Positions 1 through 64,000 of a stretch of 64,000 bases of DNA are shown here, piece after piece (within the stretch, counting starts at the first letter, position 1; each line of letters begins with the position of its first letter). The stretch covers positions 158 to 64,157 of the forward strand of contig DATEPP010000139.1 in assembly GCA_035273165.1 (NCBI GenBank), in the 5' to 3' direction. The translations under genes and the position numbers were made by a program. Source of the DNA: Gemmatimonadaceae bacterium (lineage in GTDB: Bacteria > Gemmatimonadota > Gemmatimonadetes > Gemmatimonadales > Gemmatimonadaceae). The notes under the pieces are model-generated. The model worked only from the letters and a program-made list of their open reading frames with translations. It had not been told where the DNA came from and did not search any database.

Positions 1-411
1 ATGCGTTTGCTTCGCTCCGTCGATGACGAGCGGGGGCTCCATGCGTACGCGCCGGGCAAGTGGACCATCAAGGAAGTCATCGGTCATCTCTCCGATGCCG
101 AGCGTGTGTTCTCGTATCGTGCCCTCCGTTTTGCTCGCGGCGACGCGCAGCCAGTCGCCGGCTTCGACGAGAATGCCTACGTCCCGGCCGGGCGCTTCAA
201 CGAGCGCCCGATCGGTGATCTCGCCGACGAATTTCAGGCAATTCGATCCGCGACGGTCCACCTCTTTCGTCACCTCGACGAGGAGGAGATGGCAAGGCGC
301 GGTATCGCCAACAGCAACCCGATCTCCGTTCGTGCGCTCGGTTTCGTCATCGCCGGACACGAGCGCCATCACGCGAAGCTTCTTCGGGAGCGCTACGGAA
401 TCGGTGGCTGA
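1..411 (+). CDS. DinB-family protein (5' end may lie outside the window)
   Basis: ORF 1..411. DinB-like helical-bundle pattern with His residues (IGHLSDAE ... GHERHH). GC3-rich codons. Confidence 0.75.
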   Translation: MRLLRSVDDERGLHAYAPGKWTIKEVIGHLSDAERVFSYRALRFARGDAQPVAGFDENAYVPAGRFNERPIGDLADEFQAIRSATVHLFRHLDEEEMARRGIANSNPISVRALGFVIAGHERHHAKLLRERYGIGG

Positions 412-443
412 TCGTTAGGCACGAGGGCGCATTTGGAGGTCCC

Positions 444-860
444 ATGAGCATTCGGAGCACACGGGAAGGAGACACGGTCACCGTGACCATCGAGGGGCAG
501 CTCGTCGCCGGCAACCGCCAGCAGCTTCGCGAGGCGGTGCTCCCCGAGATCGACCGCGGCGCGCGGCATTTCGTCATCGACTTCGCCGATACGGGCTACA
601 TCGACAGCGCCGGCCTCGGCGCACTGGTCTCGCTCTCGAAGCGGATCCGCGAGGCCGACGGCACCCTACGCCTGACGAATCTCAACGAGGACATCCGCAC
701 GCTCTTCGAGCTCACGAAGCTCGACACGCTGTTTACGCTCGGCGGCGGCGAGGGCCTGGCCGATTCCGGCGTCACCGCGAACCTCACCCCGAAGCCAAAA
801 CCGGCCGGCGGCGCCAAAGCGCCCCCGCACGACGCCGACGACGTTCGGCCCGGGGCCTAA
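444..860 (+). CDS. STAS-domain anti-sigma-factor antagonist (SpoIIAA-like)
   Basis: 138 aa. Motif FVIDFADTGYIDSAGLGALVSL is typical of STAS/SpoIIAA. The TAA stop lies inside an octamer copy (855-862). Confidence 0.8.
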   Translation: MSIRSTREGDTVTVTIEGQLVAGNRQQLREAVLPEIDRGARHFVIDFADTGYIDSAGLGALVSLSKRIREADGTLRLTNLNEDIRTLFELTKLDTLFTLGGGEGLADSGVTANLTPKPKPAGGAKAPPHDADDVRPGA

Positions 861-875
861 CGGGAGGCGACGCCG

Positions 876-1028
876 ATGATCCGGAAGCTCAAGGACGGCC
901 GCTACCGCCTCTACTCCCGCAAGAAGGACCCGAAGACGGGAAAACGGCGCAACCTGGGCACCTTCCGTACCCGCGCTGCCGCCGAGAAGCACGAGCGAGC
1001 CGTCCAGTTCTTCAAGCACGGCGGTTAG
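876..1028 (+). CDS. Small conserved basic protein (50 aa)
   Basis: Not in the ORF track (<60 aa). I translated ATG 876 to TAG 1026-1028: MIRKLKDGRYRLYSRKKDPKTGKRRNLGTFRTRAAAEKHERAVQFFKHGG. Good codon bias. From memory it resembles a widespread small-protein family. Confidence 0.5.
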   Translation: MIRKLKDGRYRLYSRKKDPKTGKRRNLGTFRTRAAAEKHERAVQFFKHGG

Positions 1029-1242
1029 GCACCGGGTACTCGCTAGGCAGACGCTGCCCCCCGCCAGTGGGGACCTAACGAGATCGCTTGTTATGCAGGA
1101 TCGCCCTTGCTCACGCTCTGAGCGCGGTTAGGTTTCCGTCGACGCGAAAAAAGTGCGTCGACGCGCGTGACCAATCAGGTGGTTGGGTGGGTCCTTTCTC
1201 GCGATAGCGCAGCAACGCGATCAACCTCAGACATCCGAACAC

Positions 1243-1494
1243 ATGCCACGCACCGCAAAAGGCCGCGGCCTAACGCCCGGCATCAGCCGCATCGATCAGC
1301 CCACCACGAGAACGCATGGGTATTTCGTGCGCGTCGGGTATCGCAAGACGACGAAGGGATGGCGGCCCAAGGCGAGCGCGTTTTTCGGTGACGCGAGCCA
1401 TGGTGGCAAGACGTCCGCGCTGCGGGCGGCGGAGCGGTGGCTCAAGCAGACGCGCCGCACCTCGACCAAGAGTCGCGGCGGCCGCGCCGCCTGA
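1243..1494 (+). CDS. Hypothetical basic protein, possibly AP2-like DNA-binding
   Basis: Internal ATG of ORF 1183..1494. The pattern GISR..THGYFVRVGY..KGWRPKASAFFGD..GGKTSALRAAERWL resembles bacterial AP2-type domains. Weak call. Confidence 0.4.
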   Translation: MPRTAKGRGLTPGISRIDQPTTRTHGYFVRVGYRKTTKGWRPKASAFFGDASHGGKTSALRAAERWLKQTRRTSTKSRGGRAA

Positions 1495-1638
1495 CGAGTG
1501 CCCCGGGCGCGTCCGCCGTTAGGCGGCGTGCCCGGTCTGTTCGGCCACCTCCTCACGGTCAGCTGTGAGGTGTGTCACACTTCGCGCCGCGGCGCGACTC
1601 TCGCATCGACCGTTACCAGTCGAGTCCACTCTCCTGGT

Positions 1639-2070
1639 ATGAAGCTCACTCGCTGGGTCGCACTCTCTGCCGCCGTCATCGTCATCAGCGGCGGATGCTC
1701 GCGTTTCCGTCACGCTGGCATCCCCGGTTTTGCCGTCAAGCCAGCCGCAAGTCGCCCTCCTTCGACCGCGACGCTCGCGTCGCAGTATGGCTGTACCGCC
1801 GAGCAGGTGGCCGCCAACTGGCAGACGGCTCGCCTCGCGATCGCACGGCCGGGAACCCCGATCTGCAGTGTCCTCGGACGCTACGGCGAGCCTCTGTCCG
1901 TGGCCAGGAACGCCGCTGCCGACATGCAACTCGTCTCGATGCTCTATCGCCAGCCGAACGGCCGATACTACAACGCGACTTTCGTCTACTACGACGACAC
2001 GAAGGTCAATCGCCAGCTCAAACGGCCAATCGGGCGCTGGATTGTGGACCGCGTGACCGCAACACGCTGA
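1639..2070 (+). CDS. Putative lipoprotein
   Basis: ATG 1639 within ORF 1498..2070. N-terminus MKLTRWVALSAAVIVISGGCS has a signal peptide and lipobox-like Cys. Confidence 0.55.
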   Translation: MKLTRWVALSAAVIVISGGCSRFRHAGIPGFAVKPAASRPPSTATLASQYGCTAEQVAANWQTARLAIARPGTPICSVLGRYGEPLSVARNAAADMQLVSMLYRQPNGRYYNATFVYYDDTKVNRQLKRPIGRWIVDRVTATR

Positions 2071-2236
2071 TCCCGCGCCTTTCCATTGGCCCCAGGACGC
2101 ATCCGGCTCGTCCCCGTGCGTCGCATCCCCTCACGAAGACGCTTGCCCCGCGCAGAACCCGGCCCTACTCTAGCACGTAGTGCCGGTACGCGTTGGCGTT
2201 CCCACCAACGTCCGCGTTTGGCGAGAGGTCCGTGCT

Positions 2237-3004
2237 ATGATGCGCCTCTGGGTCGAGTCTTATTCGAGAGCGACGCCCGTCAGTTCGAGCGCCGTGGTCA
2301 GTGTCGTTACCCACGCACTGCTCATCGGCGCCGCCGTCGCGAGCACCAGTCGGCCGGCGAACGTCGACGGCGATTGGATCGAGAATCGCGCCTACTACCT
2401 CCCGCCGCCGAACCGGATGCCGTCGCAGCAAGCGTCGGGCGAAACCATCAAGTATGTGGAGCTCGCCCCCGAGGGTGTGGGGTCTGGCTTCGGCGCCGGT
2501 GAACTGGGCTCGGATCACCCCGTCGTGCACGAGCTCTCGGAGAACCCCGGTGATCTCGGCAGGGATACAACCAGCTCCGACAAGGCACCACAGCTGGCGG
2601 GTGCGGATTCCGTCTTCACACAGCTCGAGGTCGACTCGACCGTCTCCCGCTATCCGGGTAGTGCCGCGCCCGCATATCCGGTCGAGATGCTCAAGCAGGG
2701 CGTGCAGGGCTCGGTTGTCACGCAGTACGTCGTCGACACCACTGGCTTCGCCGATACGACATCGCTCAAGATCATGAGCACGACGCACGAGCAGTTCTCC
2801 GATGCCGTGCGTGCCGCGCTGCCGTACATGCGTTTCTTCCCCGCCAAAGTCGGCGCCAAGAAAGTCCGGCAGCTCGTCGAGCAGGAGTTCAGCTTCAAGA
2901 TCGAACAGGCGGCGAGTCAGACGACGACGCCCGCAGCGCAGACGTCAGCGAAGAAGCCCGGGCTCGACAAACCGCTCCAGCCGCAGCGCAGTCCCAAAGG
3001 ATGA
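2237..3004 (+). CDS. TonB-family energy transducer (TonB C-terminal domain)
   Basis: N-terminal TM segment, Pro-rich linker, and C-terminal YPVEMLKQGVQGSVVTQYVVDTTG...FFPAKVGAKKVRQLVEQEFSF typical of TonB_C. Confidence 0.7.
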   Translation: MMRLWVESYSRATPVSSSAVVSVVTHALLIGAAVASTSRPANVDGDWIENRAYYLPPPNRMPSQQASGETIKYVELAPEGVGSGFGAGELGSDHPVVHELSENPGDLGRDTTSSDKAPQLAGADSVFTQLEVDSTVSRYPGSAAPAYPVEMLKQGVQGSVVTQYVVDTTGFADTTSLKIMSTTHEQFSDAVRAALPYMRFFPAKVGAKKVRQLVEQEFSFKIEQAASQTTTPAAQTSAKKPGLDKPLQPQRSPKG

Positions 3005-3076
3005 CGGCGCGCTGACGCGCGATGGACGCTCCCGCGCGCCGCACTTGCCTCCATCGCGGCGACGTCGAGCGTTAAT

Positions 3077-3457
3077 TTGCGCACCATGCGTCACACGTTG
3101 AAGCTGCACGGGGTCGTCGTCGGCTGGTCCGACCTCGAGCGCATCGAGCCTGACGTCGGCAGAGCCCGCGGGCGATTCCGTCCCGGCGTTGGTTACGACC
3201 TCGTACAACCCATCTTCCGTTTGTTTGCCGAAGCGGTACCGCGCTCCGCCAGCGCGACGCGCGACGAGGCGAAGCTCGAGCGCTATTACAAATCCCGCGA
3301 CTCGCTCGCGCTCGAGCTCGTGGACGCGTCGGGACAGCGGATCCCGACATCGGCGATTCACATCGCCGATTACCGGGGCGACGACAATGGCGATTGCGAG
3401 CTCGACGTCCTCATCGCCGATACCGAGTACTGGTCGCGTCGAACCCCCTCCAGCTGA
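3077..3457 (+). CDS. Hypothetical protein
   Basis: 126-aa ORF with coding-like GC3. No recognisable domain. Confidence 0.45.
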   Translation: MRTMRHTLKLHGVVVGWSDLERIEPDVGRARGRFRPGVGYDLVQPIFRLFAEAVPRSASATRDEAKLERYYKSRDSLALELVDASGQRIPTSAIHIADYRGDDNGDCELDVLIADTEYWSRRTPSS

Positions 3458-3541
3458 AGCGCGCGCGCAGAACTTGCCCCTCCTGGCTTCTGCAGGCTCG
3501 AACAGGAGGTTCGTATTTACTCGACATCACGTTGGCCGAGC

Positions 3542-4303
3542 GTGCTCGGCGCGTCGCTACTGCCGTCGGTACTGTTTCTCGCGCCGATGGCCGGAGCTCA
3601 GTCGTTAGGCACCGCCCCGGGCTACCTCGACTATCTCTCGCTGCTGGGCACTCCGATCGCCAGCCTGCCTCCGCTCGCGACCTACGCGATGTTCGGTGTC
3701 GCGCAACAATCGCCGCAGTTGGTCGCGCGCTACGGGTACGTTCCCGACGTCGATCGTCCTCTCGCTCCGGCGAGTGGCGGACACGAAGCACGCAGCCTCG
3801 ACAGCTTTGGGCTCACCGGCATTGTTCCCGCCGGTCTCGACGGCACGATCACACTGACCGCGGGCCTCTCCAATGACCGATGCCGTGGATGCTCGGGCAG
3901 CGCGTTCATGGCCGCGATCGGCGGCGACCATCGCCTGACCACGATTTCCATCGATGCCGCGACCGCGACGCGTTTGACCATCGGCGTCAACGGCGAGATT
4001 GGCGTCGGTCATCCGGTCACCGGGGTGACGTGGAGCGCCGATGTCGGTGTGCCGCTCGCGCTCGCCTTGGGACCGGCGACGGGGACCTCGATCATTCCAT
4101 TCGTCACCCCCGGTTTCGCGGGGTTCGTCAGTCGCGACCCGGCGGGAAGCGGTACCTATGCGGCGGCGCGTCTCCTCGTCGGGGCCGGCGTCGCGCTCTT
4201 CAACGCGAAGAGCGCGCTCGGCGCGAGCGCCGGATTCCAATACGTCTTCGTCGACCGGACCGAGCTCCAGTTCGGCATCGCCCTCTCCCTCGGCGGCCGC
4301 TGA
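3542..4303 (+). CDS. Secreted or outer-membrane hypothetical protein (Gly/Ala-rich beta-strand pattern)
   Basis: Signal-peptide-like N-terminus (LLPSVLFLAPMAGAQS). Alternating-hydrophobicity pattern ending QFGIALSLGGR. Confidence 0.5.
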   Translation: MLGASLLPSVLFLAPMAGAQSLGTAPGYLDYLSLLGTPIASLPPLATYAMFGVAQQSPQLVARYGYVPDVDRPLAPASGGHEARSLDSFGLTGIVPAGLDGTITLTAGLSNDRCRGCSGSAFMAAIGGDHRLTTISIDAATATRLTIGVNGEIGVGHPVTGVTWSADVGVPLALALGPATGTSIIPFVTPGFAGFVSRDPAGSGTYAAARLLVGAGVALFNAKSALGASAGFQYVFVDRTELQFGIALSLGGR

Positions 4304-4334
4304 CACGGGTTGATTAGCATCAACTGACGTTCCG

Positions 4335-7300
4335 CTAGTGGAAATCGTGGCGCTGGGCGTACTCCGCGCCGACCTCCGCCTTGAGGCCGCGAAACTCCTC
4401 GCCGCGAATGTTGACCACGCCCTGCTCCACCTGCAGCGTTCCACGCACGAGGAGCAAGGGTGTGGTCGAGATCAATAATGCCTGTCGCTCGAATCGCTTC
4501 GGTGTCACGACGACATTCACCGTCCCCGTTTCGTCCTCGAGTGTGAGAAAGACGAATCCCTTGGCCGTGCCTGGCCGCTGCCGGCAGATCACGAGGCCGG
4601 CGCTCGCGATTCGCTCACCGTCCTTTCCGTCCGTCACGAGCTGCCGTGCGGTCCGGACGCCGTTAGGCGCGAGCAGCGGCCGCAGATGCGACATCGGATG
4701 TCCATTGAGCGAGATGCCGGTCATGCGATAGTCTGCTTCGGTCAGCTCGCCCGGCGACATCGTTGGAAGTCCGGCGGTGCGCGCCGCCGTGCCGAGGTCG
4801 CGCCGGCGGCGGGGCGCCAACGGTCCCGCGTCGCCACGCAGCGCGTCGAGCACCTCCCATAACGCCGCGCGCCGCTTGCGGAGATCCGGCTCGTCGGGCA
4901 CGAAGCCATCGAAGGCTCCCGCTTCCGCGAGCTGGCGCAGCGTCCGTTGATCGAAGCGCGTCCGCCGCGCGAAATCCTCGATCGACCCGAACGGTCCCGC
5001 CGCGAGCGCGCCCTCGACGATCTCCTTCGCCTTCGGTCCGAGCCCGCGCACCGATCGCAGGCCGAGCCGGACGGCGGGTGCTCGCGAGCCCTCTGGTTCG
5101 CGCTCGAGCGTCGCATCCCACCGCGAGTGGCGCACGTCCACCGGTCGAACCTTCACGCCATGACGCTTCGCGTCTTCGATCAACGTGCCCGGCGCGTAGA
5201 AGCCCATCGGCTGTGCATTGAGGATCGCCGCCGTGAACTCGGGCGCGTAGTAATGTTTCAGAAACGCTGATGCATAGACGAGCAACGCGAACGACGCCGC
5301 GTGCGATTCCGGAAAGCCATAGTCGGCAAATGCGTTGATCTGATTATAGATCCGAAGCGCCGTTTCCTCGGCGATGCCATTGCTCTTCATTCCGTCGATG
5401 AGCTTTGCACAAATTGCCGCCATCCGCTCGCGGCTCCGCTTGTGCCCCATCGCGCGACGGAGCGTGTCGGCCTCGCCCGCTGAGAACCCGGCGCACGCGA
5501 TCGCCACCTGCATACCCTGCTCCTGGAAGAGCGGCACGCCTAACGTACGTGCCAGGATCGGCTCCAGCGACGGATGTGGATACTCGACCTTCTCTTCGCC
5601 CGCGCGCCGCCGCAGATAGGGATGCACCATGTCGCCCTGGATTGGCCCCGGACGAATGATCGCGACCTCCACGACCAGATCGTAGAAGCACCGCGGCTTG
5701 AGTCGCGGCAGCGTGTTCATCTGCGCGCGACTCTCCACCTGGAAGACGCCAATCGTGTCGGCCCGGCACAGATCCTCGTAGACCGATTGGTCGTCCATGT
5801 CCAGCTGCGCCAGATCCACCGTGATACCGCGTGTCTGCCGCACATACAGCAGGCAATCCTGGATCAACGTCAGCATCCCCAGACCGAGCAGATCGATCTT
5901 CACCAGTCCCACCGGATCGAGATCGTCCTTCTCCCACTGAATCACCGTCCGGTCGGGCATCGACGCTGGCTCGATCGGCACCACCGTCGACAGCGGCTCG
6001 GCCGTGAGCACGAAGCCGCCGACATGGATCGACCGGTGCCGCGGTACCTGATGCAGTCCATCCACGATCTCGGCGAGCGCTCGCACCCGCTTGTCCGCCG
6101 GATCCAACCCCGCGTGCACTAGCGGTGACTGGCGGTCTTCCGCCGATGTCGAGATGGCGGTCGTCGGATTGCGACGCTCGTTATGCGTTTCCTTCGCGTA
6201 CGGATCCATGTACTCGGGCCGCGTCGGTGATTGGTGGCTGGTGGCTGGTGCCTGGTGGAACCGCCGATTCTGTTGCACCGTGTCGTGACCCGTTTCACTT
6301 CCGTAGGGCTCGTACCCGGCGTTAGGCCGCGGCCGATCCGCCGTCGTGAGATGTTTTTTCCCCTTCGGCGCCAATTTCGATCTTTCGCCGTCTCGCGTCC
6401 CGCGTCCCGCGCCCCCCATCCCGCGTGCCGCCTCTTTCACTTCCCGCGACTCCAGCGTCGCCGACGTGCCCGGCATCATCTGCTGCCCGAACGCGCGCGC
6501 GATCACCTCTTCCGCTGACTCATCGCCCTCCTCTCCGGCTGCGCCTAACGAGCCGCCGCGCAGCGCTTCAGCCGTCGCGCGCGCCGAGAACCGGTCACTC
6601 AGCATCGACAGTCGGTCCGCCTGCTCGACGGAAAATCCCAGCACGCGCGCGGCGTCCCGTACCGCCGAGCGGCCCCGGTAGGTGATCTGCTCGCAGACCA
6701 TCGCCGCGTGCTCGCGCCCGTACTTCTCGTAGACGTACTGGATCACCCGCTCGCGCTCACGATGCGCGAAATCGATGTCGATGTCCGGCGCCTCGCGCCG
6801 CTCCTCACTCAGGAACCGCTCGAAGAGCAGTCCGAGACGAATGGGATCCACCGCCGTGATGCCAAGGCAATAGCAGACCGCGGAGTTCGCCGCCGATCCA
6901 CGACCCTGACAGAGAATCCCCTCGCGGCGCGCGAAGCGCACGATGTCCCACACGATGAGGAAGTATCCCGCCAGCCCGAGCCGGCGAATCATTCCCAGCT
7001 CGTGTTCGACCTGCCGGCGATGCGCTTCCGTCGGAAAGACATCCTCGCCTCCGTCGCGCTGCTCCGCTCCCCAGCGTTCCTGTGCCCCCTGGATCACCAG
7101 CCGCTCGAGATACTCGTCGGCGGTCACCTTCGGCGGCAGCGGAAAGGCCGGCAGCGCTGGCTCCAGCTGTTCCATTCGAAAGGCACAGCGTTCGGCGATC
7201 GCCCGCGTCGCGATGATTCCCTCCGGTGCGTGCTGCCAGCGCCGTCGCATCTGCGCCGCGCTCTTGAGATACCACTCACCGTTAGGCCGGAGCCGCGTCC

Positions 7301-8054
7301 CCATTGTATCGAGCGTTTTATCGTGCCGCAGGCACGACAAAACGTCGTGCACGATGCGATCGCGTGCCCGCGCGTAATGCACGTCGTTCGTCACGACCCA
7401 CGGGAGATCGAGCGCGCGCGCGACGTCGATCAGGCCGCGCACCGTCTCGCGCTCTTCCGCAAGTCCGTGATCCCAGCATTCGATGGCCACGCGACCATCG
7501 AATACGTCTTTTATGATCGCCGCCGCTTCACACGCGCCGTCGAGATCTTCGTTCGCCACGAGCGACGGCACCCAGCCGCGGGGGCACCCCGTGAGCGCGA
7601 ACAATCCGCGCGCGTGCCGCGCCACGAGGTCGAGCGACACCGACGGCTCTCCCCGCGGATTGTCCATGCGCGCCCGGGTGATGAGCGTGGAGAGATTTCC
7701 GTATCCCTCGCGCGTTTCGGCGAGGAGAAGCAGATGAGTGGCTGGTGATTGGTGGCTGGTGGCTGGTGGTTGGTCACCAGTCACCAGCCACCGACCACCA
7801 GTCACCGTCAGCTCCGCCCCAATGATCCCTTCGATCCCCACCTCGCGCGTCGCCTGCGCGAACCGCACCGCCCCTCCGAGCTCGTCGTGATCCGTGAGCG
7901 CGAGCGCGGGCAGTCCGAGATCGGCCGCCCGCGCCGCCAGGACTTCCGGCAACGCCGCGCCGTCGAGAAGAGAAAAGCAGGAATGACAGTGCAGCTCGAC
8001 GTAGTCGTTGGCTCGGGCCGATCGCGTCAATCGAACCACCCCTGCACCCACCAT
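4335..8054 (-). CDS. dnaE2: Error-prone DNA polymerase III alpha subunit DnaE2 (ImuC) carrying in-frame repeat insertions
   Basis: PHP motif YVELHCHSCFSLLDGA, polymerase core (GVPLFQEQGMQ, HVGGFVL), C-terminal OB fold. Lies downstream of imuA-imuB. Start ATG 8054 was chosen just after the imuB stop; the longest ORF reaches 8141. Confidence 0.9.
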   Translation of the reverse strand: MVGAGVVRLTRSARANDYVELHCHSCFSLLDGAALPEVLAARAADLGLPALALTDHDELGGAVRFAQATREVGIEGIIGAELTVTGGRWLVTGDQPPATSHQSPATHLLLLAETREGYGNLSTLITRARMDNPRGEPSVSLDLVARHARGLFALTGCPRGWVPSLVANEDLDGACEAAAIIKDVFDGRVAIECWDHGLAEERETVRGLIDVARALDLPWVVTNDVHYARARDRIVHDVLSCLRHDKTLDTMGTRLRPNGEWYLKSAAQMRRRWQHAPEGIIATRAIAERCAFRMEQLEPALPAFPLPPKVTADEYLERLVIQGAQERWGAEQRDGGEDVFPTEAHRRQVEHELGMIRRLGLAGYFLIVWDIVRFARREGILCQGRGSAANSAVCYCLGITAVDPIRLGLLFERFLSEERREAPDIDIDFAHRERERVIQYVYEKYGREHAAMVCEQITYRGRSAVRDAARVLGFSVEQADRLSMLSDRFSARATAEALRGGSLGAAGEEGDESAEEVIARAFGQQMMPGTSATLESREVKEAARGMGGAGRGTRDGERSKLAPKGKKHLTTADRPRPNAGYEPYGSETGHDTVQQNRRFHQAPATSHQSPTRPEYMDPYAKETHNERRNPTTAISTSAEDRQSPLVHAGLDPADKRVRALAEIVDGLHQVPRHRSIHVGGFVLTAEPLSTVVPIEPASMPDRTVIQWEKDDLDPVGLVKIDLLGLGMLTLIQDCLLYVRQTRGITVDLAQLDMDDQSVYEDLCRADTIGVFQVESRAQMNTLPRLKPRCFYDLVVEVAIIRPGPIQGDMVHPYLRRRAGEEKVEYPHPSLEPILARTLGVPLFQEQGMQVAIACAGFSAGEADTLRRAMGHKRSRERMAAICAKLIDGMKSNGIAEETALRIYNQINAFADYGFPESHAASFALLVYASAFLKHYYAPEFTAAILNAQPMGFYAPGTLIEDAKRHGVKVRPVDVRHSRWDATLEREPEGSRAPAVRLGLRSVRGLGPKAKEIVEGALAAGPFGSIEDFARRTRFDQRTLRQLAEAGAFDGFVPDEPDLRKRRAALWEVLDALRGDAGPLAPRRRRDLGTAARTAGLPTMSPGELTEADYRMTGISLNGHPMSHLRPLLAPNGVRTARQLVTDGKDGERIASAGLVICRQRPGTAKGFVFLTLEDETGTVNVVVTPKRFERQALLISTTPLLLVRGTLQVEQGVVNIRGEEFRGLKAEVGAEYAQRHDFH
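6226..6258. repeat. Heptamer array GGTGATT GGTGGCT GGTGGCT GGTGCCT GGTGG inside dnaE2
   Basis: Direct reading. Encodes HQAPATSHQSP on the coding (minus) strand. Confidence 0.85.
6394..6432. repeat. (GCGTCCC)n-type array inside dnaE2, giving a G-quadruplex motif on the coding strand
   Basis: cgcgtcccgcgtcccgcgccccccatcccgcgtgccgcc. The complement carries at least four G3+ tracts. Confidence 0.8.
7738..7806. repeat. Imperfect palindrome of (GGTGGCT)n / (AGCCACC)n heptamers inside dnaE2
   Basis: Left arm gtggctggtgattggtggctggtggctggtggttgg, centre ggtcacc (7772-7778), right arm ccagtcaccagccaccgaccaccagtcacc. In-frame. Confidence 0.85.
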
Positions 8055-9847
8055 TGATCGTCCATCCGATCGAGGTAGAGCACGAAGTCCCCGAACGCAC
8101 TCTCGCAGCGCCAGTAATCGCGCCGATAACCGTCGTCCCACCAGTCGCCGGAGAGCCGCTCCGGCCCGACGGCGCGCTCGATCGTTAGGCGCCGGCCCCG
8201 CCAGGTCACGGTGCGTGGCACGCCGTCGTCGCAGAGGACGAACACCGACTCCGGTGACTCGAGCAGCCGGATGGCGGGGTCGGCGCCCGCGGGCGCCGTC
8301 CCCAGGGCCGTGTTGCTGGAGGAGGACGCCAGCGACGGAGCATCCTCAGCCGCGTCCGCCCACGTCCCCATCCGCTCCGGGACATGCGCGTCGCGCGCCA
8401 CCGGCCTAACGACGACGTTCGGGCCCAGCTCGGCGCGCAGCCGCGCGAGCGCGGCATCGACAGCCGCTCCATCGCGCCACGTCGCGTCCAGCAGCTCGCC
8501 TTGCTCTCCGGAGAGCGGCGCCGCGGCGACGACTGCCACCCCGACTCCGATCGCCGGCGCCGTCAACGACCAGTGGTCGAGCAGAGCGCGGCAGCGCTCG
8601 AACAGGGGAGCGGAGCGGGCCACGGGGCGGGGGAGTCGAATTTCGCGCGTCACTGTGTGCGCCCGCGCGAGCGCGTTCGTCGGCAGCGCTCCGCGGCGGT
8701 CGTCGAGACTGATCGTGATCGACAGCGCCGCCACCGCCTGGCCGCGGCTGGCCAGCTGTGTCGTTAGGCGATCAAGCGCCGCGCGCACGAGAAAGAGAAT
8801 CGGCTCCATCGTCGTCGCCGCCATCGGCAGCTCCGCCTCGACCGCCGGGAAGTCGACGACACGCGCCAGCACCGGCCGCCTGGAATCCTCTCCCCGGGCC
8901 AGACGCCAGGCGCCGAGGCCTTCCTGTCCCCAGCGCCGCTCTACGTCCTCTGCTGACAGCGCGGCGAACGAACCCACGTTGCGTAGCCCGAGCGCCTGCA
9001 GCGCCAGCCGCAGCTCGTCGTCCATCGGCACGAGCGCCAGCGGTGCCGGCGCGAGATACGCCGCGTCGTGGCCATGCGGCACGATGCACACGAGCGACCG
9101 ATCGTCTCCCTGCTGAAAGGACGTTCCCGCCCACGTCGCCGCGCGAGCCGCGACGCACGAATCCGCGATCGCCACGCGCGATCGTGGATGCCAGCGTGCC
9201 GCGATACGCCGAAGCGTGTACGCCAGCTCCCGCTCGCCGCTCCGGCCGCCGAATCCCGACGCGCCGACCCACCACATTCCGGGCACCCCAGCGACCGGCG
9301 TGATCTGAGGGCTCGCCTCGAGCAGGAGCGCGGTCATCTCCGTCGTCGCTGCCGCGACCGCGACGTCATCCCACGGGTACTCGTGCAGCTCGGCGCAGAT
9401 CGCACGCGCCTCGGCGATCGTCATGCCTGCGCGAATGCCGGCTCGCCCCGCCGCTGCCGACACGGCACGCAGCCGTCGTCGCCCCGCGATCGCCTTCGGT
9501 CCGCCGAGCTCCGTCAGGACGATCGGCGCGTCATCCCAATGTCCCGGTAGCGATGGCGCGTTCGTCCAGGGGCCCGAGGTGGGACGGAGTGTGGAGATCG
9601 CCGGCGCCGAATTCGGGCTCGGCGCAGCGGCGCTTCCGGGCGAGAACGCGTCCAGCGCCCCCTGCTTCGTTAGGCGCGCCGGCTCCATGGCCCGGAACGG
9701 GAGCATGAGTTGCACGTCGCTCGCTCCCAGGTCGCCCCGTCTGGCGGCGCGCCACACCGCGCCGATCGGGAACCTCGGGATGCGTACACAGGCGACGCGC
9801 CACTCCAATTGCACAGCTGACCTCCACGGTTCGATGAATGCCTCCAC
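8027..9847 (-). CDS. imuB: ImuB, Y-family-polymerase-like mutasome subunit
   Basis: 606 aa. N-terminal ACVRIPRFPIGAVW is typical of the ImuB/DinB-fold start. Position between imuA and dnaE2. GTG start at 9847. Confidence 0.85.
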   Translation of the reverse strand: MEAFIEPWRSAVQLEWRVACVRIPRFPIGAVWRAARRGDLGASDVQLMLPFRAMEPARLTKQGALDAFSPGSAAAPSPNSAPAISTLRPTSGPWTNAPSLPGHWDDAPIVLTELGGPKAIAGRRRLRAVSAAAGRAGIRAGMTIAEARAICAELHEYPWDDVAVAAATTEMTALLLEASPQITPVAGVPGMWWVGASGFGGRSGERELAYTLRRIAARWHPRSRVAIADSCVAARAATWAGTSFQQGDDRSLVCIVPHGHDAAYLAPAPLALVPMDDELRLALQALGLRNVGSFAALSAEDVERRWGQEGLGAWRLARGEDSRRPVLARVVDFPAVEAELPMAATTMEPILFLVRAALDRLTTQLASRGQAVAALSITISLDDRRGALPTNALARAHTVTREIRLPRPVARSAPLFERCRALLDHWSLTAPAIGVGVAVVAAAPLSGEQGELLDATWRDGAAVDAALARLRAELGPNVVVRPVARDAHVPERMGTWADAAEDAPSLASSSSNTALGTAPAGADPAIRLLESPESVFVLCDDGVPRTVTWRGRRLTIERAVGPERLSGDWWDDGYRRDYWRCESAFGDFVLYLDRMDDQWWVQGWFD

Positions 9848-10517
9848 CCCCTTTCTCCACGACGATGGTCATGCGTCTGGTAGGTGGAGGGTGGTCTCGG
9901 GGCGCAGAGTGCGGGACGCGTGCTGCGGGACGCGGGACGAGGGACGCGGGGAGTCTCGAGTCACGAGGAGTCAGCGCATCCCGCGTCCCGCGTCCCGCGC
10001 CCCGCATTACGCGCAGTCGCACCGCGCCGCCGAGGAGGGAGGTGTGCCCTTCCTCCCCGGCGATGACGAGGGCGGCTCCCGATTCACGCGCGAGCCTCGT
10101 TAGGCGCACCGCCACGGCGCGCGACAACATCGGCCCCGAATCGATCACCACGAGCGCGAACGCACCGCACCGCAACAACACGTCGGCACACCACGCCGCG
10201 CGCGAAGGGTCGCGCGGCCGGATCATCCATAATCCTTCGCTGCCGAGATGCGCCCAGTCGCGCGGCGCGAGCGTACGTGTCGCGTCGATGTACGCCACCC
10301 ACCCCGCTGCGTCCAGCGTGCGTGCGACGATCTGACGCAGCAGCGTCGCTTTGCCACTCCCGCGCGCGCCGACAACCTCCGTCAGTCGCCCACGTGGCAA
10401 ACCTCCACCCACCAGCCGCGCATCTAGTGCTTCCACCCCTGTCGGCAGGGCGCTTCCCTCGACACTGGGTGCGGAGAGAGGGTGGGGGAGGAGGTCGACG
10501 AGAGACTGTGGAAGCAT
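9531..10517 (-). CDS. imuA: ImuA (RecA/SulA-like mutasome subunit) with in-frame repeat insertion and a long C-terminal overlap of imuB
   Basis: Walker-A-like GARGSGKATLL and RecA-fold pattern. ATG 10517 was preferred over TTG 10595. The frame only stops at 9531, 316 nt inside imuB. Confidence 0.7.
   Translation of the reverse strand: MLPQSLVDLLPHPLSAPSVEGSALPTGVEALDARLVGGGLPRGRLTEVVGARGSGKATLLRQIVARTLDAAGWVAYIDATRTLAPRDWAHLGSEGLWMIRPRDPSRAAWCADVLLRCGAFALVVIDSGPMLSRAVAVRLTRLARESGAALVIAGEEGHTSLLGGAVRLRVMRGAGRGTRDALTPRDSRLPASLVPRPAARVPHSAPRDHPPPTRRMTIVVEKGGGGIHRTVEVSCAIGVARRLCTHPEVPDRRGVARRQTGRPGSERRATHAPVPGHGAGAPNEAGGAGRVLARKRRCAEPEFGAGDLHTPSHLGPLDERAIATGTLG
9911..10005. repeat. Inverted (GGGACGC)n / (GCGTCCC)n heptamer arrays inside imuA, with G4 motifs on both strands
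   Basis: 9927-9951 reads GGGacgcGGGacgaGGGacgcGGGG. 9978-10005 reads atcccgcgtcccgcgtcccgcgccccgc. In-frame in imuA. Confidence 0.85.
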
Positions 10518-10589
10518 CGGAGTTTGGTCGGGAATCACTCCCGCGACCGCCGAGACTGCCGCGACGCGAAGGGGCGAATAAGCTATCCC

Positions 10590-10604
10590 GAACAAAAACC
10601 GAAA
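10590..10604. promoter_or_regulatory. Candidate LexA (SOS) box, GAAC-N7-GAAA
   Basis: gaacaaaaaccgaaa lies in the imuA/yggL divergent region and resembles the alphaproteobacterial GTTC-N7-GTTC direct-repeat box. The LexA motif of this lineage is unknown to me. Confidence 0.2.
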
Positions 10605-10697
10605 GCAAGAAGGAGGCCTTCCCCCGAGAGCTTGACGGTGATTCCGGCTCGCGCCACGCTACACAAGCCTGCAATACCGCACCGGCAAGGAGGAAGG

Positions 10698-11021
10698 ATG
10701 GATCATCTCACCCCCAGGACCACGCTCGGCTTCTCCATCCGCTTTCAGCTGGCGGCCGGTCTCGGTGAAGACGGCGCGCTCGAGCTCTGGGATGATTTCC
10801 TTGCCGGACCGCTCGGCGGCCGCGGACTGACCTCCCACGCCGTGGATGAGGAGACGAGCGGCCTCGCGCGACTTCTCTATCGTCCGAATGCGAACGCCAC
10901 CGAAGACGATCGACGAGCCGTCCGCGAATGGGCCCGCCGTCGCGGCGAAATCGCCGACTACGACATCGGTCCTCTGACGAGCCTCGGATCACCGCCGCCT
11001 AACGTGAACATCACTTCCTGA
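10698..11021 (+). CDS. yggL: YggL-family (DUF469) 50S ribosome-binding protein
   Basis: ATG 10698 is preceded by aaggaggaagg. LGFSIRFQL...ELWDDFLAGPL...RRAVREWARRRGEI matches the E. coli YggL pattern. Confidence 0.65.
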   Translation: MDHLTPRTTLGFSIRFQLAAGLGEDGALELWDDFLAGPLGGRGLTSHAVDEETSGLARLLYRPNANATEDDRRAVREWARRRGEIADYDIGPLTSLGSPPPNVNITS

Positions 11022-11057
11022 CCTAGAGTCGCTCCTTCTCCGTCGCTGCGTTTGTTC

Positions 11058-12179
11058 TTAGAGGAGCGCGAGCTGCTCTGCTGATCGAGGCGGAGTCGCT
11101 CGACGCGGCTCGGCACCGCTGTCCTCCTCGCCGCCGTCACCGATGTGCCCGAACGGAACTCCGTAGCGGGCGCAGATCCGCTTGAAGTACGCCCGCAGCC
11201 CTTCGCGATAGCGCTCACCCACGGCGTAGCTTCGCGCATACGTCGCGCGGTAGCGTGACGCGAGCTCCGGAAACTCCTGCTCGATGAAGGGGAGATACCG
11301 CTGCCGCGCCGCCGACTGCAGCCGAAGCGCGCACGCATTCACGTACGTCGCGCCACGCTCCGCCACGGTCCGGACCAGCTGATCGAGCTGCTCCGGCCCA
11401 TCCGTGATTCCCGGCAACACTGGCATCACGTTGATCCCGACGTCGATGCCATGCTCCCGCAACCGCGCCAGTGCCCGCACTCGTGCCTCCGGCGTCGGCG
11501 CGCGTGGCTCGAGTCGCCGCGCCAGATTCCGGTCGAGTGTGATCAACGACAGATGGATGGTGATCTCCGAGCTGCGCGCAATGCGACGCAGAAGATCGAC
11601 GTCGCGCGTGACGAGAGGACTCTTCGTGATGATCACGATCGAGAGGCCCGCGTGCTCGGCCAGCACCTCGAGCACGCTCCGCGTGACACGGAAGCGACGC
11701 TCCGCCGGCTGATACGGATCTGTCGCCGTCCCGATGACGATGCTCTCGTCGCCGAGCAGGGCGAGATGCCGGTCGGACCCATGGCGCAGCGCGCGCCGGA
11801 GCACCTCCGCCGCGTTCTCCTTCACGAAGATCCGCCGCTCGAACGCCAGCCACGGTGGCATGGAGTCCATGTCACGTCGCAATCCGTCGTGTTCCGGGTT
11901 CGCGGTCGCGGCGCGCTCGAGAACGTATCGATGTGCATAACGAGCGTAGCAGTATGCACACCCGAAGGCGCAGCCAACGTATGGGTTGATGGACCAGAAG
12001 CCCATCCCCGTCACCTCGGGCCCGTTCAACACACCGCGCGCGACCGAGCCGTAGTAGTTGATATCTTTCTGCTCCCCGATCACCGGCAGCACGCGCACGC
12101 CGAGCGCGGCGTCGGCGAAGAGCGCGCCCTGTTTCGCGCGCCGGAGGGCGGCGGTTTCCGGGGACAATGCGTTTCTCAT
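11058..12179 (-). CDS. Radical SAM protein (SplB/COG1533-like)
   Basis: CxxxCxxC cluster motif YVGCAFGCAYCYARY. Roughly 370 aa from ATG 12179. Confidence 0.8.
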   Translation of the reverse strand: MRNALSPETAALRRAKQGALFADAALGVRVLPVIGEQKDINYYGSVARGVLNGPEVTGMGFWSINPYVGCAFGCAYCYARYAHRYVLERAATANPEHDGLRRDMDSMPPWLAFERRIFVKENAAEVLRRALRHGSDRHLALLGDESIVIGTATDPYQPAERRFRVTRSVLEVLAEHAGLSIVIITKSPLVTRDVDLLRRIARSSEITIHLSLITLDRNLARRLEPRAPTPEARVRALARLREHGIDVGINVMPVLPGITDGPEQLDQLVRTVAERGATYVNACALRLQSAARQRYLPFIEQEFPELASRYRATYARSYAVGERYREGLRAYFKRICARYGVPFGHIGDGGEEDSGAEPRRATPPRSAEQLALL

Positions 12180-12180
12180 A

Positions 12181-13731
12181 GTGAACAGACCCGATCTACC
12201 GAAGATACACCGAAGACGCAAGTACCTCGCCGCGATCGTTGCGGGCGTGGTTGCCGCCATCGGCGTCTGGATGCTTTCGGCACCGCCCGGGCCCGGCCTC
12301 GACCCCGACGCCGCATCGTATCTCGGTGCCGCCGAGTCGGTTGCTCAGGGTCATGGTTATCGGATCCCGATCTCCGACTGGCACTCCGCCGACACTACAT
12401 CGGCTCTCGCGCACTTTCCGCCGGGCTATCCCACCGTCCTCGCCGCCGCGATAGCCGCTGGCGCGACCCCGGCGCACGCCGCGCGTCTCGTCAGCGCCGT
12501 TGCGGCGTTCGTGACGATCGCCGTCGCCACCGCGCTGGTCACGAGCGTCGCTGGCCTCCTCGCCGGCGTCCTGCTCGCCGCCGCGCTCCTCGTTATGCAC
12601 GCGATGGTGATCGTTCACCTGTCCGTGCTCAGCGAGCCGCTCTTCCTCGCCTGCTTCGTCTGCGCCGTCGCCGCGATGGAGCGATACCGGCAGGCGCCTA
12701 ACGAGGCGGCACGTCTCAGCGCGGCAGCGCTCGCCGGCGCAGCCGCCGCGGCCGCCGTCCTCGTACGCTACGCGGGCATCGCGGCGGTCGCCGCTGTCGT
12801 GCTCTGGGTGGCCGCGCCGCCCGCGCCGATCCGCATCCGCGCACGACGTGCGCTCGTCGCCGCTCTTCCGGCGGTCATCTTCTTCGGCGCGTGGGTCGCG
12901 CGATCGTACTTCATGAGCGGTCCCCGCTCCATTCGAGCGCTCGGGCCGTACGGTGGACTCGGCGAGACGCTCGCGACGGGATTCTCGACGTTGGTCGCCT
13001 GGCTCGTTCCTCTGACCTCGGACGATGCGCTGCCTGGCCGGAGCTGGATTGCACTGTGCCTTCTTGCCGGAATGGTGTTTCTCGTCGTCCGCGGCGCGTT
13101 CGCTGCGCGCCGCACGCCGGCCGCTGGGGTGCTTGCCGCGTTGTCGACCCTCGCCGTCTGCTACGTTGCCCTCCTCGTTGCTTCACGCATCCTCGCGGAT
13201 CCTGGCATCCCGTTCGACGAGCGAATTCTCGTACCGCTCTTTGTCCTCGTCGCCATCGGTGTCGCTGTCACGCTCGCAACATGGTGGCGCACTGCCGGTC
13301 GAGTGTCGCGCGCGGCCGTCGGGACTCTCCTCGTCGCCTGGTTCGGCGCGTCGTTCCGCGCATCAGAGGACGATGTGGAATGGATGCTCGAGAACGGGTC
13401 CGATTTCGCGCAGGCGCAGTGGACGGCGTCGCCGGTCCTCGCCTGGACGCGCGCGAACGCCGCGCGGCGTCCACTCTACTCGAACTGGCCGGCGGCGATC
13501 GTGTTCCATCTGCACCGTCCCGCGCACGAGGTGCCTAACGACTCGACCGTCAAGCTGCTGCGCGAGTTCGCCGACACGGTGCGGGTACGGAAGGGCATCG
13601 TGGTCGCGTTCGACCAACCGAGCCCGGACCAGATCGGCGTTACAGCGCTCGCCCGCGCGCCCGGGCTCCACGCCGCCGCGCGGCTCGCGGATGGAACTGT
13701 CTTCGTCCCCGAGCTGCTGCCGGTTCGTTAG
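12181..13731 (+). CDS. Polytopic membrane glycosyltransferase-like protein (ArnT/PMT_2-like)
   Basis: More than 10 predicted TM helices. N-terminal GYRIPISDWHSADTTSALAHFPPGYP loop is typical of GT-C enzymes. GTG 12181 is an uncertain start. Confidence 0.55.
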   Translation: MNRPDLPKIHRRRKYLAAIVAGVVAAIGVWMLSAPPGPGLDPDAASYLGAAESVAQGHGYRIPISDWHSADTTSALAHFPPGYPTVLAAAIAAGATPAHAARLVSAVAAFVTIAVATALVTSVAGLLAGVLLAAALLVMHAMVIVHLSVLSEPLFLACFVCAVAAMERYRQAPNEAARLSAAALAGAAAAAAVLVRYAGIAAVAAVVLWVAAPPAPIRIRARRALVAALPAVIFFGAWVARSYFMSGPRSIRALGPYGGLGETLATGFSTLVAWLVPLTSDDALPGRSWIALCLLAGMVFLVVRGAFAARRTPAAGVLAALSTLAVCYVALLVASRILADPGIPFDERILVPLFVLVAIGVAVTLATWWRTAGRVSRAAVGTLLVAWFGASFRASEDDVEWMLENGSDFAQAQWTASPVLAWTRANAARRPLYSNWPAAIVFHLHRPAHEVPNDSTVKLLREFADTVRVRKGIVVAFDQPSPDQIGVTALARAPGLHAAARLADGTVFVPELLPVR

Positions 13732-14363
13732 GGATCCAGGGTCATGCCGACGCGCAGGCCGCCCTCCGGCGCCGGGCGCGCGAAAAAATTGCCGTATCGG
13801 CTGTTGTGCGCGATTCGCCACGTGTGCGCGAGAGCGAGCCCTCCGAAGATCGCCGTGATGCTCGCCTTGTTCAGCTTCGACGTACGCGCCATGAAGTCGA
13901 CGTCCGAGACGCTGCCGGTGCGTCCGATCGTGACGTAAAAGAACGACGTCGCCACGCCCCCGGCGAGCAATCCTCGTTCGAACGCTCCGGCGCGTCGAGA
14001 ATGGTGCGGCGCGTCGAGTAGTCCCTCGTCGATCAGCGATTGCACCGTCAGTCCCGCGGAGGAGAACACGAACTGCTTGCGCGGCTCCGCCGTCGCATCG
14101 ATACCCGAGTAGATCGTCGGTCGGCCTTCGTTGAGCCCGAAGCTCGGTCGGCCGCCCACCGCGTACGCGGCGGCGACGTGCGCTCCCTCGTGCGCGAGAA
14201 TGCTCGAGGCAAATCCCGTGGCGAAGAGCGTCCACCAACGCCGTGCCCCGCCGCCGTTGTGCGAAGTCCCGAGACTGTCGCCTTGTGTTTGCGCTTTGAT
14301 AGCGCGTGGCGCCATGAGTGTGAGGATCGCTGCCAACGTGCAGGTCAGGGTGGCGCGTGACAT
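13728..14363 (-). CDS. Secreted or membrane hypothetical protein with HExxH motif
   Basis: Signal peptide MSRATLTCTLAAILTLMAPRAIKAQ. ILAHEGAHVAAA is a zinc-metalloprotease-like HExxH. Confidence 0.5.
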   Translation of the reverse strand: MSRATLTCTLAAILTLMAPRAIKAQTQGDSLGTSHNGGGARRWWTLFATGFASSILAHEGAHVAAAYAVGGRPSFGLNEGRPTIYSGIDATAEPRKQFVFSSAGLTVQSLIDEGLLDAPHHSRRAGAFERGLLAGGVATSFFYVTIGRTGSVSDVDFMARTSKLNKASITAIFGGLALAHTWRIAHNSRYGNFFARPAPEGGLRVGMTLDP

Positions 14364-14454
14364 CGATCTTCGGTGCAGCCGTCGCCAAGCATGGCCGAGG
14401 CGTCCGTAATTCCTTATGATCTCTAGCGTCCCACCTTCAGGACTTATCAGCTCC

Positions 14455-14745
14455 ATGCGCACCAAGCTCTCCGATCTCGAGATTCAACGTGCCCTCGGCC
14501 GTCTCACAGGGTGGGCTCGTCGGGGCGATACTCTCATGAAGACATATACCTTCGGATCGTTCGCCGATGGTATCGGCTTCGTGAACCGCGTCGCCAAAGC
14601 GGCCGACGCAAGCGATCACCACCCTGACATCGACATTCGCTACACGAAGATCACGTGTACCCTGTCGACTCACGACGCGGGTGGCATCACCGAAGCCGAT
14701 CTCAAACTCGCTGACGAGATCGAGAAGGCCGCGGCGAAGTCATAG
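14455..14745 (+). CDS. Pterin-4-alpha-carbinolamine dehydratase
   Basis: About 96 aa with WAR....L.KTYTF.SF..GIGFVNRVA..A....HHPDI motif. Confidence 0.8.
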   Translation: MRTKLSDLEIQRALGRLTGWARRGDTLMKTYTFGSFADGIGFVNRVAKAADASDHHPDIDIRYTKITCTLSTHDAGGITEADLKLADEIEKAAAKS

Positions 14746-15468
14746 ACCCTCGAAGAGACTTTCCGTCACCGATCGCGGCTGCGAAACGCCCGCCGCGAGG
14801 GCGAACCGCTCCGTCGGCAGCATCGTCAGCTCCTCGAATCGCTTTTCGTGCTGCCGCTGGCTGGCATGGGCGAGGAATGCTTCGCGCTTGGTCGCGAGAT
14901 GTTCCGTCACCGGCACGCGGCAGCTGACGGCAAGGCTCAGGGCTTTCAGCTCCGCCTCAGGAGACGGTGCATCCCAGGCTGCGTAATAGAGCCGGGAAGG
15001 GGAGTGCGGTTCTACTTCGCGCAGCTGGTCGGCGTACTCCGTCGCGAGTCCTGCGAGAAAGAATGCCGCCGTTGCGGCACGCGAGATCGCCCGATGATCG
15101 CGATGCTGGGTCGGTGCGCCCTCTGGGCCGAAGGTGAGCATCACGTCAGGCCGATGCCGTCGCACGAAGTAGACGATCTCGCCAATCAAGCGGTCGGAAT
15201 CCACCTCCTTCAGCACGCCGTCACCGTGACCGGGCGTGGAGAGCGATGCGATGCCAAGGATCCGACTCGCCGCCGCGAGCTCTGTGCGACGCATCGCTCC
15301 GAGCTCGGCCCGAGACGAAACGAGGATGCCGGAGCTTTTTCCGGCATCCCCATCAGTGGCGCAGAACAGATCGACGCGATGTCCAGCTGCCGTTAGCTTC
15401 GCGATCGTCGCACCGGCCACGAACGTTTCGTCGTCCGGATGAGCGAAGACGCAGCCGAGTCGGTACAC
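14740..15468 (-). CDS. PIG-L family (LmbE-like) deacetylase
   Basis: N-terminal VFAHPDDE motif and HRDH downstream. 242 aa. Confidence 0.8.
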   Translation of the reverse strand: MYRLGCVFAHPDDETFVAGATIAKLTAAGHRVDLFCATDGDAGKSSGILVSSRAELGAMRRTELAAASRILGIASLSTPGHGDGVLKEVDSDRLIGEIVYFVRRHRPDVMLTFGPEGAPTQHRDHRAISRAATAAFFLAGLATEYADQLREVEPHSPSRLYYAAWDAPSPEAELKALSLAVSCRVPVTEHLATKREAFLAHASQRQHEKRFEELTMLPTERFALAAGVSQPRSVTESLFEGL

Positions 15469-15491
15469 CGTGGTCCGCCGTTAGGCCGCGC

Positions 15492-16184
15492 CTAGTTGCG
15501 GCGGTTCCCTCCGCCAAGCAGCTGCAGCACCGCGAGGAAGATGTTCAACAGGTCGAGATAGATCTGAACAGCGGCCGGAACGTAATCGTCCTCCCCATAC
15601 GCTCCAGAGCGAACGATACGCCAGGTGTCGAACACCAGCAGGCCGCCGAAGACGAAGATCGTTCCCGCCGCGAGCCAGAGGGAAGCGGTTGGATTGCGGA
15701 AGAACATGTTCAACAGGGACGTCGCGATCAGAACCCAGAGCCCAATCGTGAAAAAACCGCCCCACGCGCTGAAATCGCGCCGGCTCAGCACGGCGTACAG
15801 TGACAGCACGCCGAACGTCGTGAGGGTGAGCAGACCAGCCTGACCAAGGACACCGGGTTGCATCCGCTCATAGAGCACGAGCAGCGGCGATATCCAGATC
15901 CCTTCGATGAACGTGAAGAGAAAGGTGAAGCCGAGGTTCTGCGGGAACGTGCGATGATTGCGCATCGCCATGTACAGCGGGACGAGCGCGCAGATGAACG
16001 TCAGGAAGGGATGCTGCGCCACCGCGGTGAAAAGGCGCGGCTGAGTGACGGCGAAGCCCGCGCCGAGCATGGTGACGACGATGCTCGCAAAGACGAGCGC
16101 GTACGTACGACGCACGAGCGTGGCACGCTCGACGCCGCTGCGGATCGGAAAAGTTCTGACGGCAGGGTTATACGAGAAGCCCAT
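15492..16184 (-). CDS. BAX inhibitor-1/YccA family membrane protein
   Basis: 230 aa with 7 TM helices. C-terminal LDLLNIFLAVLQLLGG is typical of the BI-1 family. Confidence 0.85.
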   Translation of the reverse strand: MGFSYNPAVRTFPIRSGVERATLVRRTYALVFASIVVTMLGAGFAVTQPRLFTAVAQHPFLTFICALVPLYMAMRNHRTFPQNLGFTFLFTFIEGIWISPLLVLYERMQPGVLGQAGLLTLTTFGVLSLYAVLSRRDFSAWGGFFTIGLWVLIATSLLNMFFRNPTASLWLAAGTIFVFGGLLVFDTWRIVRSGAYGEDDYVPAAVQIYLDLLNIFLAVLQLLGGGNRRN

Positions 16185-16258
16185 GGCGAGCTTTAACTCC
16201 GTTGGAGAATTCGACGAGAATATATACCCAGCACCGAGACGAAAGAGCCGGAGCTTCG

Positions 16259-17137
16259 TCAGCTCCGCGGCCGCGGCGCGACTGGCCGCGGCGGTTTCGG
16301 TGGACGGGGCGGCTCCGTCTCCGTTCCCCCCGTGGACTTCAAGAGGGAAACATTGCCGTTCACAGTCTTCAGCGTGATCTCTCGTGACGAGCTTCCGATC
16401 TGGCCATGGAGACGGCGCTTGCTCAACTCTCCCTCCGTGGTGACCGCAAAGTCACTCCGGATGCTGCCGTTCACGGTACGGAGGTCCACCTCGGCCTCGA
16501 GATCCGGTGGTAGCACAGCGGTCATACTCCCATTCACGCTTTCGAGTGTGACCTCCTCGTCGGAGGCAAGCGAGTCGATGACGGCGTCGATGCTGCCGTT
16601 CGTGCTCTTCGCTTCTACCGCTCCAGCCGCGTGGTGAATGTCGATCGACCCATTCACCGTCGCCGCGTCGATGCCACCCGTGACGCCCGAGAGGGAGATC
16701 GATCCGTTCATCGTGCGAGCGTCGACCTTCACCTGCGACGGGAGCTCGACGCGGAACGACGCCATCGCGTTCGTCGACCGCCGCTTGAAGAGGCTGAAGA
16801 TGTCGAGCCAGGAGTGGCCGGAATCGCCGAACGACCCGCTGTCTTCGTCGCAGTCGGAACGGCTGCTGCGCAGGGCACACACGTAAAGTTCGTCGCCGTC
16901 GCGTTTCCAGGCGAACCGGATAGGATCGTTTCGCCCCACCCAGTGAGTGGCGCCCGTGACCCGCGCGAACCGGGTGCTGCCCGCGGCGACGTCGATGCGT
17001 CCGGTTCCAGTGCGCAGGTGGATCGTGGTCCCTGGCTCGAGCTCCGCCTCCCAGCGGAACGCGTCGGGCGAATCGTGCGCCCGGCGTCCGCACGCCATGA
17101 CCGCGAAGAGCGCAAGCAGCGAGAACAGCGTTCGCAT
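16259..17137 (-). CDS. DUF4097-family putative adhesin/beta-helix lipoprotein (paralog 1)
   Basis: Signal/lipobox MRTLFSLLALFAVMACG. Repeated NGSI/VNGS beta-strand units. Confidence 0.7.
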   Translation of the reverse strand: MRTLFSLLALFAVMACGRRAHDSPDAFRWEAELEPGTTIHLRTGTGRIDVAAGSTRFARVTGATHWVGRNDPIRFAWKRDGDELYVCALRSSRSDCDEDSGSFGDSGHSWLDIFSLFKRRSTNAMASFRVELPSQVKVDARTMNGSISLSGVTGGIDAATVNGSIDIHHAAGAVEAKSTNGSIDAVIDSLASDEEVTLESVNGSMTAVLPPDLEAEVDLRTVNGSIRSDFAVTTEGELSKRRLHGQIGSSSREITLKTVNGNVSLLKSTGGTETEPPRPPKPPRPVAPRPRS

Positions 17138-17231
17138 GACTCCCTCTCGTCGTGACGCCAGAAAGATCTCACACAAAGGGCGCGTCCCGCCATACGGCGA
17201 GACGCGCCCCCGGGATTCCTGACAACTGCCG

Positions 17232-18023
17232 TCAGCCGCGGCGTCGCAGCTCGACGTTGCCGTTTACCGTCGACAGCCGGATGCGACGCCCGCCGCGCCC
17301 TAACCGCGCCCGAAGATGCCGCGGATCGAGGCGCCCGTTGATCGTGACGGGATAGTCCGTCTGGAACCGACCGTTCACGGTGCTCAGTTCCACGTCCGCG
17401 TCCAGATCGCCTGCGAATTCCGCGATGACGGTTCCATTCACGGTCGAGAAGTTCAGATCGTCGTCGTTGTCGAAGCGACCCATGCGCGCCGTGACGCTGC
17501 CGTTCACCGTCGACGCGTTCACGGGCCCACCCGAGGACGTCGCCTCCACCTCGCCGTTCACCGTCGTTGCCTCGACTTCCGATGTCGCCCCATCGACGCT
17601 CAAGGCGCCATTCACTGTCGACACCCCGACTTTCACACCACGCGGAACAGCGACGCGAAAGCTCACGCTCACGTCGTTGTTGCGTACGTTGTGCGACTCG
17701 TAGCCCCGCTCGTCGCAGTCGGTGCGATCGTTCCAGATCGCGCAGATCACCACGTCCTCTTCGTTGGGGCCGTACTTGTGGATCTCGAAGCGCACCGATT
17801 CTGGATCGCTGCGGCGCCACTGCTTCGTCGCCGTGACCTCGACGCGATCGCTGTTCGACGCGACGACATTGATCTCGCCGCTCAGGTTGCGGACGCGGAT
17901 CCAGTGACCGGACGGCACGCGTCCCGACCAGGTGAACGCGTTCTGCTCCGACTGGCGCTGCGCCGCGAGCGGCGACGCGCCGATTACTGAAATGCTCAAG
18001 AGGGCAATTACGCTGCGTCGCAT
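17232..18023 (-). CDS. DUF4097-family protein (paralog 2)
   Basis: Signal peptide MRRSVIALLSISVIGASPLAAQ. Repeated TVNG units. Similar to its neighbours. Confidence 0.7.
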   Translation of the reverse strand: MRRSVIALLSISVIGASPLAAQRQSEQNAFTWSGRVPSGHWIRVRNLSGEINVVASNSDRVEVTATKQWRRSDPESVRFEIHKYGPNEEDVVICAIWNDRTDCDERGYESHNVRNNDVSVSFRVAVPRGVKVGVSTVNGALSVDGATSEVEATTVNGEVEATSSGGPVNASTVNGSVTARMGRFDNDDDLNFSTVNGTVIAEFAGDLDADVELSTVNGRFQTDYPVTINGRLDPRHLRARLGRGGRRIRLSTVNGNVELRRRG

Positions 18024-18072
18024 TCGATTTCCTCTGGCTATTCGCTTAATAGCTGATGACCGATAGCTGCTG

Positions 18073-18870
18073 TTAGTCCCGGTGCATCCTGAGCTGAACA
18101 TCACCGCTGACCGTGGTCAGACTCAGCTCGCGTCCACCCCGCCCGATCCGCGCCTCGATGCGACGTCGGCTCGTCCGTCCGCCGAGCGTCATCTGGAACT
18201 CGGAGTCGAGCTGACCGCTCACGCTGCTCATCGAGAGGTCCGCGTCGAGATTTCGCGGCAGGTCGAGCTTCACGTCGCCGCTCACCGACTTGAATGATAA
18301 CGGTCCGTTTCCGCTGAGGGATTCGACACCGGCGGTGATCTCACCACTCACCGTCCTTGCCTGTATCGACGTCGCGCGCAGGCCCTCGAGCCGGACGTCG
18401 CCGCTCACCGACGCCGCCCGGACGTCGCCCTGTGCGCCGGCGACATCCACGTTCCCGCTCACCGAGCTCGCATCGATCTCGACATTCGAGGGCAAACGGA
18501 TCTCGAGATTCATGCTCGCGTTGCCCCAGTCGTCGTTGTCGTCGTTGCTGTGGTGATGGTAGCCATTGCCGTCGCACTCGTCATCCGCGTCGACGCGAAC
18601 GATGCAGACGATGATGCCGTCGGACGTCTCCGTGACGGCCGCGTTCAGACGGTCGGCTGACCGGCTACTCCCCCGGCGAACGCCAACGATCTCGACGCGC
18701 CCCGATGACGAGGACGTGACCCTGATGTCGCCGTTGATGTTGCGGGCGTGAACGACCTGTCCGGCGCCGAGTCGGCGCTCCCACCGGAAGTCGCCGTCAC
18801 GGCTCTGGGATCGTACGAGCTGGGGAGTGCAGAGGAGTAACGGGAGCGCGAGTGCGGGAGCGATGCGCAT
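18073..18870 (-). CDS. DUF4097-family protein (paralog 3)
   Basis: Signal peptide MRIAPALALPLLLCTPQLVRSQ. Repeated VSGD/VSGE units. Confidence 0.7.
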   Translation of the reverse strand: MRIAPALALPLLLCTPQLVRSQSRDGDFRWERRLGAGQVVHARNINGDIRVTSSSSGRVEIVGVRRGSSRSADRLNAAVTETSDGIIVCIVRVDADDECDGNGYHHHSNDDNDDWGNASMNLEIRLPSNVEIDASSVSGNVDVAGAQGDVRAASVSGDVRLEGLRATSIQARTVSGEITAGVESLSGNGPLSFKSVSGDVKLDLPRNLDADLSMSSVSGQLDSEFQMTLGGRTSRRRIEARIGRGGRELSLTTVSGDVQLRMHRD

Positions 18871-18911
18871 AGCTGTGTGTACCGGTTGGGTGGTCCGGAG
18901 TGTGAGGACGG

Positions 18912-19865
18912 TCAGTCGCGACGCGATGAGCCGCGCGTGCTGATGGTGATGTCGCCCGAGAAGGTCTCGGCATCGATGCGGGCGGCGCCCCCGCCAATGT
19001 CGAAGGTGAATCGCTTCGCCTGGCCACTGCCGATGCCGTGCTCGCCCGGGCGCAACGTGATCGGGAAATCACTGTCGAGCGTTCCACTCCACGTCGATAC
19101 CGAGAGCTGAGCGCTCGCGTTGGACGGAATGCCGAGACGGATGTCGCCGGAATGGGCACTGAGCTCGTAGCGGCCGGATGGGTCGATGCTTCCTTCGTAT
19201 GAGAGATCCCCGCTCGTCGTGTGCGCTCGTACGAGCCGTCCGACGGCGTTCGTGAGGTCGATGCTGCCGCTCACCGTCTCGCCCTCGAAATCGCCCTTGA
19301 AATCCGTGAGGCGGATGTCGCCGCTCACCGACTTGATCTGCACATCGCCGATCGCCGTGTGGACTTCGATGTCACCCGAGAGCGTACCGATGTCGACGCG
19401 ATTGGCCGCATCCTCGATCTTGATGTCGCCGCTCTGGGAGCGGGCGTCGATGTCGGCATGTGTTCCGCTCACCGTGATGTCACCCGATTGCGCGCGCGCA
19501 ACGATTCGCGTGCCGATGGGAACGGTGATCTCGTACCGCGACTCGCCGCCGCTACCATACCCTCCGCGCGGCTCCACGGTCACGCGCGACGAGCTGGCGT
19601 CGAGTCGGACGCCGCCACTCTCCGTCGTGGCGTGGATGCGAATCTGGTCCCGATCCCACGCCGTGACGACGATGTCGCCGCTACCGATCGTCAACGACAC
19701 CAGTCCACGGCGGTCGAAGGAGAAGCTCGTGTCGACGTTGGAGCGGTAGTCGCGATCATAATCGCGATGCGACCGCTGGGCGCCAGCCACCGACGTCGCA
19801 AGCGCGAGCAATAACGGCGCGGCCGCGAACGTGGTGAGTCTGGTGAACAGCCGAAGGTTTAGCAT
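18912..19865 (-). CDS. DUF4097-family protein (paralog 4)
   Basis: ATG 19865 with signal peptide MLNLRLFTRLTTFAAAPLLLALATSVAGAQ. Repeated SGDI units. Confidence 0.7.
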   Translation of the reverse strand: MLNLRLFTRLTTFAAAPLLLALATSVAGAQRSHRDYDRDYRSNVDTSFSFDRRGLVSLTIGSGDIVVTAWDRDQIRIHATTESGGVRLDASSSRVTVEPRGGYGSGGESRYEITVPIGTRIVARAQSGDITVSGTHADIDARSQSGDIKIEDAANRVDIGTLSGDIEVHTAIGDVQIKSVSGDIRLTDFKGDFEGETVSGSIDLTNAVGRLVRAHTTSGDLSYEGSIDPSGRYELSAHSGDIRLGIPSNASAQLSVSTWSGTLDSDFPITLRPGEHGIGSGQAKRFTFDIGGGAARIDAETFSGDITISTRGSSRRD

Positions 19866-19876
19866 TGTCGTATCGA

Positions 19877-20731
19877 TCAGCTTCGCGCCGGCAGCATCGT
19901 CGCCGTCCGCAGCAGCTGCACCTTGTTCTCGAGAGCGTTGTTGAGCGACTCCATCAGGAACCGGCTCGCCGGATCCTTCGTGAGCGCGAGTTTGCACTGC
20001 GCGATCGCATCGTCGATCACCTTCAGATTCCGCTCGATGACTCCAACCGTCACCGGGTCCAGCTGCGCGCGCCGGCGATCCACGATGATTCGCAAGCGTG
20101 CTATCTCGCTCGTGTAGACCTGCTCGGCGCTCGGCTTCGCACTCACCAGCCGCGCGCCCGGCGCCGGCGTGACGCTCGCGACGCGCTCGCTCTGGCTGGA
20201 CACCGGCGCCGACTGTTTCGACACCGGCGCCGACTGCCTGGCGCTGTCCACGACCGCTGCCGTGCGAGGTGGCGTGCTCTCCCGTGCCGCGAGATTGGTA
20301 TCCGGAGCTGCCGGCGACAGAGTCGCCAGTGCGCTCGCCGAGCCGGTACTACGAAAGCGAATGGTCAGGTAGTACGTCGAGGCAGCAGTCGCGGCCACGA
20401 GCAGGACCGCCGCCGCGCTCATCGATGCCCAGCGACGCCACCGGGGGCTCGCAACCGCTCCGCGTTCGATGCCACTCGTACCGGCGCGGAGTGGAATCAC
20501 CGGTGCATCGATTCGCCGCGAGATTCCTTCCCAAAGATCCTGGCTCGGAGCCAGCGTTGGAAGGTTCGAGGCATCGATGCGCAGCTCGCGCAGATCCGCC
20601 AACAACGCACCACAGTCGGCGCAGGACAGCGCGTGCGTTTCGAGCGCCGCGCGTGAAGCCTCGTCGACGTCTCGCTCCAGAAGATCCGCGAGACGCTCGG
20701 CGAACACGTCGCACTGAGTCTCTTTGATCAT
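19877..20731 (-). CDS. Anti-sigma factor (zf-HC2, single TM)
   Basis: N-terminal C..F.......H.LSCADC zinc-finger pattern and a central TM segment. 4-nt overlap with the upstream sigma gene. Confidence 0.7.
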   Translation of the reverse strand: MIKETQCDVFAERLADLLERDVDEASRAALETHALSCADCGALLADLRELRIDASNLPTLAPSQDLWEGISRRIDAPVIPLRAGTSGIERGAVASPRWRRWASMSAAAVLLVAATAASTYYLTIRFRSTGSASALATLSPAAPDTNLAARESTPPRTAAVVDSARQSAPVSKQSAPVSSQSERVASVTPAPGARLVSAKPSAEQVYTSEIARLRIIVDRRRAQLDPVTVGVIERNLKVIDDAIAQCKLALTKDPASRFLMESLNNALENKVQLLRTATMLPARS

Positions 20732-21399
20732 CGGTTGAGCGCCTCCCGCAAGAGAAGCCGCGCACGATGGAGCTGCGCTTTCGTCGCGCCCGTCGTCACG
20801 CTCAGCATCTCGGCAATTTCCTCGTGTTTGTAGCCTTCCACATCGTGAAGTACGAACACCCGTCGTGCTCCTGGTGGCAGCTTGCCGATCGCCTGCTCGA
20901 GGTCGAGCAGGTCGCCTGGTGGCAGGGGCATGCCGACCGTTCCGGATGTGCTGCTCGATGAGACCGAGTCCACTCCACCGTTGTCTTCCTCCGAGTCCTC
21001 AAACCGCGACTGCCGCCGACCGTCGCTCTTTCTCGCGTTCAGTACCACGTTCACGGTCATGCGATGCAGCCACGTTCCGAATGAGCTCTCGCCGCGAAAC
21101 AGGTGCAGCTTTTCCCACGCCCGAACGAACACGTCCTGCGTCAGCTCTTCGGCGCGTTGGCGATCGGCAACCATGCGCGCGCATAACGAGAACACGCGGT
21201 TGACATGCTCACGGTAGAGGCGTTCGAACGCTTCGCGGTCCCCCGAAGCGGCACGAGCTACGTCGGAATCGCCGTCGTTCTTCGGAGTTGTCGATGCTTC
21301 GATGATCGCCACTGCCGTCATGGATCGTGGGGTCTCCATCCAGGCACCGGATGAGATACCACGACTGGAGGAAAGGTTTGAATGGAACTCGCAACTCAC
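20728..21399 (-). CDS. ECF (sigma-70 family group IV) RNA polymerase sigma factor
   Basis: Region 2 (FERLYREHVNRVFSLCARMV...DVFVRAW) and region 4 (RRVFVLHDVEGYKHEEIAEMLSVTTGATKAQLHRAR). The start may be internal (21339 or 21321). Confidence 0.85.
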   Translation of the reverse strand: MSCEFHSNLSSSRGISSGAWMETPRSMTAVAIIEASTTPKNDGDSDVARAASGDREAFERLYREHVNRVFSLCARMVADRQRAEELTQDVFVRAWEKLHLFRGESSFGTWLHRMTVNVVLNARKSDGRRQSRFEDSEEDNGGVDSVSSSSTSGTVGMPLPPGDLLDLEQAIGKLPPGARRVFVLHDVEGYKHEEIAEMLSVTTGATKAQLHRARLLLREALNR

Positions 21400-22082
21400 C
21401 GGCCGGCGACGACTTGCAGTAGATCACCGATCCGATCGATGAACCGATCTGGCCGTGCGCCGGCCAACTGCTCCCTCGTGAATGGGCCCCATAGCGCCGC
21501 GACGCTCTCTACGCCGGCCGCATTGCCCGCCTCGATGTCATGCACGGAATCACCGACGAACAGCGCCTCGTCGGGCTCGTAACCGAGGCGTTCCAGCGCC
21601 GTCAGTACGGGCTCGGGATGGGGTTTGTGTCTCGTGCAGGAGTCGCAGCTGACGATGGTTTCGAAGTGTCTCGCGATTCCAACGAGCTCGAGCCCACGCC
21701 GCGCCAACATGTCGCCCTTGCTCGTCACCACGGCCAGGGGATGGCCAGCCCGCTCGAGTGCGGCGAGTGTCTCCGGCACGTCGTCGTAGCAGCGCACGAG
21801 GTTGTCATGGTTCGCGAGCTGATCCTCGCGATAGGCCGCGATCAGACGATCGACCTCGGCATCCTCGGCTGCATAGCGCTGGAACATCGTGCGGAGAGGG
21901 ATCCCGACGCCCGTGAGCCACTCGTCATTGGAAGGAATCACCCGATCGCACTTGGCGAACGCATGGCGCATCGACCCCAGGATGAGGGTGATCGAATCGA
22001 TGAGCGTGCCATCGAGGTCGAAGAGCACGGCGGCCGGTCGCGGAGATTTTCGCCGCTTCGGGGTATGAATGGCCATTCCCAA
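21396..22082 (-). CDS. HAD-superfamily hydrolase (phosphoglycolate phosphatase/PpaX-like)
   Basis: Motif I VLFDLDGTLIDS, motif VTSK, and C-terminal GDSVHD. Confidence 0.8.
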   Translation of the reverse strand: MGMAIHTPKRRKSPRPAAVLFDLDGTLIDSITLILGSMRHAFAKCDRVIPSNDEWLTGVGIPLRTMFQRYAAEDAEVDRLIAAYREDQLANHDNLVRCYDDVPETLAALERAGHPLAVVTSKGDMLARRGLELVGIARHFETIVSCDSCTRHKPHPEPVLTALERLGYEPDEALFVGDSVHDIEAGNAAGVESVAALWGPFTREQLAGARPDRFIDRIGDLLQVVAGR

Positions 22083-22278
22083 AGCTAGACGGTCGGAATG
22101 TCATCGGACGCTGCGGCCGTGTCTCGTTACGCAAACCACTGGACTGGCAGTGACTCCGAGTACAGATTCTGCCCTTACGTAACCCAGAACTCGCATCAAC
22201 CGTCTTTAGCGGCCGGAGCATCCCGGCCCGCTGTCGAGCCGGTGCCGTCCGCGCATTGTCGAAGCGTTTGGCCTCGCT

Positions 22279-22809
22279 ATGACCCTGCTGCTTCTCCTGA
22301 GCGCCACCGCGCTCTCCCTCATCCACGGAACCGATAGCACGCGCGCGTCAGCCTCGAGCTCGACGCCGCGTGCCAGTGCGCCCGTCGCGGCCGACAGCCT
22401 CGTCCTCAACAAGAGTCGGCGCGAGTTGGTCGTGTATTACCGTGGCAACCCAGTGCGCACGTATTACGTCGCGCTGGGCCTCAGCCCGATTGGTGACAAG
22501 GAACGGATCGGCGACAATCGCACGCCGGAAGGGCTCTTCTTCATCCAGGGTAGGAACCCGAACAGCCGGTATCACCTATCGCTTCGGATCTCCTATCCCG
22601 ATGCCACGCATCGCGCCCGGGCCGCCCGGCTTGGCGTCGAGCCCGGCGGCGACATCATGATTCATGGTCTGCCGGCCGAGCAGGCGGCATTCGGAGCGGC
22701 GCACCGCGACTACGACTGGACCAACGGCTGCATTGCCGTCACCAACAAAGAGATCGAAGAGCTCTGGCGTGTGATCCGCGACGGCACGCCCATTCAGATC
22801 AAGCCCTGA
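22279..22809 (+). CDS. L,D-transpeptidase (YkuD) family protein
   Basis: Catalytic motif IMIHG....TNGCIAV. Confidence 0.8.
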   Translation: MTLLLLLSATALSLIHGTDSTRASASSSTPRASAPVAADSLVLNKSRRELVVYYRGNPVRTYYVALGLSPIGDKERIGDNRTPEGLFFIQGRNPNSRYHLSLRISYPDATHRARAARLGVEPGGDIMIHGLPAEQAAFGAAHRDYDWTNGCIAVTNKEIEELWRVIRDGTPIQIKP

Positions 22810-22828
22810 TCTCGCCGCACAGCACGGT

Positions 22829-23344
22829 TCAGTCCGAGCAGCTCCAGCTCGTGCCGCGATTCGGTGCCGGGTTGGCGTAGCCGATCCGCGGCAGGATTTC
22901 GGCGGCTCCCAGAGCGAGTCCCCAGAGTACGATCAGCAACGCCACGAGGTGTCGCCAGGGCATCTGATGGGTGAAGGTTGCCATCGCCGTCCAGACGCCT
23001 CCGACGACGAGCACGAGGACGGCCGCGAGGTAGCCATAGAGCATCGCGCCACAGCTGACGTCGTAAGGCCAACAAACGAGCGAAACCCCGAGCGAGAGGA
23101 CCAGGGTCAGCTGGAAGTAGACGCCAAACGAGGCGCCTGCGGCGTCCTGGCGCTGGCGCTCGCGTCGCACTGTCTCGCGCTTCTGGCGCTGCTCGCTCGG
23201 GGACGGTTCCGGCGGCAGTCCGTCGAATTCGCGCTCGATCTTTTTGAGCTCGAGCGCCCAGTTGATTTCACTCAGCGGAGCCTCCTGCCGTATGGCTGGC
23301 CTGCTGCTGCTATCATCTCGACGGCTTTCCGAGAGCTCTGGCAA
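22829..23344 (-). CDS. Hypothetical membrane protein
   Basis: 171 aa. Charged N-terminal half followed by 3-4 TM helices. Confidence 0.45.
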   Translation of the reverse strand: MPELSESRRDDSSSRPAIRQEAPLSEINWALELKKIEREFDGLPPEPSPSEQRQKRETVRRERQRQDAAGASFGVYFQLTLVLSLGVSLVCWPYDVSCGAMLYGYLAAVLVLVVGGVWTAMATFTHQMPWRHLVALLIVLWGLALGAAEILPRIGYANPAPNRGTSWSCSD

Positions 23345-23542
23345 CCGCTGACCCGATTGGGTCCTAGGGAAACGGAGGCGGTCGCGGCAGCAGTCGACCT
23401 ACAGGGTGGGATGGACGCGGCACCGCGTCGGATTTCAGAGGTTCACGGAGCAACCAAATCGCCACGGCTGCCGTGCCTCGGATCACGCCGTCCCTGTCGC
23501 GTACGAGCGGCCAGCCCGCTTTACCGATAGGCGATTGTCGCC

Positions 23543-24019
23543 GTGCTGGAGCTGAACGGCGAGCGTCGGCCGGTTCGGATGACCACGCAACTTCGTCCGG
23601 TTCCAGTCGTCATTGCCTTGATGACGGCGACCGCATCCGCATTCCCGACTCTCGCGCACGGCCTGGCCACGCTCGACGGCTTTCCGCTCGCCGGCGCGTT
23701 ACAGATCTCACCGGATCAACCCGGTGTCGATTTCGATGCCCTCGAGCGGGCGCGCGCGGTGCTCGTTCAGTCGTGGCGCAATGATCTCACCCCCGACGAG
23801 ATCACTGTGACGCCGCAAGGCGGAATCACCATTACCTGGCGGCGTGCTGGCTGGGCGCTCGAGCTCATCGTCGATCCATTTGCGCTGAGTGCGTTCCGTC
23901 TCGACTCACCGTCGAAGATGGTGGAATGGACCCGCGCCGGATCGGAGGCGACGGTCGCGGATGCCAAGGCGGCGCTGGCGGCAATGGCTGGCGACAGCGC
24001 GAAGAAGGCGGCCTCCTAG
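23543..24019 (+). CDS. Hypothetical protein (possible signal peptide)
   Basis: ORF with coding-like GC3. PVVIALMTATASAFPTLAHG looks like a signal peptide. The start may be ATG 23579. Confidence 0.45.
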   Translation: MLELNGERRPVRMTTQLRPVPVVIALMTATASAFPTLAHGLATLDGFPLAGALQISPDQPGVDFDALERARAVLVQSWRNDLTPDEITVTPQGGITITWRRAGWALELIVDPFALSAFRLDSPSKMVEWTRAGSEATVADAKAALAAMAGDSAKKAAS

Positions 24020-24067
24020 CAGCCCATCCTCGAAGTCGACCCAACGTCCGGTTGCTTCCCGAAGCGA

Positions 24068-24628
24068 ATGCGGCGACGATTAGCAATCGTCGCCTTTTTC
24101 GTTGGAGGATCGCTGAAAGAGATCGTCGAGCGCATTCTCGCGCCGCTTACCGGCCTCCGGATGTGGGGTCTTGGCCGTGAGGCGGACGTCCTCATCGTGC
24201 AGTTTGGTGAGCGTCGTGAGGCGGAGGGTTCCCCCGTCGGCGCTTATACGCTGCGAGTTGCCTGTGCGTGGCGGCTCGCCGGACCGACCGCTTTGCTCGT
24301 CGCGTCCGGCGATCTCTTCACACCAGCAGACGAGAAGGCAGACCTCGAGACGTTCGACTGGGATGTTCGGGGCGCGAGCTGGTGGGACGTACGCATGGAC
24401 GATGTCGGCCGATTGTTAGAGCAACCTGTGACCATCACAACCTTTCTCGCCGATTCGTACGGCGGGGTCCGGCTGGTCGCGACAGGCGGCATCGAACTGG
24501 AGATATTTCCGAACAGCTCGCCGTCGCCGCTCGTCGAGACCGAGTTCTGGCGCCTTGTGCGAGGCGGCGACTCGGAGGATTACGTAACGGTGGGTACGAC
24601 AGGAATCGAGTTGGTGCAACCGACGTGA
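24068..24628 (+). CDS. Hypothetical protein
   Basis: 186-aa ORF with no recognisable domain. First member of a co-directional block. Confidence 0.45.
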   Translation: MRRRLAIVAFFVGGSLKEIVERILAPLTGLRMWGLGREADVLIVQFGERREAEGSPVGAYTLRVACAWRLAGPTALLVASGDLFTPADEKADLETFDWDVRGASWWDVRMDDVGRLLEQPVTITTFLADSYGGVRLVATGGIELEIFPNSSPSPLVETEFWRLVRGGDSEDYVTVGTTGIELVQPT

Positions 24629-24689
24629 GTCGCGTCAGAACTTCCGCTCGAGTCGATCCGTAGTGGCGCAGCCACTCTTCAAGGAGAGA

Positions 24690-24893
24690 ATGACAATGGG
24701 CAAGCCAACCCGACGTTCGCTCGACACCGCGCTCGAACAGATCATTGGCCATCTTCCCGCGGAGCGCGCTCCGGAAGCGAAGCCCGCCGAGAAGCCGAAG
24801 AGCGAGATCGTCAGCCGTCGCGACGAGAGAGGGTTGCCGTACCCTGGCGACTTCCCCAATCCCGCGAGCGATCGTACGCGCGGCTGCTTCTAG
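24690..24893 (+). CDS. Small hypothetical protein (67 aa)
   Basis: ATG 24690 is preceded by aaggagag, and GC3 is high. It competes with antisense ORF 24435..24902. Confidence 0.4.
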   Translation: MTMGKPTRRSLDTALEQIIGHLPAERAPEAKPAEKPKSEIVSRRDERGLPYPGDFPNPASDRTRGCF

Positions 24894-24919
24894 AGCGTCC
24901 ACGTCTACGCGGAGGATCG

Positions 24920-25222
24920 ATGGACAGATATTCGATGGTGGTCGCGCTCACCGGGCAGCTATGTGGAACGCTTCTCCTCATCAGCGTCATCGTCGCATGG
25001 ACGATTCGCCGCCGCTCGCCCGCGGTCACGGCGAACGACGGCGTGCAGCGAATCGAAACGCGGCTCACCGAGATGCAGCAGTCGCTCGACGCCGTCGCCA
25101 TCGAGGTCGAGCGAATCTCCGAAGCACAGCGTTTTGCCACGAAGCTGCTCTCGGAGCGAGGAGTGGTCGCGCCCGAGGCGAATGGTATTCGCGACGGCGC
25201 CTCTCGCGGGGCCGGTCGCTGA
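24920..25222 (+). CDS. Small membrane-anchored coiled-coil protein
   Basis: N-terminal TM segment (VVALTGQLCGTLLLISVIVAW) followed by a helical region. The stop lies 4 nt before the GNAT start. Confidence 0.45.
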   Translation: MDRYSMVVALTGQLCGTLLLISVIVAWTIRRRSPAVTANDGVQRIETRLTEMQQSLDAVAIEVERISEAQRFATKLLSERGVVAPEANGIRDGASRGAGR

Positions 25223-25226
25223 CGGG

Positions 25227-25685
25227 ATGCACGACGAGCCACGCGAGTGGGTTCGCGGGCAGTTCGTGATCTCGACCGATCGCGCCCGACTGGACCTCGA
25301 CGCGGTGCACCAGTACATCAGCACGTCCTATTGGGCGGCAGGAATGCCGAGACGGGTCCTCGAGCGCGCCGTTGAGAATTCGCTCATCTTCGGCATCTAC
25401 GACGGCCCGAGACAGGCTGGCTTCGCGCGGGTCATTACGGACTGCTCGACCTATGCCTACCTCTCGGACGTATTTGTCATCGAAGCCTATCGCGGCCGTG
25501 GACTCTCGAAATGGTTGATGGAGTGCATCCTCGAACACCCGGACCTCCAGGGCCTCCGTCGTTTCGCCCTCTTCACTCGCGACGCCCAGGGACTGTACGA
25601 GCGCTACGGATTTGGCCCTCCGCGGAGTGCCTCCACCTACATGGAGCGTTGGACGCCGAACGTCTACGCACCGCCCGCGACCTGA
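25227..25685 (+). CDS. GNAT-family N-acetyltransferase
   Basis: Acetyl-CoA motif YRGRGLSKWLMECIL and C-terminal LYERYGF. Confidence 0.8.
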   Translation: MHDEPREWVRGQFVISTDRARLDLDAVHQYISTSYWAAGMPRRVLERAVENSLIFGIYDGPRQAGFARVITDCSTYAYLSDVFVIEAYRGRGLSKWLMECILEHPDLQGLRRFALFTRDAQGLYERYGFGPPRSASTYMERWTPNVYAPPAT

Positions 25686-25698
25686 GGGTGGAAACCGC

Positions 25699-25887
25699 GT
25701 GCAGCGACGGATCATCGGCTTTCACACCGACGAGGAAGGGCACTGGGTCGCGGAGCTCGACTGCGGTCACACCGTGCACATGCGTCACGAGCCACCGTGG
25801 CAGAATCGCCCCTGGGTGCTGACGAAGCCCGGTCGGGACGGGATGCTGGGGGTCGTGCTAGACTGTAAGAAGTGCGCACCTTCGTAA
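25699..25887 (+). CDS. DUF3565-family small zinc-binding protein
   Basis: GFHTDEEGHWVAELDCGHTVHMRHEPPWQNRPWV...LDCKKC pattern. GTG start. Confidence 0.55.
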   Translation: MQRRIIGFHTDEEGHWVAELDCGHTVHMRHEPPWQNRPWVLTKPGRDGMLGVVLDCKKCAPS

Positions 25888-26666
25888 TTCACAGCCTGGG
25901 GGAACTGGTCGATCGCGTGACGCCGTCCGAGCCGGACCCGGTAACGGGGCGACGGCGCGACACCGGCGTGTATCGAGGCAGTTCCAACGCGGCCAACCCG
26001 CTGCTCACGAGCCTCGACCGATTGGGTGGAATCGAGCCGCCGCATTCCAAATCGGATCTCGAGGAGCACATTCTCCGCAACTACATCCGATACTCGCGGC
26101 CGCACCTGGGCACCGATCCGGTCAACGATTGGGAACATCTCGTCTCGGCGCAGCACCATGGCGTGCCGACGCGTCTGCTGGACTGGACCTATTCACCGCT
26201 GGTCGCTGCATTTTTTGCGACGCGACCGAACGAGGAGCGCGAGGAGTGCGATCGCGCCGTCTGGCGGCTCGACTGGAAGTCGGTGCACGAGAAGTTCGAG
26301 TTCCCCACGCTCTCGCTCCTCATCAAGGATCTGGACGAGCTGTTCGGCAAGGAAGGTCACTTCACGCCCTGGACGCTGATGCGTCGGGGAGCGCAGCGCG
26401 ACTTCGCCTGCCTGCTCGAGCCGCCGTCGCTCGATCAACGGATCGTGGCGCAGGCAGCCGTCTTCACACTCTGCTCGGAAAAGTCCCGGCCGTTCGACGC
26501 GTTCCTCAGTGATCACGGCCTGGGTAGCGCGTTGACGAAGTACGTCATTCCGGCGAAGGAAGTCGGTCGCCTCCGCGACCAGCTCGACCTCGTCGGCGTG
26601 GACGAGCGGCGACTGTTTCCCGATCTCGACGGAGTGGCTGAGGCCATCCGCCGCTATTACGCATAG
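25872..26666 (+). CDS. FRG-domain protein
   Basis: VYRGSS ... AQHHGVPTRLLDWTYSPLVAAFFA ... DQRIVAQAAVFT are hallmark FRG-domain motifs. Overlaps the upstream gene by 16 nt. Confidence 0.75.
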   Translation: MRTFVIHSLGELVDRVTPSEPDPVTGRRRDTGVYRGSSNAANPLLTSLDRLGGIEPPHSKSDLEEHILRNYIRYSRPHLGTDPVNDWEHLVSAQHHGVPTRLLDWTYSPLVAAFFATRPNEEREECDRAVWRLDWKSVHEKFEFPTLSLLIKDLDELFGKEGHFTPWTLMRRGAQRDFACLLEPPSLDQRIVAQAAVFTLCSEKSRPFDAFLSDHGLGSALTKYVIPAKEVGRLRDQLDLVGVDERRLFPDLDGVAEAIRRYYA

Positions 26667-26768
26667 CGCACTCTTCGAGATCTCCCGCCAGCCCCACGGG
26701 CAAAGGTATCTTCGGGAGCGCAGCAGTTGCTGTGCGGAAAGAGACCTCAGTCGTCGAAGCGCAAGCTC

Positions 26769-27323
26769 ATGGGATTGTTCAGAAAAGAGCGGTCGTCGCC
26801 GCCGCCACGCGCGGAACGGCCGCCGATTGATCGCCTCGACGTGCAGCTCCTGCAGAGCAGCGCCGTCATCCTGTATCACAAGGCGAATCTGCTCGCACAC
26901 GACATCGCCGCGCTCCAACAGTTCGGGTATCGCATTTACACTCTCGATGCCGCGCTCTGGAAGAGCGCCGCGGACTTCCATGCTGCCGCACGGCGGGAGC
27001 TTGCGTTTCCCGACTATTACGCGGCCAACCTCGCTTCGTGGATCGATTGCCTCGGCGAGATCGAGGTGCCTGACGAGGGTGGGGTCGTGATGCAGTTCCG
27101 TCACTTCGACGCGTTCGCGCGGGCCGATCCGCAATTCGCGCACACCCTGCTCGACAGCATCGAATCGGCGTCGCGTCGATTCTTGCTACTTGGACAGAGG
27201 CTGCTCGCGCTCGTGCAGTCGGACGATCCGCGGATTCGATTCGAGCGGATCGGTGCCGTGCCCGTGAACTGGAACCCTCGCGAGTGGCTGGACTCGGACC
27301 GCGGATTGCGGCCCGCCTCCTGA
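26769..27323 (+). CDS. Barstar-family (barnase-inhibitor-like) protein
   Basis: DFHAAARRELAFPDYYAANLASWIDCL aligns with the barstar core [27 protein letters not shown]. Confidence 0.65.
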   Translation: MGLFRKERSSPPPRAERPPIDRLDVQLLQSSAVILYHKANLLAHDIAALQQFGYRIYTLDAALWKSAADFHAAARRELAFPDYYAANLASWIDCLGEIEVPDEGGVVMQFRHFDAFARADPQFAHTLLDSIESASRRFLLLGQRLLALVQSDDPRIRFERIGAVPVNWNPREWLDSDRGLRPAS

Positions 27324-27356
27324 ATCACACTGACTCTTGTCGACGGAGGAGTATCC

Positions 27357-27557
27357 GTGAGCCCGATGCAGCCCGACCGTGATGACGCCCCAACCCCGAA
27401 TGACGAGCCCCGGCGTGGCGAGGAGAGCGGCTCGCAGCCACCCAAACCCAGGAAGGACGAGAGAGCGCCGGACCGGGTCGAGGAGGCGGACCAGGAGAGC
27501 TTTCCAGCCAGCGATCCGCCGTCCTGGTCTCCGCTGGCACCCGGACACAAGCAGTAG
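27357..27557 (+). CDS. Small acidic protein with ESFPASDPP motif
   Basis: 66 aa, GTG start. SFPASDPPSW is a motif I recall from small hypothetical proteins. Confidence 0.45.
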   Translation: MSPMQPDRDDAPTPNDEPRRGEESGSQPPKPRKDERAPDRVEEADQESFPASDPPSWSPLAPGHKQ

Positions 27558-27572
27558 CGTTAGGCGGCGCTC

Positions 27573-27692
27573 GCTGGTGGCTGGTGGCTGGTGGCTGGTG
27601 GCTGGTGACTGGTGGTGAGTGACGGGTGGCGAGTGGCGAGTGAATTCGGAACGAAGCGTTTTCTTACCTAGCACCTAGCACCTAGCACCTGG
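27573..27692. repeat. Composite heptamer-repeat element: (GCTGGTG)x5-7, (GTGGCGA)x2, (CACCTAG)x3-4
   Basis: Direct reading gives 5 perfect GCTGGTG units at 27573-27607 plus degenerate units, gtggcgagtggcga at 27627-27640, and tacctag/cacctag/cacctag/cacctgg at 27665-27692. Lies between convergent genes. Confidence 0.85.
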
Positions 27693-27700
27693 GAGCCCGC

Positions 27701-28057
27701 TCACATCGGCGGGATCGTCAGTACGACGGTGTCGCCCGGGGTGACGACGATCGACTGCGAGACAGGTCCGCGCGGCGTCGCGATCGGGAGGGCCTGAAAG
27801 CGCAGCTCGCGAACGCCGCGGACGACGGTGGCCGGCAGGGTGAAGTAGGCGTTGCTGGTGCCTGTTACCGTACCGAGGCGAATCCGATTGCTGGTCTCCG
27901 GCAGCACGAAGATGTTCATGTCCGGGAAGCCCTGATTCTCGACCTTGAGAACGGTCCGCACCGGCGCCTCCTCCGGCATGTGGCTCGTGTGAGCGCATCC
28001 CGCGCCGGCGACGAGCACGAGACCAAAGGCGGCGATGGTGGGAACGAGGCGTTGCAT
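27701..28057 (-). CDS. Small lipoprotein (paralog of 38220..38600)
   Basis: Only the C-terminal 118 aa of ORF 27701..28669 look real. MQRLVPTIAAFGLVLVAGAGC is a lipobox. Shares the V.NQ.F.DM..(F/Y)V...R.G.V.G.S.A.FTL pattern with 38220..38600. Confidence 0.6.
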   Translation of the reverse strand: MQRLVPTIAAFGLVLVAGAGCAHTSHMPEEAPVRTVLKVENQGFPDMNIFVLPETSNRIRLGTVTGTSNAYFTLPATVVRGVRELRFQALPIATPRGPVSQSIVVTPGDTVVLTIPPM

Positions 28058-28243
28058 TGCGATACTCCTGCCGGCACGAGGCCCGACGCGTTGAGTTCCG
28101 ACGGCGCCGCTGTTCCGGTCGCCGGGTTTGTTAGCTACCATATTCTTCCGCTCGATCGCTGGAATTGTTCCAACCTGCGCGCTGGCAGGCGCAATCTTGC
28201 CTGCGCGCCGATGTTCGTCGCGAACCATTACGGGAGAGCACGC

Positions 28244-28645
28244 ATGCAGCACGGGCTCATGTATCAGGGAAGCTTCGAGAAGAACTATTCGGACTTGGAG
28301 GCTGGGGCCAAGGCGTTTCGTGGCACCGACGACGTCGAACATCGGATTCCGGAATGGCCGGACGACGTCAACGGCGTGAAGATCGGCTACATGGAGAAGT
28401 CCGGGAAGAAGTTCTACGCCGTTCGCGTGCAGTTCGAGGGACACGACATCATTCTCAAGAATCCCGTCCTCCTCGATCAGATGCGGCATCTCGGCAACAA
28501 GCGCTTTGCTCCCGAGCCGACGATGATCACCGACACCATCGCCGAGACGTTGCTCGACGACATGATCGACCGCAATCCGGAGCAGCAGGAGGAACTCGCG
28601 CTCCTCATCAACCGGGTCAACCAGGTGCGGCGCGCGTCGCGCTGA
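28244..28645 (+). CDS. Hypothetical protein
   Basis: ATG 28244 follows gggagag. 133 aa, hydrophilic, no recognised domain. Confidence 0.5.
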   Translation: MQHGLMYQGSFEKNYSDLEAGAKAFRGTDDVEHRIPEWPDDVNGVKIGYMEKSGKKFYAVRVQFEGHDIILKNPVLLDQMRHLGNKRFAPEPTMITDTIAETLLDDMIDRNPEQQEELALLINRVNQVRRASR

Positions 28646-28665
28646 CAGGCGCCGCGCACCTTCGT

Positions 28666-30012
28666 TCACAGAGCGCGCCGGATCTGCTGTGCGGCACGGC
28701 GTCCGGAGGCAATGGCGCCGTGCACGGTGCCCGTTCGCCCTTCGGCGTCGCTCGCTTCGCCGGCGAAGAACAGGGTGCGCCTAACGGGACGCGCCAGCTT
28801 TGCCGGCGCGTCGTTGCCCCCGACGAGCATGTAGCTGTAGGCGCCGCGCGCGTACGGGTCGCTTTCCCAATTGTGAAACCAGGTCGCGGTGACCATGCGC
28901 CGCGCATCGCGACGCGTCAGCCCGAATTGCCGAGCGAGCGCGGCGAGCGCAAGCTCGACTGCCTGATCTTCGCCAACGGCGGAGATTTCTCGCGCGCGTT
29001 TGCCACCGCGCCAGGCGACGAGAATCGGAGCCGAGACTGGATAGGAAGTCCACCAGATGGGAAAATCCGGATCGTCCGTATGGAGGAATCCGAGCCGGTC
29101 CAGGTTCCGATCCTTCGCGCGCCGCGCACAGCGTTCACTCGTCCAGAATGGCTCCCGAACGCGCAACGTTATGCGCGCAACGGCGCCCATCGTCATGCCG
29201 TCGAGCGCGGAGGCTTTGGTCGAGTCGATCGTGAGCGGCGGATCGAACAGCACGGCACCAGGCTCGCCAGGGTTGGCCTGGAGCACGCCTAACGGCAATG
29301 CGATCAGTGCCACTCGCGCCTCGAGACCGCTCGGCATTCCCGACGGCTGTCTCGTCTCGATGCGGACGGTCTGCTTGTCCCAGCGCACGGCGGTCACGAC
29401 CGTTCCGAGTCGGATGCGGTCCCCGATGCCACGTCCGATCCATCTCGCGACCGCGTCGTAGCCACCGAGCACACGGCCGAGCCGGCGCTCGCGGACGTCG
29501 TCGCCAGGGCTGCCACCCTCGGCAAGGGCATGCTCGCTGGCACGCGCCGGGTCCGCGGCGTGAAAGTTCTCCACCCACTGCAGCGCGAATGAGCGAGCGC
29601 GTTGGTCCTGGCGGCCACCAGTATTTAGAGATTGCTCAAACGACCGGTCGGCGCCACTTGCACGGAGTCGCCCCATCGCGGTGGTGAGGCGCTCCCAGAA
29701 ATCGTCAGCCCGGCGGAGGTGACCCCGGTATGACTCCCACCGCTGGCCGTCGATGTCCGCGATGGCAAACGGCGCCTCCCGTGCGATCTCCCGCAGCTCG
29801 GGCGCGCGACCATGCACGAATTCCGCCCCGAGCTCGATCGCGACCGGTAGCGATTCGTCGCCGACGCTGAAGATGCGTCCGCCGACGCGCTCACGCGCTT
29901 CGAGCACGGTGAAATCGATCTCGTGCTCGTGCAGTATCTGCGCTGCCGCGAGACCCGCCACTCCGGCACCGAGAATCGCGACGTCGGTACTTCGCTCGCT
30001 TTCCCTAGACAT
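28666..30012 (-). CDS. FAD-dependent amine oxidase (flavin monoamine oxidase family)
   Basis: Dinucleotide fold VAILGAGVAGLAAA...LEARERVGGRI. C-terminal FFAGEA...GTVHGAI. Confidence 0.8.
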   Translation of the reverse strand: MSRESERSTDVAILGAGVAGLAAAQILHEHEIDFTVLEARERVGGRIFSVGDESLPVAIELGAEFVHGRAPELREIAREAPFAIADIDGQRWESYRGHLRRADDFWERLTTAMGRLRASGADRSFEQSLNTGGRQDQRARSFALQWVENFHAADPARASEHALAEGGSPGDDVRERRLGRVLGGYDAVARWIGRGIGDRIRLGTVVTAVRWDKQTVRIETRQPSGMPSGLEARVALIALPLGVLQANPGEPGAVLFDPPLTIDSTKASALDGMTMGAVARITLRVREPFWTSERCARRAKDRNLDRLGFLHTDDPDFPIWWTSYPVSAPILVAWRGGKRAREISAVGEDQAVELALAALARQFGLTRRDARRMVTATWFHNWESDPYARGAYSYMLVGGNDAPAKLARPVRRTLFFAGEASDAEGRTGTVHGAIASGRRAAQQIRRAL

Positions 30013-30177
30013 TGGAATCGTATCGCAGGCATGAAGCAGACCGATCACGATCGCCTGCGTACAGTAATCGTTCTGACCGCAAGCACACTTCGTTTGTCCA
30101 CGCCCCGCCGGAATGGATCATGCTCGACGACGCATGGTCGATCGAGCGCGGTGAACGGTGAACGGGAGCGAGGGCGG

Positions 30178-31986
30178 ATGAAGGAGAATGGGCGGAAGAA
30201 GAAGGGCGGCGCGGAGGCGCAGTCGTTCACAGTCAGCGATGCAATCGTGCAGCGACTCGCTGCGTGGGGTGTCCGTCGCATCTTCGGCTTCCCGGGTGAC
30301 GGAATCAACGGTGTGCTGGGCGCGCTTCGCCGCGCGGGCGACCGGATCGAGTTCATCCAGGTAGCACACGAAGAGCTCGCCGGTATGGCGGCGTGTGCAC
30401 ACGCGAAGTTCACGGGCGAGCTCGGTGTCTGCCTGTCGACGGGCGGACCCGGATTTATACATATGCTAAACGGCATGTACGACGCGAAGCTCGACCACAT
30501 GCCGCTGCTTGCGATCGTTGGCCAACAGGCGATGGCGGGGATCGGCGGGAGCGAACAGCAGGAAGTCGATCTCCTCCCGCTCGCCAAGGACGTCGCCAGC
30601 TCGTATGTCGAGATGCTTGGCAAGCCGCAGCAGGTGCGACATGTGATCGATCGCGCCATGCGCGTTGCCCTTGGGCATCGCACGGTCACGTGCGTCATCG
30701 TGCCGCACGACCTGCAACGCGAGCCCTATGAGGAACCCAGGCACGAGCACGCCATGCAGCATTCGTCGGTCGCTCTCTCGAGCCCGCGCGTGCTCCCGCG
30801 CGACGAGGATCTGCGCCGCGCGGCCGATGTACTCAACGCGGGTAAGCGAGTCGCCATTCTTGCCGGCGCCGGCGCGCTCCACGCCACCGATGAACTGCTC
30901 GCGGTCGCGGACCGACTCGGCGCGGGGATCGCCAAGGCACTCCTCGGCAAGGCGGCCGTACCCGATGATCTTCCTTACGTCACCGGCTCCGTTGGCTGGC
31001 TTGGCACACGTGCCAGCAACGAGATGATGAAGCAGTGCGATACGCTGCTCATGGTAGGGACGTCGTTTCCGTATACGGAGTTCTTACCGGAAGAGGGAAA
31101 AGCGCGCGGCGTGCAGATCGACGTCGCCCCGGAGAATCTCGCATTGCGCTATCCGGTCGACGTGGCGCTCGTCGGCGACAGCGTGGAAACGTTACGAGCG
31201 CTGTTGCCACTCCTGAAGGAGCGACGGGACGACGCCTGGCGGACGCGCATCGAACAGTCGGTGCGGGAATGGTGGAAGGAAGCCGAGCGCCACGCCTGCG
31301 CGTCGGCGAATCCCGTCAATCCACAACTGCCCTTCTGGGAGCTCTCGAGCCGGCTGCCTGACGACGCGATTCTCACAGGAGACTCGGGATCGTCAACCGT
31401 GTGGCTCGCACGTGACGTTCGGCTCAGGCGCGGTATGAAGCTCTCACTCTCGGGTGGGCTGGCCACGATGGGTTCCGCCTTGCCGTACGCGCTCGCGGCG
31501 AAGTTCGCGTACCCCGATCGCGTCGTCGTGGCGACGAGCGGTGACGGTGCGATGCAGATGGTCGGCAATGCGGCGCTCATCGACATCGCGAAGCATTGGC
31601 GACGGTGGCGCGACCCAAGACTCGTCGTGCTCGTGCTCAACAACCAGGATCTCAACTATGTGACCTGGGAGCAGCGCGTCATGGAGGGGGAGCCAAGGTT
31701 CGACGCGTCTCAGGAGCTTCCCGACGTTCCCTATGCTCGTTATGCAGAGCTGCTGGGGCTGCGCGGCATCCGCGTCGAGACGCCGGAACAGGTTGGCCCC
31801 GCCTGGGACGAGGCCTTCGCGGCAGACCGCCCCGTGCTCATCGAGGCGATGGTGAACGCCGACATTCCAACCGTGCCGCCCACGCTCCGGCCGAAGCAGG
31901 CCAGGGAATTGGAGCACGCACTAGAGCAAGACCCGGCTGCTCCGGCCATCCGTGAGCAGATGCGGCGACAGGAGATCGGATCATGA
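30178..31986 (+). CDS. Thiamine-diphosphate enzyme (pyruvate oxidase/PoxB-like)
   Basis: N-terminal RIFGFPGDGINGV and TPP-binding GDGAMQM...NN motif. About 602 aa from ATG 30178. Confidence 0.85.
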   Translation: MKENGRKKKGGAEAQSFTVSDAIVQRLAAWGVRRIFGFPGDGINGVLGALRRAGDRIEFIQVAHEELAGMAACAHAKFTGELGVCLSTGGPGFIHMLNGMYDAKLDHMPLLAIVGQQAMAGIGGSEQQEVDLLPLAKDVASSYVEMLGKPQQVRHVIDRAMRVALGHRTVTCVIVPHDLQREPYEEPRHEHAMQHSSVALSSPRVLPRDEDLRRAADVLNAGKRVAILAGAGALHATDELLAVADRLGAGIAKALLGKAAVPDDLPYVTGSVGWLGTRASNEMMKQCDTLLMVGTSFPYTEFLPEEGKARGVQIDVAPENLALRYPVDVALVGDSVETLRALLPLLKERRDDAWRTRIEQSVREWWKEAERHACASANPVNPQLPFWELSSRLPDDAILTGDSGSSTVWLARDVRLRRGMKLSLSGGLATMGSALPYALAAKFAYPDRVVVATSGDGAMQMVGNAALIDIAKHWRRWRDPRLVVLVLNNQDLNYVTWEQRVMEGEPRFDASQELPDVPYARYAELLGLRGIRVETPEQVGPAWDEAFAADRPVLIEAMVNADIPTVPPTLRPKQARELEHALEQDPAAPAIREQMRRQEIGS

Positions 31987-33269
31987 AAGCAGTAGTCTTT
32001 CACGGTATCGGGGACATCCGTCTCGAGGACGTCGCGGAGCCAAAGATCAAGGAGGACACCGACGCCATCGTCCGCATTACGGCGAGCGCGATCTGCGGCA
32101 CCGACCTGCACTTCGTGCGCGGCACCGTGCCTGGCTTGAAGAAGGGAACGATTCTCGGACACGAGGCCGTTGGTGTCGTCGAGGAGATCGGGAAGGGTAT
32201 TCGGAATCTGCGCGTGGGTGATCGTGTCGTTGTTCCATCCACCGTCGGATGTGGGTACTGCTCGTACTGCCGCGCTGGATATTTCGCCAAGTGCGACAAC
32301 GCGAATCCGAAGGGCAATAGAGCCCCAACGGTCTTCTTCGGTGGTCCGGCCGAGAATGGCGGACTGGATGGACTGCAAGCCGAGCTCGCGCGCATTCCAT
32401 TCGCCAACGTCGGCCTCGTGAAGCTGCCCGAGAACGTGAGCGACGATCAGGCAATTCTCATCTCCGACATCTTCCCGACGGCGTACTTCGGCGCTCGGCT
32501 CGCTGAAGTGAAGGAAGGGGACACCGTTTGCATCTTCGGCTGCGGCCCGGTGGGGCAGTTCGCGATTGCGAGTGCACGGCTCATGCGAGCCGGTCGCATC
32601 TTCGCCGTCGATTGCGTTCCGTCACGTCTGGAAATGGCACGCGCACAGGGCGCGGAGGTGATCGATTTCGAGAAGGAAGATCCAACCAAGGTGATCGTCG
32701 AGCTGACGGGCGGCATCGGGGTCGATCGCGTCATCGACGCAGTGGGTGTCGACGCCCAGCACGCGCACGGCGGACCCGCCGGCAAGAAGGCAAAGCAGAA
32801 GGAGTCCGAGTTCGAGGAAGAGGTCCGTAAGGTCGCGCCGGAGCAGCATCCAGCGGGCGAGAACTGGAAGCCGGGCGACGGACCGACGCAAGTACTGCGT
32901 TGGGCCGTCGAAGTCGTCGCGAAGGCGGGATCGCTCGGAATCATCGGCGTCTATCCGCCTACGGTGGAGAGCTTTCCGATCGGGCAGGCGATGGGAAAGA
33001 ACCTCACGATCAAAGCGGGCGACTGCAATCATCGCCGGTACATCCCGAGGCTCGTCGAGCTCGTCGCTTCGGGTGCGTTCGACCCGACGGAGATTCTCAC
33101 ACAGGTCGAGCCAATGGCCGACGTCATCGACGCTTACAAGGCTTTCGATCGACGTGCCGAAGGGTGGATCAAGGTGGAGTTGAAGCCCTCCCGTTCCAGG
33201 CCGAAGGAGAAGCGTCGGGAGGCACCCTCCCGATCGCATCGTCACGCCGAGGGGGAGGCACGCGCCTAA
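31983..33269 (+). CDS. Zinc-dependent alcohol dehydrogenase (formaldehyde-dehydrogenase-like) with basic C-terminal tail
   Basis: GHEAVGVVEEIG and the structural zinc Cys cluster CGYCSYC..C. NAD fold GCGPVGQ. The TAA stop lies inside an octamer copy. Confidence 0.85.
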   Translation: MKAVVFHGIGDIRLEDVAEPKIKEDTDAIVRITASAICGTDLHFVRGTVPGLKKGTILGHEAVGVVEEIGKGIRNLRVGDRVVVPSTVGCGYCSYCRAGYFAKCDNANPKGNRAPTVFFGGPAENGGLDGLQAELARIPFANVGLVKLPENVSDDQAILISDIFPTAYFGARLAEVKEGDTVCIFGCGPVGQFAIASARLMRAGRIFAVDCVPSRLEMARAQGAEVIDFEKEDPTKVIVELTGGIGVDRVIDAVGVDAQHAHGGPAGKKAKQKESEFEEEVRKVAPEQHPAGENWKPGDGPTQVLRWAVEVVAKAGSLGIIGVYPPTVESFPIGQAMGKNLTIKAGDCNHRRYIPRLVELVASGAFDPTEILTQVEPMADVIDAYKAFDRRAEGWIKVELKPSRSRPKEKRREAPSRSHRHAEGEARA

Positions 33270-33273
33270 CGAA

Positions 33274-33738
33274 ATGCCCGGATCGCCATTCCCGGTCGTC
33301 CGCCAGGTCTCGGCCGGAGGCGTGGTCTATCGCCGCGCCGCCGGCCGAGCGGAAGTTGCCATGGTACGCGTGGGCCCGAAGCGTCGCTGGCAGCTCCCAA
33401 AGGGAATCGTCGATGAAGGGGAAAAGCCGGAGGAGACGGCTGTCCGGGAGGTTCGTGAGGAGGCGGGAGTCAACGCACGGATCGTGGCTCCGCTGGACAT
33501 GATCGAGTACTGGTATGTCGGTAACGACCGCGATGGGCGGCGTGTCCGCTTCCACAAGTTCGTGCACCTCTATCTTCTGGTGTACGAGTCAGGCGACGTT
33601 GCCGACCACGACCATGAAGTTGATGAGGCACGCTGGGTGCCGCTGGCGGACGCGACGGCAATGCTTGCGTTCGACAGCGAACGAAAAGCGATGAACCAGG
33701 CGGCCGCCCGCATCGGTGCTGAGCGTCCATCCATGTAA
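33274..33738 (+). CDS. NUDIX hydrolase
   Basis: Nudix box LPKGIVDEGEKPEETAVREVREEAGV. Confidence 0.8.
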   Translation: MPGSPFPVVRQVSAGGVVYRRAAGRAEVAMVRVGPKRRWQLPKGIVDEGEKPEETAVREVREEAGVNARIVAPLDMIEYWYVGNDRDGRRVRFHKFVHLYLLVYESGDVADHDHEVDEARWVPLADATAMLAFDSERKAMNQAAARIGAERPSM

Positions 33739-33813
33739 CTGCCCCTGTCCGAAAGCGCGTTCTCGAATAGATTTGGAACGTTCCCCGTCGAGATCGTCGA
33801 ACCTTTCCACACA

Positions 33814-34410
33814 TTGACAATGGATGCGACGACTGCGCTAGCGATATATCGGGCTGAGAAGGACAAGGCGCTCCGAGAGCGCCGCGTTTCGCACGTTCAG
33901 CTCATGGCGGAAGCACAGGAGGCTTTTCGTAAGATGTTGGCGGACGCTCAGTTAGCGAGGAAGGGCGGCCGTCCGAAGGGGAGCACCAATGCCGCCTCCG
34001 CAGCTCCGGCAGCGTCAGTCGTAACGCCGCAGAGCGTGGCAGTAAATACGAGCAAGCTCGTCTTCAAGCCCACGAAGGCTGCACCGTCAAAAGCGCCAGA
34101 GAAGGTTACGCCTCCGGTAGAGGCCTCTTCCAAGATGCGGCCCGCTGCGCAAAAGGCGGCGGCCGGCAAGGTTGCGGCGTCCAAGGTCGAGAAGCGGCCG
34201 GCGGAGAAGCGGACTGCGGAGAAGCCGACTTCAGAGAAGGCTACTTCAGAGAAGCGACGCGCGTCAGCGAAGGCCAAGCCCGCGGCTAAAGCTGCAAAGC
34301 GGACAGCCTCTGCCTCCGCGCCCGCGCGGAAGGGTTCGGCAAAGAAGGCGGCCGCGCCTCGCAAACAGGCGGCCGCGCGAGAGCGGAAGCCCAAGAGCCG
34401 CAAGCGCTGA
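33814..34410 (+). CDS. Histone H1-like Lys/Ala-rich nucleoid-associated protein
   Basis: The C-terminal two-thirds are K/A/P-rich with EK(R/P)xAEK pentapeptide repeats and a KKAAAPRKQAAARERKPKSRKR tail. Confidence 0.6.
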   Translation: MTMDATTALAIYRAEKDKALRERRVSHVQLMAEAQEAFRKMLADAQLARKGGRPKGSTNAASAAPAASVVTPQSVAVNTSKLVFKPTKAAPSKAPEKVTPPVEASSKMRPAAQKAAAGKVAASKVEKRPAEKRTAEKPTSEKATSEKRRASAKAKPAAKAAKRTASASAPARKGSAKKAAAPRKQAAARERKPKSRKR

Positions 34411-34432
34411 CCGGACGCTGGTTCGCATGACG

Positions 34433-34471
34433 GAAGAGCCTCGAGGTTGTACTCGGGGCTCTTCTCATTTT
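34433..34471 (+). terminator. Rho-independent terminator-like hairpin
   Basis: GAAGAGCCTCGAG-gttgta-CTCGGGGCTCTTC forms a 13-bp stem with one G-U pair, followed by tcatttta. Confidence 0.55.
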
Positions 34472-34558
34472 ACCGCCCTGGCGACGGAGCGCTGAATCGG
34501 CGTATGATGCGGCGCCGAACGGCCCTCGGATCCTACCGTCTTCAATCGCCGCCGCACT

Positions 34559-35104
34559 ATGCTCTCGCACTGTCGCCTCGCTGTCGCGCTGACCGTCGCA
34601 CTCGCCTGCGGCAACCGTGATGAGCGGCGGCACGTTGCGGCGGACTCTGTGGCGCCGCCTCCAGCGGCAACACAGACCGCCGCGCCGTCGACCAGCAAGG
34701 AGAAATGTCCGGCGAACGGCCAGTGGTCGGAATGCGCAGTCTTCGACCGATTGGACCACGCGGGCCTCGCTCCCCGGCGGGACAGCAGCGGCATGATCGA
34801 CCTCGCCCCCCTCACGGTGAGAGGGTCGCGTCTGTCAGTGGGCAACTCGGAGCTGGATGTGTTCATCTATCCCGATACCGCCAGCCGGGCGCGGGACGAA
34901 GCGCGCCTCGATCGGAGCAAGTACATCGAGGCGACGGCCGAGCCGACGCTTCGCGGCGAGGCAACGCTGATCCGCAATGTGAATCTTCTTGCGGTGCTGC
35001 GGAGCCAAAACGACCATCAGCGAGAGCGCGTGTCGGATGCGCTTTCGGCAGGTCCGCCGCAGGCGCCGCGCGCTACAACCCTTCCCGATACCAGGGCTCG
35101 CTGA
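34559..35104 (+). CDS. Putative lipoprotein
   Basis: MLSHCRLAVALTVALACG has a lipobox. 181 aa. Confidence 0.5.
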   Translation: MLSHCRLAVALTVALACGNRDERRHVAADSVAPPPAATQTAAPSTSKEKCPANGQWSECAVFDRLDHAGLAPRRDSSGMIDLAPLTVRGSRLSVGNSELDVFIYPDTASRARDEARLDRSKYIEATAEPTLRGEATLIRNVNLLAVLRSQNDHQRERVSDALSAGPPQAPRATTLPDTRAR

Positions 35105-35800
35105 ATGCACCTACGCCGCCTGCCGATCGTCGCGCTATCGTGCGTCGCGACCGCATTGCTCGTCGTTCTCGCGTGTGCCCAGGGGGACGGATCGGGCGAG
35201 GGCAAGGGCACGCCGCTCCTCACGCCTAACGACTCAGAGCTCGCGCGGTCAGCGCCGGACAGCTTCCGGGTCGACCTCCAGACGTCGCGTGGACCGATCA
35301 CGCTCGTGGCGCATCGTGCGTGGGCGCCGCACGGTGTGGATCGCTTCTACTATCTCACCAAACACGGCTACTATGACAGCACCTACTTCTTTCGCGTGAT
35401 CGAGAACTTCGTCGCGCAATTCGGGATCTCTGGCAGTCCGAGCATCTCAGCCGCCTGGCAGAACCGACGCATACCGGACGATCCGGTGCGGCACCCGAAC
35501 ACGCGCGGTACCGTTGCGTTCGCGAGTGAGGGCCCGAACTCGCGGTCCGTTCAGCTCTTCATCAATCTCCGTGACAACCCGAAGCTGGACACTTTCGGCG
35601 GCGGCTTTCCTCCGATCGCCGAGGTGACCTCAGGATTGAACGTGGCGGAGTCGCTCTATGACGGGTATGGCGAAGGCGCGCCGTCGGGGCTCGGGCCGCG
35701 GCAGGAGCTGATCATGGATCAGGGCAACGCCTATCTGCGCCGGTACTTTCCGCAACTCGATCTCGTTCAGCGCGCGACGATCTCGCAGGAATGGCGATGA
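35105..35800 (+). CDS. Peptidyl-prolyl cis-trans isomerase, cyclophilin type (secreted)
   Basis: FFRVIENFVAQFG ... NTRGTVAFA ... NSRSVQLFINL are cyclophilin motifs. N-terminal signal/lipobox. Confidence 0.85.
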   Translation: MHLRRLPIVALSCVATALLVVLACAQGDGSGEGKGTPLLTPNDSELARSAPDSFRVDLQTSRGPITLVAHRAWAPHGVDRFYYLTKHGYYDSTYFFRVIENFVAQFGISGSPSISAAWQNRRIPDDPVRHPNTRGTVAFASEGPNSRSVQLFINLRDNPKLDTFGGGFPPIAEVTSGLNVAESLYDGYGEGAPSGLGPRQELIMDQGNAYLRRYFPQLDLVQRATISQEWR

Positions 35801-37281
35801 ACGTCGGTGTTCGCACCGATGAGCGCCGGCAGCCGCTCAGTGGCGCGAGCGCGCCAGCGAGCGAGGTTGCGCGTGTCGAGCAACGCAGCGCGGCGTTCAA
35901 GAAGGAGCTTGGGCTCGCGGATCTCGTACTACAACAGATCGTCTACGTCGTTGGCATCGTCTGGGTCGGCGCCGCGGCGAAGCTTGGCCAGTCGCATATG
36001 GTCTTCTGGTTGGCGGCGATGCTGTTGTTCTACCTGCCGCAGGCCGCGGTCGTGATCCACCTCAGCCGAGCCCTTCCACTCGAAGGTGGTCTGTACCAGT
36101 GGACCAAGCTGGGATTCGGTGAAGCAGCGGGATTCATGGTGGCGTGGAACCTGTGGATGTACGCGGTGGTGCTCATCTCGAGCATCGGTCTCCCGATCGC
36201 GTCAAATCTCGCCTACGCGTTCGGCATCCCCGGGCTCGCCTCGAGCAAGCCAGTGATCGTCGGAGTGAGCTGCGCCCTGATGGGTACACTGATCGCGCTC
36301 GGCATTCTTGGATTGAGTGTGAGCAAATGGCTGCACAACGCGGGGAGCGTGATGCTCGTCGCCGCGTTCGCGGTACTGATCGCGCTTCCGTTCGTCCAGC
36401 ATGCGCGCGGTGTGCTGCCCCAGTACCATCCGTTCGCGATGGCGATGCCGACGTTCACGCTCCTGAGCCTGAACATCTTCGGTAAGCTCGCGGTCGGGGC
36501 CCTGAGCGGATTCGAGTACGTCGCCGTGCTCGCGGGGGAGTGCCGCGATCCGGAGCGGACGATCGGCCGCGCGACGATGATCGCAGCTCCGATCATCGCG
36601 GTGATGTTCATCCTCGGAACGAGCGCGGTGCTGGCGTTCAGCACGCCGGGACAGGTAGACCTCATCGCGCCCATTCCGCAGACGATCACGCGCGGGCTTG
36701 GCTCGTTAGGCGGGGCAGCGATCGTCGGTCCGATCGTCATCCTGATGCTGACATCGCGGCTCGTCGCCAATTCGAGCATCGTCTTCACCGGCAACACGCG
36801 AATGCCGATGGTGGCCGGGTGGGACCAGCTCTTGCCCGCGTGGTTCACGCGACTGAGCCCGCGCTACCGGACGCCAGTGAACTCGATTCTCTTCGTCGGT
36901 GCGGTATCGCTCGGTTTCGGCCTCGCCGGGATCGCTGGCGTGGGAGAGCAGGAGGCCTTTCAACTGCTGGACAATGCAGCGGGGATTCTTTATGGGCTCA
37001 CCTACCTCGCGCTTTTCGCGCTGCCGCTCGTCGCGGTGGGTCGCGGTGTGAGCAGCTGGCCGCGTGCGTCATGGCCGCTGCGGATTGCCGCGATGGCCGG
37101 ATTCGGGACGACGATCCTCTACGTGATTCTCTCGGTCTTTCCGATCATCGACGTAACGAGCTGGCGGATGTTCGCTCTGAAGATTTCGAGCGTGGTGATC
37201 GCCCTGAACCTCCTCGGCTTCGTCGTGTATCGACTCGGAGGCCGGAGGCGCGAGCAACCGCAGAGTGCGTTCAGCCACTGA
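35791..37281 (+). CDS. APC-superfamily amino acid permease
   Basis: 496 aa with about 12 TM helices and an APC-like N-terminal pattern (LGLADLVLQQIVYVVG). Confidence 0.8.
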   Translation: MAMNVGVRTDERRQPLSGASAPASEVARVEQRSAAFKKELGLADLVLQQIVYVVGIVWVGAAAKLGQSHMVFWLAAMLLFYLPQAAVVIHLSRALPLEGGLYQWTKLGFGEAAGFMVAWNLWMYAVVLISSIGLPIASNLAYAFGIPGLASSKPVIVGVSCALMGTLIALGILGLSVSKWLHNAGSVMLVAAFAVLIALPFVQHARGVLPQYHPFAMAMPTFTLLSLNIFGKLAVGALSGFEYVAVLAGECRDPERTIGRATMIAAPIIAVMFILGTSAVLAFSTPGQVDLIAPIPQTITRGLGSLGGAAIVGPIVILMLTSRLVANSSIVFTGNTRMPMVAGWDQLLPAWFTRLSPRYRTPVNSILFVGAVSLGFGLAGIAGVGEQEAFQLLDNAAGILYGLTYLALFALPLVAVGRGVSSWPRASWPLRIAAMAGFGTTILYVILSVFPIIDVTSWRMFALKISSVVIALNLLGFVVYRLGGRRREQPQSAFSH

Positions 37282-37306
37282 GCCGATGACGTTGCACTGA
37301 CATGAA

Positions 37307-38197
37307 ATGGCGACGCATATGAAGCAAATCGTGATCACGTCGATTGTGCTTTGCCTCGCTGGTGCCTCGTCTGCGCTGGCGCAATCGGCGGCTTCGGCGG
37401 CTGCATGCGACAGCGTCTTGCGCGCGGCGCGCGTGGATTCCGTCCCTGTCACGGCGCGAGCGTATCTGACGCGTCAGGACAGCGATGTCTTGCCCGCTCG
37501 GGTGCGGTTGCTGCTGACCGAGGCAATCTTGTCGCGCTTCGAGACGCCCAAGCCGCTGCAGTTGCAGGTATTCAGTGCGGCACCGGCACAGATGCGGAGT
37601 CTGCGGCGAGAGACACTCGTCGGCGACAGTTTGGCGATTCGCGCGCCGGTCGTGTACGGCTGGTATGCCTTTCCGCTGCGACGCAACGGTACCGTGGGTC
37701 AGGTGGTGCCGATGACTCCGTCGATGGTGCCGGGATTCGATGAGGGAGTCGCGGCTGCGATTAAAGCCACCGTTGCGGACACAATACTGGTGATGCTGGG
37801 GCGTGCGCTGGATCAGGACTCGCTCATGCTCGATTTCCGGATCTCGACCGAACCGGAGGACTCACGCCTTCGCGTGCCATCGGCCACCGTGTTCGCGGCG
37901 ATGTTTCCTCGCCTCCGCCTGGTGGACGCGAGGACGGTGGGTCCGGTTCCGCTCGCAAAGTATCCGCAAGACGAGATCGATGGCGGCGCCGACGGCGAAG
38001 CGCTGCTTCGCGTCGTCGTGGATGGGAGCGGCGCCGCTGTGATTCCAACTATAGAGATACTGCACGCGACGTCGCGGGCGTTCGGGTTCGAGGCAGCGAT
38101 GGCGCTCGCGCGCTACCATTTCACTCCCGCCCACATCGGCGCGTGCAGCGTGCCGCAGGTCGTGCTGGTCCCGTTCTGGTTCTCGTTACGGCCGTGA
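37307..38197 (+). CDS. Secreted hypothetical protein with TonB_C-like C-terminal domain
   Basis: Signal peptide MATHMKQIVITSIVLCLAGASSALAQ. C-terminal YPQDE..GGADGEALLRVVVDGSG...FTPA resembles TonB_C. Confidence 0.5.
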   Translation: MATHMKQIVITSIVLCLAGASSALAQSAASAAACDSVLRAARVDSVPVTARAYLTRQDSDVLPARVRLLLTEAILSRFETPKPLQLQVFSAAPAQMRSLRRETLVGDSLAIRAPVVYGWYAFPLRRNGTVGQVVPMTPSMVPGFDEGVAAAIKATVADTILVMLGRALDQDSLMLDFRISTEPEDSRLRVPSATVFAAMFPRLRLVDARTVGPVPLAKYPQDEIDGGADGEALLRVVVDGSGAAVIPTIEILHATSRAFGFEAAMALARYHFTPAHIGACSVPQVVLVPFWFSLRP

Positions 38198-38219
38198 CCA
38201 GACTGCCTAACGGCAGAGA

Positions 38220-38600
38220 TCAACGGATCGTCGCGGAGCTCTGACGGAGGACAGGGGCGATGGTGAAGTTGATCGTCTGTCCCGGTCCGACGCTCAAGGG
38301 TCCGCTCGAGGCCCGGCCGTTGCCACCGACTGGGGTTGCGATGATTCGAAACTCGTTCGACGGAAAGAACGACGGATCGAGCGTGAAATGCGCGCTCGAG
38401 TTGCCGCCGACATCGCCGATGCGAGTCGCAAGCCCCTCGCTCACGACATAGAGGTCCATGTCGTAGAAATTCTGGTTCTGGACGGCGAGGCCAACAGCCC
38501 CCTGCGTTCCAGCCGGTGCGTTGTTGAAGCCACCGCGGTGACACGCGCCAACCGCGAGAAGGAACAGAAGCGAGCCGGCGACAACGTGCTTCGCGAACAT
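38220..38600 (-). CDS. Small lipoprotein (paralog of 27701..28057)
   Basis: MFAKHVVAGSLLFLLAVGAC is a lipobox. Shares a motif pattern with 27701..28057. Confidence 0.6.
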   Translation of the reverse strand: MFAKHVVAGSLLFLLAVGACHRGGFNNAPAGTQGAVGLAVQNQNFYDMDLYVVSEGLATRIGDVGGNSSAHFTLDPSFFPSNEFRIIATPVGGNGRASSGPLSVGPGQTINFTIAPVLRQSSATIR

Positions 38601-38796
38601 GCCAACATCCTCCGAGAGTTCGGCCGGCGTCCATCTTCTCCGCGTCCTGCACGTTCCCCCGACGTCGCCGGTTTGGGCAGGGACATCGCAGGTGTCGGGC
38701 CGCAGGGGCCCGTCGAACGCGTTTATGGCATTGACACTGTAGTGGCCTCTGCATCACTTACGCGCACCTCGAGCCAACACTGGAGGGCTCTTCGCG

Positions 38797-39606
38797 ATGG
38801 CCCACGCACCACTGCCGCTGTACCGTCGGGGTTTCGGCGAGACCATGCGCCGCGATGCCTGGTGGGTTCAGCCGCTCGTCGTCTTCACGCTGCTCACGAG
38901 CTTCATCGTCTACGCGACCTGGGCAGCGTTTCAAAACGCGAATTACTGGTACGGCTCCTACCTCTCTCCATTCTACTCGCCAGAGCTGTTCGGCAACTCA
39001 CCACACGCGCTGTTCGGGCCGAAGCCGGCGTGGTGGCCATCCTGGCTGGTGTTCTCCCCGGCACTGCTGATCCTGCCATTCCCCGGGCTCTTCCGGGTGA
39101 CCTGCTACTACTATCGCGGCGCGTATTACAAAGCGTTCTGGGCCGATCCGCCGAACTGCGCGGTCGGCGAGCCGCGCAAGTCGTATCTTGGCGAGCGCAG
39201 CTTCCCGCTGATCGTGCAGAACATCCACCGCTATTTCATGTACGTCGCGTTGCTCTTCCTCGTCATCCTCGCGTCGGACGTGTGGAAGGCGCTCTGGTTC
39301 ACGCGTCCGGATGGCGGACGGGAGTTCGGGATCGGCGTCGGCACCCTCGTCCTCGCGGCGAACCTCGTCTTCCTGAGCTGTTACACCCTCGGCTGTCACT
39401 CCTTCCGGCACATCGTCGGTGGCTTTCACGACGAGCTGTCGAAGCATCGCACGCAGCAGGTGGCGTATGACTGCTCGAGTTGTCTGAACCGCTGGCACAT
39501 GCGCTGGGCGTGGACGAGCCTGTTCTCGGTCGCCTTCTGCGACGTGTACGTGCGCCTGTGCGCGATGGGAGTGTGGCACGACTTCCGGATTCTCGGTGGA
39601 CGGTGA
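38797..39606 (+). CDS. Succinate dehydrogenase/fumarate reductase membrane anchor subunit
   Basis: 269-aa polytopic protein immediately upstream of sdhA/sdhB. Conserved His residues lie in TM helices. Assigned by context. Confidence 0.6.
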   Translation: MAHAPLPLYRRGFGETMRRDAWWVQPLVVFTLLTSFIVYATWAAFQNANYWYGSYLSPFYSPELFGNSPHALFGPKPAWWPSWLVFSPALLILPFPGLFRVTCYYYRGAYYKAFWADPPNCAVGEPRKSYLGERSFPLIVQNIHRYFMYVALLFLVILASDVWKALWFTRPDGGREFGIGVGTLVLAANLVFLSCYTLGCHSFRHIVGGFHDELSKHRTQQVAYDCSSCLNRWHMRWAWTSLFSVAFCDVYVRLCAMGVWHDFRILGGR

Positions 39607-39622
39607 CCGGTGATCGGCGATA

Positions 39623-41437
39623 ATGAGTGAATACGAAACCATAGAGCACGACGTTCTCGTCATTGGCGCCGGGGGCGCTGGTCTGCGCGCGGCGATCGAG
39701 GCGGCGGCGAGCGGCGTGCGCGTCGGACTCGTGTGCAAGTCGCTCCTCGGCAAGGCGCACACGGTGATGGCCGAAGGTGGCGCGGCAGCGGCGATGGGAA
39801 ATGTCGACGATCGCGACAACTGGCGCGTGCACTTCGCCGACACCATGCGTGGTGGGCAGTACGTCAACAACTGGCGCATGGCCGAGCTGCATGCCAAGGA
39901 AGCGCCGGACCGCATTCGCGAGCTCGAGGCGTGGGGCGCGCTGTTCGATCGCACGCCGGACGGTCGCATCCTGCAACGCAACTTTGGTGGTCATCGGTAT
40001 CCGCGGCTCGCGCACGTCGGCGACCGCACGGGGCTCGAGATGATCCGCACGTTGCAGGATCACGGCATCCATCGCGGCATCGACGTCCACATGGAGTGCA
40101 CCGTCGTCCGGTTGCTGAAGGACGGGGACCGCGTTGCCGGCGCGTTCGGCTACGATCGCGAGCGCGGCCGCTTCCGTCTCTTCCGGGCGCGCTCGGTCGT
40201 GCTCGCGACGGGCGGTGTCGGGCGGGCATTCAAGATCACGTCGAACAGCTGGGAGTACACCGGCGATGGACATGCGCTCGCCTATCGCGCGGGCGCGGCG
40301 CTGCAGGACATGGAATTCGTGCAGTTCCATCCGACGGGAATGATCTGGCCGCCGAGCGTGCGCGGGATTCTCGTGACGGAGGGCGTGCGCGGAGAGGGCG
40401 GCGTGCTGCGGAACCGGGACGGCAAGCGGTTCATGTTCGAGAACATTCCAGAGAATTACCGCTCGCAGACGGCGGACAACCCCGAAGAGGGATGGCGCTA
40501 CACGCAGGGTGACAAGGACGCGCGGCGTCCGCCCGAGCTGCTGACGCGAGATCACGTCGCGCGCATGATCGTGCGCGAGGTAAAGGAAGGTCGCGGCTCA
40601 CCGCATGGCGGGGTGTTCCTCGACATCTCGTGGATCAAGGAGAAGCTGCCTAACGCGGCGGAGCACATCAAGAAGAAGCTGCCGAGCATGTACCATCAGT
40701 TCATGCAGCTCGCGGGAATCGACATCACGCAGGGGCCGATGGAGATCGGACCGACGACGCACTACATCATGGGCGGAATCCGCGTCGACGGAGACAGCCA
40801 GATGTCGACGGTGCCAGGGCTCTTCGCGTGCGGTGAATGCGCCGCTGGGCTCCATGGCGCGAACCGCCTCGGCGGCAATTCACTGTCGGACTTACTGGTG
40901 TTCGGAAAGCGCGCCGGCGAGCACGCGGCGCGCTTCGCGCGCGAGAACGGCACGTGCGCGATCAACGAGCGCGACGTGACGGCCGCGGCTCGGCAGGCGC
41001 TCGCGCCGTTCGAGCGCAGCGGTTCCGCGGACGGTCCGTATCAGGTGCAGGAAGCGTTGCAGGAGAACATGCAGGATCTCGTGGGCATCGTCCGCACCGA
41101 GCACGAGATGGAACAGGCGGTCGCATGCATCGATTCGTTGAAACGTCGCGCGGCGACGGTCGCGGTCCGTGGCAACCGGGAATACAACCCTGGCTGGCAC
41201 ACCGCGCTCGACCTGGACAATCTGCTGGTCGTGTCCGAGGCGATCGCCCGATCGGCGCTGGCACGGCGCGAAAGTCGGGGCGGGCACTTCCGCGACGATT
41301 TCCCGGACAAGGATCCTTCCTTTGGCACGTTCAACTTCGTCGTACAACAGGAGGGAGACGGCTCGATGCGTTTGTCTCGTGAGGCGTTGTCGCCGATGCC
41401 GCCGGAGTTGTCGGCCGTGATCGAGGAGATGAAATGA
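39623..41437 (+). CDS. sdhA: Succinate dehydrogenase/fumarate reductase flavoprotein subunit
   Basis: DVLVIGAGGAGLRAA FAD fold, HPTG and RLGGNSL motifs. 604 aa. Confidence 0.9.
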   Translation: MSEYETIEHDVLVIGAGGAGLRAAIEAAASGVRVGLVCKSLLGKAHTVMAEGGAAAAMGNVDDRDNWRVHFADTMRGGQYVNNWRMAELHAKEAPDRIRELEAWGALFDRTPDGRILQRNFGGHRYPRLAHVGDRTGLEMIRTLQDHGIHRGIDVHMECTVVRLLKDGDRVAGAFGYDRERGRFRLFRARSVVLATGGVGRAFKITSNSWEYTGDGHALAYRAGAALQDMEFVQFHPTGMIWPPSVRGILVTEGVRGEGGVLRNRDGKRFMFENIPENYRSQTADNPEEGWRYTQGDKDARRPPELLTRDHVARMIVREVKEGRGSPHGGVFLDISWIKEKLPNAAEHIKKKLPSMYHQFMQLAGIDITQGPMEIGPTTHYIMGGIRVDGDSQMSTVPGLFACGECAAGLHGANRLGGNSLSDLLVFGKRAGEHAARFARENGTCAINERDVTAAARQALAPFERSGSADGPYQVQEALQENMQDLVGIVRTEHEMEQAVACIDSLKRRAATVAVRGNREYNPGWHTALDLDNLLVVSEAIARSALARRESRGGHFRDDFPDKDPSFGTFNFVVQQEGDGSMRLSREALSPMPPELSAVIEEMK

Positions 41438-42339
41438 CGGAGAGTGCAGCACCGGCGAAGGCTGGCGCAGGGCGCGCGACTTCCGGGCCCGTGTCGCATG
41501 CGGTCGACGCCTACACCGCCGCGCAGTCGGCGCAGGACGCGGCCGCGGCGCATAGCACGCGCACGTTCAAGATCTGGCGTGGCGAGGGAGGGACGGGGCA
41601 ATTCGTCGATTTCACGACGGACGTCGTCGAAGGCATGGTGGTGCTCGACGCCGTGCACGAGATCCAGGCGAAGCAGGCAAACGATCTGGCGGTGCGATGG
41701 AACTGCAAGGCGGGCAAATGCGGATCGTGCTCCGCGGAGATCAACGGTTCGCCGAAGCTGATGTGCATGACGCGTCTCGATCAGTTGCCCGAGGACAAGC
41801 CAGTCACCGTCGAGCCGATGCGTGCCTTCCCGCACGTCCGCGATCTCGTCACCGACGTCTCGTGGAACTTCCGCGTGAAGCAGAAGATCACGCCCTTCTC
41901 GCCGCGCACGCCCGATGCGCCCGACGGCACCTGGCGTATGTATCAGCGTGACGTCGACCGCGTGCAGGAGTTCCGGAAGTGCATCGAGTGCTTCCTCTGT
42001 CAGGACGTCTGCCATGTCCTGCGCGACCATCACAAGCACGAGGAGTTCATCGGGCCGAGATTCCTGGTCTACGTGGCGGCGCTGGAGATGCATCCACTCG
42101 ACACGGCGGATCGCGTTCCGGAGCTGCGGAAGGACGACGGGATCGGGTACTGCAACATCACGAAGTGTTGCACGAAAGTCTGTCCGGAGCACATCACGAT
42201 CACGGACAACGCGATCATTCCGTTAAAGGAGCGCGTCGTCGACGAGTTCTTCGATCCGCTCGGCAAGCTCGTGAAAATCTTCTCGCGACGTAGCAAGCCG
42301 GACACCGCGCGACCGGAGGCGCGGAAGCCAGAGAGGTAA
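41434..42339 (+). CDS. sdhB: Succinate dehydrogenase/fumarate reductase iron-sulfur subunit
   Basis: 2Fe-2S CKAGKCGSC...C and 4Fe-4S CIECFLCQDVC / C..C...CP clusters. ATGA overlap with sdhA. Confidence 0.9.
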   Translation: MTESAAPAKAGAGRATSGPVSHAVDAYTAAQSAQDAAAAHSTRTFKIWRGEGGTGQFVDFTTDVVEGMVVLDAVHEIQAKQANDLAVRWNCKAGKCGSCSAEINGSPKLMCMTRLDQLPEDKPVTVEPMRAFPHVRDLVTDVSWNFRVKQKITPFSPRTPDAPDGTWRMYQRDVDRVQEFRKCIECFLCQDVCHVLRDHHKHEEFIGPRFLVYVAALEMHPLDTADRVPELRKDDGIGYCNITKCCTKVCPEHITITDNAIIPLKERVVDEFFDPLGKLVKIFSRRSKPDTARPEARKPER

Positions 42340-42342
42340 CCG

Positions 42343-42843
42343 ATGCAACTGAAGCCGATCTCGAGAGAGGGCGTACCGGCCGCGCTGCAGAAGGCGGAGC
42401 GCTACCGACTGCTGAATGATTCATCCGCGGCAGAGAGTATCTGTCTCGACATTCTGCAGGTCGAACCGGAGAACCAGAGTGCCCTCGTGACGCTGCTGCT
42501 CTCGATCACCGATCAATTCGGCGAGGAGCTGCCGGACGGGGTGCATCGCGCGCGGGACGTGCTGCCGCGGCTCAAGGACGACTACAAACGCGCGTATTAT
42601 GCCGGAATCATCTGCGAGCGGCGCGCCAAGGCGCTGCTCCATCGCGCATCGTTAGGCGCCGCGGACGTGGCGGTGGAGTGGTTCCGGGAAGCGATGTCGT
42701 GGTACGAGCGAGCGGAGTCGCTGCGCCCGGCCGGCAATGACGAAGCCATCCTGCGGTGGAATACGTGCGTCCGGCTGCTCGGCCGTCACGAGCCGAGCGG
42801 TCGATCGGCACCCCGCGAGTACGAGCCGGCACTCGAGGAGTGA
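42343..42843 (+). CDS. Hypothetical helical (TPR-like) protein in the sdh operon
   Basis: Starts 3 nt after the sdhB stop. 166 aa, helical repeats. Confidence 0.5.
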   Translation: MQLKPISREGVPAALQKAERYRLLNDSSAAESICLDILQVEPENQSALVTLLLSITDQFGEELPDGVHRARDVLPRLKDDYKRAYYAGIICERRAKALLHRASLGAADVAVEWFREAMSWYERAESLRPAGNDEAILRWNTCVRLLGRHEPSGRSAPREYEPALEE

Positions 42844-42849
42844 GCTGCC

Positions 42850-42873
42850 GGGCGAGGGACGCGGGAAACGGGG
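42850..42873 (+). repeat. G-quadruplex-type motif related to the (GGGACGC)n repeats
   Basis: GGGcgaGGGacgcGGGaaacGGGG, read directly, lies between convergent genes. Confidence 0.6.
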
Positions 42874-42907
42874 CGCGTGAGCAAACGCTAATCCACGCGA
42901 CCGGTTG

Positions 42908-43882
42908 CTAGAACTGGACCCGTTTGGGCGTGTACGGCTCGTCGAGGGCGACGATCTCCTCTGGCGTCAGCTTGAGATCGATTGCGCGCAATGAAGACTC
43001 GAGCTGCTCGATTCGGGTCGCGCCGACGATCGGCGCGGTAACGCCGGGTCGCGCGAGCAACCATGAAAGCCCCACTTCGGCCATCGTGGTGCCGCGCTCG
43101 GCCGCGATGCGTTCAACCGCATCGACGATCGACCAATCGACATTCCCGGCGTAGAGCTTGTCGGCGTAGGGATCGTTGCTCGAGCGCGTCGTGCCGCGCG
43201 CCTCGGTCTCGCGTCGAGGACGAGCAACGAAGCCGCGAGCCAGGGGCGACCATGGGATGATGCCTAATCCCTCCGCGAGACAGAGTGGAATCATCTCCCT
43301 CTCTTCCTCGCGGTAGAGCAAGTTGTAATGATTCTGCATCGAGACGAATCGCGCCCAGCCGTGGCGCTCGGAGAGACTGAGCGCGCGCATCAATTGCCAC
43401 GCATAACCCGAGCTGGCGCCGATGTACCGCACCTTACCCTGATGGATGAGCAAGTCGAGCGCGGCGAGCGTCTCGTCCATCGGGACGGCGGCGTCGAAGC
43501 GATGGATCTGATAGAGGTCGATCGTTTCTATCCCGAGCCGACGCAGGCTTGCCTCGCAGGCCTGGACGATGTGTTTCCGGGAGAGCCCGCCCATGTTCGG
43601 CCGTTGGCTCATCGGGTAAAACACCTTCGTGGCGACGACGATCTCCTCGCGCAACGCCATGTCGCGGAGGGCGCGGCCCGTCACTTCCTCGCTCGCGCCT
43701 AACGAATACATGTCGGCTGTGTCGAAGAAGTTGATTCCCCGCTCGATGGCGAGCCGGAAGAAGGGCCGCGCCGCGTCCTCGTCCAGTACCCATGGCCGCC
43801 ATCGCGACGTGCCATAGCTCATGCAGCCGAGGCAGAGCCGAGAGACGGTAAGGCCGGTCCGGCCGAGGGTCGTGTACTCCAT
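42908..43882 (-). CDS. Aldo/keto reductase
   Basis: MEYTTLGRTGLTVSRLCLGCMSYG ... GINFFDTADMY ... is the AKR signature. Confidence 0.85.
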   Translation of the reverse strand: MEYTTLGRTGLTVSRLCLGCMSYGTSRWRPWVLDEDAARPFFRLAIERGINFFDTADMYSLGASEEVTGRALRDMALREEIVVATKVFYPMSQRPNMGGLSRKHIVQACEASLRRLGIETIDLYQIHRFDAAVPMDETLAALDLLIHQGKVRYIGASSGYAWQLMRALSLSERHGWARFVSMQNHYNLLYREEEREMIPLCLAEGLGIIPWSPLARGFVARPRRETEARGTTRSSNDPYADKLYAGNVDWSIVDAVERIAAERGTTMAEVGLSWLLARPGVTAPIVGATRIEQLESSLRAIDLKLTPEEIVALDEPYTPKRVQF

Positions 43883-43889
43883 CGAGGCG

Positions 43890-44282
43890 TCAGGCCGCGG
43901 CAAGTTGACTGGTGCAGTACGCACACCGGGTCGCGCGGGCGTCGATCGCCTGGCGGCAGAACGGACACTCGCGCGTCGCCGGCTTCTCGTCTCCCTTCGG
44001 CGGTTTGATGAGGGCCAGCGTTAGGCGCCAACAGATCAGGCCGACAATCACGAACTTCAGTAGCACGCTCAGGAAATGGCCATAAGTGAACTGGACCGGT
44101 CCCGACGAGGGGAAGCGCAGATCCTGCCATGCCTTGGTTGGAGCGACTGCATTCACGATCGGCATGATGAAGTCGTTCACGAGCCCCTGAACGACATCGT
44201 TCGTTGCGGCGCCGATCACAACGGCGATGGCAAGCGCCAGCATATTCTGTTTGATGAGGAACGCCCTGAATTCTCTCAGCAT
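43890..44282 (-). CDS. mscL: Large-conductance mechanosensitive channel MscL with C-terminal CxxC...CxxC tail
   Basis: MLREFRAFLIKQNMLALAIAVVIGAA...FIMPIV is the MscL N-terminus. The C-terminus is CPFCRQAIDARATRCAYC. Confidence 0.85.
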   Translation of the reverse strand: MLREFRAFLIKQNMLALAIAVVIGAATNDVVQGLVNDFIMPIVNAVAPTKAWQDLRFPSSGPVQFTYGHFLSVLLKFVIVGLICWRLTLALIKPPKGDEKPATRECPFCRQAIDARATRCAYCTSQLAAA

Positions 44283-44471
44283 GGCTCGCTCCGCCGGTTA
44301 ACGTACCGGTCCGTTGGGGAATCCAGCCATTTCCACTCGAAGGCCGGATAGATACTAGCACGGTTGGCCCTGCGTGCGCTTGCGCGGCGGATGAGCGGAG
44401 CGCAAGCTTGGCGGCAGCCCACGGTCGACCGAGCGTGATCGGCGTTTCAAAGGGGAACCGATAGACGGGGA

Positions 44472-46370
44472 ATGCACGGCGAACGGCATTGGTCTCGGAT
44501 GTCTCTGGCGCGGAAGCTCTCGCTGCTCATGGGCGCGGTGCTGGCCGCGTGCCTCCTCGTGGTACTGGGAGCCGCGTACGAGGTTCTTACGAGGTCGGCG
44601 GTAACGGGCGCCACGGAGAGCCTCCAGCGGGCCACTCGGCAGCTCGCGAGCACCGCCGAAACGAGCATCCGACAATCGTGGGCCCGGTACGACTCCGTCG
44701 CGAGGAATGACGCCGTACGCCTGACAATTACGGGTGCTCCACCCGGCCGCGTGAATGACAGTACGCGAGCGGCCGCGGAGCGTGCGCTGGCGCGGTTGAC
44801 CAGTCCCGTGGACTCAGGGCTACCCGTGGAGCTCTGGAGCGCTAATGGTCAGCGCGTGGCCGTCGTAGGCCTGCCCGAGGGAGTGAGCGAACCCGTTCTT
44901 CCCGAGTCTCAGACGGGTGAAAATATGCTGGGCGGCACGCCCAGCCTCCCGAGATTCGGCATCGACGCTGGTCATGGCGATTCGGTGCAACTCGGACGGC
45001 TGTATGCCTCAGGCGGGCGTGTGTACTTCTGGATCGTGAAGCCGGTAATGGAGCGCGGTCGCGCTGTGGGCTTCCTGGCGCAGCAGCGCCGCATCGCCAC
45101 CAATCCCCAAGCGGAGCGCAACGTACGCGCGCTCGCTGGCGAAGGGGTGAGCATGTTTTACCGCAATGCGGACGGGAGCGTGTGGTCGAGCGTCGGTGGA
45201 GTGCCGTCGCCACCATCGCGTCTCGTACCCAACGATTCGACGCGCGCGACGCGTGGTGCCGGCGAGGAGGTGATTATCGCGCAGGCCCCGATCGGCGGCA
45301 CACCGCTGGTGATCACCATGGAGTCGCGTCTCGGGAATGTTCTCGTGGCGCCGCGGAAGACGCTTCGGAAGCTCCTCCTCGTCGGCCTTGCGCTGTTGAT
45401 TGCCGGAATGGGCGCGGCGCTCCTGATCGGCAAGGATGTCGCGCGACCGATCACCGCGATCGCCGACGGGGCCGAGGCGATTGCGCGCGGTGAATACGAG
45501 ACTCGCGTCGCGGGGGCGGGGACACTCGAGACGGTACGCCTCGCGAACAGCTTCAACCACATGGCGAATGAAGTCGCGGTGGCTCACCGTGCCCTGGAGC
45601 AGAAGACCGCCGACGCGCAGTCCGCGAATCGCGCGAAGACAGATTTTCTCGCGACGGTGAGCCATGAGCTGCGCACGCCGCTCAATGCGATCGCCGGCTA
45701 TACCGAGCTGCTCGAGATGGGATTGCGCGGCCCTTTGACGGACGCGCAGCGTCGCGATCTCGCCCGCATTCGCGCGAGTGGGCAACATCTCCTGGGACTC
45801 ATTAGCGGCGTCCTCGATCTAAACCGCATCGAGCGCGGTCACGTGAGCTATGCATTGGTGCGGATAGCGGTCGAGCCGTTCCTCGCCGAGCTCGATGCGC
45901 TCATATCGCCCCAGGCCGCGGCGAAGTCGTTGACCTTGGAGTACGTCCCCGCACCGAGCTCACTGACGGTGATGGCGGATCGCGAGAAGACACGTCAGAT
46001 AATGCTCAACTTACTCTCGAACGCGATCCGCTATACGCCTTCCGGTGGTCGGATCACGCTTGCCGCGCGCGCCAACGAAGAGGACCGCGTGGAGATCTGC
46101 GTCGAGGATACGGGTCCGGGAATCCCCGAGAGTCGACGCGAGGATGTGTTCGAGCCATTCGTTCAGCTCGATCGCTCGCTCTCCCAGCCGCAGGAGGGAC
46201 TCGGTCTGGGGCTCGCGATCAGTCGCGACCTGGCGCGCGGGATGCGCGGCGACCTCATGGTCAGCGGCAATGCCAAGGGCGGCGCGAGCTTCGTCCTGGT
46301 GCTGCCGCAGGGCAGCGCAGCTGAGCGCGCCGACGTGACGACCAGCGGCGAGACGCCCGCCTATCGCTAG
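44472..46370 (+). CDS. Sensor histidine kinase (periplasmic domain, HAMP, HisKA, HATPase_c)
   Basis: H-box VSHELRTPLNAI, N-box LLSNAIRYT, G-boxes DTGPGI and GLGLGLAI. Confidence 0.85.
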   Translation: MHGERHWSRMSLARKLSLLMGAVLAACLLVVLGAAYEVLTRSAVTGATESLQRATRQLASTAETSIRQSWARYDSVARNDAVRLTITGAPPGRVNDSTRAAAERALARLTSPVDSGLPVELWSANGQRVAVVGLPEGVSEPVLPESQTGENMLGGTPSLPRFGIDAGHGDSVQLGRLYASGGRVYFWIVKPVMERGRAVGFLAQQRRIATNPQAERNVRALAGEGVSMFYRNADGSVWSSVGGVPSPPSRLVPNDSTRATRGAGEEVIIAQAPIGGTPLVITMESRLGNVLVAPRKTLRKLLLVGLALLIAGMGAALLIGKDVARPITAIADGAEAIARGEYETRVAGAGTLETVRLANSFNHMANEVAVAHRALEQKTADAQSANRAKTDFLATVSHELRTPLNAIAGYTELLEMGLRGPLTDAQRRDLARIRASGQHLLGLISGVLDLNRIERGHVSYALVRIAVEPFLAELDALISPQAAAKSLTLEYVPAPSSLTVMADREKTRQIMLNLLSNAIRYTPSGGRITLAARANEEDRVEICVEDTGPGIPESRREDVFEPFVQLDRSLSQPQEGLGLGLAISRDLARGMRGDLMVSGNAKGGASFVLVLPQGSAAERADVTTSGETPAYR

Positions 46371-46555
46371 GGCGGGGAAAGTTCGCGGACGCGAGTCTGG
46401 ATGTGTCGCGTCCGTGCAACACAGTTTGCTGCGCGATCGCGTTCGAGTGAATCGTTCCGCGCAATTTCGTACGAGGCGCGACCTGCGGTAGGTCGTTATG
46501 CCATCGTGAATTGGACCCAGTCGAGATGTCGCGCCGCAGATATCGTTAGACCGGC

Positions 46556-48655
46556 ATGCGTTGCGCAATTACTTTGGACGCCCCACGCACCGGAGATGGT
46601 GTGACCCCCGACGTTCTGGAGCCGCAACACGCGCTCGCGCTCCGCCCCGGAGTAATACTCGCTGATCGCTTTCGTCTCGTTCGTTCCGTCCGCGGAGCGA
46701 GCCCGTTCGCGTTCAGCTATCAGGCGGAAGATCTAACGACGGGCGAATCCGTCGTCGTCAAAGAATTCTTCCCGCGGAGTCTTGTCTCGCGCGCCGCCGA
46801 CGGCTTGTCGGTGCGCCCGCATTCACCCGAATGCGAACGCGACTTCCTTCGTGCATTGCACCGGTACGCCCTCGAGGGCGCGACACTCGCCGAGAGCACG
46901 CATCCGAATCTGGTGCGCGTCCGCGCCGTGGTCGACGCGAACGCCACCGTCTATCTCGTGATGAATCGCCACGAGACACAGCCGCTGGCGGACTATCTGC
47001 GCGCGGCGGGCGGTCGGGTTGCTTCGGCGGACGCGGGGCGGATCATTCAGCATCTACTCTCGGCGCTGCAGGTGCTGCATACGGAGAGCATCATCCATCG
47101 CGATCTGTCGCCGCGGTCGGTGCATGTCGGCGCGGACGGATCGGCGATCCTGCTCGAGTTCAGCGCGCGCCGGCACCTGCCACTGCATGCGACGGATCTC
47201 GCCGCCGGCTTCGCCGCCTTCGAGCAGTACGGGATGCGCGACATCGGCCCGTGGACCGACGTGTATGCCGTCTCCGCGCTGTTGTACTATCTCCTCACCG
47301 GCACCGTGCCGCCGTCGGCGCTCGATCGAGCCGCTGGCGAGGCAATCGTCTCTCCACTCGCCTCCATCCCGGGCGTCGCGCCGGGACTGGCGCGCCTCGC
47401 GCTAAAGGGCATGGCGCTGCTGCCGCAACAGCGGCCGCATGCCGTGTCGGAGCTGCGCCGCCTTCTCGACGGTGCGTTGTCGGAAGCAGCTGCGGCCGCA
47501 CCGCGAAGCACGCCGGTTTCCGCACCCGCGGAGGCTGCCCCGCTCGACATGGCATCGCCCGCCGACGATCCGGCCATCGCTGACTACGACCGGTCGGCGC
47601 CATTGCGTCTCGCCGCCGGCGGGATCGTCGTACCCGGCGAGGAGCGCGGCGTCAGACTGTTGCGCATGTTGGGTGGCGCGGCCTCGCGGCTCCGTCGCTC
47701 GATGACCCCCAGTCCTGCTGCGTCGAGTGAATGGTACGCCGCCACGCCGGACGCTCCGGTTGCGCGTGCCGTTCGGGAGATCGAGCCCGACCCGGCACCG
47801 GTCGTGGAGCGAACGGCTGTCAAAGCGCCCGCTCCAACGTTCGCCGCACCGCCCGTCGCTCCACTGCCGGAGCCGACTCAGTCGCTGCTCGAAGAGGAGC
47901 CGCGCGGACGCGATCTGGCCGCCGAGCTCGCCCTCGCGACCGATTTCATGCATTCGACCGCGCTGGAGCGGGAGAACAGTCGTCGCCGATACAGCATTGC
48001 CGCGATCGCGGGGCTCATCGTCGTTGTCGGGGGGTCATTGGCGCTCCTCGCGCGCAGCAGCCGGGCCAGCGACATCAAGCCGACGGAGCAGAACGTGCCG
48101 GCGGCCAGCAGCGCTGCCGCGCCGAGCGTGACGCCAGGCAGCGGCGACCCGCATGTATCCGTAGAGAGCGGCGCCGTGCAGCAGAGCGCGACACGTGCCG
48201 CGGCTACGCCATCACACGCGGAGTCCGATTCGCCGAGCGCCAAGCACGCGCCCGCCATTGTCCGGCCGACGGCAGCGGCTGTCGCCGCGAACACCGAGCC
48301 CGCGCCCGCGCGCGAGCCGGTGGTACCAGCCGGACGGATGCCTAACGTCAAGATCGCAGTCTCCAGCGCCACTCCGGACCTCAAGATCGTGCCTCCTGAG
48401 CTGCTCGTCGATGCACGCACGCGCCTCACGAACGGCGGCGATCAGGTCGAGCAGGGTGAATACGTCACTGCCCGCCGGACCTTCCGGTCGGCGATTCTCC
48501 AGCTGGACAGCGTGGCCATGCGCTTCCCCGAATCGCAAGCGATCAAGAGCCTGAAGAAGGATCTCGAGCAGGCTGACACTCGCGCCGGGCAGGCGTGCGC
48601 GGCCGAGAACGAGATGCGCAAGCGTCGCGGCGAGCAAGCGAGGGTATGTCAGTGA
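46556..48655 (+). CDS. Ser/Thr protein-kinase-like protein with degenerate catalytic motifs, TM segment and C-terminal extracytoplasmic region
   Basis: Kinase fold (VVVKEF, HPNLVRV, IIHRDLSPRSV, LEFSA). TM segment IAAIAGLIVVVGGSLALLA. Confidence 0.7.
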   Translation: MRCAITLDAPRTGDGVTPDVLEPQHALALRPGVILADRFRLVRSVRGASPFAFSYQAEDLTTGESVVVKEFFPRSLVSRAADGLSVRPHSPECERDFLRALHRYALEGATLAESTHPNLVRVRAVVDANATVYLVMNRHETQPLADYLRAAGGRVASADAGRIIQHLLSALQVLHTESIIHRDLSPRSVHVGADGSAILLEFSARRHLPLHATDLAAGFAAFEQYGMRDIGPWTDVYAVSALLYYLLTGTVPPSALDRAAGEAIVSPLASIPGVAPGLARLALKGMALLPQQRPHAVSELRRLLDGALSEAAAAAPRSTPVSAPAEAAPLDMASPADDPAIADYDRSAPLRLAAGGIVVPGEERGVRLLRMLGGAASRLRRSMTPSPAASSEWYAATPDAPVARAVREIEPDPAPVVERTAVKAPAPTFAAPPVAPLPEPTQSLLEEEPRGRDLAAELALATDFMHSTALERENSRRRYSIAAIAGLIVVVGGSLALLARSSRASDIKPTEQNVPAASSAAAPSVTPGSGDPHVSVESGAVQQSATRAAATPSHAESDSPSAKHAPAIVRPTAAAVAANTEPAPAREPVVPAGRMPNVKIAVSSATPDLKIVPPELLVDARTRLTNGGDQVEQGEYVTARRTFRSAILQLDSVAMRFPESQAIKSLKKDLEQADTRAGQACAAENEMRKRRGEQARVCQ

Positions 48656-49518
48656 TGACGACGCCGGCGTCACCCAACCTGCCGCAGTCGTGTCGCGTGT
48701 TGCTCGGCGCGACAGCCCTCCTTCTCGCCGCAACACCGCTCCGCGCACAAACCGCAATCAAGGCACTGTCGCTCGGCGAAGTCATCGACCTGCGGCAGCA
48801 TGGCGTGTCGTCGCGCCAGATTCTCCGCAGCGCTCGCGAGTACTGCATCGCCTTCTCTCTGGACGACAGCGTCCGTCGCCAGCTCACCGTCGCTGGCGCC
48901 GACACGATGCTCGTCGGCGGATTGAGCAACGTCTGCTCCACCGTCAAGCCGCCGGAAAAGCCGCCGGCGCCGCCGATCGTGGATGACGAGTTCGCGCTCT
49001 CGAGCACGTCGCAGGGCTTTACCTGGACGAATCCGCGCTGCAAGGCGCGGTTCGAGAACGAAGGCGTGCGCATGGAAGACGCGTCGCCCGACGCGCTGTG
49101 CATGGTCCGATATCCGTCGGCCGACATGCCGTCGGACGTGCGTCTCGATCTCGAGATCTCACAGCTCGGGCTCACCCAGCACGGCTCGGTGCTGCTCGGG
49201 TTCGGCCGACAGGATCGGTCGGGCAACTACTACTCGCTGAGCGTGAGCGCGGATCGTCAGGTGGAGCTGTGTTGGAACGCGGATCGTGCGTGCAACTCGC
49301 TCTTCAAGACTGCCTCGGTGGAGGCGGTGCAGACGGATGCGAATGCGACGAACCATGTGATCGTCGAGCTGCGCGGTCAGGAGATCTCGCTTCTCGTCAA
49401 TGACAAGCGGGTCGGCCAGTATACGGCCGACGCGCCGGTCACGGGGAAGCTGATGGTCGGCGTGGGTCCGCAGACGAGCGTCGTGCTCGTGCGTTTGCGC
49501 GCGACACCAATTCGCTAA
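48646..49518 (+). CDS. Secreted hypothetical protein (C-terminal LamG/DUF1080-like beta-sandwich pattern)
   Basis: Signal peptide ...LLGATALLLAATPLRAQ. The start overlaps the kinase stop. Confidence 0.5.
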   Translation: MSVMTTPASPNLPQSCRVLLGATALLLAATPLRAQTAIKALSLGEVIDLRQHGVSSRQILRSAREYCIAFSLDDSVRRQLTVAGADTMLVGGLSNVCSTVKPPEKPPAPPIVDDEFALSSTSQGFTWTNPRCKARFENEGVRMEDASPDALCMVRYPSADMPSDVRLDLEISQLGLTQHGSVLLGFGRQDRSGNYYSLSVSADRQVELCWNADRACNSLFKTASVEAVQTDANATNHVIVELRGQEISLLVNDKRVGQYTADAPVTGKLMVGVGPQTSVVLVRLRATPIR

Positions 49519-51734
49519 TCCGATTCCGCGCGGCGCAGCACGATGAGGGCGAGCGGAACGAGCTCGCCCGCGTCGTTCTTGCGCTCTTGACGTCCCTCCG
49601 CGAGGGCCGCGATCTCGTCGAGGGAGCGCGCGTCGAATTGTCGCGCCCCGGCGAGCGCGGCGAGCACATACTCACCGCCGGCGCCTAACGGGTAGGCGAG
49701 CGCGCGGCGTGCTCGCGACGCCGTCGCCGCAAGCGCGGCACGCTCGTGTCGCGGTACGCGGGCCAGAAGTTCAGTGATTCGATGCGCCAGTCGCGCGCGA
49801 CAGCGCGCACCGGCACGGCTCCCGAGTGAGAGCTCTCGTCTCCCAGCCCAGCGAACCGTCCATGATTGGATGGCGTGCATCGCTCGAGCGATCTCGTCAC
49901 CGCTCGGACGCACCGGCGGTCCGTTGCACGAGACGAGCACACGGGCGACACGAGCAGCATCGAGCGACAAACCGCCGGATTCCGTCTGGGCGAGCACGAG
50001 ACGCTCGTCGCCAGCGCTGAGCACCGCGAGCAGTCCGTCTTCAGGAGCCAGCACCGCTGCGACCACTGGCGACACACCCGCTGGCGATTCCGCGATGTCT
50101 TCCCGGCGCCACCGCTCGAGAACAGCGAGTGAATCGCTCGCTAGCTCCGGTGGCGCGACGGAAGCGGGCGACGGCACGGAATCGAACGTCGGCGCATCGA
50201 GTCCGATGATGGTCGATGCGAGCCGAAGCTTGGCACGGAGACGGGCCTCCACCCGAAGCACGCGCTCGGCGCTCGCGGGCGGCGAGATCGCGTACACATG
50301 AACCTCATCGTGCGGCGAGCCGAGTCGTCGCACACGTCCGACTCGTTGCTCCAGGCGCGCGGGATTCCATGGCAGGTCGAGGTGAATGACGACTGACGCG
50401 TTCTGAAGATCGAGTCCCTCGCTCAGTACATCGGTCGTGACGAGGAGCGTGATTCGATTGCAGTCCTGAGTCGACGGTCGCGCGTTCGGAGTGAATTGCG
50501 CCAGCACCTCGCGCCGGCTCACTCTCCCTCCGGCCACGCGGCCGCCGCGAGCCGTCAGTTCCGCTACACCGCGGCGGCGATTCATGAGCGCGTGCGCAAG
50601 TGAGTGCACTGTTTCGGCGTACTGGCTGAACGCGATGACGCGCGCCTCGGGATGCGAACGGCAAAGGTCCACGATCGCGGCGGCGCGGCACTCGTCCGGG
50701 TCGGGCGAAGCGCGAATGCGAGAGAGGAGAAGCCCGATCGCATCCGCGTGCTCGCGAACGGCGGCAAGAAGAGACGACATTTCCGCGCCGAGACTACCGC
50801 CTAAGGGCGAGAGCAGCTCGGGAAGTGCAAGCTGGAGAGCGCCGTCGATACATGTCCACGCCAGCAACTCGTCGCGAGAGGGCCAACGTCCCGCTTCGAG
50901 TGACGAAGTGAGGGCAAGTGCTTTCGCCAGCCGGCGTCGAAGCCCCGCCATCAGCGCCGCGCGGCTCGACGACCATTGGCGCAGCAATGTGTACGACACG
51001 AGCGCGGCCGCCTCGCCCTCATCGCGCCCGAGAACGGGCGGTGGCAGAGCAAGGAGCTCGTCGAGGAGATCGTCTTCGATCGCGAGAGCAACCCGATGCG
51101 GCCCGACGATGCGAGGCAGTTGGACTCCTACGTCACCGGCGCGGCGCCTGACGACGAATCGCGCCAGCTCATCATCGGTCGCGGCGGCCGCCGCATCGCC
51201 GAGAAAGAGCGCGAGCTCGGCGACGAGATCATCGCGGCGATTCTGGAGTGGCGTCGCGCTCAGGAGCAGCACCCGGGATCGATCGCAGATTCTCGCGAGG
51301 GCGGAATAACGTCTCGTGCGCGGATTCCGGAAATGGTGCGATTCGTCGACGATGACGAGCTGCGGGTCCGAAACCGGAGCCGCGACGCCACGGCTCAATC
51401 GCTCGGCGGAGATGATGGACGCGGTGACACAGGCTCGCGCGGCCGAGTTACGCCAGCTGTCGACGAGCGCGGCGGGCGAGACGATGAGCAGCCGCTCAGC
51501 CGTGGCACCGACAGCCAGCGCGACGAAAGTCTTGCCGAGACCCGTTGCGTCAGCGAGGAGGGCGCCGCCGGCGAATCGCAGCAGCTGGCGGATACGGGCG
51601 ACGGCGCGGCGCTGATGCGGATACAGCGTGAGCTCGCCCAGAACGGCCGCTGGCGGTTCGCCGACCAGAACTTCCCGAGCAATCCGCGCACGAGCGGCGC
51701 TGAGCAGCGCAGCTGCCTCGGACGGTGCGCTCAT
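49515..51734 (-). CDS. SNF2-family helicase/ATPase
   Basis: Motif I ADATGLGKT, II VIVDESHHFRN, III LLSATPLQN, and C-lobe TDVLSEGLDLQ...WNPARLEQRVGRVRRLG. Has a C-terminal extension of about 230 aa of unknown function. Confidence 0.85.
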   Translation of the reverse strand: MSAPSEAAALLSAARARIAREVLVGEPPAAVLGELTLYPHQRRAVARIRQLLRFAGGALLADATGLGKTFVALAVGATAERLLIVSPAALVDSWRNSAARACVTASIISAERLSRGVAAPVSDPQLVIVDESHHFRNPRTRRYSALARICDRSRVLLLSATPLQNRRDDLVAELALFLGDAAAAATDDELARFVVRRRAGDVGVQLPRIVGPHRVALAIEDDLLDELLALPPPVLGRDEGEAAALVSYTLLRQWSSSRAALMAGLRRRLAKALALTSSLEAGRWPSRDELLAWTCIDGALQLALPELLSPLGGSLGAEMSSLLAAVREHADAIGLLLSRIRASPDPDECRAAAIVDLCRSHPEARVIAFSQYAETVHSLAHALMNRRRGVAELTARGGRVAGGRVSRREVLAQFTPNARPSTQDCNRITLLVTTDVLSEGLDLQNASVVIHLDLPWNPARLEQRVGRVRRLGSPHDEVHVYAISPPASAERVLRVEARLRAKLRLASTIIGLDAPTFDSVPSPASVAPPELASDSLAVLERWRREDIAESPAGVSPVVAAVLAPEDGLLAVLSAGDERLVLAQTESGGLSLDAARVARVLVSCNGPPVRPSGDEIARAMHAIQSWTVRWAGRRELSLGSRAGARCRARLAHRITELLARVPRHERAALAATASRARRALAYPLGAGGEYVLAALAGARQFDARSLDEIAALAEGRQERKNDAGELVPLALIVLRRAESD

Positions 51735-54700
51735 GCCGAGAGCCAGGTGAGAAGCGGCGCCAACTCCTCGTGACTGACACCATACGCGTCAAGCGTACCG
51801 TCGAGCAGTGCGTCGCGAAGCTCGCCGTCCGCGAGGGCTCCGCGCATGGCGGCGGTGGCAATGGGCGCGAGGATCGAACGGGCGCGAAGCCAATCCTGAG
51901 GCAACGGAAGGAGCGCCATCGTCCAGCCAAGAAAGCGTCGATAGCCTCCACGCGCCGGCTCGGCGAGAGCGCCGAGCCAGGCTTCAGCGATTGGTGAGTT
52001 CAGGATTGCCGCGAGCGTCCGGGCGTCGTCCTCGTCGGCACAAATGGCGACGTAGCAGCTATTGAGCGGCACCGTTGGATCGCCTGCGTCGAGAATGGTG
52101 GCGCGTGGCGCTCGGCCGAGATCGGCCCAGACAACACGTGGGTGGTCCGTGCGCGCGGCATCCGTGCGGAAGAGAGACCACCAACGGCCAGTGCGGCTGT
52201 CGGCTCGCGCGGCGAGCTGACGACGCCAGGGGTTGAGCCAGCGCGAGGCGCCGGAGGGAAGTCGCTCCATGGGCAGGCCGCGGACGTCGTGTGTCCAGAC
52301 GATATTCTCGTCACCGCCGTCCATGCACCAGGATCGGATGCCTTCGCCGCGGACGACGGGTCTGAGCAGTGCGGTTTCGACGCGCCCCCGCCGGCCATTG
52401 GCGGCGACCACGTCGATGGCGTCGCTCGCTGCGACGGAGGCGCGCCTAACGAGGAAGGCGAGATTGAATCCCGTCTTGACGCCGAGCCGCGGCCGGCCGA
52501 TCGAGCTCTCGGCAAACGGAACGCCGACCGCCCGTAACCGGTCGAAAGCCTGACGGACGTCCGGGGGAAGAATCAGCCATGGACTGCCGGGCGAGTCGTC
52601 AAACGCGAGCTGGCGTCGCGGTAGTCGCCAGCGGAGCGACCCGCAGCCACGATGATATACCGCGGCGAGGATTTCGCCGGGATGATCGTTCGTCGGGCCA
52701 TTCCAGCGCTCGGCAACGATGAGCGACGGATAGACCGCGGCATCGAATGTCGATGGCGCCTCGGCGAGATCCTCGAGCACGGCGACGCGCGTCTCCTCGG
52801 CGAGGAGTCGCCTAACGCCGCCGCCGGCGAGCGCGCGCCAGAGTTTGGCCGGCACGAGAAAGCTCAGCACGGCGCCGGGGCGCAGCAACCGGACGCCACG
52901 CTCGATGAAGAGCGCGGCGAGATCGACCTGCCCGGCGAATCCTGAACCGGCGTGGGCCTGCTCCGCGCCGATCTCCCACCCGCCAGCGCGAAAGACTCGA
53001 TACCGCTCGCGAAGGACTACTCGCTCGCGCGGCGGAATGCGATGGAGACGGACCCATGGCGGATTGCCGAGAACGACGTCGAACCCACCGCGGGCGAGGA
53101 CGTCGGCGAAGTGGACAAGGAAGGAAAAAGGGAGCGCGCCACCACTCGCGAGTCGTCGTCGCTCCAAGCGCAGAGCGGCCGCGCGAGCGCGGAGCGTGCG
53201 CGTGTGCAGTCGTGCGTCGCCTGACGAGTGGTTCCGGTCGCCAAAGAGATCTCGCGACCGGAGCGCTACGAGGATGTCGCGACGCTGAGCGGCAATGCTC
53301 GTGAGCTCGAGATCGATGGTGTCGATCGCGAGTCGCCGCTCCTCACGATCGAGGAGCCTGACGAGCGTCTCCTTGCGGCGGCCGCTGGCGCGCGCGTACC
53401 GCTCGCGGAGTCGCCTCAGCATACCGGCACGAGAGGGTAGCGCGGAGCGATCGGTGCCGACATCGGCGGCGAGTGAATCGCCGACGCGAATGTTGTGGTC
53501 AAGATTGGGCAGAGGCTCGACCCGGCGCGGATCAGACACCTCGGACTCGATGACGACGGACAGCCAGAGGCGGAGCTCGCATAGCCACACCGCCGTCGGA
53601 TTTCTGTCGATGCCGAAGATCGATCGCGTCAACACGTCGCGGCGGACGTCGGCGACGGGACGATCGTCGCCGGAGGCACGGCGCAGTGTTGCGAGCTCCT
53701 CGAGCGCGTACACGAGAAAGGCGCCCGATCCGCACGCAGGATCGAGGACCGTGATCTCTTCGAGACGTTGCCGCCGCGCCTGGCGAACGATCTCCGTCGC
53801 GTTGGCGAGACTGCTGGAGACGCATGTATTCGGTGACAGCGCGAGGACGCGTCCGAGCGCGGCATCAGTAGCGTGCGCAACCAGAGCATGGGGCGTGTAG
53901 AACGACCCGCTGCCCTTTCGATCAGCGGTCGCCATCAACGACTCGAACGCCTTGCCGAGCATCTCGGGATCCACCGCCAGCTCGGCCCAATCGGTTCCTT
54001 CCTCGCGCGCGGTGAATCGGTAGCGGGCGAAGAGATCACCGAAGAGCCGGCCGATCTCGTCATCGGGGAAGTGAACACCGCGCAGGCGTCGCTCGTTAGG
54101 CGTGCGCGCGAAAAGGCCGCCATTGAGAAATGGAATTCGGCCGAGCGCGCGCGCGGCGGGGGCGCGACGGGCGTGTCGCGTGTTGAGCGTGCCGAAAAAG
54201 AGAGGGAGGAGCACGCGTCGATGGAACCCGCCGCCCGAAGTCATACAGGCGTCGAAAGTACGGCTGAGGAAAGCGCGGTCGTCGTCGAGCCATCCTTTCG
54301 CCTCGAGGAAGCAGAGGAAGAGCAAGCGAGAGCTGTACAGCAGCGCGAGCTCGCGGCGTTCCTCCTGCGTGCCGCGGTCGAGCGCGCTGGCGAGGGATTG
54401 AACACGGGTCTCGAGCGAACGATAGAACCGGCGGCTGAGCGCCTCGCGTCCGAGGATCTCGACCCAGCGCTGGTGTGTCAGGACATCGGCATCCGCGCGC
54501 GGATCGGCGACGGCAGCAAGGGTGGCGAGGGTTTCGGCGTCGCTATCGACGACGCGGTCGCGTTGCGCGACGAGCGCGGCAACGCGGGGCGGCCGGCGGT
54601 CTACGCTCCAGGCTGCGATGGCGACGGACGAAGAAGCTGGTTGCGTGGCGAGGACGATCCAGAGCACGTGCGGCGTGTGCTGCGCGAGTCGATGCGCTGC

Positions 54701-54961
54701 CCGACGCATCTGGTCGGCGAGCGATGTGCGTTCATCGAGCTCGAGGAGGAGAGCGCGGAGGGCCCCCGGTCCCTCGATTATGCGCGCCTGCTTCGCCGAG
54801 TCGAGACCGATCTCGCACAGGAGCGAGTCATCGAGCGGCAACGGATGCGCCGCGCAGCCAATCGCGACCGCGATCGGCGTGAGGCTCTCGATGGTGGCAG
54901 CATCGGCGAGGAGTCGCGCCGCGGCGCGCAGCGTACGCACGCGGGCACGATGCTGCCGCAC
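51731..54961 (-). CDS. PglX/Eco57I-like (type IIG-like, gamma-class) N6-adenine DNA methyltransferase, no recognisable nuclease domain
   Basis: SAM motif VLDPACGSGAFL, catalytic GNPPWV. Upstream conserved FLEAKGWL / IPFLNGGLF / FYTPHALV blocks are typical of COG1002/BREX PglX-type enzymes. 4-nt overlap with the helicase gene. Confidence 0.85.
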   Translation of the reverse strand: MRQHRARVRTLRAAARLLADAATIESLTPIAVAIGCAAHPLPLDDSLLCEIGLDSAKQARIIEGPGALRALLLELDERTSLADQMRRAAHRLAQHTPHVLWIVLATQPASSSVAIAAWSVDRRPPRVAALVAQRDRVVDSDAETLATLAAVADPRADADVLTHQRWVEILGREALSRRFYRSLETRVQSLASALDRGTQEERRELALLYSSRLLFLCFLEAKGWLDDDRAFLSRTFDACMTSGGGFHRRVLLPLFFGTLNTRHARRAPAARALGRIPFLNGGLFARTPNERRLRGVHFPDDEIGRLFGDLFARYRFTAREEGTDWAELAVDPEMLGKAFESLMATADRKGSGSFYTPHALVAHATDAALGRVLALSPNTCVSSSLANATEIVRQARRQRLEEITVLDPACGSGAFLVYALEELATLRRASGDDRPVADVRRDVLTRSIFGIDRNPTAVWLCELRLWLSVVIESEVSDPRRVEPLPNLDHNIRVGDSLAADVGTDRSALPSRAGMLRRLRERYARASGRRKETLVRLLDREERRLAIDTIDLELTSIAAQRRDILVALRSRDLFGDRNHSSGDARLHTRTLRARAAALRLERRRLASGGALPFSFLVHFADVLARGGFDVVLGNPPWVRLHRIPPRERVVLRERYRVFRAGGWEIGAEQAHAGSGFAGQVDLAALFIERGVRLLRPGAVLSFLVPAKLWRALAGGGVRRLLAEETRVAVLEDLAEAPSTFDAAVYPSLIVAERWNGPTNDHPGEILAAVYHRGCGSLRWRLPRRQLAFDDSPGSPWLILPPDVRQAFDRLRAVGVPFAESSIGRPRLGVKTGFNLAFLVRRASVAASDAIDVVAANGRRGRVETALLRPVVRGEGIRSWCMDGGDENIVWTHDVRGLPMERLPSGASRWLNPWRRQLAARADSRTGRWWSLFRTDAARTDHPRVVWADLGRAPRATILDAGDPTVPLNSCYVAICADEDDARTLAAILNSPIAEAWLGALAEPARGGYRRFLGWTMALLPLPQDWLRARSILAPIATAAMRGALADGELRDALLDGTLDAYGVSHEELAPLLTWLSA

Positions 54962-55067
54962 GTGGCGGCGACCGGGACCGCGTCGTTGCGAGCCGCGCCG
55001 GAATTACGCCGGATGATTCGGATGCACGCGGATGGCCGACAGCTCCTGGCTGGAGCTCCCGACGCGC

Positions 55068-56225
55068 CTAACGAGACAGATACTCGCGACCTTTCCATCC
55101 GACACGACGCCCGCGGGCGATGGCTCGCGCGATAATGTAAAGGAGCATCGCCGCGCCGAGTGGGGCGGCGAGCGCGTACCAGATCCGTTGACGGAAGCCG
55201 CGGTAGATCAGCGCCCACCAGACGAGGTTCGCCACGGCACTGACCTCGGACCAGACTAGCCACCGGTCCCCCAGGAGTCCGCCGAGCGCCAGCGGCAGAG
55301 CGATCACGGGCGCCAGCGCCATCAGCGGCGCGAGTGGGAGAACGAATGGGAACAAAGCCCGACCCACGCTCCCACCGGGCATCGCGTCGACCCCGCCGGC
55401 GAAGATGTTCTTTCCCCAGCCGGCGATCAGCTCCGCCAGCGTCGCGTACATGTGCGTCGAGAGCTGCGCGTCACCGCGTACGAGTCGCACCCCAAGGCTG
55501 GCGCGGTGGAATCGCTGGGCGAGCGCAAGATCCTCGGCCACCTTGTCGCGCACCGCGGCATGACCGCCGACGGACTCGTACGCTGCGCGACGAACGAGCA
55601 GGAACTGTCCGTTGGCGATGACGTCCTCGGCGCGACGCGCGTTGCTGACGCTCTCCGTGCCGCCGTATCGCGCGAGGAGCATCCAGAAGACCTGAGGCTG
55701 CAGCAGCCGTTCCCAGAAGCTGTGGGTCTCCTGCCGGCCCGCGACGGTGAGCAACGCCACATCGCTGCGCAGCAGGGCATTCACCGCGCGCGACAGTAGG
55801 TCCGGTGCGTGCACCGTGTCGGCGTCGGTGAACAGCAGCAGCTGGCCAGCGGCGACCGCGACGCCGGTCGCGCACGCCCACTGCTTGCCAAACCAGCCGT
55901 TAGGCAGCGGCGGGTTCGGCACGACCCGAAGCCGCGCGTCACCGGCCGCTGCGTCTCGCGCAATGGCTGCGGTGTCGTCGCGCGAGTGGTCGTCGACCAC
56001 GATCAGCTCCAGTGAGGGATAGCGACTGGCGAGGATCGAGCGAACGCACCGGCCGATGTTCCGTGCCTCGTCGCGCGCCGGTACGATGACCGACACCAGC
56101 GGCGCGGGCGACGGCGGGGTGTCGGATTCGTCATCGAGCGACCGCGAGCGACGAACACGCAGCATCGCCAACGGAGGAAACAAGACCCACGGCGCGGTAG
56201 CACCCAGCGCCCATGCGAGCGACAT
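55068..56225 (-). CDS. Family 2 glycosyltransferase (membrane-associated)
   Basis: VSVIVPARDE...LIVVDDHSRDDT...FTDADT motifs with C-terminal TM helices. The TAG stop lies inside an octamer copy. Confidence 0.8.
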   Translation of the reverse strand: MSLAWALGATAPWVLFPPLAMLRVRRSRSLDDESDTPPSPAPLVSVIVPARDEARNIGRCVRSILASRYPSLELIVVDDHSRDDTAAIARDAAAGDARLRVVPNPPLPNGWFGKQWACATGVAVAAGQLLLFTDADTVHAPDLLSRAVNALLRSDVALLTVAGRQETHSFWERLLQPQVFWMLLARYGGTESVSNARRAEDVIANGQFLLVRRAAYESVGGHAAVRDKVAEDLALAQRFHRASLGVRLVRGDAQLSTHMYATLAELIAGWGKNIFAGGVDAMPGGSVGRALFPFVLPLAPLMALAPVIALPLALGGLLGDRWLVWSEVSAVANLVWWALIYRGFRQRIWYALAAPLGAAMLLYIIARAIARGRRVGWKGREYLSR

Positions 56226-57463
56226 CAGTCGCGCCGGCGCTCCGCGATGACGGCCGCCGCCATCTGACCCGTGACGTTCGCCGTCGTCCGAAAGGCGTCG
56301 GGAATCGTGTCGACGCCGAGGAGGACGCCGATCCCCTCGGTTGGCAGCCCGATGCTCGCGAGCACGGGTACCATGGCGATGATGGATCCACCGGGAATGC
56401 CCGGAATGCTGAAGCTGGTGAGCACCGCCGTCGCGGCCGCGGTGAGTACCTGCGCACTCGTTAGGGCGATCCCGTAGAGGCGGGCGATGAACACCGCGCC
56501 CACCGTGAGCCCCATCGCGGCGCCGACGCGAAAGAGCGCCGAGGCGAGCGGTAGGAGGAACCCACTCGACTCGGCGGTCATGCCGAGCCGCCGCTGCGCA
56601 CCCTCGATGAGCGCGGGTAGAGCAGCAAGCGACGTGCGCGAGGAGAAAGCCACTGCTTGCGCGGGAAAGACCGCGCGTGCGAAGCGTTCGATCGGCACGT
56701 GGCCGAAGATCGCTGCCGCGGGATAGAGGACGAGAAGCGCGAATACCGTCGTGGCGATGGCGATGAGCGCGACATACGCTGCGAGTGCGCCGATGGCGAC
56801 GGCGCCAAGCCGGGCGACGAGTGGCAGCGTGAGCGCAAAGACGCCTAACGGCGCGAGGACGAGCACCCAGCGCACGAGACGGAGCATCGCCTCGCCGACA
56901 CCGCGGAAGAACCGGACGACCGGCTCACGCTGCTCGGCGTCGATCGAGAGGAGCGCCAGCCCGAAGAAGACGGCGAATACGATGAGGGGGAGCATGGCTC
57001 CGTCGGCGGCCGCACGAATCGGATTGGCGGGTATGAGATCGGTGAGCCACCGCCCGAAACCGCCGGTCGTCTGGGCGGCGCCATTGGCGAGCGTTCCCGC
57101 CGCACGCGCTCGCAACGCCGCGATCGCCACCGGATCGATGTCGAGACGGGAGAACGCGATCGGAGCGAGAATAGCGCCGACACAACCCGAGAGACAGAGA
57201 AAGAGGAACGCGACAACGAGCGCGCGCGTGCCCATTCGAGCGACGCGAGTCCCATCAGCAGTCGCGATGCCGACGACGACCAGCGACACGACCAGTGGGA
57301 TCACCGTCATCCGAATCGCGTTGACGAAGATCGTGCCGAGCGGCTCGACGTACGCTACGACACGCTCGCTCGTTGCCGTGTTCGCGCGGCTGAGCAGGAG
57401 ACCGAAACCCAGACCGGCGAGGAGCGCGAGTAGGACGCGCGTACTGAGCGAGAGGCGCGACAC
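56225..57463 (-). CDS. Dicarboxylate/amino acid:cation symporter (DAACS/GltP family)
   Basis: 412 aa. Hairpin-loop motifs SSRTSLAALP and IPGIPGGSIIAM. Confidence 0.85.
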   Translation of the reverse strand: MSRLSLSTRVLLALLAGLGFGLLLSRANTATSERVVAYVEPLGTIFVNAIRMTVIPLVVSLVVVGIATADGTRVARMGTRALVVAFLFLCLSGCVGAILAPIAFSRLDIDPVAIAALRARAAGTLANGAAQTTGGFGRWLTDLIPANPIRAAADGAMLPLIVFAVFFGLALLSIDAEQREPVVRFFRGVGEAMLRLVRWVLVLAPLGVFALTLPLVARLGAVAIGALAAYVALIAIATTVFALLVLYPAAAIFGHVPIERFARAVFPAQAVAFSSRTSLAALPALIEGAQRRLGMTAESSGFLLPLASALFRVGAAMGLTVGAVFIARLYGIALTSAQVLTAAATAVLTSFSIPGIPGGSIIAMVPVLASIGLPTEGIGVLLGVDTIPDAFRTTANVTGQMAAAVIAERRRD

Positions 57464-57557
57464 GCGCCAAAGCTACCCAGCACCGATCGTCGAGCAAGGC
57501 AGAAACGAAAAGGGCGTCCACCGTGGACGCCCTCTCGTGTTCGCGCGTGAGACGCGC

Positions 57558-58250
57558 TTAGTGAGACGAGCTGCTCGATCCGCCCGAGCCGCTGGAACCG
57601 CGCGAGCCACTCGAACCACCGCTCGACCCACCGGAGCCCGACGAGCCGGAGGAGCCGCTCGAGCCACCCATACCACCGGACGATCCACTCGATCCGCTCG
57701 AGCCACCCATCCCGCCGCTGGATCCACTCGAGCCCTTCTGCCCACTCTGCCCGCTCTGCCCGCTCTGCCCACTCTGCCCACTCTGGCCGCTCTGGCCGCT
57801 CTGACCACTCTGGCCGGAGCTCGAGCCGGATTTCGATGAGCCGGAGGAACCGGACGAGCCGGACGAGCCGCTGGCGCCGAAGCCGGAGGAGCCGCTTCCG
57901 CTCGACGAGCCGCTGCCTGAGGAGCCATAGCTGCCCGACGAGCCGCTGCCACTGCGACCACTCGTCTGACTGCTGCCGAGCTCCGGATCCGTCATGTCAC
58001 CGTCGCCCTGACGGCCCCGGGTCGCCGAGCTGCCGATGCCCTCGTCACCCTGATTGCCGCGATCCGTGCGGCTCTGCGAGCTGCTGCTGCTGCTGCCCGA
58101 CTGCTGCCCGAAGCCGCCACTCGAACCGCTCGAGCCTGCATTGCGTCCCGAGGTGCCGCTTCCGCTGCTGCCGGACATCGAGTCACTATCAGAACTGCCT
58201 GACGAGCCACTCGAGCCACTCTTGTTGAGATCGTCCTTGCGGTCAGCCAT
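57558..58250 (-). CDS. Ser/Gly-rich intrinsically disordered protein
   Basis: ATG 58250 lies 9 nt downstream of GGAGG. The 230 aa are almost entirely S/G with an (SGQ)n block. Coding status rests on the RBS and ORF length only. Confidence 0.5.
   Translation of the reverse strand: MADRKDDLNKSGSSGSSGSSDSDSMSGSSGSGTSGRNAGSSGSSGGFGQQSGSSSSSSQSRTDRGNQGDEGIGSSATRGRQGDGDMTDPELGSSQTSGRSGSGSSGSYGSSGSGSSSGSGSSGFGASGSSGSSGSSGSSKSGSSSGQSGQSGQSGQSGQSGQSGQSGQSGQKGSSGSSGGMGGSSGSSGSSGGMGGSSGSSGSSGSGGSSGGSSGSRGSSGSGGSSSSSH
57738..57815. repeat. 9-bp tandem repeat (CTGSCCRCT)x8.7 encoding (SGQ)n
   Basis: Direct reading: ctgcccact ctgcccgct ctgcccgct ctgcccact ctgcccact ctggccgct ctggccgct ctgaccact ctggcc. 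Confidence 0.9.
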
Positions 58251-58458
58251 CGTTTGCATCCTCCGAGTGTGATGATCCGCGGCGCAACCATTCTTCAGGC
58301 GCCGCGCCCGCGTATGGATGAGCAGGTACGGTGCCACCTACCGTACTTTCTCGCGAGTTGACCGTGCTCGACCGGCGGTCTACGTTGCGTCGCGTGACGC
58401 GAGCACGACCATTATCTGGAGCAGCGCGGCACCAGCGCGCGCGTGCCGGCCTCGGCTG

Positions 58459-59358
58459 ATGCGTCGCCCTGTGATTCGCGCCGATGCGCGCGTCGCACTC
58501 GTTGCGCCGGCGGGACCACTCGATGGTGAGAAAGATCTCGAGCGAGCGAAAGAAAATGTGCGCTCACTCGGGTGGGTGCCGGTGGTCGGCGCGAACGTGC
58601 TGGCGCGCGTTGGCTATCTCGCTGGCGATGATGGCGCGCGGCTCGCCGATCTGAACAACGCGCTCGTCGACGACGCGATCGATGCCGTCTGGTGCATTCG
58701 CGGCGGATTCGGGGTGATGCGCATTCTCGAAACCATCGATTACGCCGCGCTGCGCCGGCGCCCGAAACCGGTCATCGGGTATTCGGACATCACGGCGCTG
58801 CACGCTGCGATCTCGACGCGCTGCGACACCATCACGTTCCATGGACCGACGGCGCGCGCGAAGTTGAGTGTCTTCTCACGGGAGTCGCTCTGGCGAGCGC
58901 TCGCTGCCGGCGACCCGGCGGGACCGGCGGAGCAGGCGCGCACGCTCGTGCCGGGCCGGGCACGGGGACGCGTCGTCGGTGGCAATCTCGCGATTCTCTG
59001 CGGGCTCGCCGGAACTCCGTACGCGCCGGACTATCGAGACGCCATTCTGGTTGTGGAAGACGTGAACGAAGCAGTGTATCGCATCGACCGGATGCTCACG
59101 CAGCTCCGCCTGAGCGGAGCGCTCGCTGCATGCGCGGGGATCATCTTTGGACAATTCACGGACATTCCGCGCGACACGCCCGAAGAGGCGCTCGGGGCGC
59201 GGACCCTCGATGATGTGCTCGGTGAGACCGCGAGCGCACTCGGCGTGCCTTGCATCGCGGGCGCGCCGGTGGGCCATGTCGCCGATCAGTGGACGCTTCC
59301 ACTCGGCGCCCAGGCCGAGCTCGACGCGGATACGCGAGCGCTGCGTATCTTGGAGTGA
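58459..59358 (+). CDS. ldcA: LD-carboxypeptidase (peptidase S66, LdcA-like)
   Basis: Nucleophile motif IGYSDITALH. N-terminal VALVAPAGP. C-terminal GHV. Confidence 0.8.
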   Translation: MRRPVIRADARVALVAPAGPLDGEKDLERAKENVRSLGWVPVVGANVLARVGYLAGDDGARLADLNNALVDDAIDAVWCIRGGFGVMRILETIDYAALRRRPKPVIGYSDITALHAAISTRCDTITFHGPTARAKLSVFSRESLWRALAAGDPAGPAEQARTLVPGRARGRVVGGNLAILCGLAGTPYAPDYRDAILVVEDVNEAVYRIDRMLTQLRLSGALAACAGIIFGQFTDIPRDTPEEALGARTLDDVLGETASALGVPCIAGAPVGHVADQWTLPLGAQAELDADTRALRILE

Positions 59359-59375
59359 CCCTCACGCACGACAGA

Positions 59376-59741
59376 ATGCCCTCGTACAAGACCGGACAAC
59401 AGCTGCTCGACGAAGCGCGCGCGCGCGTCACGGAGATTTCGGCGCGCGAAGCGATCGCGTTGCGCGCCGCCAAGCCGGACGTGGTATTTCTCGACATTCG
59501 CGAGCAGCCGGAAGTGAACCTCGGAATGATTCCTGGCGCCGTGCATCTCGCCCGCGGATCGATGGAGACGAAGATCGAAGCGCTGGTGCCGCGCGAGAAG
59601 CAAGTCGTGATCTACTGCGCCAATGGCAATCGCTCGGCGTTCGCCGCTGATACCCTCCAGCAGATGGGGTATGCCGACGTCGCCTCTCTCGCTGGCGGGT
59701 TCCGCGACTGGGTGGCGCTCGGCGGAGAGGTCGCTGGTTGA
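59376..59741 (+). CDS. Rhodanese-domain sulfurtransferase
   Basis: Active-site loop YCANGNRS. FLDIREQPE and GGFRDW motifs. Confidence 0.8.
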   Translation: MPSYKTGQQLLDEARARVTEISAREAIALRAAKPDVVFLDIREQPEVNLGMIPGAVHLARGSMETKIEALVPREKQVVIYCANGNRSAFAADTLQQMGYADVASLAGGFRDWVALGGEVAG

Positions 59742-59768
59742 GCGTTTGCTGAATCGACGGGCTGGCCG

Positions 59769-60395
59769 ATGACGACGATCGACGCTCTGCTCGAGCTTCC
59801 CGATGTCCGGCGCCTGCAGGCCGCGCTCGCCGCGCGCCCGGGCATCGCCATCGATGCGAGCGATGGGCTCCGTCGGCTCGCGGCAATCGCGCTCGTGCTG
59901 CGGCCCGGCACGGGGCCGGCCGAGTCCGCGGATCCTGAGCTGCTGATGATCAAGCGGGCCGAGGCGGAAGGTGATCCGTGGAGTGGTCACATCGCCTGCC
60001 CGGGTGGGCGAATGGAGCCGGGCGACCACGATCTCGAGCAGACGGCGGTCCGCGAGACGTGGGAGGAGACGGGAGTCGACCTCGCGCGCGATGGCAAGGT
60101 GCTCGGCGCGCTGGACGACATCAGCCCGCGCACGCCGACGTTGCCGCCCATCATCGTTAGGCCCTACGTCGCCGTCGTGAAGCCCGAGCTCGAGATCGTG
60201 CAGAGCTCCGAGGTGGCGGAGGCGTTCTGGGTGCCGCTCGCGGCGCTCCGGGAGCGAGCGGCATGGGGCACGGCGATGGTGCCGGTCCGCGGCTCAGGAG
60301 AGCGGCAGGTCGAGGCGTTTCGCCACGGCGCGTACACCGTATGGGGACTGACGGAGCGCGTGCTCCGTCAGTTCCTCTTATACCTGGACGGCTGA
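59769..60395 (+). CDS. NUDIX hydrolase (CoA pyrophosphatase-like)
   Basis: Nudix box GGRMEPGDHDLEQTAVRETWEETGV, preceded by LLMIKRA. Confidence 0.75.
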   Translation: MTTIDALLELPDVRRLQAALAARPGIAIDASDGLRRLAAIALVLRPGTGPAESADPELLMIKRAEAEGDPWSGHIACPGGRMEPGDHDLEQTAVRETWEETGVDLARDGKVLGALDDISPRTPTLPPIIVRPYVAVVKPELEIVQSSEVAEAFWVPLAALRERAAWGTAMVPVRGSGERQVEAFRHGAYTVWGLTERVLRQFLLYLDG

Positions 60396-60421
60396 GCGCG
60401 CGCGCTGCTCGCGCGCGCTCC
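60395..60421. terminator. GC-rich hairpin between convergent genes (possible bidirectional terminator)
   Basis: GAGCGCGCGCG-ctgct-CGCGCGCGCTC is an 11-bp perfect stem. There is no U-tract. Confidence 0.4.
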
Positions 60422-60436
60422 CGCTCCTCTCGCCGT

Positions 60437-60853
60437 TTAGGGCTTCGCGACCTCGGCCATGATCGCGAAGACGTTGTCGTCCGGATCGTGGAAGAACGCC
60501 ATCCAGAGATCGTGGTCCGTCATGCGCGCGACGATGTGCGGCTCATCGATGAAATCGACGTTGCGGCTCTTCAAAGTCTGGTGCGCCGCGTTGATGTCCG
60601 GAACGCGGAAATACAACACCGAGCTCGGGTGATCGAACTCCTTCGTCTCCGGCTTGCTCAGCATGAGGCGAACGCCGTCGCAGTCGAAAAAGGCGAGGCC
60701 CGGGAAGGCAAAGAGAAAGCGCATCCCGAGCGTGTCGCGATAGAATGCCGTCGACCGCTCGACGTCCTTCACCGTGATTGCTATCTGGCCGATGTGGGAA
60801 AGCGAGAGCGTAGGTGTCTGCATGGCGGGCGGGGCGACTGGAGAGGCGCTCAT
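60437..60853 (-). CDS. VOC-family (glyoxalase/bleomycin resistance/dioxygenase) protein
   Basis: LSHIGQIAITVKDVERSTAFYRDTLGM is the VOC N-terminal motif. The start is uncertain (60853, 60823 or 60889). Confidence 0.75.
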   Translation of the reverse strand: MSASPVAPPAMQTPTLSLSHIGQIAITVKDVERSTAFYRDTLGMRFLFAFPGLAFFDCDGVRLMLSKPETKEFDHPSSVLYFRVPDINAAHQTLKSRNVDFIDEPHIVARMTDHDLWMAFFHDPDDNVFAIMAEVAKP

Positions 60854-60887
60854 ACGATTCTCCGGTGTTGAAATCGAGGAGCCATCC

Positions 60888-60912
60888 AAATTACTTAGCA
60901 GAGCTAATTATT
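60888..60912. promoter_or_regulatory. Candidate MntR/DtxR-family operator (palindrome TTAGC-AGA-GCTAA in an AT-rich promoter)
   Basis: aaattacTTAGCagaGCTAAttatt lies in the only AT-rich stretch of the window, upstream of mntH. A second imperfect palindrome TTAGGCAAGACTAA lies at 60971-60984. Confidence 0.35.
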
Positions 60913-60989
60913 CCTTTTTCTGAACTCGGGCGCAAGAGGCACCTTGCGTTAAGTGAGCCTCAAGAAAATATTAGGCAAGACTAAATCTT

Positions 60990-62354
60990 ATGGCTCATCC
61001 CGAACGTCTCCCTACCGCTAATACTCCCACGCCCGATCACGGGTGGCGACGCGCACGCGTCGCACCGAGCCTGGCCGAGGTCTATCGAAGCGTTCCGGTC
61101 AGCGACGGACGCTGGTGGAGGAAGATTCTCGCCTTCGCTGGCCCTGGGTATCTCGTCGCGGTCGGCTACATGGATCCGGGCAACTGGGCGACCGATCTCG
61201 CGGGAGGCTCCGCGTTCGGCTACACGCTGCTCAGTGTGATCCTGCTCTCCAACCTCATGGCCGTGCTGCTGCAGGGTCTGGCCTCCAAGCTCGGCATCGT
61301 GACGGGGCGCGACCTCGCTCAGGCCTGCCGTGATCACTACTCGCGCGGCACGAACGTCATGCTCTGGTTGCTCTGCGAGATTGCGATCGCGGCCTGCGAC
61401 CTCGCGGAGGTGATCGGAGCAGCGATCGCGCTCAACCTCCTCTTCGGCATTCCGTTGACGTGGGGCGTCATTCTGACGGCGCTCGACGTCATGCTGGTGC
61501 TCTTTCTTCAGAATAAAGGATTCCGGCTGCTCGAGGCACTCGTCGTCGCGCTCGTGGCGACGATCGGTCTCTGCTTCCTCTTCGAGATCATTCGCGCGAA
61601 GCCTGATCTGGCGGGCGTCGCCGCCGGCTTCATCCCGCGATCCGAGATCGTTCGCAATCGCGACATGCTGTACATCGCGATCAGCATCCTCGGCGCGACG
61701 GTGATGCCGCACAACCTGTATCTGCATTCCTCGATCGTACAGACGCGCCGCTACGAAGAAAGCGCGGCGGGAAGGCGTGAAGCCGTTCGTTACGCGTTCG
61801 TCGATTCGACAATCGCACTCACCTTCGCGCTCTTCATCAACGCCGCCATTCTGATCGTTTCCGCCGCGGCGTTCCACACGCGTGGTCATACCGGCGTCGC
61901 CGAGATTCAGGACGCGTACAAGCTGTTGACGCCACTCGTTGGCACGGGGGCGAGCGCCGTCTTTGCGCTGGCGCTGCTCGCCTCGGGGCTGAACTCGACC
62001 CTGACGGGCACGCTCGCCGGCCAGATCGTGATGGAAGGCTTCCTGCACATTCGCCTGCGGCCCTGGCTCCGCCGATTGATCACCCGCGGCATCGCGATTG
62101 TCCCCGCGGTCGTGACGGCTATCTTGTACGGCGAGAGCGGGACGGCCAAACTGCTGGTGTTCAGTCAGGTGATCCTGAGTCTGCAGCTCTCGTTCGCGGT
62201 ATTCCCACTGGTGCGATTCACGTCCGAGCGCGCGAAGATGGGCGCATTCGTGAATCCGGCCTGGTTGAAGTTCCTGGCGTACAGCGTGGCAGTGGTGATC
62301 GCCGCGTTGAATGCGTGGCTGCTCGTGCAGACCATGCGTGGCTTCGGGGCCTGA
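60990..62354 (+). CDS. mntH: Nramp-family divalent metal (Mn2+/Fe2+) transporter MntH
   Basis: [12 protein letters not shown] signature. About 11 TM helices. 454 aa. Confidence 0.9.
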
Positions 62355-62370
62355 CGAGGCAAGGAGCGCC

Positions 62371-62880
62371 ATGTACAAGCGCATCCTGGTACCGCTCGAG
62401 CACTCGCCGTACGACGAGACGATTCTCGCGCACGTTCGGAAGCTCGCCCTTCACACCGGCGCATCCCTGGTGCTCATTCATGTCGCCGACGGATGGGCCG
62501 CGCGCAACGTGAAGCAGCTTCACCTCCGCGAATCGGAGGAGATGCGCGAGGATCGCGAGTACCTCGAGCAGATCGCCGACTCGCTCGAGAGCGAAGGTGT
62601 CGCTGCCGAGTGCCTGCTCGCCGCGGGGAATCCTGGGGCCGAGATCGCCGAAGCGGCGACACGCGAGGACTGCGATCTCATCGCGATGTCGACGCATGGG
62701 CACCGCTTCCTGCAGGATCTTCTGTACGGCAGCGTCGCCAACGAGGTGCGCCACATCTCACGCGTTCCCGTGCTGCTCGTCCGCGCGGAGCGCCGACCGT
62801 CGGGTCCGCGACCCGCGCTCACGACGGCCGACGAAGCTTCTGGCCGCCCCACGCCGTTGCGAGACGGGAACACGCCGTGA
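62371..62880 (+). CDS. Universal stress protein (UspA family)
   Basis: ATG follows aaggag. MYKRILVPLEHS...DLIAMSTHG...GSVANEVRHISRVPVLLV. Confidence 0.8.
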   Translation: MYKRILVPLEHSPYDETILAHVRKLALHTGASLVLIHVADGWAARNVKQLHLRESEEMREDREYLEQIADSLESEGVAAECLLAAGNPGAEIAEAATREDCDLIAMSTHGHRFLQDLLYGSVANEVRHISRVPVLLVRAERRPSGPRPALTTADEASGRPTPLRDGNTP

Positions 62881-63647
62881 TGATGGTGAAGACCGCGCCG
62901 CCGCTCACCGCGCCAGTCGAGGATTATCTCAAGACCATCTTCGAGATCGAGCGCGCCGACGCGGCGGCCAGCGGACGTCCCGAACATCCACCAGTCGCTG
63001 GCACCAACGAGATCGCGCAGGCACTCGGCATCGCGCCCGCATCTGTAACCGGCATGCTGCGCCGGCTCGCCGAGCAGGGCCTCATCAGCTACGAGCGGTA
63101 TCGCGGCGTGCGTCTGTCCGACGCCGGCCGCCGGGCCGCCCTTCGCACGATTCGTCGCCACCGGGTGATCGAGGCGTATCTCACGAACGCACTCGACTAC
63201 CCCTGGGATCGAGTGCACGAGGAAGCGGAGCGACTCGAGCACGCGGCTTCCGACGAGCTCATCGATCGAATGGCGGCCGCTATCGGTGAGCCGACGACTG
63301 ATCCGCATGGCGCGCCGATTCCGACGCGGGAGGGCACCATGGATGCGAGGCCAGTCCTTGCCCTCGCGGACGTGGATGTTGGGCACGTCGTTCGGATCCG
63401 GATGGTCGGAGATCGCGATCCCGAACGATTGCGCTATCTCGCGGAGCTGGGCATCACGCCGGGTGCTGACGTCCGGGTGGTCGCGCGTGCTCCATTTGGG
63501 GGTCCGATTACCTTGCGCATCGTGCGCGAGGGGAATGAAGGCTCGCGCGTCGCCGGCCGCACCAGCCGCGGCGACCGGGAGAGCGCAATTGGACCGAGTC
63601 TCGCCGCGCAGGTTTTTGTCGAGACCCGTCGCAAGCGCGAGGCGTAG
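62880..63647 (+). CDS. mntR: DtxR-family manganese-dependent transcriptional regulator (MntR-like) with C-terminal FeoA/SH3-like domain
   Basis: HTH (EIAQALGIAPASVTGMLRRLAEQGLI) and metal-site region RHRVIEAYL...HEEAERLEH. ATG overlaps the usp stop. Confidence 0.8.
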   Translation: MMVKTAPPLTAPVEDYLKTIFEIERADAAASGRPEHPPVAGTNEIAQALGIAPASVTGMLRRLAEQGLISYERYRGVRLSDAGRRAALRTIRRHRVIEAYLTNALDYPWDRVHEEAERLEHAASDELIDRMAAAIGEPTTDPHGAPIPTREGTMDARPVLALADVDVGHVVRIRMVGDRDPERLRYLAELGITPGADVRVVARAPFGGPITLRIVREGNEGSRVAGRTSRGDRESAIGPSLAAQVFVETRRKREA

Positions 63648-63702
63648 CCAACGGAACAAAGATTGCCCGAATCCACGCCGAATCCAGCAGCGGAGTCTGC
63701 GC

Positions 63703-64000
63703 GTGGCCCTCGAACGAATTCCGACCGACCCCGACGCGGGGATTCCGGACCTCATCCGGCAGCTTGGCGACGACTCGAAGCGACTCGTGGCCGACGAGGT
63801 CCGGTTGGCGAAGCTCGAGATGAAGGAGAGCGTTCAGCGCGCCGGCACTGGAGCGGTGCAGCTCGCGGTTGCCTTCGGCGTCGGCGTGGTGATGCTCGTT
63901 GCGCTGACGATCTTTCTCGCGACGTTGATCGGCCGCATCGCGGCTGGCCACATGTGGGTCGGCGCGCTCGTCACCGGAATCATCGAGCTCGGGCTCGCCG
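63703..64000 (+). CDS. Phage-holin-family (Holin-X/DUF1469-like) membrane protein, 3' end outside the window
   Basis: Not in the ORF track because there is no stop inside the window. I translated from GTG 63703: VALERIPTDPDAGIPDLIRQLGDDSKRLVADEVRLAKLEMKES...AVQLAVAFGVGVVMLVALTIFLATLIG.... Confidence 0.5.
   Translation, partial: MALERIPTDPDAGIPDLIRQLGDDSKRLVADEVRLAKLEMKESVQRAGTGAVQLAVAFGVGVVMLVALTIFLATLIGRIAAGHMWVGALVTGIIELGLA

Follow-up and report, generated by a model that had tools for sequence, protein, structure and literature searches.

Why should a single exact 8-base word, CGTTAGGC/GCCTAACG, recur throughout a stretch of Gemmatimonadaceae DNA in which hardly any copies are expected by chance? 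In the window (the whole 64,000-nucleotide stretch analysed), the 39 copies reported in the initial annotation were all recovered where it had placed them, 18 on the plus and 21 on the minus strand. This corresponds to ~1 copy per 1.6 kb, both strands considered, compared to a chance expectation of ~1–1.5 copies. Dinucleotide-preserving shuffles of the window yielded 1.03 copies on average and never more than 4. An order-3 Markov model of the window predicted 1.5 copies (Poisson p ~1e-40), and by this measure no other 8-mer of the window came near the word in over-representation. The G+C content was 65.8%, below the 68–70% estimated initially. When synonymous codons were resampled with the window's own usage (300 runs), coding sequences (CDSs) contained 0.84 ± 0.94 copies, at most 4, compared to 30 observed; the excess was upheld against both the Markov and the codon-aware background.

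Thirty of the 39 copies fell wholly within gene calls, in line with the initial claim that the majority are coding, if not with its exact count of 31. These 30 read as TTA-Leu (9), CCT-AAC (11), GTT-AGG (5) and CTA-Leu (5), matching the initial codon tallies except for CTA, which had been given as 6. A further three copies (855, 33264, 55066) provide the stop codon of a gene. The copies, with one dense and one copy-free region, are located as follows.

413–420, plus: intergenic, 1 nt past the stop of a DinB_2 gene (7–411)
855–862, minus: its TAA (858–860) is the stop codon of a STAS gene (444–860)
1268–1275, minus: intergenic
1517–1524, plus: intergenic; within the loop and upper stem of a strong GC hairpin (z = –2.4)
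3603–3610, plus: CDS 3542–4303 (plus), TCG TTA GGC, S-L-G
4335–10595, minus: imuA-imuB-dnaE2 mutasome cassette, where density peaks locally (10 copies over 6.3 kb)
4661–4668, plus: dnaE2 (minus), GCG CCT AAC GGC, A-P-N-G
5538–5545, minus: dnaE2 (minus), ACG TTA GGC, T-L-G of conserved RTLGVP
6320–6327, plus: dnaE2 (minus), CGG CCT AAC GCC, R-P-N-A
6543–6550, minus: dnaE2 (minus), TCG TTA GGC, S-L-G
7280–7287, plus: dnaE2 (minus), CGG CCT AAC GGT, R-P-N-G of conserved LRPNGE
8183–8190, plus: imuB (minus), CGC CTA ACG, R-L-T
8404–8411, minus: imuB (minus), GTC GTT AGG CCG, V-V-R-P
8762–8769, plus: imuB (minus), CGC CTA ACG, R-L-T
9668–9675, plus: imuB (minus), CGC CTA ACG, R-L-T
10098–10105, plus: imuA (minus), CGC CTA ACG, R-L-T
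10997–11004, minus: YggL-like CDS (plus), CCG CCT AAC GTG, P-P-N-V
12696–12703, minus: PMT-like glycosyltransferase CDS (plus), A-P-N-E
13533–13540, minus: PMT-like glycosyltransferase CDS (plus), V-P-N-D
15479–15486, plus: intergenic, 5 nt downstream of the Bax1-I gene stop; L084 has a copy at about the same place
15487–27557, no strand: copy-free stretch of 12.1 kb, 0 of 19 synonymously permissive sites occupied
27558–27565, plus: intergenic, between convergent genes; adjoins a (GCTGGTG)n heptamer array
28779–28786, minus: amine-oxidase-like CDS (minus), P-V-R-R
29287–29294, minus: amine-oxidase-like CDS (minus), P-L-G-V (TTA)
33264–33271, minus: its TAA (33267–33269) is the stop codon of a Zn-ADH gene (31983–33269)
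35224–35231, minus: PPIase CDS (plus), T-P-N-D
36704–36711, plus: amino-acid permease CDS (plus), S-L-G-G (TTA)
38205–38212, minus: intergenic, 7 nt off the stops of two convergent genes
40648–40655, minus: sdhA CDS (plus), L-P-N-A
42650–42657, plus: CDS 42343–42843 (plus), S-L-G-A (TTA)
43697–43704, minus: CDS 42908–43882 (minus), S-L-G-A (TTA)
44019–44026, plus: mscL-like CDS (minus), R-L-T-L (CTA)
48340–48347, minus: Ser/Thr kinase CDS (plus), M-P-N-V
49683–49690, minus: SNF2 helicase CDS (minus), P-L-G-A (TTA)
52444–52451, minus: type IIG-like methyltransferase CDS (minus), L-V-R-R (AGG)
52810–52817, minus: type IIG-like methyltransferase CDS (minus), G-V-R-R (AGG)
54094–54101, plus: type IIG-like methyltransferase CDS (minus), T-P-N-E
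55066–55073, minus: its TAG is the stop codon of a GT2 gene (55068–56225, minus)
55898–55905, plus: GT2 CDS (minus), L-P-N-G
56843–56850, minus: SDF symporter CDS (minus), P-L-G-V (TTA)
60155–60162, plus: NUDIX CDS (plus), I-V-R-P (AGG)

In the window, T preceded the word in 19 of 39 copies, the same count as obtained initially, and G followed it in 25 of 39. Apart from these preferences at –1 and +1, no conserved flank was found over 214 unique word contexts (≤0.2 bit per flanking position), and the information was limited to the 8 positions. Spacing was close to random (gap CV of 1.07 over the pooled loci and of 1.28 in the window with its 12-kb gap), with no sign of quasi-periodicity. Intergenic DNA carried 1.54 copies/kb compared to 0.52 copies/kb in CDSs (p = 0.008). 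Within CDSs the word favours the cheapest reading frames: 11 of 19 permissive sites were occupied in the xPN frame, compared to 10–17% in the other frames. Inverted pairs were absent, as no two copies in the window were closer than 221 bp. Of the 19 copies within 1–20 kb, none lay in a predicted terminator, and a strong hairpin surrounded only copy 1517. The copy-free stretch does not differ from the remainder of the window in G+C or GC3, and relatives share synteny over at least its 15.5–22 kb portion; it is therefore no obvious island.

The word is not a palindrome. Pooled copies in word-bearing loci were oriented 132:121, and over 18 loci the fraction in the major orientation was 0.607, compared to 0.616 expected without polarity. 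A polarity of 0.65 was rejected at P = 0.008 and one of 0.75 at P < 0.0002, and the word had neither strand nor replichore polarity. The majority orientation shifts weakly at the sign change of GC skew at ~24 kb (11:8 to the left, 7:13 to the right).

The densest region is the mutasome cassette. Its polymerase gene, initially called DnaE, does encode a polymerase, specifically the error-prone DnaE2 (NF004225, 1268 bits); it is adjoined by an ImuB-like Y-family gene and a RecA-fold gene, the latter read as imuA from the positions of the cassette genes. Word density was 1.6/kb in the cassette and 0.5/kb elsewhere in the window, and 1.19/kb compared to 0.71/kb in relatives; permissive sites were occupied at 10 of 22 inside and 20 of 133 outside. 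The 1.7–3.2-fold excess over the surroundings comes from one cassette only and could be explained by low expression, since weakly expressed SOS genes may tolerate rare codons.

Comparison with relatives, for which we took loci reaching 10 kb to each side of chosen genes, separated bearing from non-bearing lineages. Word-bearing relatives contained 253 copies in 337 kb compared to 2.95 expected (86-fold), whereas non-bearing sister lineages of Gemmatimonadota contained 4 copies in 883 kb compared to 1.9 expected. Over-representation in the window and relatives ranged over 26–86-fold, and in neither was the observed-to-expected ratio near 1. All loci of three DnaE2 clades carry the word, as do the relatives' sdhA and methyltransferase neighbourhoods. 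Presence is all-or-none per clade on the DnaE2 tree, on which the bearing clades are not monophyletic and their distribution is patchy. As judged from these loci, the word is found only in certain Gemmatimonadaceae clades.

The orthologues also bear on what is being conserved. At the RTLGVP of DnaE2, bearing lineages all use ACG-TTA-GGC, whereas non-bearing ones use CTN codons, mostly CTC (ACG-CTC-GGC); across RTLGVP, LRPNGE and xPNG, bearing genomes have TTA or CCT where non-bearing ones have CTC or CCC/CCG. In L107 the word falls in the conserved GCPRGW, which there reads GSPNGW, and the S-L-G of copy 6543 is S-S-G where the word is lacking. Copy 4661 is retained in all close relatives covering the site except L150 and L158 (CGTTCGGC/T), and copy 6320 has been gained or lost among relatives of 86–94%. 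Word sites were conserved 2–4 times more often than control 8-mers (80–90% compared to 39%, 68% to 18%, 35–40% to 11%) and at 0 of 79 sites in non-bearing lineages. Orthologous states differ by substitutions, not insertions, and near-cognate words are enriched in bearing lineages only (CGTTAGGT 19.5-fold, CGTTATGC 9-fold, CGTTAGGG 8.6-fold). Comparative data of this kind strongly support the view that it is the DNA word itself, not any peptide, that is maintained, even at the price of rare codons, and the orthologues and the codon-aware null agree here with the initial annotation, which had proposed selection on the word. As the alignments show, the word arises and persists by point substitution wherever local sequence allows: at codons that can change synonymously or conservatively, at the ends of genes and between genes, whichever the strand.

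The closest known systems are the DUS of Neisseriaceae (core GCCGTCTGAA) and the USS of Pasteurellaceae (core AAGTGCGGT). Like them, the word is exact, short and asymmetric, occurs at ~1 per kb in equal orientations, lies within genes, preferably in cheap frames, and more densely between them, is common to related species, is accompanied by a halo of one-off variants and builds up through substitution. An excess in genome-maintenance genes may be a further likeness, seen here in one cassette whose low expression could explain it. Genome-maintenance and reading-frame biases are present in DUS/USS, according to a preprint (bioRxiv 10.1101/2025.10.24.684340). In other respects the systems differ. 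The word has 8 bp and almost no flank signal, whereas DUS/USS have 10–12 bp, or 9 bp and AT-rich flanks. About half of DUS/USS copies sit in terminators, whereas the word forms no inverted pairs and has no terminator location. Its hosts are uncultured soil lineages of the phylum Gemmatimonadota, it is patchy across clades where DUS and USS are family-wide, and its likeness to them is one of sequence pattern. The initial preference for DUS/USS over Chi/KOPS held for density, non-polarity, frames, intergenic excess and the near-cognate halo, but not for inverted pairs and terminators, extended flanks or the distribution on the DnaE2 tree. HIP1 of cyanobacteria (GCGATCGC) is a second hyper-abundant octamer (15–300-fold, compared to 26–86-fold here), similarly conserved at orthologous coding and non-coding sites, spread by substitution without indels and polyphyletic. 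It differs in being a quasi-periodically spaced palindrome with known methylase targets, whereas the word is asymmetric, close to randomly spaced and has no identified methylase. The function of HIP1, long unknown, is now linked to transformation, which it was reported to enhance (bioRxiv 10.64898/2026.06.24.733823). We tentatively favor reading CGTTAGGC as a 'self' word specific to its lineage and akin to DUS, USS and HIP1, an uptake-sequence-like tag that has spread by substitution.

Other explanations fit parts of these data. Chi (GCTGGTGG in E. coli), KOPS and SRS are likewise asymmetric 8-bp words that occur in excess throughout genomes and are recognised by DNA-processing machinery, and a Chi-like stop for RecBCD/AddAB or a KOPS/SRS-like guide for FtsK/SpoIIIE would agree with the size of the word, its enrichment in DNA-repair genes and the weak change of orientation across the skew switch near 24 kb. 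These signals are strongly co-oriented with replication and few-fold enriched, whereas the word is balanced both in the window (18:21) and in the pooled loci, polarity of 0.65 being rejected, and its 86-fold excess at 1 per 0.7–2 kb is far above the enrichment of known Chi or KOPS. A polar role is highly improbable, and lack of orientation polarity across the 18 loci largely refutes it. We practically dismiss a remnant of a MITE/REP-like element or a by-product of repeated peptide or codon usage. High copy number, intergenic copies and one copy in a hairpin might suggest such an origin, but information confined to 8 positions in 214 unique contexts and orthologues related by substitution refute it. 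Four reading frames, stop codons and non-coding DNA contain the word, and the codon-aware expectation is 0.84.

Two further possibilities, both of which we judge unlikely, involve a protein acting on the word. A DNA methyltransferase, or an enzyme making some other modification, may have the word as its target; the abundance of the word would then come from a methylation-dependent repair ratchet, or from a defence or recombination system that uses the modified word as a self mark, as proposed for HIP1 and its methylases. The word has adenines on both strands, HIP1 abundance is tied to cognate methylases and a repair ratchet, and the only methyltransferase in the window is a large type IIG-like adenine enzyme encoded beside an SNF2 helicase. 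The recognition modules of these enzymes are readily moved and altered, a behaviour that would agree with the patchy distribution. But this gene pair is syntenic in five bearing and five non-bearing lineages and the methyltransferase diverges uniformly along its length, with no swap of a target-recognition region, so the enzyme does not suffice for the word, nor do the two visibly go together. Moreover, restriction-linked targets are normally avoided, not accumulated, whereas the word is 26–86-fold over-represented, and its one-off variants are enriched rather than depleted, which a conversion ratchet would not predict. The word might instead be a site on the resident chromosome for a lineage-specific DNA-binding protein (organisation, repair targeting or silencing), each copy under weak purifying selection with no part in DNA exchange. 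Conservation well above control 8-mers, sharp specificity with graded tolerance at few positions and all-or-none presence per clade, expected if a single protein determines the word, are all consistent with such a site. Near-random spacing (CV 1.07 pooled) and the 12-kb gap, however, leave no regular array; density depends on how much change the local sequence tolerates (at gene ends, in the cheapest frames, in genes under low constraint) and not on position; and the ~2,000–3,000 sites per genome obtained by extrapolation from the present densities would make selection per site very weak. An asymmetric 8-mer equal on both strands is also unusual, known nucleoid or segregation sites being palindromic or polar.

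Under the favored uptake-tag explanation, some protein of the bearing clades would recognise the 8-mer while tolerating changes at positions 4, 6 and 8 to differing degrees, and its binding would be coupled to DNA exchange, in its likeliest form by preferential uptake or integration of word-bearing DNA in natural transformation. Recombination would over-transmit the alleles that carry the word (molecular drive), raising it to a mutation-drive equilibrium of ~0.5–1.5 copies per kb. The window contained no competence or pilus genes, and its syntenic 12-kb stretch without a copy likewise speaks against this explanation. The literature searched yielded neither documentation of natural competence in Gemmatimonadota, nor a published description of CGTTAGGC, nor a hyper-abundant word of this signature in the phylum. 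Such a tag would possibly be the first for sequence-specific uptake or self-recognition outside Proteobacteria and cyanobacterial HIP1, with a determinant gained and lost, perhaps transferred, between Gemmatimonadaceae clades, which would account for the identical 8-mer in three separate DnaE2 clades. If true, there would be sequence-biased natural transformation in a phylum without described competence, and the tag would operate in uncultured soil Gemmatimonadaceae.

Some clades of Gemmatimonadaceae, unlike their sister clades, carry an asymmetric octamer, CGTTAGGC (reverse complement GCCTAACG), that arises and is maintained at the DNA level on either strand, wherever it is tolerated. A pattern search of the window returned all 39 exact copies of this word reported in the initial annotation, 18 on the forward and 21 on the reverse strand, each at the position it had been assigned. 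In 100 dinucleotide-preserving shuffles of the window (65.8% G+C), the mean was 1.03 copies and the maximum 4, and an order-3 Markov model predicted 1.5 copies (Poisson p ~1e-40). The word was by far the most over-represented 8-mer of the window, the runners-up being its own overlapping shifts, and one-mismatch variants did not reach a comparable abundance. Flank preferences in the window were limited to T at –1 (19/39 copies) and G at +1 (25/39).

Genes were called by codon usage, the model having been trained on the window itself (~88–91% coding; 58,138 of 64,000 bases once three genes had been added manually). With gene positions re-called, the earlier counts of copies by context held, with errors of one copy at most.

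Context of the word in the window
xCG-TTA-GGC (x-Leu-Gly): 9 copies
xxG-CCT-AAC-G (Pro-Asn): 11 copies
xGC-CTA-ACG (Leu-Thr): 5 copies
xxC-GTT-AGG-C (Val-Arg): 5 copies
Wholly or partly outside CDSs: 9 copies

The sense strand of the coding copies read CGTTAGGC 14 times and GCCTAACG 16 times, so the word is unbiased relative to transcription. Three of the nine non-coding copies supply the stop codon of a gene (start coordinates 855, 33264 and 55066), and another three lie ≤10 nt from one (413, 15479 and 38205). When each codon was redrawn from the window's own synonymous usage, CDSs held 0.84 ± 0.94 copies (maximum 4 in 300 runs) compared to the 30 observed. The excess thus stood against both the Markov and the codon-aware background, earlier suggested as a check and run here on the window. 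Purely synonymous recoding could make the word at 155 sites in the window CDSs, 30 of which are occupied; occupancy peaks in the Pro-Asn frame (11/19), where a single rare codon is needed. Copies were denser in intergenic DNA of the window than in its CDSs (1.54/kb vs 0.52/kb, p = 0.008). The use of four coding frames plus stops and intergenic DNA, together with the codon-aware null, rules out a peptide or codon effect and strongly supports the initial proposal that it is the DNA word, and not a protein motif, that is maintained. Whatever its function, the word measurably skews codon usage (9 of the 31 TTA codons in the window, 29%, lie inside it) and now and then alters protein sequence.

Relatives were compared at two loci, the neighbourhood of SdhA in GTDB species genomes and that of DnaE2 in metagenomes (fetched loci, numbered L). 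By its SdhA relatives the window belongs to the family Gemmatimonadaceae of the Gemmatimonadota, and a public ENA metagenome assembly includes a 13-kb contig 99.7% identical to it. The word was the top 8-mer, at 0.6–1.8 copies/kb, in every locus whose DnaE2 was at least ~87% identical to the window's (a cut corresponding to ≥83% in tblastn identities), and also the top 8-mer in the SdhA locus of the Gemmatimonadaceae MAG SMAG_U7800. It was frequent in a distant group as well (L107, L105, L108–L110, L121 and L125; DnaE2 ~68–71% identical) and in L100; as a frequent word it was absent from the remaining lineages among the fetched SdhA and DnaE2 loci. Pooled non-redundant bearing loci (337 kb) contained 253 copies compared to 2.95 expected with the word masked from the background, an 86-fold excess, and non-bearing Gemmatimonadota loci (883 kb) contained 4 compared to 1.9 expected. 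Information outside the eight positions was ≤0.2 bit over 214 unique contexts. Neither a ratio near one nor longer conserved flanks, which the initial annotation had named as counter-evidence, was therefore seen.

A codon alignment of DnaE2 made the DNA-level nature of the word explicit. The invariant RTLGVP was encoded with ACG-TTA-GGC in 13/13 bearing and ACG-CTC-GGC in 4/4 non-bearing sequences, and LRPNGE and xPNG used CCT in bearing genomes and CCC or CCG in the others. In variable DnaE2 regions the word accompanies residue changes (S-L-G vs S-S-G), and in L107 it sits where the otherwise conserved GCPRGW reads GSPNGW. Site conservation was scored in blastn alignments of the window with its relatives, all 8-mers in the same alignments serving as controls.

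Conservation of word sites compared to control 8-mers
Relatives at ~86% DNA identity: word sites intact 80–90%; control 8-mers identical 39%
Relatives at ~77% DNA identity: word sites intact 68%; control 8-mers identical 18%
Distant bearing lineages: word sites intact 35–40%; control 8-mers identical 11%
Non-bearing lineages: word sites intact 0/79; control 8-mers identical 12%

The proposed check in orthologues, that the word and not the codons should be conserved, was thus borne out, with codons switching with bearing status and sites kept above controls. Between relatives, sites differed by substitutions, mostly of the central TTA to common G+C-rich codons, and no indels were found at word sites among these differences. 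Sites intact above controls and substitution-only differences indicate that the word was gained by substitution and held against mutation, with slow turnover. The same substitutions, never indels, and the confinement of information to eight positions exclude remnants of a mobile element.

A neighbour-joining tree built from 608 aligned C-terminal positions of DnaE2 split the bearing loci into three groups, namely the clade of the window, the group of L107, and L100, with many non-bearing clades between them; each clade was all-or-none. The L107 protein has an 88% identical homologue labelled Gemmatimonadaceae at NCBI. This patchy pattern may reflect a word present in the ancestor and lost several times, a recognition determinant gained more than once, or horizontal movement of the dnaE2 cassette itself. 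Separately, L016 and L019 (Gemmatimonadota MAGs RBC101 and BIN3) had the word at a low but significant density (4 copies in L016 and 3 in L019, each in 22 kb, compared to ≤0.1 expected), with CGTCAGGC in 3.5–5-fold excess; there the word may be decaying or newly arising, or a variant of it may be in use.

Pooled copies were oriented 132:121, and the major-orientation fraction across 18 loci was 0.607, compared to 0.616 expected without polarity; a polarity of 0.65 was rejected at P = 0.008 and one of 0.75 at P < 0.0002. GC skew of the window turns from negative to positive at ~24 kb (about 22000–26000), with the cumulative minimum there, and gene orientation explains this only in part. Replication may change direction at this switch; no dnaA or dnaN genes were seen among the annotated ORFs, which are those up to 23.5 kb and beyond 27.3 kb. 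Orientation in the window did not differ significantly across it (11:8 vs 7:13). Strong replichore polarity, the other counter-indication named at the outset, was therefore not found, and Chi- or KOPS-type roles are rejected. Gaps between copies had a CV of 1.07 in pooled loci and 1.28 in the window, gap analysis of both revealed no periodic spacing, and the closest two copies in the window are 221 bp apart, all of which argues against HIP1-like quasi-periodic spacing (HIP1 being the cyanobacterial octamer) and inverted pairs like those of the Neisseriaceae uptake sequence (DUS). Predicted terminators overlapped 0/19 copies in window 1–20 kb, and a strong hairpin holds copy 1517 only.

Near-cognates were enriched in bearing lineages only: CGTTAGGT 19.5-fold, CGTTATGC 9.1-fold and CGTTAGGG 8.6-fold, and more weakly CGCTAGGC (5.5-fold) and CGTCAGGC (3.6-fold), compared to ~1-fold in non-bearing lineages. 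Variants with G changed to A at position 2, 6 or 7 showed no significant enrichment. This halo looks like graded recognition, tolerant at positions 4, 6 and 8, plus mutational decay. A conversion or repair ratchet would deplete neighbouring words, which are enriched instead. Other apparently hyper-abundant words in relatives, considered as dialects, proved to be arrays, tandem or clustered, with periods of 7, 14 or 24 nt and not dispersed. Two local arrays had at first been taken for dispersed words: L052 12658–15202 (Vicinamibacterales MAG), a 24-nt periodic repeat of conserved GGATCGCACCGAC and ~11 variable bases in opposed blocks, and L020 12662–12914 (Acidobacteria MAG), a 14-nt tandem array with a CCTTGATC core. 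The window itself has a dense tandem-repeat nest without a called gene at 57560–57950 (periods 9, 18, 27, 39 and 57 nt), probably a repetitive proline- and glutamate-rich ORF (reverse strand, 57558–58337). Rfam and tRNA scans of the window gave no matches.

The word is locally densest in one cassette. The gene initially annotated as DnaE does encode a polymerase, of the error-prone type DnaE2 (NF004225, 1268 bits), and has two genes upstream of it, one ImuB-like of the Y family and one with a RecA fold. We read the latter, from its position, as imuA and the locus (4335–10595, reverse strand) as an imuA-imuB-dnaE2 mutasome cassette. It contains 10 copies in 6.3 kb (1.6/kb vs 0.5/kb elsewhere in the window, p = 0.004), and cassettes of relatives were likewise richer (1.19/kb vs 0.71/kb, p = 0.001). 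Permissive sites were filled at 10/22 in the cassette vs 20/133 elsewhere (Fisher p = 0.002). Low expression of these genes could account for this excess. Separately, 7-nt tandem arrays (2–6 units, 16 in L097) recur inside or just upstream of mutasome cassettes.

7-nt tandem arrays in the window
6232–6258, in dnaE2
6389–6431, in dnaE2
7738–7810, in dnaE2
9911–10005, in imuA
27573–27690, intergenic

Such arrays were also present in L105, L109, L110, L121, L125, L143 and L097. The unit is lineage-specific, reused at each place and mostly in a single orientation: (AGGCCAG)n at 8 places in L110, (CCCCATG)n at 6 in L109, (ACGATTC)n at 6 in L121, and in the window (GCTGGTG)n, which includes the E. 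coli Chi octamer, and (CGTCCCG)n. Since seven is no multiple of three, a single unit more or less would put the gene out of frame; the arrays may encode repeats of a linker peptide or serve as slippage-prone mutasome switches.

At the other extreme, a 12-kb stretch (15487–27557) is copy-free, with 0/19 synonymously permissive sites occupied, a gap barely beyond chance (P ~0.01). Among its products are Bax1-I, a HAD hydrolase, a YkuD transpeptidase, four DUF4097 paralogues and a pair of ECF sigma and anti-sigma factors. It is not evidently a horizontally acquired island, because its G+C and GC3 do not differ from those elsewhere in the window and distant relatives share synteny over at least 15.5–22 kb of it.

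A modification-linked word is a less likely reading. The window does encode a 1069-aa Eco57I/MmeI-type (type IIG-like) adenine methyltransferase adjoining a 739-aa SNF2 helicase (49515–54940, reverse strand). Across the Gemmatimonadaceae lineages compared (L162–L172), the pair keeps its syntenic place, in the order SDF symporter, GT2, methyltransferase, helicase ... sdh, both in five bearing lineages (63–100% identity) and in five non-bearing ones (55–57%). Methyltransferase homologues are of constant length and form a smooth identity ladder, and divergence is uniform along the protein, with none specific to a domain. These observations lend no support to a link with the word; one through a gradual change of specificity is conceivable. 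Because the slot is shared by ten lineages and divergence is uniform, the pair is a stable chromosomal one and not a mobile island; such stable synteny is unusual for a defence-type module. Where the flank was recovered, the helicase of bearing L162–L165 is followed by a Ser/Thr kinase and a 270–290-aa protein without Pfam matches; non-bearing lineages have an aldo/keto reductase in that position (absent in L171), in a small sample confounded by phylogeny.

The word thus combines lack of polarity, a density of ~1 per kb, substitutional change, frame bias, and excesses in intergenic DNA and in one cassette of maintenance genes with a near-cognate halo. To our knowledge, molecular drive from biased uptake and recombination, as for DUS and the Pasteurellaceae USS, is the sole well-established process giving this combination. 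Sequence-biased DNA uptake followed by recombination would exert such a drive, under which the word would accumulate. For this reason, and because HIP1, the other hyper-abundant octamer, is now being tied to transformation (bioRxiv 10.64898/2026.06.24.733823), we tentatively take an uptake-type self tag to be the most likely mechanism, inferring recognition and a link to DNA exchange. That the word is instead a binding site acting in situ is a less likely reading, on a par with the modification-linked one. The word resembles DUS and USS in being non-polar, at ~1 per kb, with frame bias and intergenic excess. Inverted pairs and a location in terminators were looked for and not found here, and we therefore do not assign the word to the DUS/USS family, whose defining feature is biased uptake.

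Full-text literature searches turned up neither a description of the word nor any account of natural competence or uptake sequences in Gemmatimonadota. The word adds a further phylum to those with hyper-abundant genomic words; it differs from HIP1 in its asymmetry and its lack of quasi-periodic spacing, and from DUS and USS in being shorter and flank-less. We know of only two proteobacterial families in which sequence-specific uptake signals are firmly established, HIP1 being a recent candidate. Since close clades exist with and without the word, a putative recognition protein could be sought by comparison. If the uptake-type reading is true, this would be a third, unrelated word with the population-genetic signature of an uptake signal, in an abundant and poorly studied soil phylum; as a simple k-mer marker it would help to bin these lineages and to spot foreign DNA in them, and it would suggest that self-biased DNA exchange is commoner than believed.

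Follow-up and report, generated by a model that had tools for sequence, protein, structure and literature searches.

The window analysed here, a 64,000-nucleotide stretch of DNA from a Gemmatimonadaceae bacterium, contains an imuA-like gene and an imuB-like gene with dnaE2 downstream of both, and the order imuA-imuB-dnaE2 is also found in the relatives L002 and L005 (Table 1). The dnaE2 reading frame stays open at the approximately 1240-1270 aa claimed in an earlier note on this DNA; its true start probably lies about 30 codons downstream of the GTG of the ORF. The ORF scores 1268.5 bits against the NCBIfam profile NF004225 'error-prone DNA polymerase' (cut-off 939), matched in two stretches, and the DnaE1 equivalog models give it scores below their own cut-offs. 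Its product has the Pfam domains PHP, DNA_pol3_alpha (two stretches), finger, HHH_6 and OB, and the catalytic aspartates of PDIDID and KIDLLG are invariant in 78 aligned sequences. The subfamily score, the domain set, the catalytic aspartates and the operon with imuA and imuB together identify the gene, as far as sequence can, as dnaE2. The imuA ORF reaches 62 bits with the ImuA_translesion profile, below the cut-off of 150, and imuB probably starts further downstream than its mechanically delimited ORF (imuB as called in relatives encodes 466-474 aa). The ImuA-ImuB-DnaE2 mutasome reportedly carries out SOS-inducible error-prone replication; the locus agrees with it in gene order, in matching the DnaE2 subfamily profile and in keeping the polymerase active site intact, but differs in carrying some 140 extra aa, with conserved motifs of their own, in the thumb.

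Table 1. Genes, insertion features and repeat sites in the window (islands, module and arrays with the encoded or sense sequence where given)
Feature	Position	Strand	Remarks
dnaE2, error-prone Pol III alpha-like polymerase	4335..8141	(-)	single ORF, 1268 codons from GTG
imuB-like Y-family polymerase homolog	8027..9847	(-)	mechanical ORF; IMS and IMS_C domains
imuA-like RecA-fold protein	9531..10595	(-)	RecA N-terminal fold
Thumb-domain insertion, lineage-specific, residues 515-676	6114..6599 (approx.)	(-)	alignment to Taq Pol III alpha
Conserved island 1, EEVIARAFGQQMMPGTSAT	6456..6512	(-)	alignment conservation, selection; predicted helix 543-552
Spot-1 array, sense CGCGGGA (+ strand CGTCCCG)	6389..6431	(-)	about 6 imperfect copies; residues 571-585, AARGMGGAGRGTRDG
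Four-tract G4 motif, GGGATGGGGGGCGCGGGACGCGGG	6399..6422	(-), sense = non-template strand	regex match
Conserved module between the arrays, KLAPKGKKHLTTADRPRPNAGYEPYGSETGHDTVQQNRR	6261..6377	(-)	about 40 aa; contains octamer CGTTAGGC at 6320-6327
Spot-2 array, sense CACCAGC (+ strand GGTGRYT)	6226..6258	(-)	about 5 units; residues 628-639, FHQAPATSHQSP
Conserved island 3, EYMDPYAKETHNERRNPTTAI	6153..6215	(-)	NERRNPTT-type motif
Third dnaE2 repeat site (PHP site), inverted GGTGRYT x5 / AGYCACC x5	7738..7810	(-)	residues 111-135, WLVTGDQPPATSHQSPAT
imuA hairpin, inverted GCGGGAC/GTCCCGC arrays	9911..10005	(-)	in frame, imuA C-terminal linker
Sole heptamer-array locus not in the operon	27573..27690	(+)	(GCTGGTG)6, (GTGGCGA)4, (ACCTAGC)3.6

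The insertion was delimited by alignment to the Taq structures 2hpi/3e0d; the E. coli alpha subunit aligns up to its own residue 463, a position inside the thumb, which we take to be residues 433-510 of that protein. The 162 residues of the insertion stand opposite 22 aa (524-547) of the Taq Pol III alpha chain and lengthen the protein by about 140 aa net, so that the insertion of at least 100 aa proposed in the earlier note is real. Profile matches delimit much the same segment: among the stretches listed for NF004225 the best starts at residue 664, the related Pol III alpha models end at about residue 514, and residues ~515-663 are without any profile match. Neither the NCBIfam DnaE2 profile nor the solved structures of Pol III alpha contain the insertion. 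A much shorter linker in homologs, as had been supposed, is indeed seen in other DnaE2 and Pol III alpha proteins, but Gemmatimonadaceae share the long one, with lengths of 73-226 aa and a median of 158 among 121 DnaE2 sequences of the family.

The description of the segment as low-complexity does not hold for most of its length. Three islands are strongly conserved in the 121 sequences, including RPRPNAGYEPYGS and YMDPYAKETHNERRNPTTA; an RPxPxAxYEPxG module is found in 99 of the 121 homologs and the NERRNPTT-type motif in 113. The module between the two arrays is present also in homologs of 66-72% identity and has no counterpart in the scattered lineages P0028/29/38, P0030, P0037, P0042 and P0048, absences that are best read as deletions because this module is the most widely conserved part of the insertion (99/121). 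The dN/dS of the islands is 0.04-0.08 at dS 0.43-0.73, compared with 0.02-0.05 in the polymerase core, values in which dN is biased downward since the islands were picked for being conserved; the ratios indicate purifying selection on the islands. A structure model of a fragment gives pLDDT values of 39-63 over the insert, which suggests a flexible surface loop. An exhaustive HMMER search with the insert only against 1.84 billion representative proteins returned just seven short fragments, and the insert is therefore neither a widespread domain nor a dispersed element; a word-index search with the same segment returned three short proteins, its pre-filter evidently having missed full-length homologs. 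This conserved thumb insertion of Gemmatimonadaceae DnaE2, with its own motifs, is unexplained and is possibly a partner-binding module.

Within the insertion lie the (GGTGRYT)n and (GCGTCCC)n arrays that the earlier note had described, and both proved to be genuine period-7 repeats. Tandem Repeats Finder (TRF) reports 3.9 copies with 90% matches at 6232-6258 and 6.1 copies with 77% matches over the whole spot-1 array; a pattern of two GGTGRYT units has 16 matches in the window against 0.11 expected and a two-unit GCGTCCC pattern has 7 against 0.35, and none of 100 shuffles gave as many in either case. They had been thought to bracket the insertion. Instead, both are internal to it and flank only the conserved module of about 40 aa, each in one of its two hypervariable, gap-rich spots (alignment columns at spot 1 show 0-10% identity and 70-80% gaps), and together they encode about 27 residues. 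The octamer said to lie between them is present, but it is a hyper-abundant word with 39 copies in the window against about one expected, and it was rejected as a specific part of the insert. The RNA folds of the two arrays are ordinary (z -1.6 and -1.0), and an inverted partner was looked for and found for neither. The units recur elsewhere in the window and encode the same peptides a second time, PPATSHQSPAT within the PHP loop and GAGRGTRD within ImuA.

Comparison with relatives shows that the spot-1 array is orthologous and in register between lineages while its unit differs by one base, being CGCGGGA in the window, L001 and L003, CGCGTGA/G in L002 and GGCGAGT in L004 and L006, with array lengths of 24 to 81 nt. 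The spot-2 array occurs only in the clade formed by the window, L001 and L003, and the spot is empty in L002, L004 and L006. By hand count of 7-nt units the window has 5 at spot 2 versus 11 in L001 and L003 (TRF copy scores 3.9, and 9.6 and 10.4, respectively), a difference of six units, that is 42 nt, which preserves the frame, plus a 3-nt indel. The arrays at the two spots thus vary independently between lineages, each in a variable position, by one-base unit changes in register and by frame-preserving changes in copy number. The relatives L002, L004 and L006 have a similar linker length without an array at spot 2, a combination that speaks against the earlier suggestion that a repeat element was the source of the insertion. 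The note itself had named such relatives, equal in linker length but non-repetitive in sequence, as grounds for refuting its proposal. Of the domesticated repeat-element insertion envisaged there, one part stands, as repeat DNA has been taken in frame into coding sequence; the insertion itself is ancestral and family-wide.

Taking insertion and arrays jointly, we consider it probable that the insertion is an old, conserved, Gemmatimonadaceae-specific one, in which three short islands are joined by flexible linkers, and that the arrays are ordinary heptanucleotide simple-sequence repeats (SSRs) tolerated in frame within its flexible loop. The two linkers would be indel hot spots, filled in this lineage by about six copies of CGCGGGA and about five of CACCAGC. 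Units of 7 nt do not divide into whole codons, so that successive copies in an array pass through all three frames and the encoded peptide repeats every 7 aa (AGRGTRD, HQSPATS); the survivors would be only those variants that are free of stops and of a length that keeps the frame. The arrays would grow, shrink and homogenise in place through replication slippage and concerted evolution, and concerted change of the unit at spot 1 would both make and destroy G-tracts. Slippage is the likely mechanism, and the arrays are presumably neutral at the protein level; they should affect the protein little because of their location in a flexible surface loop.

The arrays have the hallmarks of heptanucleotide long SSRs, with at least three head-to-tail copies, over-representation and a unit number that varies between relatives. 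Among long SSRs, heptanucleotide repeats are described as the commonest class in most prokaryotic genomes, above all in large ones of high GC content, with slippage of the polymerase as a proposed cause (Mrazek 2007, as relayed in PMC4679880 and PMC4692102); the class includes the STRR heptamers of cyanobacteria and the TAACTGA repeats of Beggiatoaceae (PMC4679880). As far as accounts of the prokaryotic 7-nt SSRs go (Mrazek, Guo and Shah 2007), the present arrays resemble them in having tandem units in a few to tens of copies, several units side by side and often in inverted pairs, and copy number and unit that vary between close relatives in large, high-GC genomes of free-living organisms; by the same accounts those repeats are mainly intergenic, in contrast to the four in-frame coding sites of one operon found here. 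Inside ORFs, heptamer SSRs reportedly occur less often than expected (PMC4692102, and Mrazek 2007 at second hand), which makes four sites in a single operon unusual. No published description of heptamer repeats in Gemmatimonadota was found in the literature searched. If the arrays are indeed tolerated SSRs, repeats of a usually intergenic kind can persist for long inside an important gene of a soil Gemmatimonadaceae bacterium, translated in three frames and undergoing concerted evolution in flexible loops.

Two further in-ORF sites of the operon are of a different form. At the PHP site the inverted arrays keep the frame and lie within the PHP domain, where their RNA is predicted to fold into a hairpin of -54.8 kcal/mol (z -6.6); the hairpin in imuA is more stable still (-71.1 kcal/mol, z -7.6), and G4 motifs occur on both of its strands. 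L003, which is 92% identical, has nothing at the PHP site, whereas L002, L004, L005, L006 and L126 have other units or another palindrome there; the arms remain complementary although the unit differs between lineages. No second copy of the non-heptamer palindrome of L004 turned up in the window or among the 126 loci compared. An unrelated palindrome in one lineage and an empty site in a close relative suggest that insertion or replacement has acted here besides slippage in place. Altogether heptamer units recur at five loci of the window, with shared flanks or loops not seen within these 64 kb of genome. Array density in the imuA-imuB-dnaE2 operon is approximately 14 times that of the flanking DNA, whose only locus is apparently intergenic and follows a copy of CGTTAGGC at 27558.

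Rickettsia palindromic elements (RPEs), elements of 100-150 bp with a conserved family sequence, are said to be inserted in frame in protein-coding genes. The likeness to them is best for the PHP-site and imuA hairpins, and it lies in repeat DNA tolerated in frame in essential or conserved genes, in the peptides of surface loops that it encodes and in a presence that varies between close relatives. The present sites differ in being short arrays of 7-nt units with no conserved element sequence, and palindromic structure of the RPE, REP or MITE-like kind is found only in the PHP-site and imuA elements, the two insertion arrays not being palindromic.

The stability of the two hairpins, the complementarity kept by the arms of the PHP site and the enrichment of arrays in the operon would also suit a reading in which arrays and hairpins, those of the insertion included, are selected cis-acting structures (mRNA hairpins, RNase targets or sites where replication or transcription pauses) that keep the basal level of the mutagenic polymerase low. 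We regard this as improbable: the two insertion arrays each stand alone and fold in an ordinary way, so close a relative as L003 lacks any repeat at the PHP site, and palindromy may stem from the origin of the repeats and not from selection. In Rfam, only sub-threshold matches to miRNA-precursor hairpins were obtained, on the two hairpins, with none in 6100-6560, and a promoter and terminator scan of the region gave nothing meaningful. The 14-fold enrichment nevertheless goes beyond neutral slippage alone and is unexplained. That arrays and hairpins, at four orthologous sites whose units turn over under preserved hairpin complementarity, are concentrated in the operon because they act on the mutasome, as slippage-prone or structure-forming modules throttling or switching the error-prone polymerase, or as footprints of template slippage by the mutasome on its own highly induced operon, is a long shot. 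Together with the very stable intragenic hairpins, this concentration is an unexplained by-product of the analysis, and with the conserved thumb insertion it makes a pair of by-products perhaps worth more than the original claim.

The spot-1 array does contain a canonical four-tract G4 motif on the sense strand, which includes GGGAUGGGGGGCGCGGGACGCGGG, as the earlier note had pointed out. Control of the mutasome polymerase at the level of translation or transcription, through a G-quadruplex in the RNA or in the non-template DNA strand, would fit the rarity of such motifs (with both strands counted, the window has six of the G3+N1-7 four-tract type versus 1.39 expected under a first-order Markov model), and in isolated RNA pieces of 66-131 nt the thermodynamic model of ViennaRNA with G-quadruplex energies assigns 78-90% of the ensemble to the quadruplex. 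In a context of 231-401 nt, however, the same model leaves it about 1% of the ensemble, three of the six motifs in the window are merely the GCGGGAC arrays themselves, the G4-type peptide occurs in only 7 of 121 homologs, and the four G-tracts are missing from the orthologous spot-1 array in L002, L004, L005 and L006. The proposed regulatory structure in the mutasome transcript is thus not borne out, and we judge regulation by this quadruplex very unlikely, a conserved G4 regulator being unlikely in any case. At least four copies of a GGG-containing unit automatically create a G4 motif, and comparison of the orthologous arrays argues that the motif is a by-product of the spot-1 unit without maintenance of its own.

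A close published parallel comes from Xanthomonas and Nostoc, whose heptamers GGGAATC and GGGGA(C/T)T (Rehm et al. 2015, PMC4692102) likewise contribute one G-tract per unit, so that four units make a G4 motif; inverted copies can form stem-loops instead, and no function has been demonstrated. Related G-rich heptamers (GGGNATC) of these organisms form quadruplexes in vitro, but a regulatory role for such repeats was not found in that study (PMC4692102). The present case differs in its unit, GGGACGC, in its place on the coding strand inside an ORF, a position depleted there (PMC4692102), and in the loss of the G-tract from orthologous arrays of sister lineages. If the arrays are tolerated SSRs, G4 motif calls in GC-rich genomes deserve caution.

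With SSR contingency loci the arrays share their place in ORFs and a unit length that is not a multiple of three. Gain or loss of a single unit would then shift the frame of DnaE2 or ImuA and switch inducible mutagenesis reversibly, a reading for which 7-nt units at four ORF sites of one operon, variable copy number among close relatives and the 14-fold enrichment could be cited, and which we judge very unlikely. Out-of-frame alleles were not seen: the seven dnaE2 genes compared at the DNA level, the 120 homologous DnaE2 proteins and the six imuA loci are all in frame, although this is a weak test because protein databases are biased towards intact ORFs. The arrays are moreover short (4-6 units) and imperfect (77-90% matches), which lowers slippage rates, and the gene class is not one of surface structures or host interaction. 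Two candidate phase-OFF alleles, the N-terminally truncated P0021 and P0047, were rejected as artefacts, both being cut by contig ends, and pseudogenisation of imuA in L003, L004 and L006, where the gene is uncalled, was likewise rejected, as imuA forms a single in-frame tblastn HSP in each of these and in all six loci that contain it.

Least credible of all is a mobile bipartite repeat element with the two arrays as its ends, which would have entered dnaE2, been domesticated and added at least 100 aa: the arrays do lie on either side of a ~40-aa module that several lineages lack, and gain and loss of palindromic or repeat inserts is plain at the PHP site, but the missing modules are deletions of a widely conserved part, the two arrays are present or absent independently of each other, their unit types are nowhere else near each other in the window, and the insert finds only short fragments in the protein search described above.

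For the tolerated SSRs that we favour, there are also consequences for annotation, in that imuA escapes the gene callers in three relatives and heptamer repeats interrupt assemblies; the contig end that truncates P0021 falls within its PHP-site repeat. Arrays of the (GGTGRCT)3 type are widespread, with more than 119 genome stretches from many phyla carrying them in a scan of a genome collection, often beside other heptamer arrays.

The earlier note proved largely right in what it observed in dnaE2 and mostly wrong in how it interpreted it: the segment is a conserved, lineage-specific insertion in the thumb of DnaE2, and its two variable linkers (spot 1 and spot 2) host ordinary heptanucleotide simple-sequence repeats. 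The open frame claimed across the arrays is indeed a single ORF, whose product is identified by its sequence as a DnaE2-type error-prone polymerase, scoring 1268.5 bits against NCBIfam NF004225 (cut-off 939) and carrying the complete Pol III alpha domain set. Its closest database homologs bear Gemmatimonadaceae names, the nearest relatives come from soil metagenomes, and the G+C content of the window is 65.8%. The mechanical ImuB ORF has 606 aa and overlaps the ImuA ORF by ~316 nt; since the imuB calls of the related loci L002, L004, L005 and L006 have 466-474 aa (597 aa in L003), its true start in the window is probably near 9440.

Features of the imuA-imuB-dnaE2 operon and of other repeats in the window
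Feature	Position	Strand	Description
dnaE2 ORF	4335-8141	-	1268 codons; encloses the whole 6100-6560 region
ImuB-like ORF	8027-9847	-	upstream of dnaE2
ImuA-like RecA-fold ORF	9531-10595	-	upstream of dnaE2
DnaE2 insertion	6114-6599	-	residues 515-676
Conserved island 1			EEVIARAFGQQMxPGT
Conserved island 2			KLAPxGKKxLTxADRPRPNAGYEPYGS; core RPxPxAxYEPxG in 99/121
Conserved island 3			YMDPYAKETHNERRNPTTA; NERRNPTT-type motif in 113/121
Spot-2 array	6232-6258		TRF: period 7, 3.9 copies, 90% matches
Spot-1 array	6389-6431		TRF: period 7, 6.1 copies, 77% matches
Four-tract G4 motif	6399-6422	- (sense)	motif match
PHP-site hairpin	7738-7810		dnaE2 PHP domain, in frame; inverted array pair; -54.8 kcal/mol, z -6.6
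imuA hairpin	9911-10005		ImuA C-terminal linker, in frame; GCGGGAC/GTCCCGC pair; -71.1 kcal/mol, z -7.6
Three adjoining heptamer arrays	27573-27690		(GCTGGTG)6, (GTGGCGA)4, (ACCTAGC)3.6; apparently intergenic
Dense tandem-repeat block	57567-57950		9-, 18-, 27-, 39- and 57-nt repeats, including (TCTGCCCAC)8.4

The large insertion reported earlier is real. The NF004225 profile aligns in two stretches that leave residues ~515-663 unmatched, the Pfam DNA_pol3_alpha domain is broken at the same place, and comparison with Taq Pol III alpha (2hpi, 3e0d), in which query residues 514 and 677 correspond to chain residues 524 and 547, sets 162 residues against 22. The catalytic aspartates of PDIDID and KIDLLG, one on each side of the insertion, are invariant in 78 aligned sequences. 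The alignment with E. coli alpha extends to E. coli residue 463, which would place the insertion in the thumb domain, reportedly residues 433-510 in the 2006 description by Lamers.

Far from being low-complexity sequence, as had been supposed, the insertion holds three strongly conserved islands when the query is aligned to 120 homologs of 66-93% identity; the LSDRFS...GLHQ segment of this alignment has a median length of 158 aa (range 73-226; query, 185). The islands' dN/dS between the window and five relatives is 0.04-0.08 at dS 0.43-0.73 (polymerase core, 0.02-0.05), with dN biased downward because the islands were picked for conservation. Residues 330-760 were modelled with AlphaFold2 from 78 sequences; over the insertion the block-mean pLDDT is 39-63 and a few short helices appear, consistent with a flexible loop bearing short conserved motifs. 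The insert does not appear to be a dispersed domain or element, since an insert-only search of 1.84 billion representative proteins matched 7 short fragments and nothing more. The module between the two arrays is ancestral: even the most distant of the sampled homologs have it, and it is missing only in scattered DnaE2 proteins (P0028/29/38, P0030, P0037, P0042 and P0048), through deletions that span variable spot to variable spot. That a domesticated repeat element brought the insertion, as had been suggested, is very unlikely.

Both heptamer arrays exist, with two-unit patterns in the window far above shuffle or chance expectation (16 and 7 hits where 0.11 and 0.35 are expected). They do not bracket the insertion; both sit inside it. 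The stretches they encode (residues 571-585 for spot 1, 628-639 for spot 2) show 0-10% identity to the query and gaps in 40-80% of homologs, and the arrays therefore fill the two linkers, prone to indels, that separate the islands, where they supply ~27 of the insertion's extra residues. Since each 7-nt unit shifts the frame, all three frames are read in turn and the encoded peptides have a 7-aa period (AGRGTRD, HQSPATS); the units recur in the operon and yield identical peptides in the PHP domain (PPATSHQSPAT) and in ImuA (GAGRGTRD). No inverted partner was found for either array, and neither folds better than its shuffles (z -1.6 and -1.0).

The DNA of seven orthologous dnaE2 genes (window and L001-L006) was compared. 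Counting off the sense strand in 7-nt steps, starting at the conserved REVK codons, brings the spot-1 arrays into one register: the unit is CGCGGGA in the window, L001 and L003, CGCGTGA/CGCGTGG in L002 (one substitution off, spread through the units), GGCGAGT/GTGGCGA in L004 and L006, and a decayed mixture in L005. This shared register and the spread of the unit change bear the signature of an old array that would be under slippage-driven concerted evolution. The spot-2 array is restricted to the window, L001 and L003, short non-repetitive sequence standing in its place in L002, L004 and L006. A manual 7-nt count gives 5 units in the window and 11 in L001/L003 (TRF copies 3.9, 9.6 and 10.4), and the length gap of 39 nt corresponds to 6 units (42 nt, frame-preserving) plus a 3-nt indel. 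A phase-variation switch operated by array unit number is weakly disfavored, as no frameshifted alleles were found among the homologs and related loci. The bipartite element envisaged in the earlier note was rejected: the two arrays are gained and lost independently between lineages, and the two unit types lie close together nowhere else in the window.

The sense strand of spot 1 does carry the four-tract G4 motif described before; its reading as a regulatory structure fared worse. The motif is an incidental by-product of at least four copies of a GGG-containing unit. Four-tract motifs are rare, numbering 6 on both strands of the window against 1.39 expected from a first-order Markov model, three of them being GCGGGAC arrays and one a 9-mer array. 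No G-tracts occur in orthologous spot-1 arrays with CGCGTGA/G or GGCGAGT units, and a peptide matching the G4-type array is present in only 7/121 homologs. With ViennaRNA G-quadruplex energies, a thermodynamic model that ignores co-transcriptional folding, the G4 makes up 78-90% of the ensemble in isolated pieces of 66-131 nt and drops to ~1% in 231-401 nt of GC-rich mRNA. A selected G4 regulator is unlikely, given the lack of conservation and this low share in mRNA context. G4 formation in vitro by a spot-1 oligonucleotide is plausible by analogy; related GGGNATC heptamers form G4 in vitro (PMC4692102).

The arrays belong to a known, widespread repeat class, as indicated by the literature on heptamer repeats and by matches to (GGTGRCT)3 in many phyla (more than 119 stretches, one genome per species); in the matches listed, heptamer arrays of different units often share an 8-kb stretch, in some cases as inverted pairs. 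Mrazek et al. 2007, as relayed in PMC4679880 and PMC4692102, found heptanucleotides to be the commonest class of long simple-sequence repeats in most prokaryotic genomes, above all in large, GC-rich ones, proposed polymerase slippage as the cause of these repeats and found that units in multiples of three predominate inside ORFs. On the coding strand of ORFs, Xanthomonas and Nostoc show a depletion of G-rich heptamers, for which PMC4692102 found no function. The arrays described here are unusual in residing in frame in coding sequence. Our literature search found no paper tying such repeats to Gemmatimonadota.

Counted over the window and six related loci together, arrays of at least three heptamers occupy 17 sites in the 41.9 kb of imuA-imuB-dnaE2 and 4 in the 138 kb that flank it, a ~14-fold higher density in the operon; in the window alone the operon holds 4/5 sites (p = 4e-4, post hoc, the sites being orthologous and not independent). 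The finding as originally stated is of modest interest, that of the conserved insertion and the mutasome-operon enrichment somewhat higher. Two of the operon sites, the PHP site and that in imuA, are inverted array pairs that fold into very stable intragenic hairpins. Both strands of the imuA hairpin bear G4 motifs; the ImuA frame is intact in the window and five relatives, and gene callers missed imuA in L003, L004 and L006. At the PHP site the arms stay complementary although the unit changes between lineages: GGTGGCT in the window and L001, GCGTGGC in L005, GTGGCGA in L006, a GGGCAGA/GCCCACA pair in L002 and a CCCCACG type in the related locus L126. Only GAGTG-G-CACTC is left in L003 (92% protein identity), and L004 has a perfect non-heptamer palindrome inserted in frame at 10220-10310 (CATCCCGAGCGAAACGAGGGATCTGC ... 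GCAGATCCCTCGCTTCGCTCGGGATG), without further copies in the window or the other loci searched, which we take to resemble the REP-like palindromes of soil bacteria. Turnover at this site is very fast, since relatives of 85-93% protein identity differ in having other heptamer hairpins, an unrelated palindrome or a near-empty site. Selection for structure could be behind the arm complementarity; the way the repeats arise, or simply loops of high tolerance in genes that are seldom expressed, could account for it equally well. The L126 metagenome contig begins within its PHP-site array (L126 1-110) and that of L127, another related locus, ~95 nt ahead of a truncated gene call (L127 1-95); for L126 at least, the array interrupts the assembly, and the protein deposited from it is truncated.

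The octamer pointed out at 6320, CGTTAGGC, is present but not insert-specific: this non-palindromic word has 39 copies in 64 kb (19 +, 20 -; e.g. 6320-6327(+), 6543-6550(-), 27558-27565(+)) against ~1 expected from shuffles. The close relatives L001-L006 and L126 carry it at equal density (0.55-1.18 per kb). Two further Gemmatimonadetes loci, and 814 kb of sequence from other phyla, have no copies or almost none. The word CGAGATCG is in the same excess, also with 39 copies; the two words may resemble uptake sequences, Chi or KOPS, or mark a restriction/methylation footprint. The GTGGCGA unit of the three adjoining arrays also occurs inside dnaE2 of L004 and L006. The dense tandem-repeat block is probably a repetitive coding region, and its (TCTGCCCAC)8.4 array yields a G4 motif at 57733-57779(-).

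What the first reader, a model, noticed from the sequence alone, without database searches (positions are those of the whole stretch)
7738..7806. In-frame heptamer-repeat palindrome inserted in the PHP domain of error-prone polymerase DnaE2
A 69-bp imperfect palindrome is built from GGTGGCT-type heptamers on the left arm and their complement on the right arm, centred on GGTCACC at 7772-7778. It lies inside dnaE2 without breaking the frame. It encodes GGRWLVTGDQPPATSHQSPAT, between the conserved GAEL and HLLLLAE segments where DnaE2 proteins I know have only a short loop. A near-perfect hairpin of about 30 bp per arm within a coding region is unusual. It should impede replication and transcription or fold in the mRNA. 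The same PATSHQSP peptide and heptamer recur at 6226-6258 and, in non-coding form, at 27573-27614, which indicates a dispersed, possibly mobile, repeat family.
Basis: partly seen in the sequence, partly recalled or inferred. Interest (0 to 1): 0.7.

Follow-up and report, generated by a model that had tools for sequence, protein, structure and literature searches.

The report
In-frame heptamer hairpin repeat in dnaE2
A 69-bp hairpin built from 7-base repeats sits in frame in a tolerant loop of an error-prone DNA polymerase gene; it belongs to a fast-turnover repeat family that repeatedly occupies the same few loops of this gene across a soil-bacterial family, and it is probably tolerated selfish DNA rather than a functional module.

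Summary
Window 7738-7806 is a 69-bp imperfect palindrome of GGTGGCT-type heptamers. It lies in frame in dnaE2 (minus strand, 4335-8054), between two conserved PHP metal ligands (Glu81, His107).

It is not a one-off. In about 1.25 Mb of Gemmatimonadaceae dnaE2 loci, period 7 is the commonest tandem period, arrays peak at about 4 units (median 31 nt), and many form G-rich-arm-first inverted pairs around a spacer. Units are lineage-specific. Within one genome, copies share homologous spacers, so whole elements are copied.

In proteins at least 86% identical, this loop holds hairpins with six different units. One relative (95% DNA identity to a hairpin-bearing one) keeps only a deletion footprint. 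dnaE2 carries such elements at about 3.6 times the density of other coding DNA, at recurrent positions. The gene stays intact (79 of 80 loci) and is under purifying selection (pN/pS about 0.1).

I found no support for phase variation, for selection on sense-strand mRNA structure, or for a G-quadruplex origin of the 4-unit preference.

The closest known elements are the Xanthomonas GGGAATC and Nostoc heptamer repeats (same unit size, 4-unit mode, convergent pairs). Rickettsia palindromic elements are the analogue for in-frame insertion.

Verdict: a real new variant of a known but mechanistically unexplained repeat class, of moderate interest.

The parts
7738..7806 (-). Site A element. A 69-bp in-frame palindrome of GGTGGCT/AGYCACC heptamers with no spacer. 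On the mRNA strand the G-rich arm comes first (encoding GGRWLVTG) and the C-rich arm second (encoding QPPATSHQSPA). It lies between PHP ligands Glu81 (GAE) and His107 (THL).
7738..7774 (+). Arm written GGTGGCT on the + strand (about 5.3 units).
7775..7806 (+). Arm written AGTCACC/AGCCACC on the + strand (about 4.5 units).
4335..8054 (-). dnaE2 (error-prone Pol III alpha-like polymerase), 1239 aa from ATG 8054. All nine PHP metal-ligand positions are conserved. pN/pS is about 0.1 against close orthologues.
6226..6258 (-). Site C. A single-arm in-frame array of the same family ((AGCCACC)n on the coding strand, peptide PATSHQSP). It varies by 36-42 nt among relatives more than 90% identical.
6389..6431 (-). 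Site B. A single-arm in-frame array of a second family (GCGGGAC on the coding strand, peptide RDAGRGT-like). Unit number varies among close relatives.
9911..10005 (.). Palindrome of the GCGGGAC family: about 5 units, a 24-nt spacer, then about 4 inverted units. It lies 64-158 nt upstream of the imuB start. It is conserved in the orthologous contig L081 with +2 units in one arm and -2 in the other.
27573..27690 (.). Composite non-coding array: (GCTGGTG)x6, (GTGGCGA)x4, a spacer, then (ACCTAGC)x3.6. It occupies the gap of about 143 nt between convergent ORFs (+ strand stop at 27557, minus-strand stop at 27701).
8027..9847 (-). imuB-like gene (IMS and IMS_C domains), overlapping the dnaE2 start. 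It forms the operon context.

Best explanation
The 69-bp palindrome is the current occupant of a long-lived 'landing pad' for a class of hairpin-forming tandem-heptamer elements. The general form is (G-rich 7-nt unit) x about 4-5, an optional spacer of 0-70 nt, then (complementary unit) x about 4-5. These elements populate Gemmatimonadaceae genomes. They spread and turn over at the DNA level in four ways: whole elements are copied to new places, arrays gain and lose units by slippage, hairpins are excised leaving short footprints, and new elements land in or beside old ones. Selection acts only as a filter. An element survives inside a gene if its total length is a multiple of 3, if its unit has no stop codon, and if it lies in a loop that tolerates extra residues. 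Because 7 and 3 share no factor, an array encodes the same 7-residue cycle in every frame. The loop between PHP ligands Glu81 and His107 of DnaE2 is one such place. The result is about 20 extra low-complexity residues in a functional, purifying-selected polymerase. What is shown: the anatomy, the in-frame status, hypervariability at the site, the excision footprint, unit-number polymorphism, multi-copy families with homologous spacers, enrichment in dnaE2, and purifying selection on the rest of the gene. What is inferred: the copying mechanism (no enzyme identified), the neutrality of the insert, and the idea that existing arrays attract new ones.
For: (1) Real and in frame. (2) The loop is hypervariable. 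Among 120 homologues, inserts of 0 to about 50 aa with unrelated sequences sit between GAELTV and THLxLLAE, while the 70%-identity outgroup has a fixed loop of about 10 aa. (3) DNA of seven relatives at least 86% identical shows heptamer hairpins at this exact site with six different units: GGTGGCT, GCGTGGA, GGGGTGN, GAGCAGA, GGGCAGA and GGCGAGT. All fold at -54 to -72 kcal/mol with z -3.9 to -8.2, whereas the insert-less orthologue has z +0.28. (4) Excision: L208 and L081 are 95% identical over 3.7 kb and differ by only four indels, all in heptamer arrays. The 87-nt hairpin is reduced in L081 to GCGAGTGG|CACTCAT, which is one unit plus the base of the stem. (5) General class: in 1.25 Mb, period 7 is the commonest tandem period, with 155 arrays of at least 3 copies. 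There is a sharp mode at 4-4.5 units and a median length of 31 nt. There are 19 inverted pairs with lineage-specific units. (6) Copying of whole elements: L015 has four TCGAGAT palindromes; the spacers of three of them are homologous to one another, in either orientation (27/32 and 19/21 identities). L030 has the composite (CCAGAGA)4(CGAGTCA)4(CGATTCC)4 at four or five places. (7) Host bias: there are 38 elements in dnaE2 (1.31 per 10 kb), 24 in other coding DNA (0.36 per 10 kb, 11 of them in imuB or at the dnaE2 5' edge) and 32 in non-coding DNA (1.05 per 10 kb); binomial p = 2e-4. The elements sit at recurrent positions in the protein. (8) The gene is functional: the ORF is intact in 79 of 80 loci, pN/pS is 0.08-0.14, and all nine PHP ligand positions are conserved. 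(9) The loop is structurally permissive: Mtb DnaE1 has about 30 residues at this position, and the AlphaFold model places the insert as a lower-confidence loop between two strands.
Against: No mobilising enzyme, target-site duplication or insertion motif was found; flanks were inspected by eye only. The source genome is available only as 64 kb, so 'dispersed' rests on three loci for this unit plus analogy with other genomes. The conserved hairpin potential at one site across many lineages, the 16:3 G-rich-arm-first polarity and the enrichment in the imuB-dnaE2 operon are not predicted by a purely neutral model and could reflect function or a specific mechanism. Some site-A arrays (P0004 and P0005) are clearly orthologous and diverged in place, so part of the unit diversity may be drift within an array rather than replacement. 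The enrichment statistic treats elements as independent although they cluster in 18 of 81 loci, and the coding mask is crude.
Confidence: 0.6

Rival explanations
1. The hairpin is a selected cis-regulatory structure of the mutasome operon. As mRNA it would be an RNase III target or a translational brake on DnaE2. As DNA it would be a cruciform or fork barrier that couples replication stress to the operon. The sequence is free to change as long as the stem is kept.
For: Hairpin potential at site A is conserved in at least nine lineages while the sequence is not. The operon is the main coding host of such elements. A second palindrome lies upstream of imuB and is conserved in L081. The arms remain about 87-95% complementary although Q and P0001, which share the element, differ at pS 0.29 in the flanks.
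Against: There is no sense-strand bias: the sense RNA is more stable than the antisense in only 4 of 14 intragenic elements, and G-U pairs are not enriched on the sense strand. The hairpin is lost in P0002 and P0122 and is short or absent in several close relatives, while the gene remains under purifying selection. Other sites in the same gene carry single-arm arrays or non-palindromic composites that cannot form hairpins. The same architecture is common in ordinary intergenic DNA.
Confidence: 0.15
2. The palindrome arose on the spot and not by insertion. A short local inverted repeat (GTGG...CCAC) was expanded by polymerase slippage and fold-back (snap-back) synthesis. The resemblance to other loci reflects a shared mutational bias for G-rich heptamers.
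For: The flanks resemble degenerate units (GACGGTG ... CCAC|TCAT). Unit-number changes are frequent. The P0004 and P0005 arrays diverged in place. Mrazek's polymerase-slippage idea for heptamers is summarised in PMC4679880.
Against: The apparent 'seed' in P0002 is the remnant of a hairpin with a complex 43-nt spacer that is still present in a 95%-identical relative, so it is a deletion and not a precursor. The same unit, with the same variant spectrum, is found at three loci in the window. Spacers are homologous between copies within L015, and whole composites are copied in L030. The sharp 4-unit mode is not what open-ended slippage predicts.
Confidence: 0.12
3. It is a contingency locus. Gain or loss of single 7-nt units shifts the frame and switches the error-prone polymerase on and off (a phase-variable mutator).
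For: The unit length is not a multiple of 3 and unit number is unstable.
Against: dnaE2 is intact in 79 of 80 loci, and the single frameshift (L057) is at a G8 homopolymer, not at an array. All indels between close relatives are in frame at each site (87 nt at A, a net 12 nt at B, 42 nt at C). The arrays are short (about 4 units), unlike typical contingency tracts.
Confidence: 0.03
4. The encoded peptide is itself adaptive: a new disordered loop that changes PHP-domain activity or partner binding.
For: The insert lies between two metal ligands of a PHP site whose nine ligand positions are all conserved. The MITE review (PMC10969869) raises the possibility that in-frame Rickettsia palindromic element insertions contribute to protein evolution but calls their contribution unexplored, and tandem repeats of Borg elements are reported to create new disordered protein regions (abstract listed).
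Against: The peptide sequence, length and even presence are not conserved among proteins 86-95% identical. The model confidence in the insert is low, about 57.
Confidence: 0.05

Closest known systems
Dispersed heptamer repeats of Xanthomonas (GGGAATC) and Nostoc/Anabaena (GGGGAYT), Rehm et al. 2015 (PMC4692102); the cyanobacterial STRR heptamers are the same phenomenon (own knowledge)
   Same: The unit is 7 nt. [quoted passage not shown] There are many dispersed copies, and 70-75 'convergent' inverted pairs per Xanthomonas genome have the same G-rich-arm-first polarity. The repeats are mostly intergenic with a minority intragenic. The GGGAATC unit itself occurs in Gemmatimonadaceae loci L030, L060 and L063, written CGATTCC.
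   Different: Here there are many different lineage-specific units, most without G-tracts, so the G-quadruplex rationale for four units does not apply. Units turn over rapidly at a fixed site. Density is high inside one operon (imuB-dnaE2), and the elements are in frame. [quoted passage not shown]
Heptanucleotide 'long simple sequence repeats' (Mrazek et al. 2007, as summarised in PMC4679880)
   Same: Heptanucleotide arrays are the most abundant long-SSR class in most of the genomes examined, and genomes rich in 5-11-nt repeats are phylogenetically scattered. Polymerase slippage was proposed as the driver.
   Different: That work treats the repeats as microsatellites. Here the fixed length of about 4 units, the inverted pairing, the shared spacers and the copied composites point to defined elements.
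REPINs / BIMEs (REP doublets forming hairpins, mobilised by RAYT transposases), PMC3116915
   Same: Two inverted arms plus a less-conserved spacer form a hairpin of about 70-110 nt. There are many copies per genome, and the doublet is the replicative unit. Spacer flipping is seen here.
   Different: REP arms are single imperfect palindromes with GTAG or CGTC tags, not tandem heptamers. REPINs are extragenic. No RAYT was identified here (not tested).
Rickettsia palindromic elements (RPE), via the MITE review PMC10969869
   Same: These are palindromic repeats inserted in frame in unrelated protein-coding genes, and the gene products are predicted to stay compatible with fold and function.
   Different: RPEs are about 150 bp with a conserved family sequence and a conserved encoded peptide. 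They are not tandem heptamers, and they are restricted to Rickettsia. They are analogous only.
SSR contingency loci (phase variation)
   Same: A tandem repeat whose unit is not a multiple of 3 lies inside an ORF, with variable unit number.
   Different: No frame-breaking variants were seen. The arrays are short and paired as hairpins.

Membership tests
DnaE2 (error-prone C-family polymerase of the imuB-dnaE2 mutasome cassette) | PHP, Pol III alpha palm, finger, HhH and OB domain order | tested here: met
   Pfam hits for all five domains; the best PDB matches are Pol III alpha subunits.
DnaE2 (error-prone C-family polymerase of the imuB-dnaE2 mutasome cassette) | A Y-family-like imuB gene lies immediately upstream in the same orientation | tested here: met
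   ORF 8027-9847 (minus strand) has IMS and IMS_C domains and overlaps the dnaE2 start; the same order is seen in L081, L206 and L207.
Dispersed heptamer-repeat class (Xanthomonas GGGAATC / Nostoc type) | Tandem 7-nt unit with a preferred array size of about four units | tested here: met
Dispersed heptamer-repeat class (Xanthomonas GGGAATC / Nostoc type) | The same unit occurs at many separate loci of one genome | tested here: inconclusive
   There are three loci for GGTGGCT and two for GCGGGAC in 64 kb, and four or five loci per roughly 9-23 kb locus in L015 and L030. The whole source genome was not available.
Dispersed heptamer-repeat class (Xanthomonas GGGAATC / Nostoc type) | Convergent (G-rich arm first) inverted pairs | tested here: met
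   16 of 19 pairs have the G-rich arm first; the site A element has the same polarity.
Dispersed heptamer-repeat class (Xanthomonas GGGAATC / Nostoc type) | G-tracts able to form a G-quadruplex | tested here: not met
   GGTGGCT has no GGG run. 116 of 179 arrays have units without GGG or CCC and still show the 4-unit mode.
REPIN / REP (RAYT-mobilised) | Each arm is an imperfect palindrome of 20-40 bp carrying a GTAG or CGTC tag | tested here: not met
   The arms are direct tandem heptamers and no terminal GTAG or CGTC is present. The definition is taken from the abstract of PMC3733652 as listed.
REPIN / REP (RAYT-mobilised) | A cognate RAYT (Y1 HUH transposase) gene is present in the genome | not tested
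   Only 64 kb of the genome was available and the window's genes were not all scanned.
MITE | Terminal inverted repeats flanked by target-site duplications | tested here: inconclusive
   Inverted arms are present. No duplication is evident in the flanks of the L015 and L030 copies or at site A, by inspection only.
Rickettsia palindromic elements | A conserved element sequence of about 150 bp and a conserved encoded peptide, found in Rickettsia | tested here: not met
   The sequence, size and host differ. Only the in-frame palindromic insertion is shared.
SSR contingency locus | Unit-number changes switch the reading frame on and off | tested here: not met
   79 of 80 loci are intact, and the one frameshift is at a G8 run. 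Indels between close relatives are in frame at each site.
Known structured RNA (Rfam) | A match to any Rfam covariance model | tested here: not met
   No hit above the gathering score anywhere in the window.

The most novel reading that the evidence does not exclude
The heptamer hairpins are not ordinary selfish repeats. They would be the product of a dedicated, polarity-specific DNA 'writing' or repair process. One example is the addition of about four copies of a genome-specific G-rich 7-8-nt unit to both 3' ends of a break followed by joining, which would give exactly the observed arrangement of a G-rich arm, a junction and a C-rich arm. Another is an unrecognised enzyme that reads the G-rich strand. 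On this reading, the imuB-dnaE2 operon is either a preferred substrate or is functionally coupled to the process. This would explain the fixed 4-unit arms, the 16:3 polarity, the genome-specific units shared between loci, the repeated re-occupation of the same sites, and the same architecture in Xanthomonas, cyanobacteria and Gemmatimonadota.
Probability: 0.1. Interest if true: 0.85.

Novelty: new variant of a known kind. Interest (0 to 1): 0.55.

Why it matters
Heptanucleotide arrays have been reported as the most abundant long simple repeats in most of the bacterial genomes examined (Mrazek 2007, as summarised in PMC4679880), yet their origin, their preference for four units and their inverted pairing remain unexplained. 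The only published rationale, G-quadruplex formation, does not fit the units seen here. Gemmatimonadaceae dnaE2 offers a natural comparative system. One conserved, selected gene has a handful of fixed positions at which hairpins with different units are gained, resized, replaced and excised among relatives that are 86-95% identical. That makes the dynamics and the rules (frame, stop-free units, polarity, arm length) directly measurable. It also gives a concrete target for searching for a responsible enzyme by phylogenetic profiling. There are two practical points. These hairpins break metagenome assemblies and create spurious small ORFs. They also show that a PHP-domain loop between two metal ligands tolerates 0 to about 50 extra residues.

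Tried and rejected
- **Phase variation.** I looked for frame-breaking arrays in 80 dnaE2 loci. There was one frameshift, at a G8 run and not at an array. Rejected.
- **Selection for an mRNA hairpin.** I compared sense and antisense folding for 14 intragenic elements. The sense strand was more stable in only 4, with no excess of G-U pairs. No support.
- **G-quadruplex explanation of the 4-unit mode.** The mode persists for units without GGG or CCC. Rejected as a general cause.
- **'Empty site' as the ancestral state.** The P0002 site is a footprint of a hairpin still present in a 95%-identical relative. Rejected.
- **Known RNA family.** Rfam gave no hit in the window.
- **Metagenome scan for (GGTGGCT)3.** It returned 120 or more contigs with GC of 25-73%, mostly single arrays and about 10 palindromic. 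This shows the unit is not lineage-specific but told me nothing about the source genome.
- **Census of proteins carrying the PATSHQS heptapeptide cycle.** There were only two significant hits, both tiny hypothetical ORFs, one from the cyanobacterium Sphaerospermopsis. Short low-complexity queries cannot reach significance in this database, so the census was uninformative.
- **Exact-sequence look-up of the window's DnaE2.** It is not in the collection. The same call did, however, lead to P0121.
- **My own strict period-7 detector.** It missed most arrays, so I used the TRF results instead.
- **AlphaFold model of residues 1-330.** It was only mediocre (mean pLDDT 69.8) and I used it only to say that the insert is a lower-confidence loop between two strands.
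- **Assembly artefact.** Rejected, because the same kind of element is seen at the same site in independent assemblies from ENA, JGI and NCBI.
Full report
**1. The observation**

The sequence at 7738-7806 is as described. About five GGTGGCT-type heptamers are followed directly by about 4.5 copies of the complement (AGTCACC/AGCCACC). The inverted arms are 31 nt long and 87% complementary, in two alternative registers. TRF reports two period-7 arrays.

The element lies in a minus-strand ORF (4335..8141, probable start ATG 8054). This ORF has the full DnaE2/Pol III alpha domain set, and an ImuB-like gene lies directly upstream. The frame is unbroken, and the encoded segment is GAELTV-TGGRWLVTGDQPPATSHQSPA-THLLLLAE.

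The double heptamer with up to 2 mismatches occurs 13 times at three places in the window, against 0.36 expected by chance. The hairpin is much more stable than shuffled controls: -62.8 kcal/mol as mRNA (z -8.6) and -34.4 kcal/mol as ssDNA (z -6.7).

**2. Where it sits in the protein**

Alignment to Mycobacterium tuberculosis DnaE1 (7pu7, 5lew) places the insert between the conserved GxE and THL motifs. In DnaE1 numbering these correspond to PHP metal ligands Glu73 and His107 (the ligand assignment is my own knowledge of the DnaE1 literature). DnaE1 itself has a loop of about 30 residues at this position.

All nine ligand positions (H22, H24, D31, H56, E81, H107, C157, D224, H226 in the window protein) are invariant or nearly invariant in 44 homologues. 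An AlphaFold model, which is mediocre overall (mean pLDDT 69.8), shows the insert as a lower-confidence loop (about 57, against 76-78 in the flanks) connecting two beta-strands.

**3. Orthologues**

The 120 best homologues are all Gemmatimonadaceae-like error-prone polymerases. Between GAELTV and THLxLLAE they carry anything from 4 to about 50 residues of unrelated sequence. A more distant group (about 70% identity, HLPLLAES) has a fixed loop of about 10 residues.

I fetched the DNA of seven close relatives (at least 86% protein identity). Each has a heptamer hairpin at exactly this site, but with different units:
- P0001: GGTGGCT, the same family as the window
- P0003: GCGTGGA, with a 45-nt spacer
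- P0021: GGGGTGN, where the contig breaks inside the hairpin
- P0004: GAGCAGA
- P0005: GGGCAGA, visibly orthologous to the P0004 array but diverged
- P0008 and P0121: GGCGAGT

All fold into long hairpins (-54 to -72 kcal/mol, z -3.9 to -8.2). The insert-less P0002 sequence does not (z +0.28).

P0002 and P0121 lie in one 90% cluster, and their genes are 95% identical at the DNA level. The only four indels in 3.7 kb are in heptamer arrays: 87 nt at this site, 14 and 2 nt at site B, and 42 nt at site C. The P0002 'empty site' GCGAGTGG|CACTCAT is one unit plus the base of the stem of the P0121 hairpin. It is therefore an excision footprint and not a virgin site.

Two further in-frame arrays in the window's dnaE2 keep their unit family in close relatives but differ in unit number. 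They are site B at 6389-6431 (GCGGGAC family) and site C at 6226-6258 (the same AGCCACC family as site A). The palindrome upstream of imuB (9911-10005) is conserved in L081 with +2 units in one arm and -2 in the other.

**4. A general class**

I surveyed 81 sequences (1.25 Mb: the window plus 80 dnaE2 loci from GTDB genomes). Period 7 is the commonest tandem period, with 155 arrays of at least 3 copies, against 92 for period 6 and 60 for period 8. Copy number has a sharp mode at 4-4.5 units and a median length of 31 nt, whereas periods 6 and 9 simply decay.

Units are lineage-specific. Many arrays form inverted pairs around a spacer of 10-70 nt. In L015, three of the four TCGAGAT palindromes have spacers homologous to one another, in either orientation (27/32 and 19/21 identities). 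L003 and L005 carry the same element at an orthologous site with the spacer flipped. L030 carries the same three-block composite at four or five places, four of them in dnaE2. Whole elements are therefore copied; this is not simple microsatellite slippage.

In 16 of 19 pairs the G-rich arm is the 5' arm (p = 0.004). All site-A elements of the close clade share this polarity, as do the palindromic (GGTGGCT)n hits in metagenomes.

**5. Host bias**

After merging arms and blocks into 94 elements:

| Location | Elements | Density per 10 kb |
|---|---|---|
| dnaE2 | 38 | 1.31 |
| Other coding-like DNA | 24 | 0.36 |
| Non-coding DNA | 32 | 1.05 |

Of the 24 in other coding-like DNA, 11 are in the upstream imuB-like ORF or at the dnaE2 5' edge. 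The binomial test gives p = 2e-4.

Within DnaE2 the elements fall at recurrent positions: aa 89-110 (this site, in nine loci), 323-348, 500-517, 540-585, about 604, 930-996 and 1028-1130.

The caveats are that elements cluster in 18 of the 81 loci, and that my coding mask is crude.

**6. Constraint on the gene**

dnaE2 is intact in 79 of 80 loci. The single frameshift is at a G8 run. pN/pS against seven relatives is 0.08-0.14.

Because 7 and 3 share no factor, a heptamer array is read in all three phases, so it encodes the same 7-residue cycle whatever the frame. GGTGGCT has no stop codon in any phase on either strand. In the loci, where dnaE2 is on the + strand, 10 arrays have a stop codon on the + strand against 33 on the - strand.

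**7. Tests of function**

There is no sense-strand bias in hairpin stability or G-U content (4 of 14 elements). There is no Rfam match. There are no frame-switching variants. The 4-unit mode holds for the 116 arrays whose units lack GGG or CCC, so the G-quadruplex rationale that Rehm et al. proposed for the same preference in Xanthomonas is not a general explanation.

**8. Interpretation**

The best-supported reading is that this is tolerated, fast-turnover repeat DNA occupying a permissive loop. Selection only filters for frame, for stop-free units and for position. Recurrence at the same sites, together with composite arrays, suggests that existing arrays persist and attract or are replaced by new ones.

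Three things remain unexplained: the polarity, the 4-unit arm length, and the preference for the mutasome operon. They leave room for a functional or mechanistic link, but I found no direct evidence for one.

**9. Comparison with what is known**

The closest described elements are the Xanthomonas GGGAATC and Nostoc heptamer repeats. They share the 7-nt unit, the preference for four units, the convergent pairs and the mostly intergenic distribution (PMC4692102). The GGGAATC unit itself occurs in some Gemmatimonadaceae loci. Mrazek's observation that heptanucleotide long SSRs are the most abundant class is summarised in PMC4679880.

REPINs (PMC3116915) share the architecture of a hairpin doublet plus spacer, but not the arm structure. 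Rickettsia palindromic elements (PMC10969869) share only the in-frame intragenic habit.

My literature searches found nothing on such elements in Gemmatimonadota or in dnaE2. Absence from this library does not prove that no description exists.

**10. Verdict**

It is a new variant of a known but mechanistically unexplained repeat class. Interest is moderate (0.55). The single hairpin is ordinary once the class is recognised, but the comparative pattern in dnaE2 is a useful handle on an open question.

Noticed in passing
All inverted heptamer/octamer pairs, e.g. window 7738-7806 and 9911-10005; L015 6851-6947; L055 4164-4238: There is a strong polarity: the G-/purine-rich arm is the 5' arm in 16 of 19 pairs (purine-rich first in 16, pyrimidine-rich first in 1). 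L046 19311-19378 is one of the exceptions. Hairpin formation alone does not require this. The Xanthomonas pairs are described as 'convergent', which is the same polarity.
   Followed up: partly
Window about 6100-6620 (DnaE2 aa about 490-650): Gemmatimonadaceae DnaE2 proteins carry a clade-specific segment of about 160 aa that splits the Pfam palm-domain match. It has conserved motifs (DRPRPNAxYEPYGS, HNERRNPTTA) between variable stretches. A few homologues (P0046, P0069, P0087, P0104) lack most of it. Heptamer sites B and C lie inside it.
   Followed up: partly
L030 3435-3535, 6028-6120, 6725-6821, 8264-8332; also L060 and L063: There are non-palindromic composite elements made of three different heptamers, each repeated about 4 times: (CCAGAGA)4(CGAGTCA)4(CGATTCC)4. 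They are copied to several places inside one dnaE2 gene. CGATTCC is the reverse complement of the Xanthomonas GGGAATC unit.
   Followed up: partly
L003 8783-8876 versus L005 2970-3059: The same GTGAACC palindrome lies at an orthologous site just upstream of dnaE2 in two genomes, but the spacer is inverted between them. This suggests arm-mediated flipping.
   Followed up: no
Window 57558-58337 (minus strand): An ORF encodes a 259-aa Ser/Gly-rich low-complexity protein (SGSSGSSG..., GQS x7). It is built from nested 9-, 18-, 27-, 39- and 57-nt tandem repeats, a different kind of repeat from the heptamers.
   Followed up: no
Window 25869-27323 (+ strand): An FRG-domain gene is followed by a Barstar-like (barnase inhibitor) gene just upstream of the 27.57-kb heptamer composite. 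A short ORF ending at 27557 encodes an ESFPASDPPSW-like C-terminus.
   Followed up: no
Window 4335-8054; alignment A1: All nine PHP metal-ligand positions known from the proofreading-active PHP domain of M. tuberculosis DnaE1 are conserved in this DnaE2 clade. The PHP site may therefore be catalytically competent.
   Followed up: partly
Window 9848-10700; L081 3947-4627; L207 429-1184; L206 538-1518: In L206 a RecA_N-like (ImuA-like) gene precedes imuB. In the window, L081 and L207 the gene callers instead place a 226-251-aa ORF with no Pfam hit on the opposite strand, and it starts inside the heptamer palindrome. That gene call may be an artefact of the stop-free array.
   Followed up: no
L204 1-90 (contig end); P0032 and P0035 N-termini: Several metagenome contigs and gene calls end inside or right after the site-A hairpin. 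These palindromes probably break short-read assemblies.
   Followed up: partly
Metagenome loci L108, L111, L112, L147, L174 (GC 47-55%): The same (GGTGGCT)n - short loop - (AGCCACY)n hairpins occur in much lower-GC contigs, typically right at gene ends. The unit is therefore not restricted to Gemmatimonadota. A 54-aa 'hypothetical protein' of the cyanobacterium Sphaerospermopsis consists largely of the same heptapeptide cycle.
   Followed up: no
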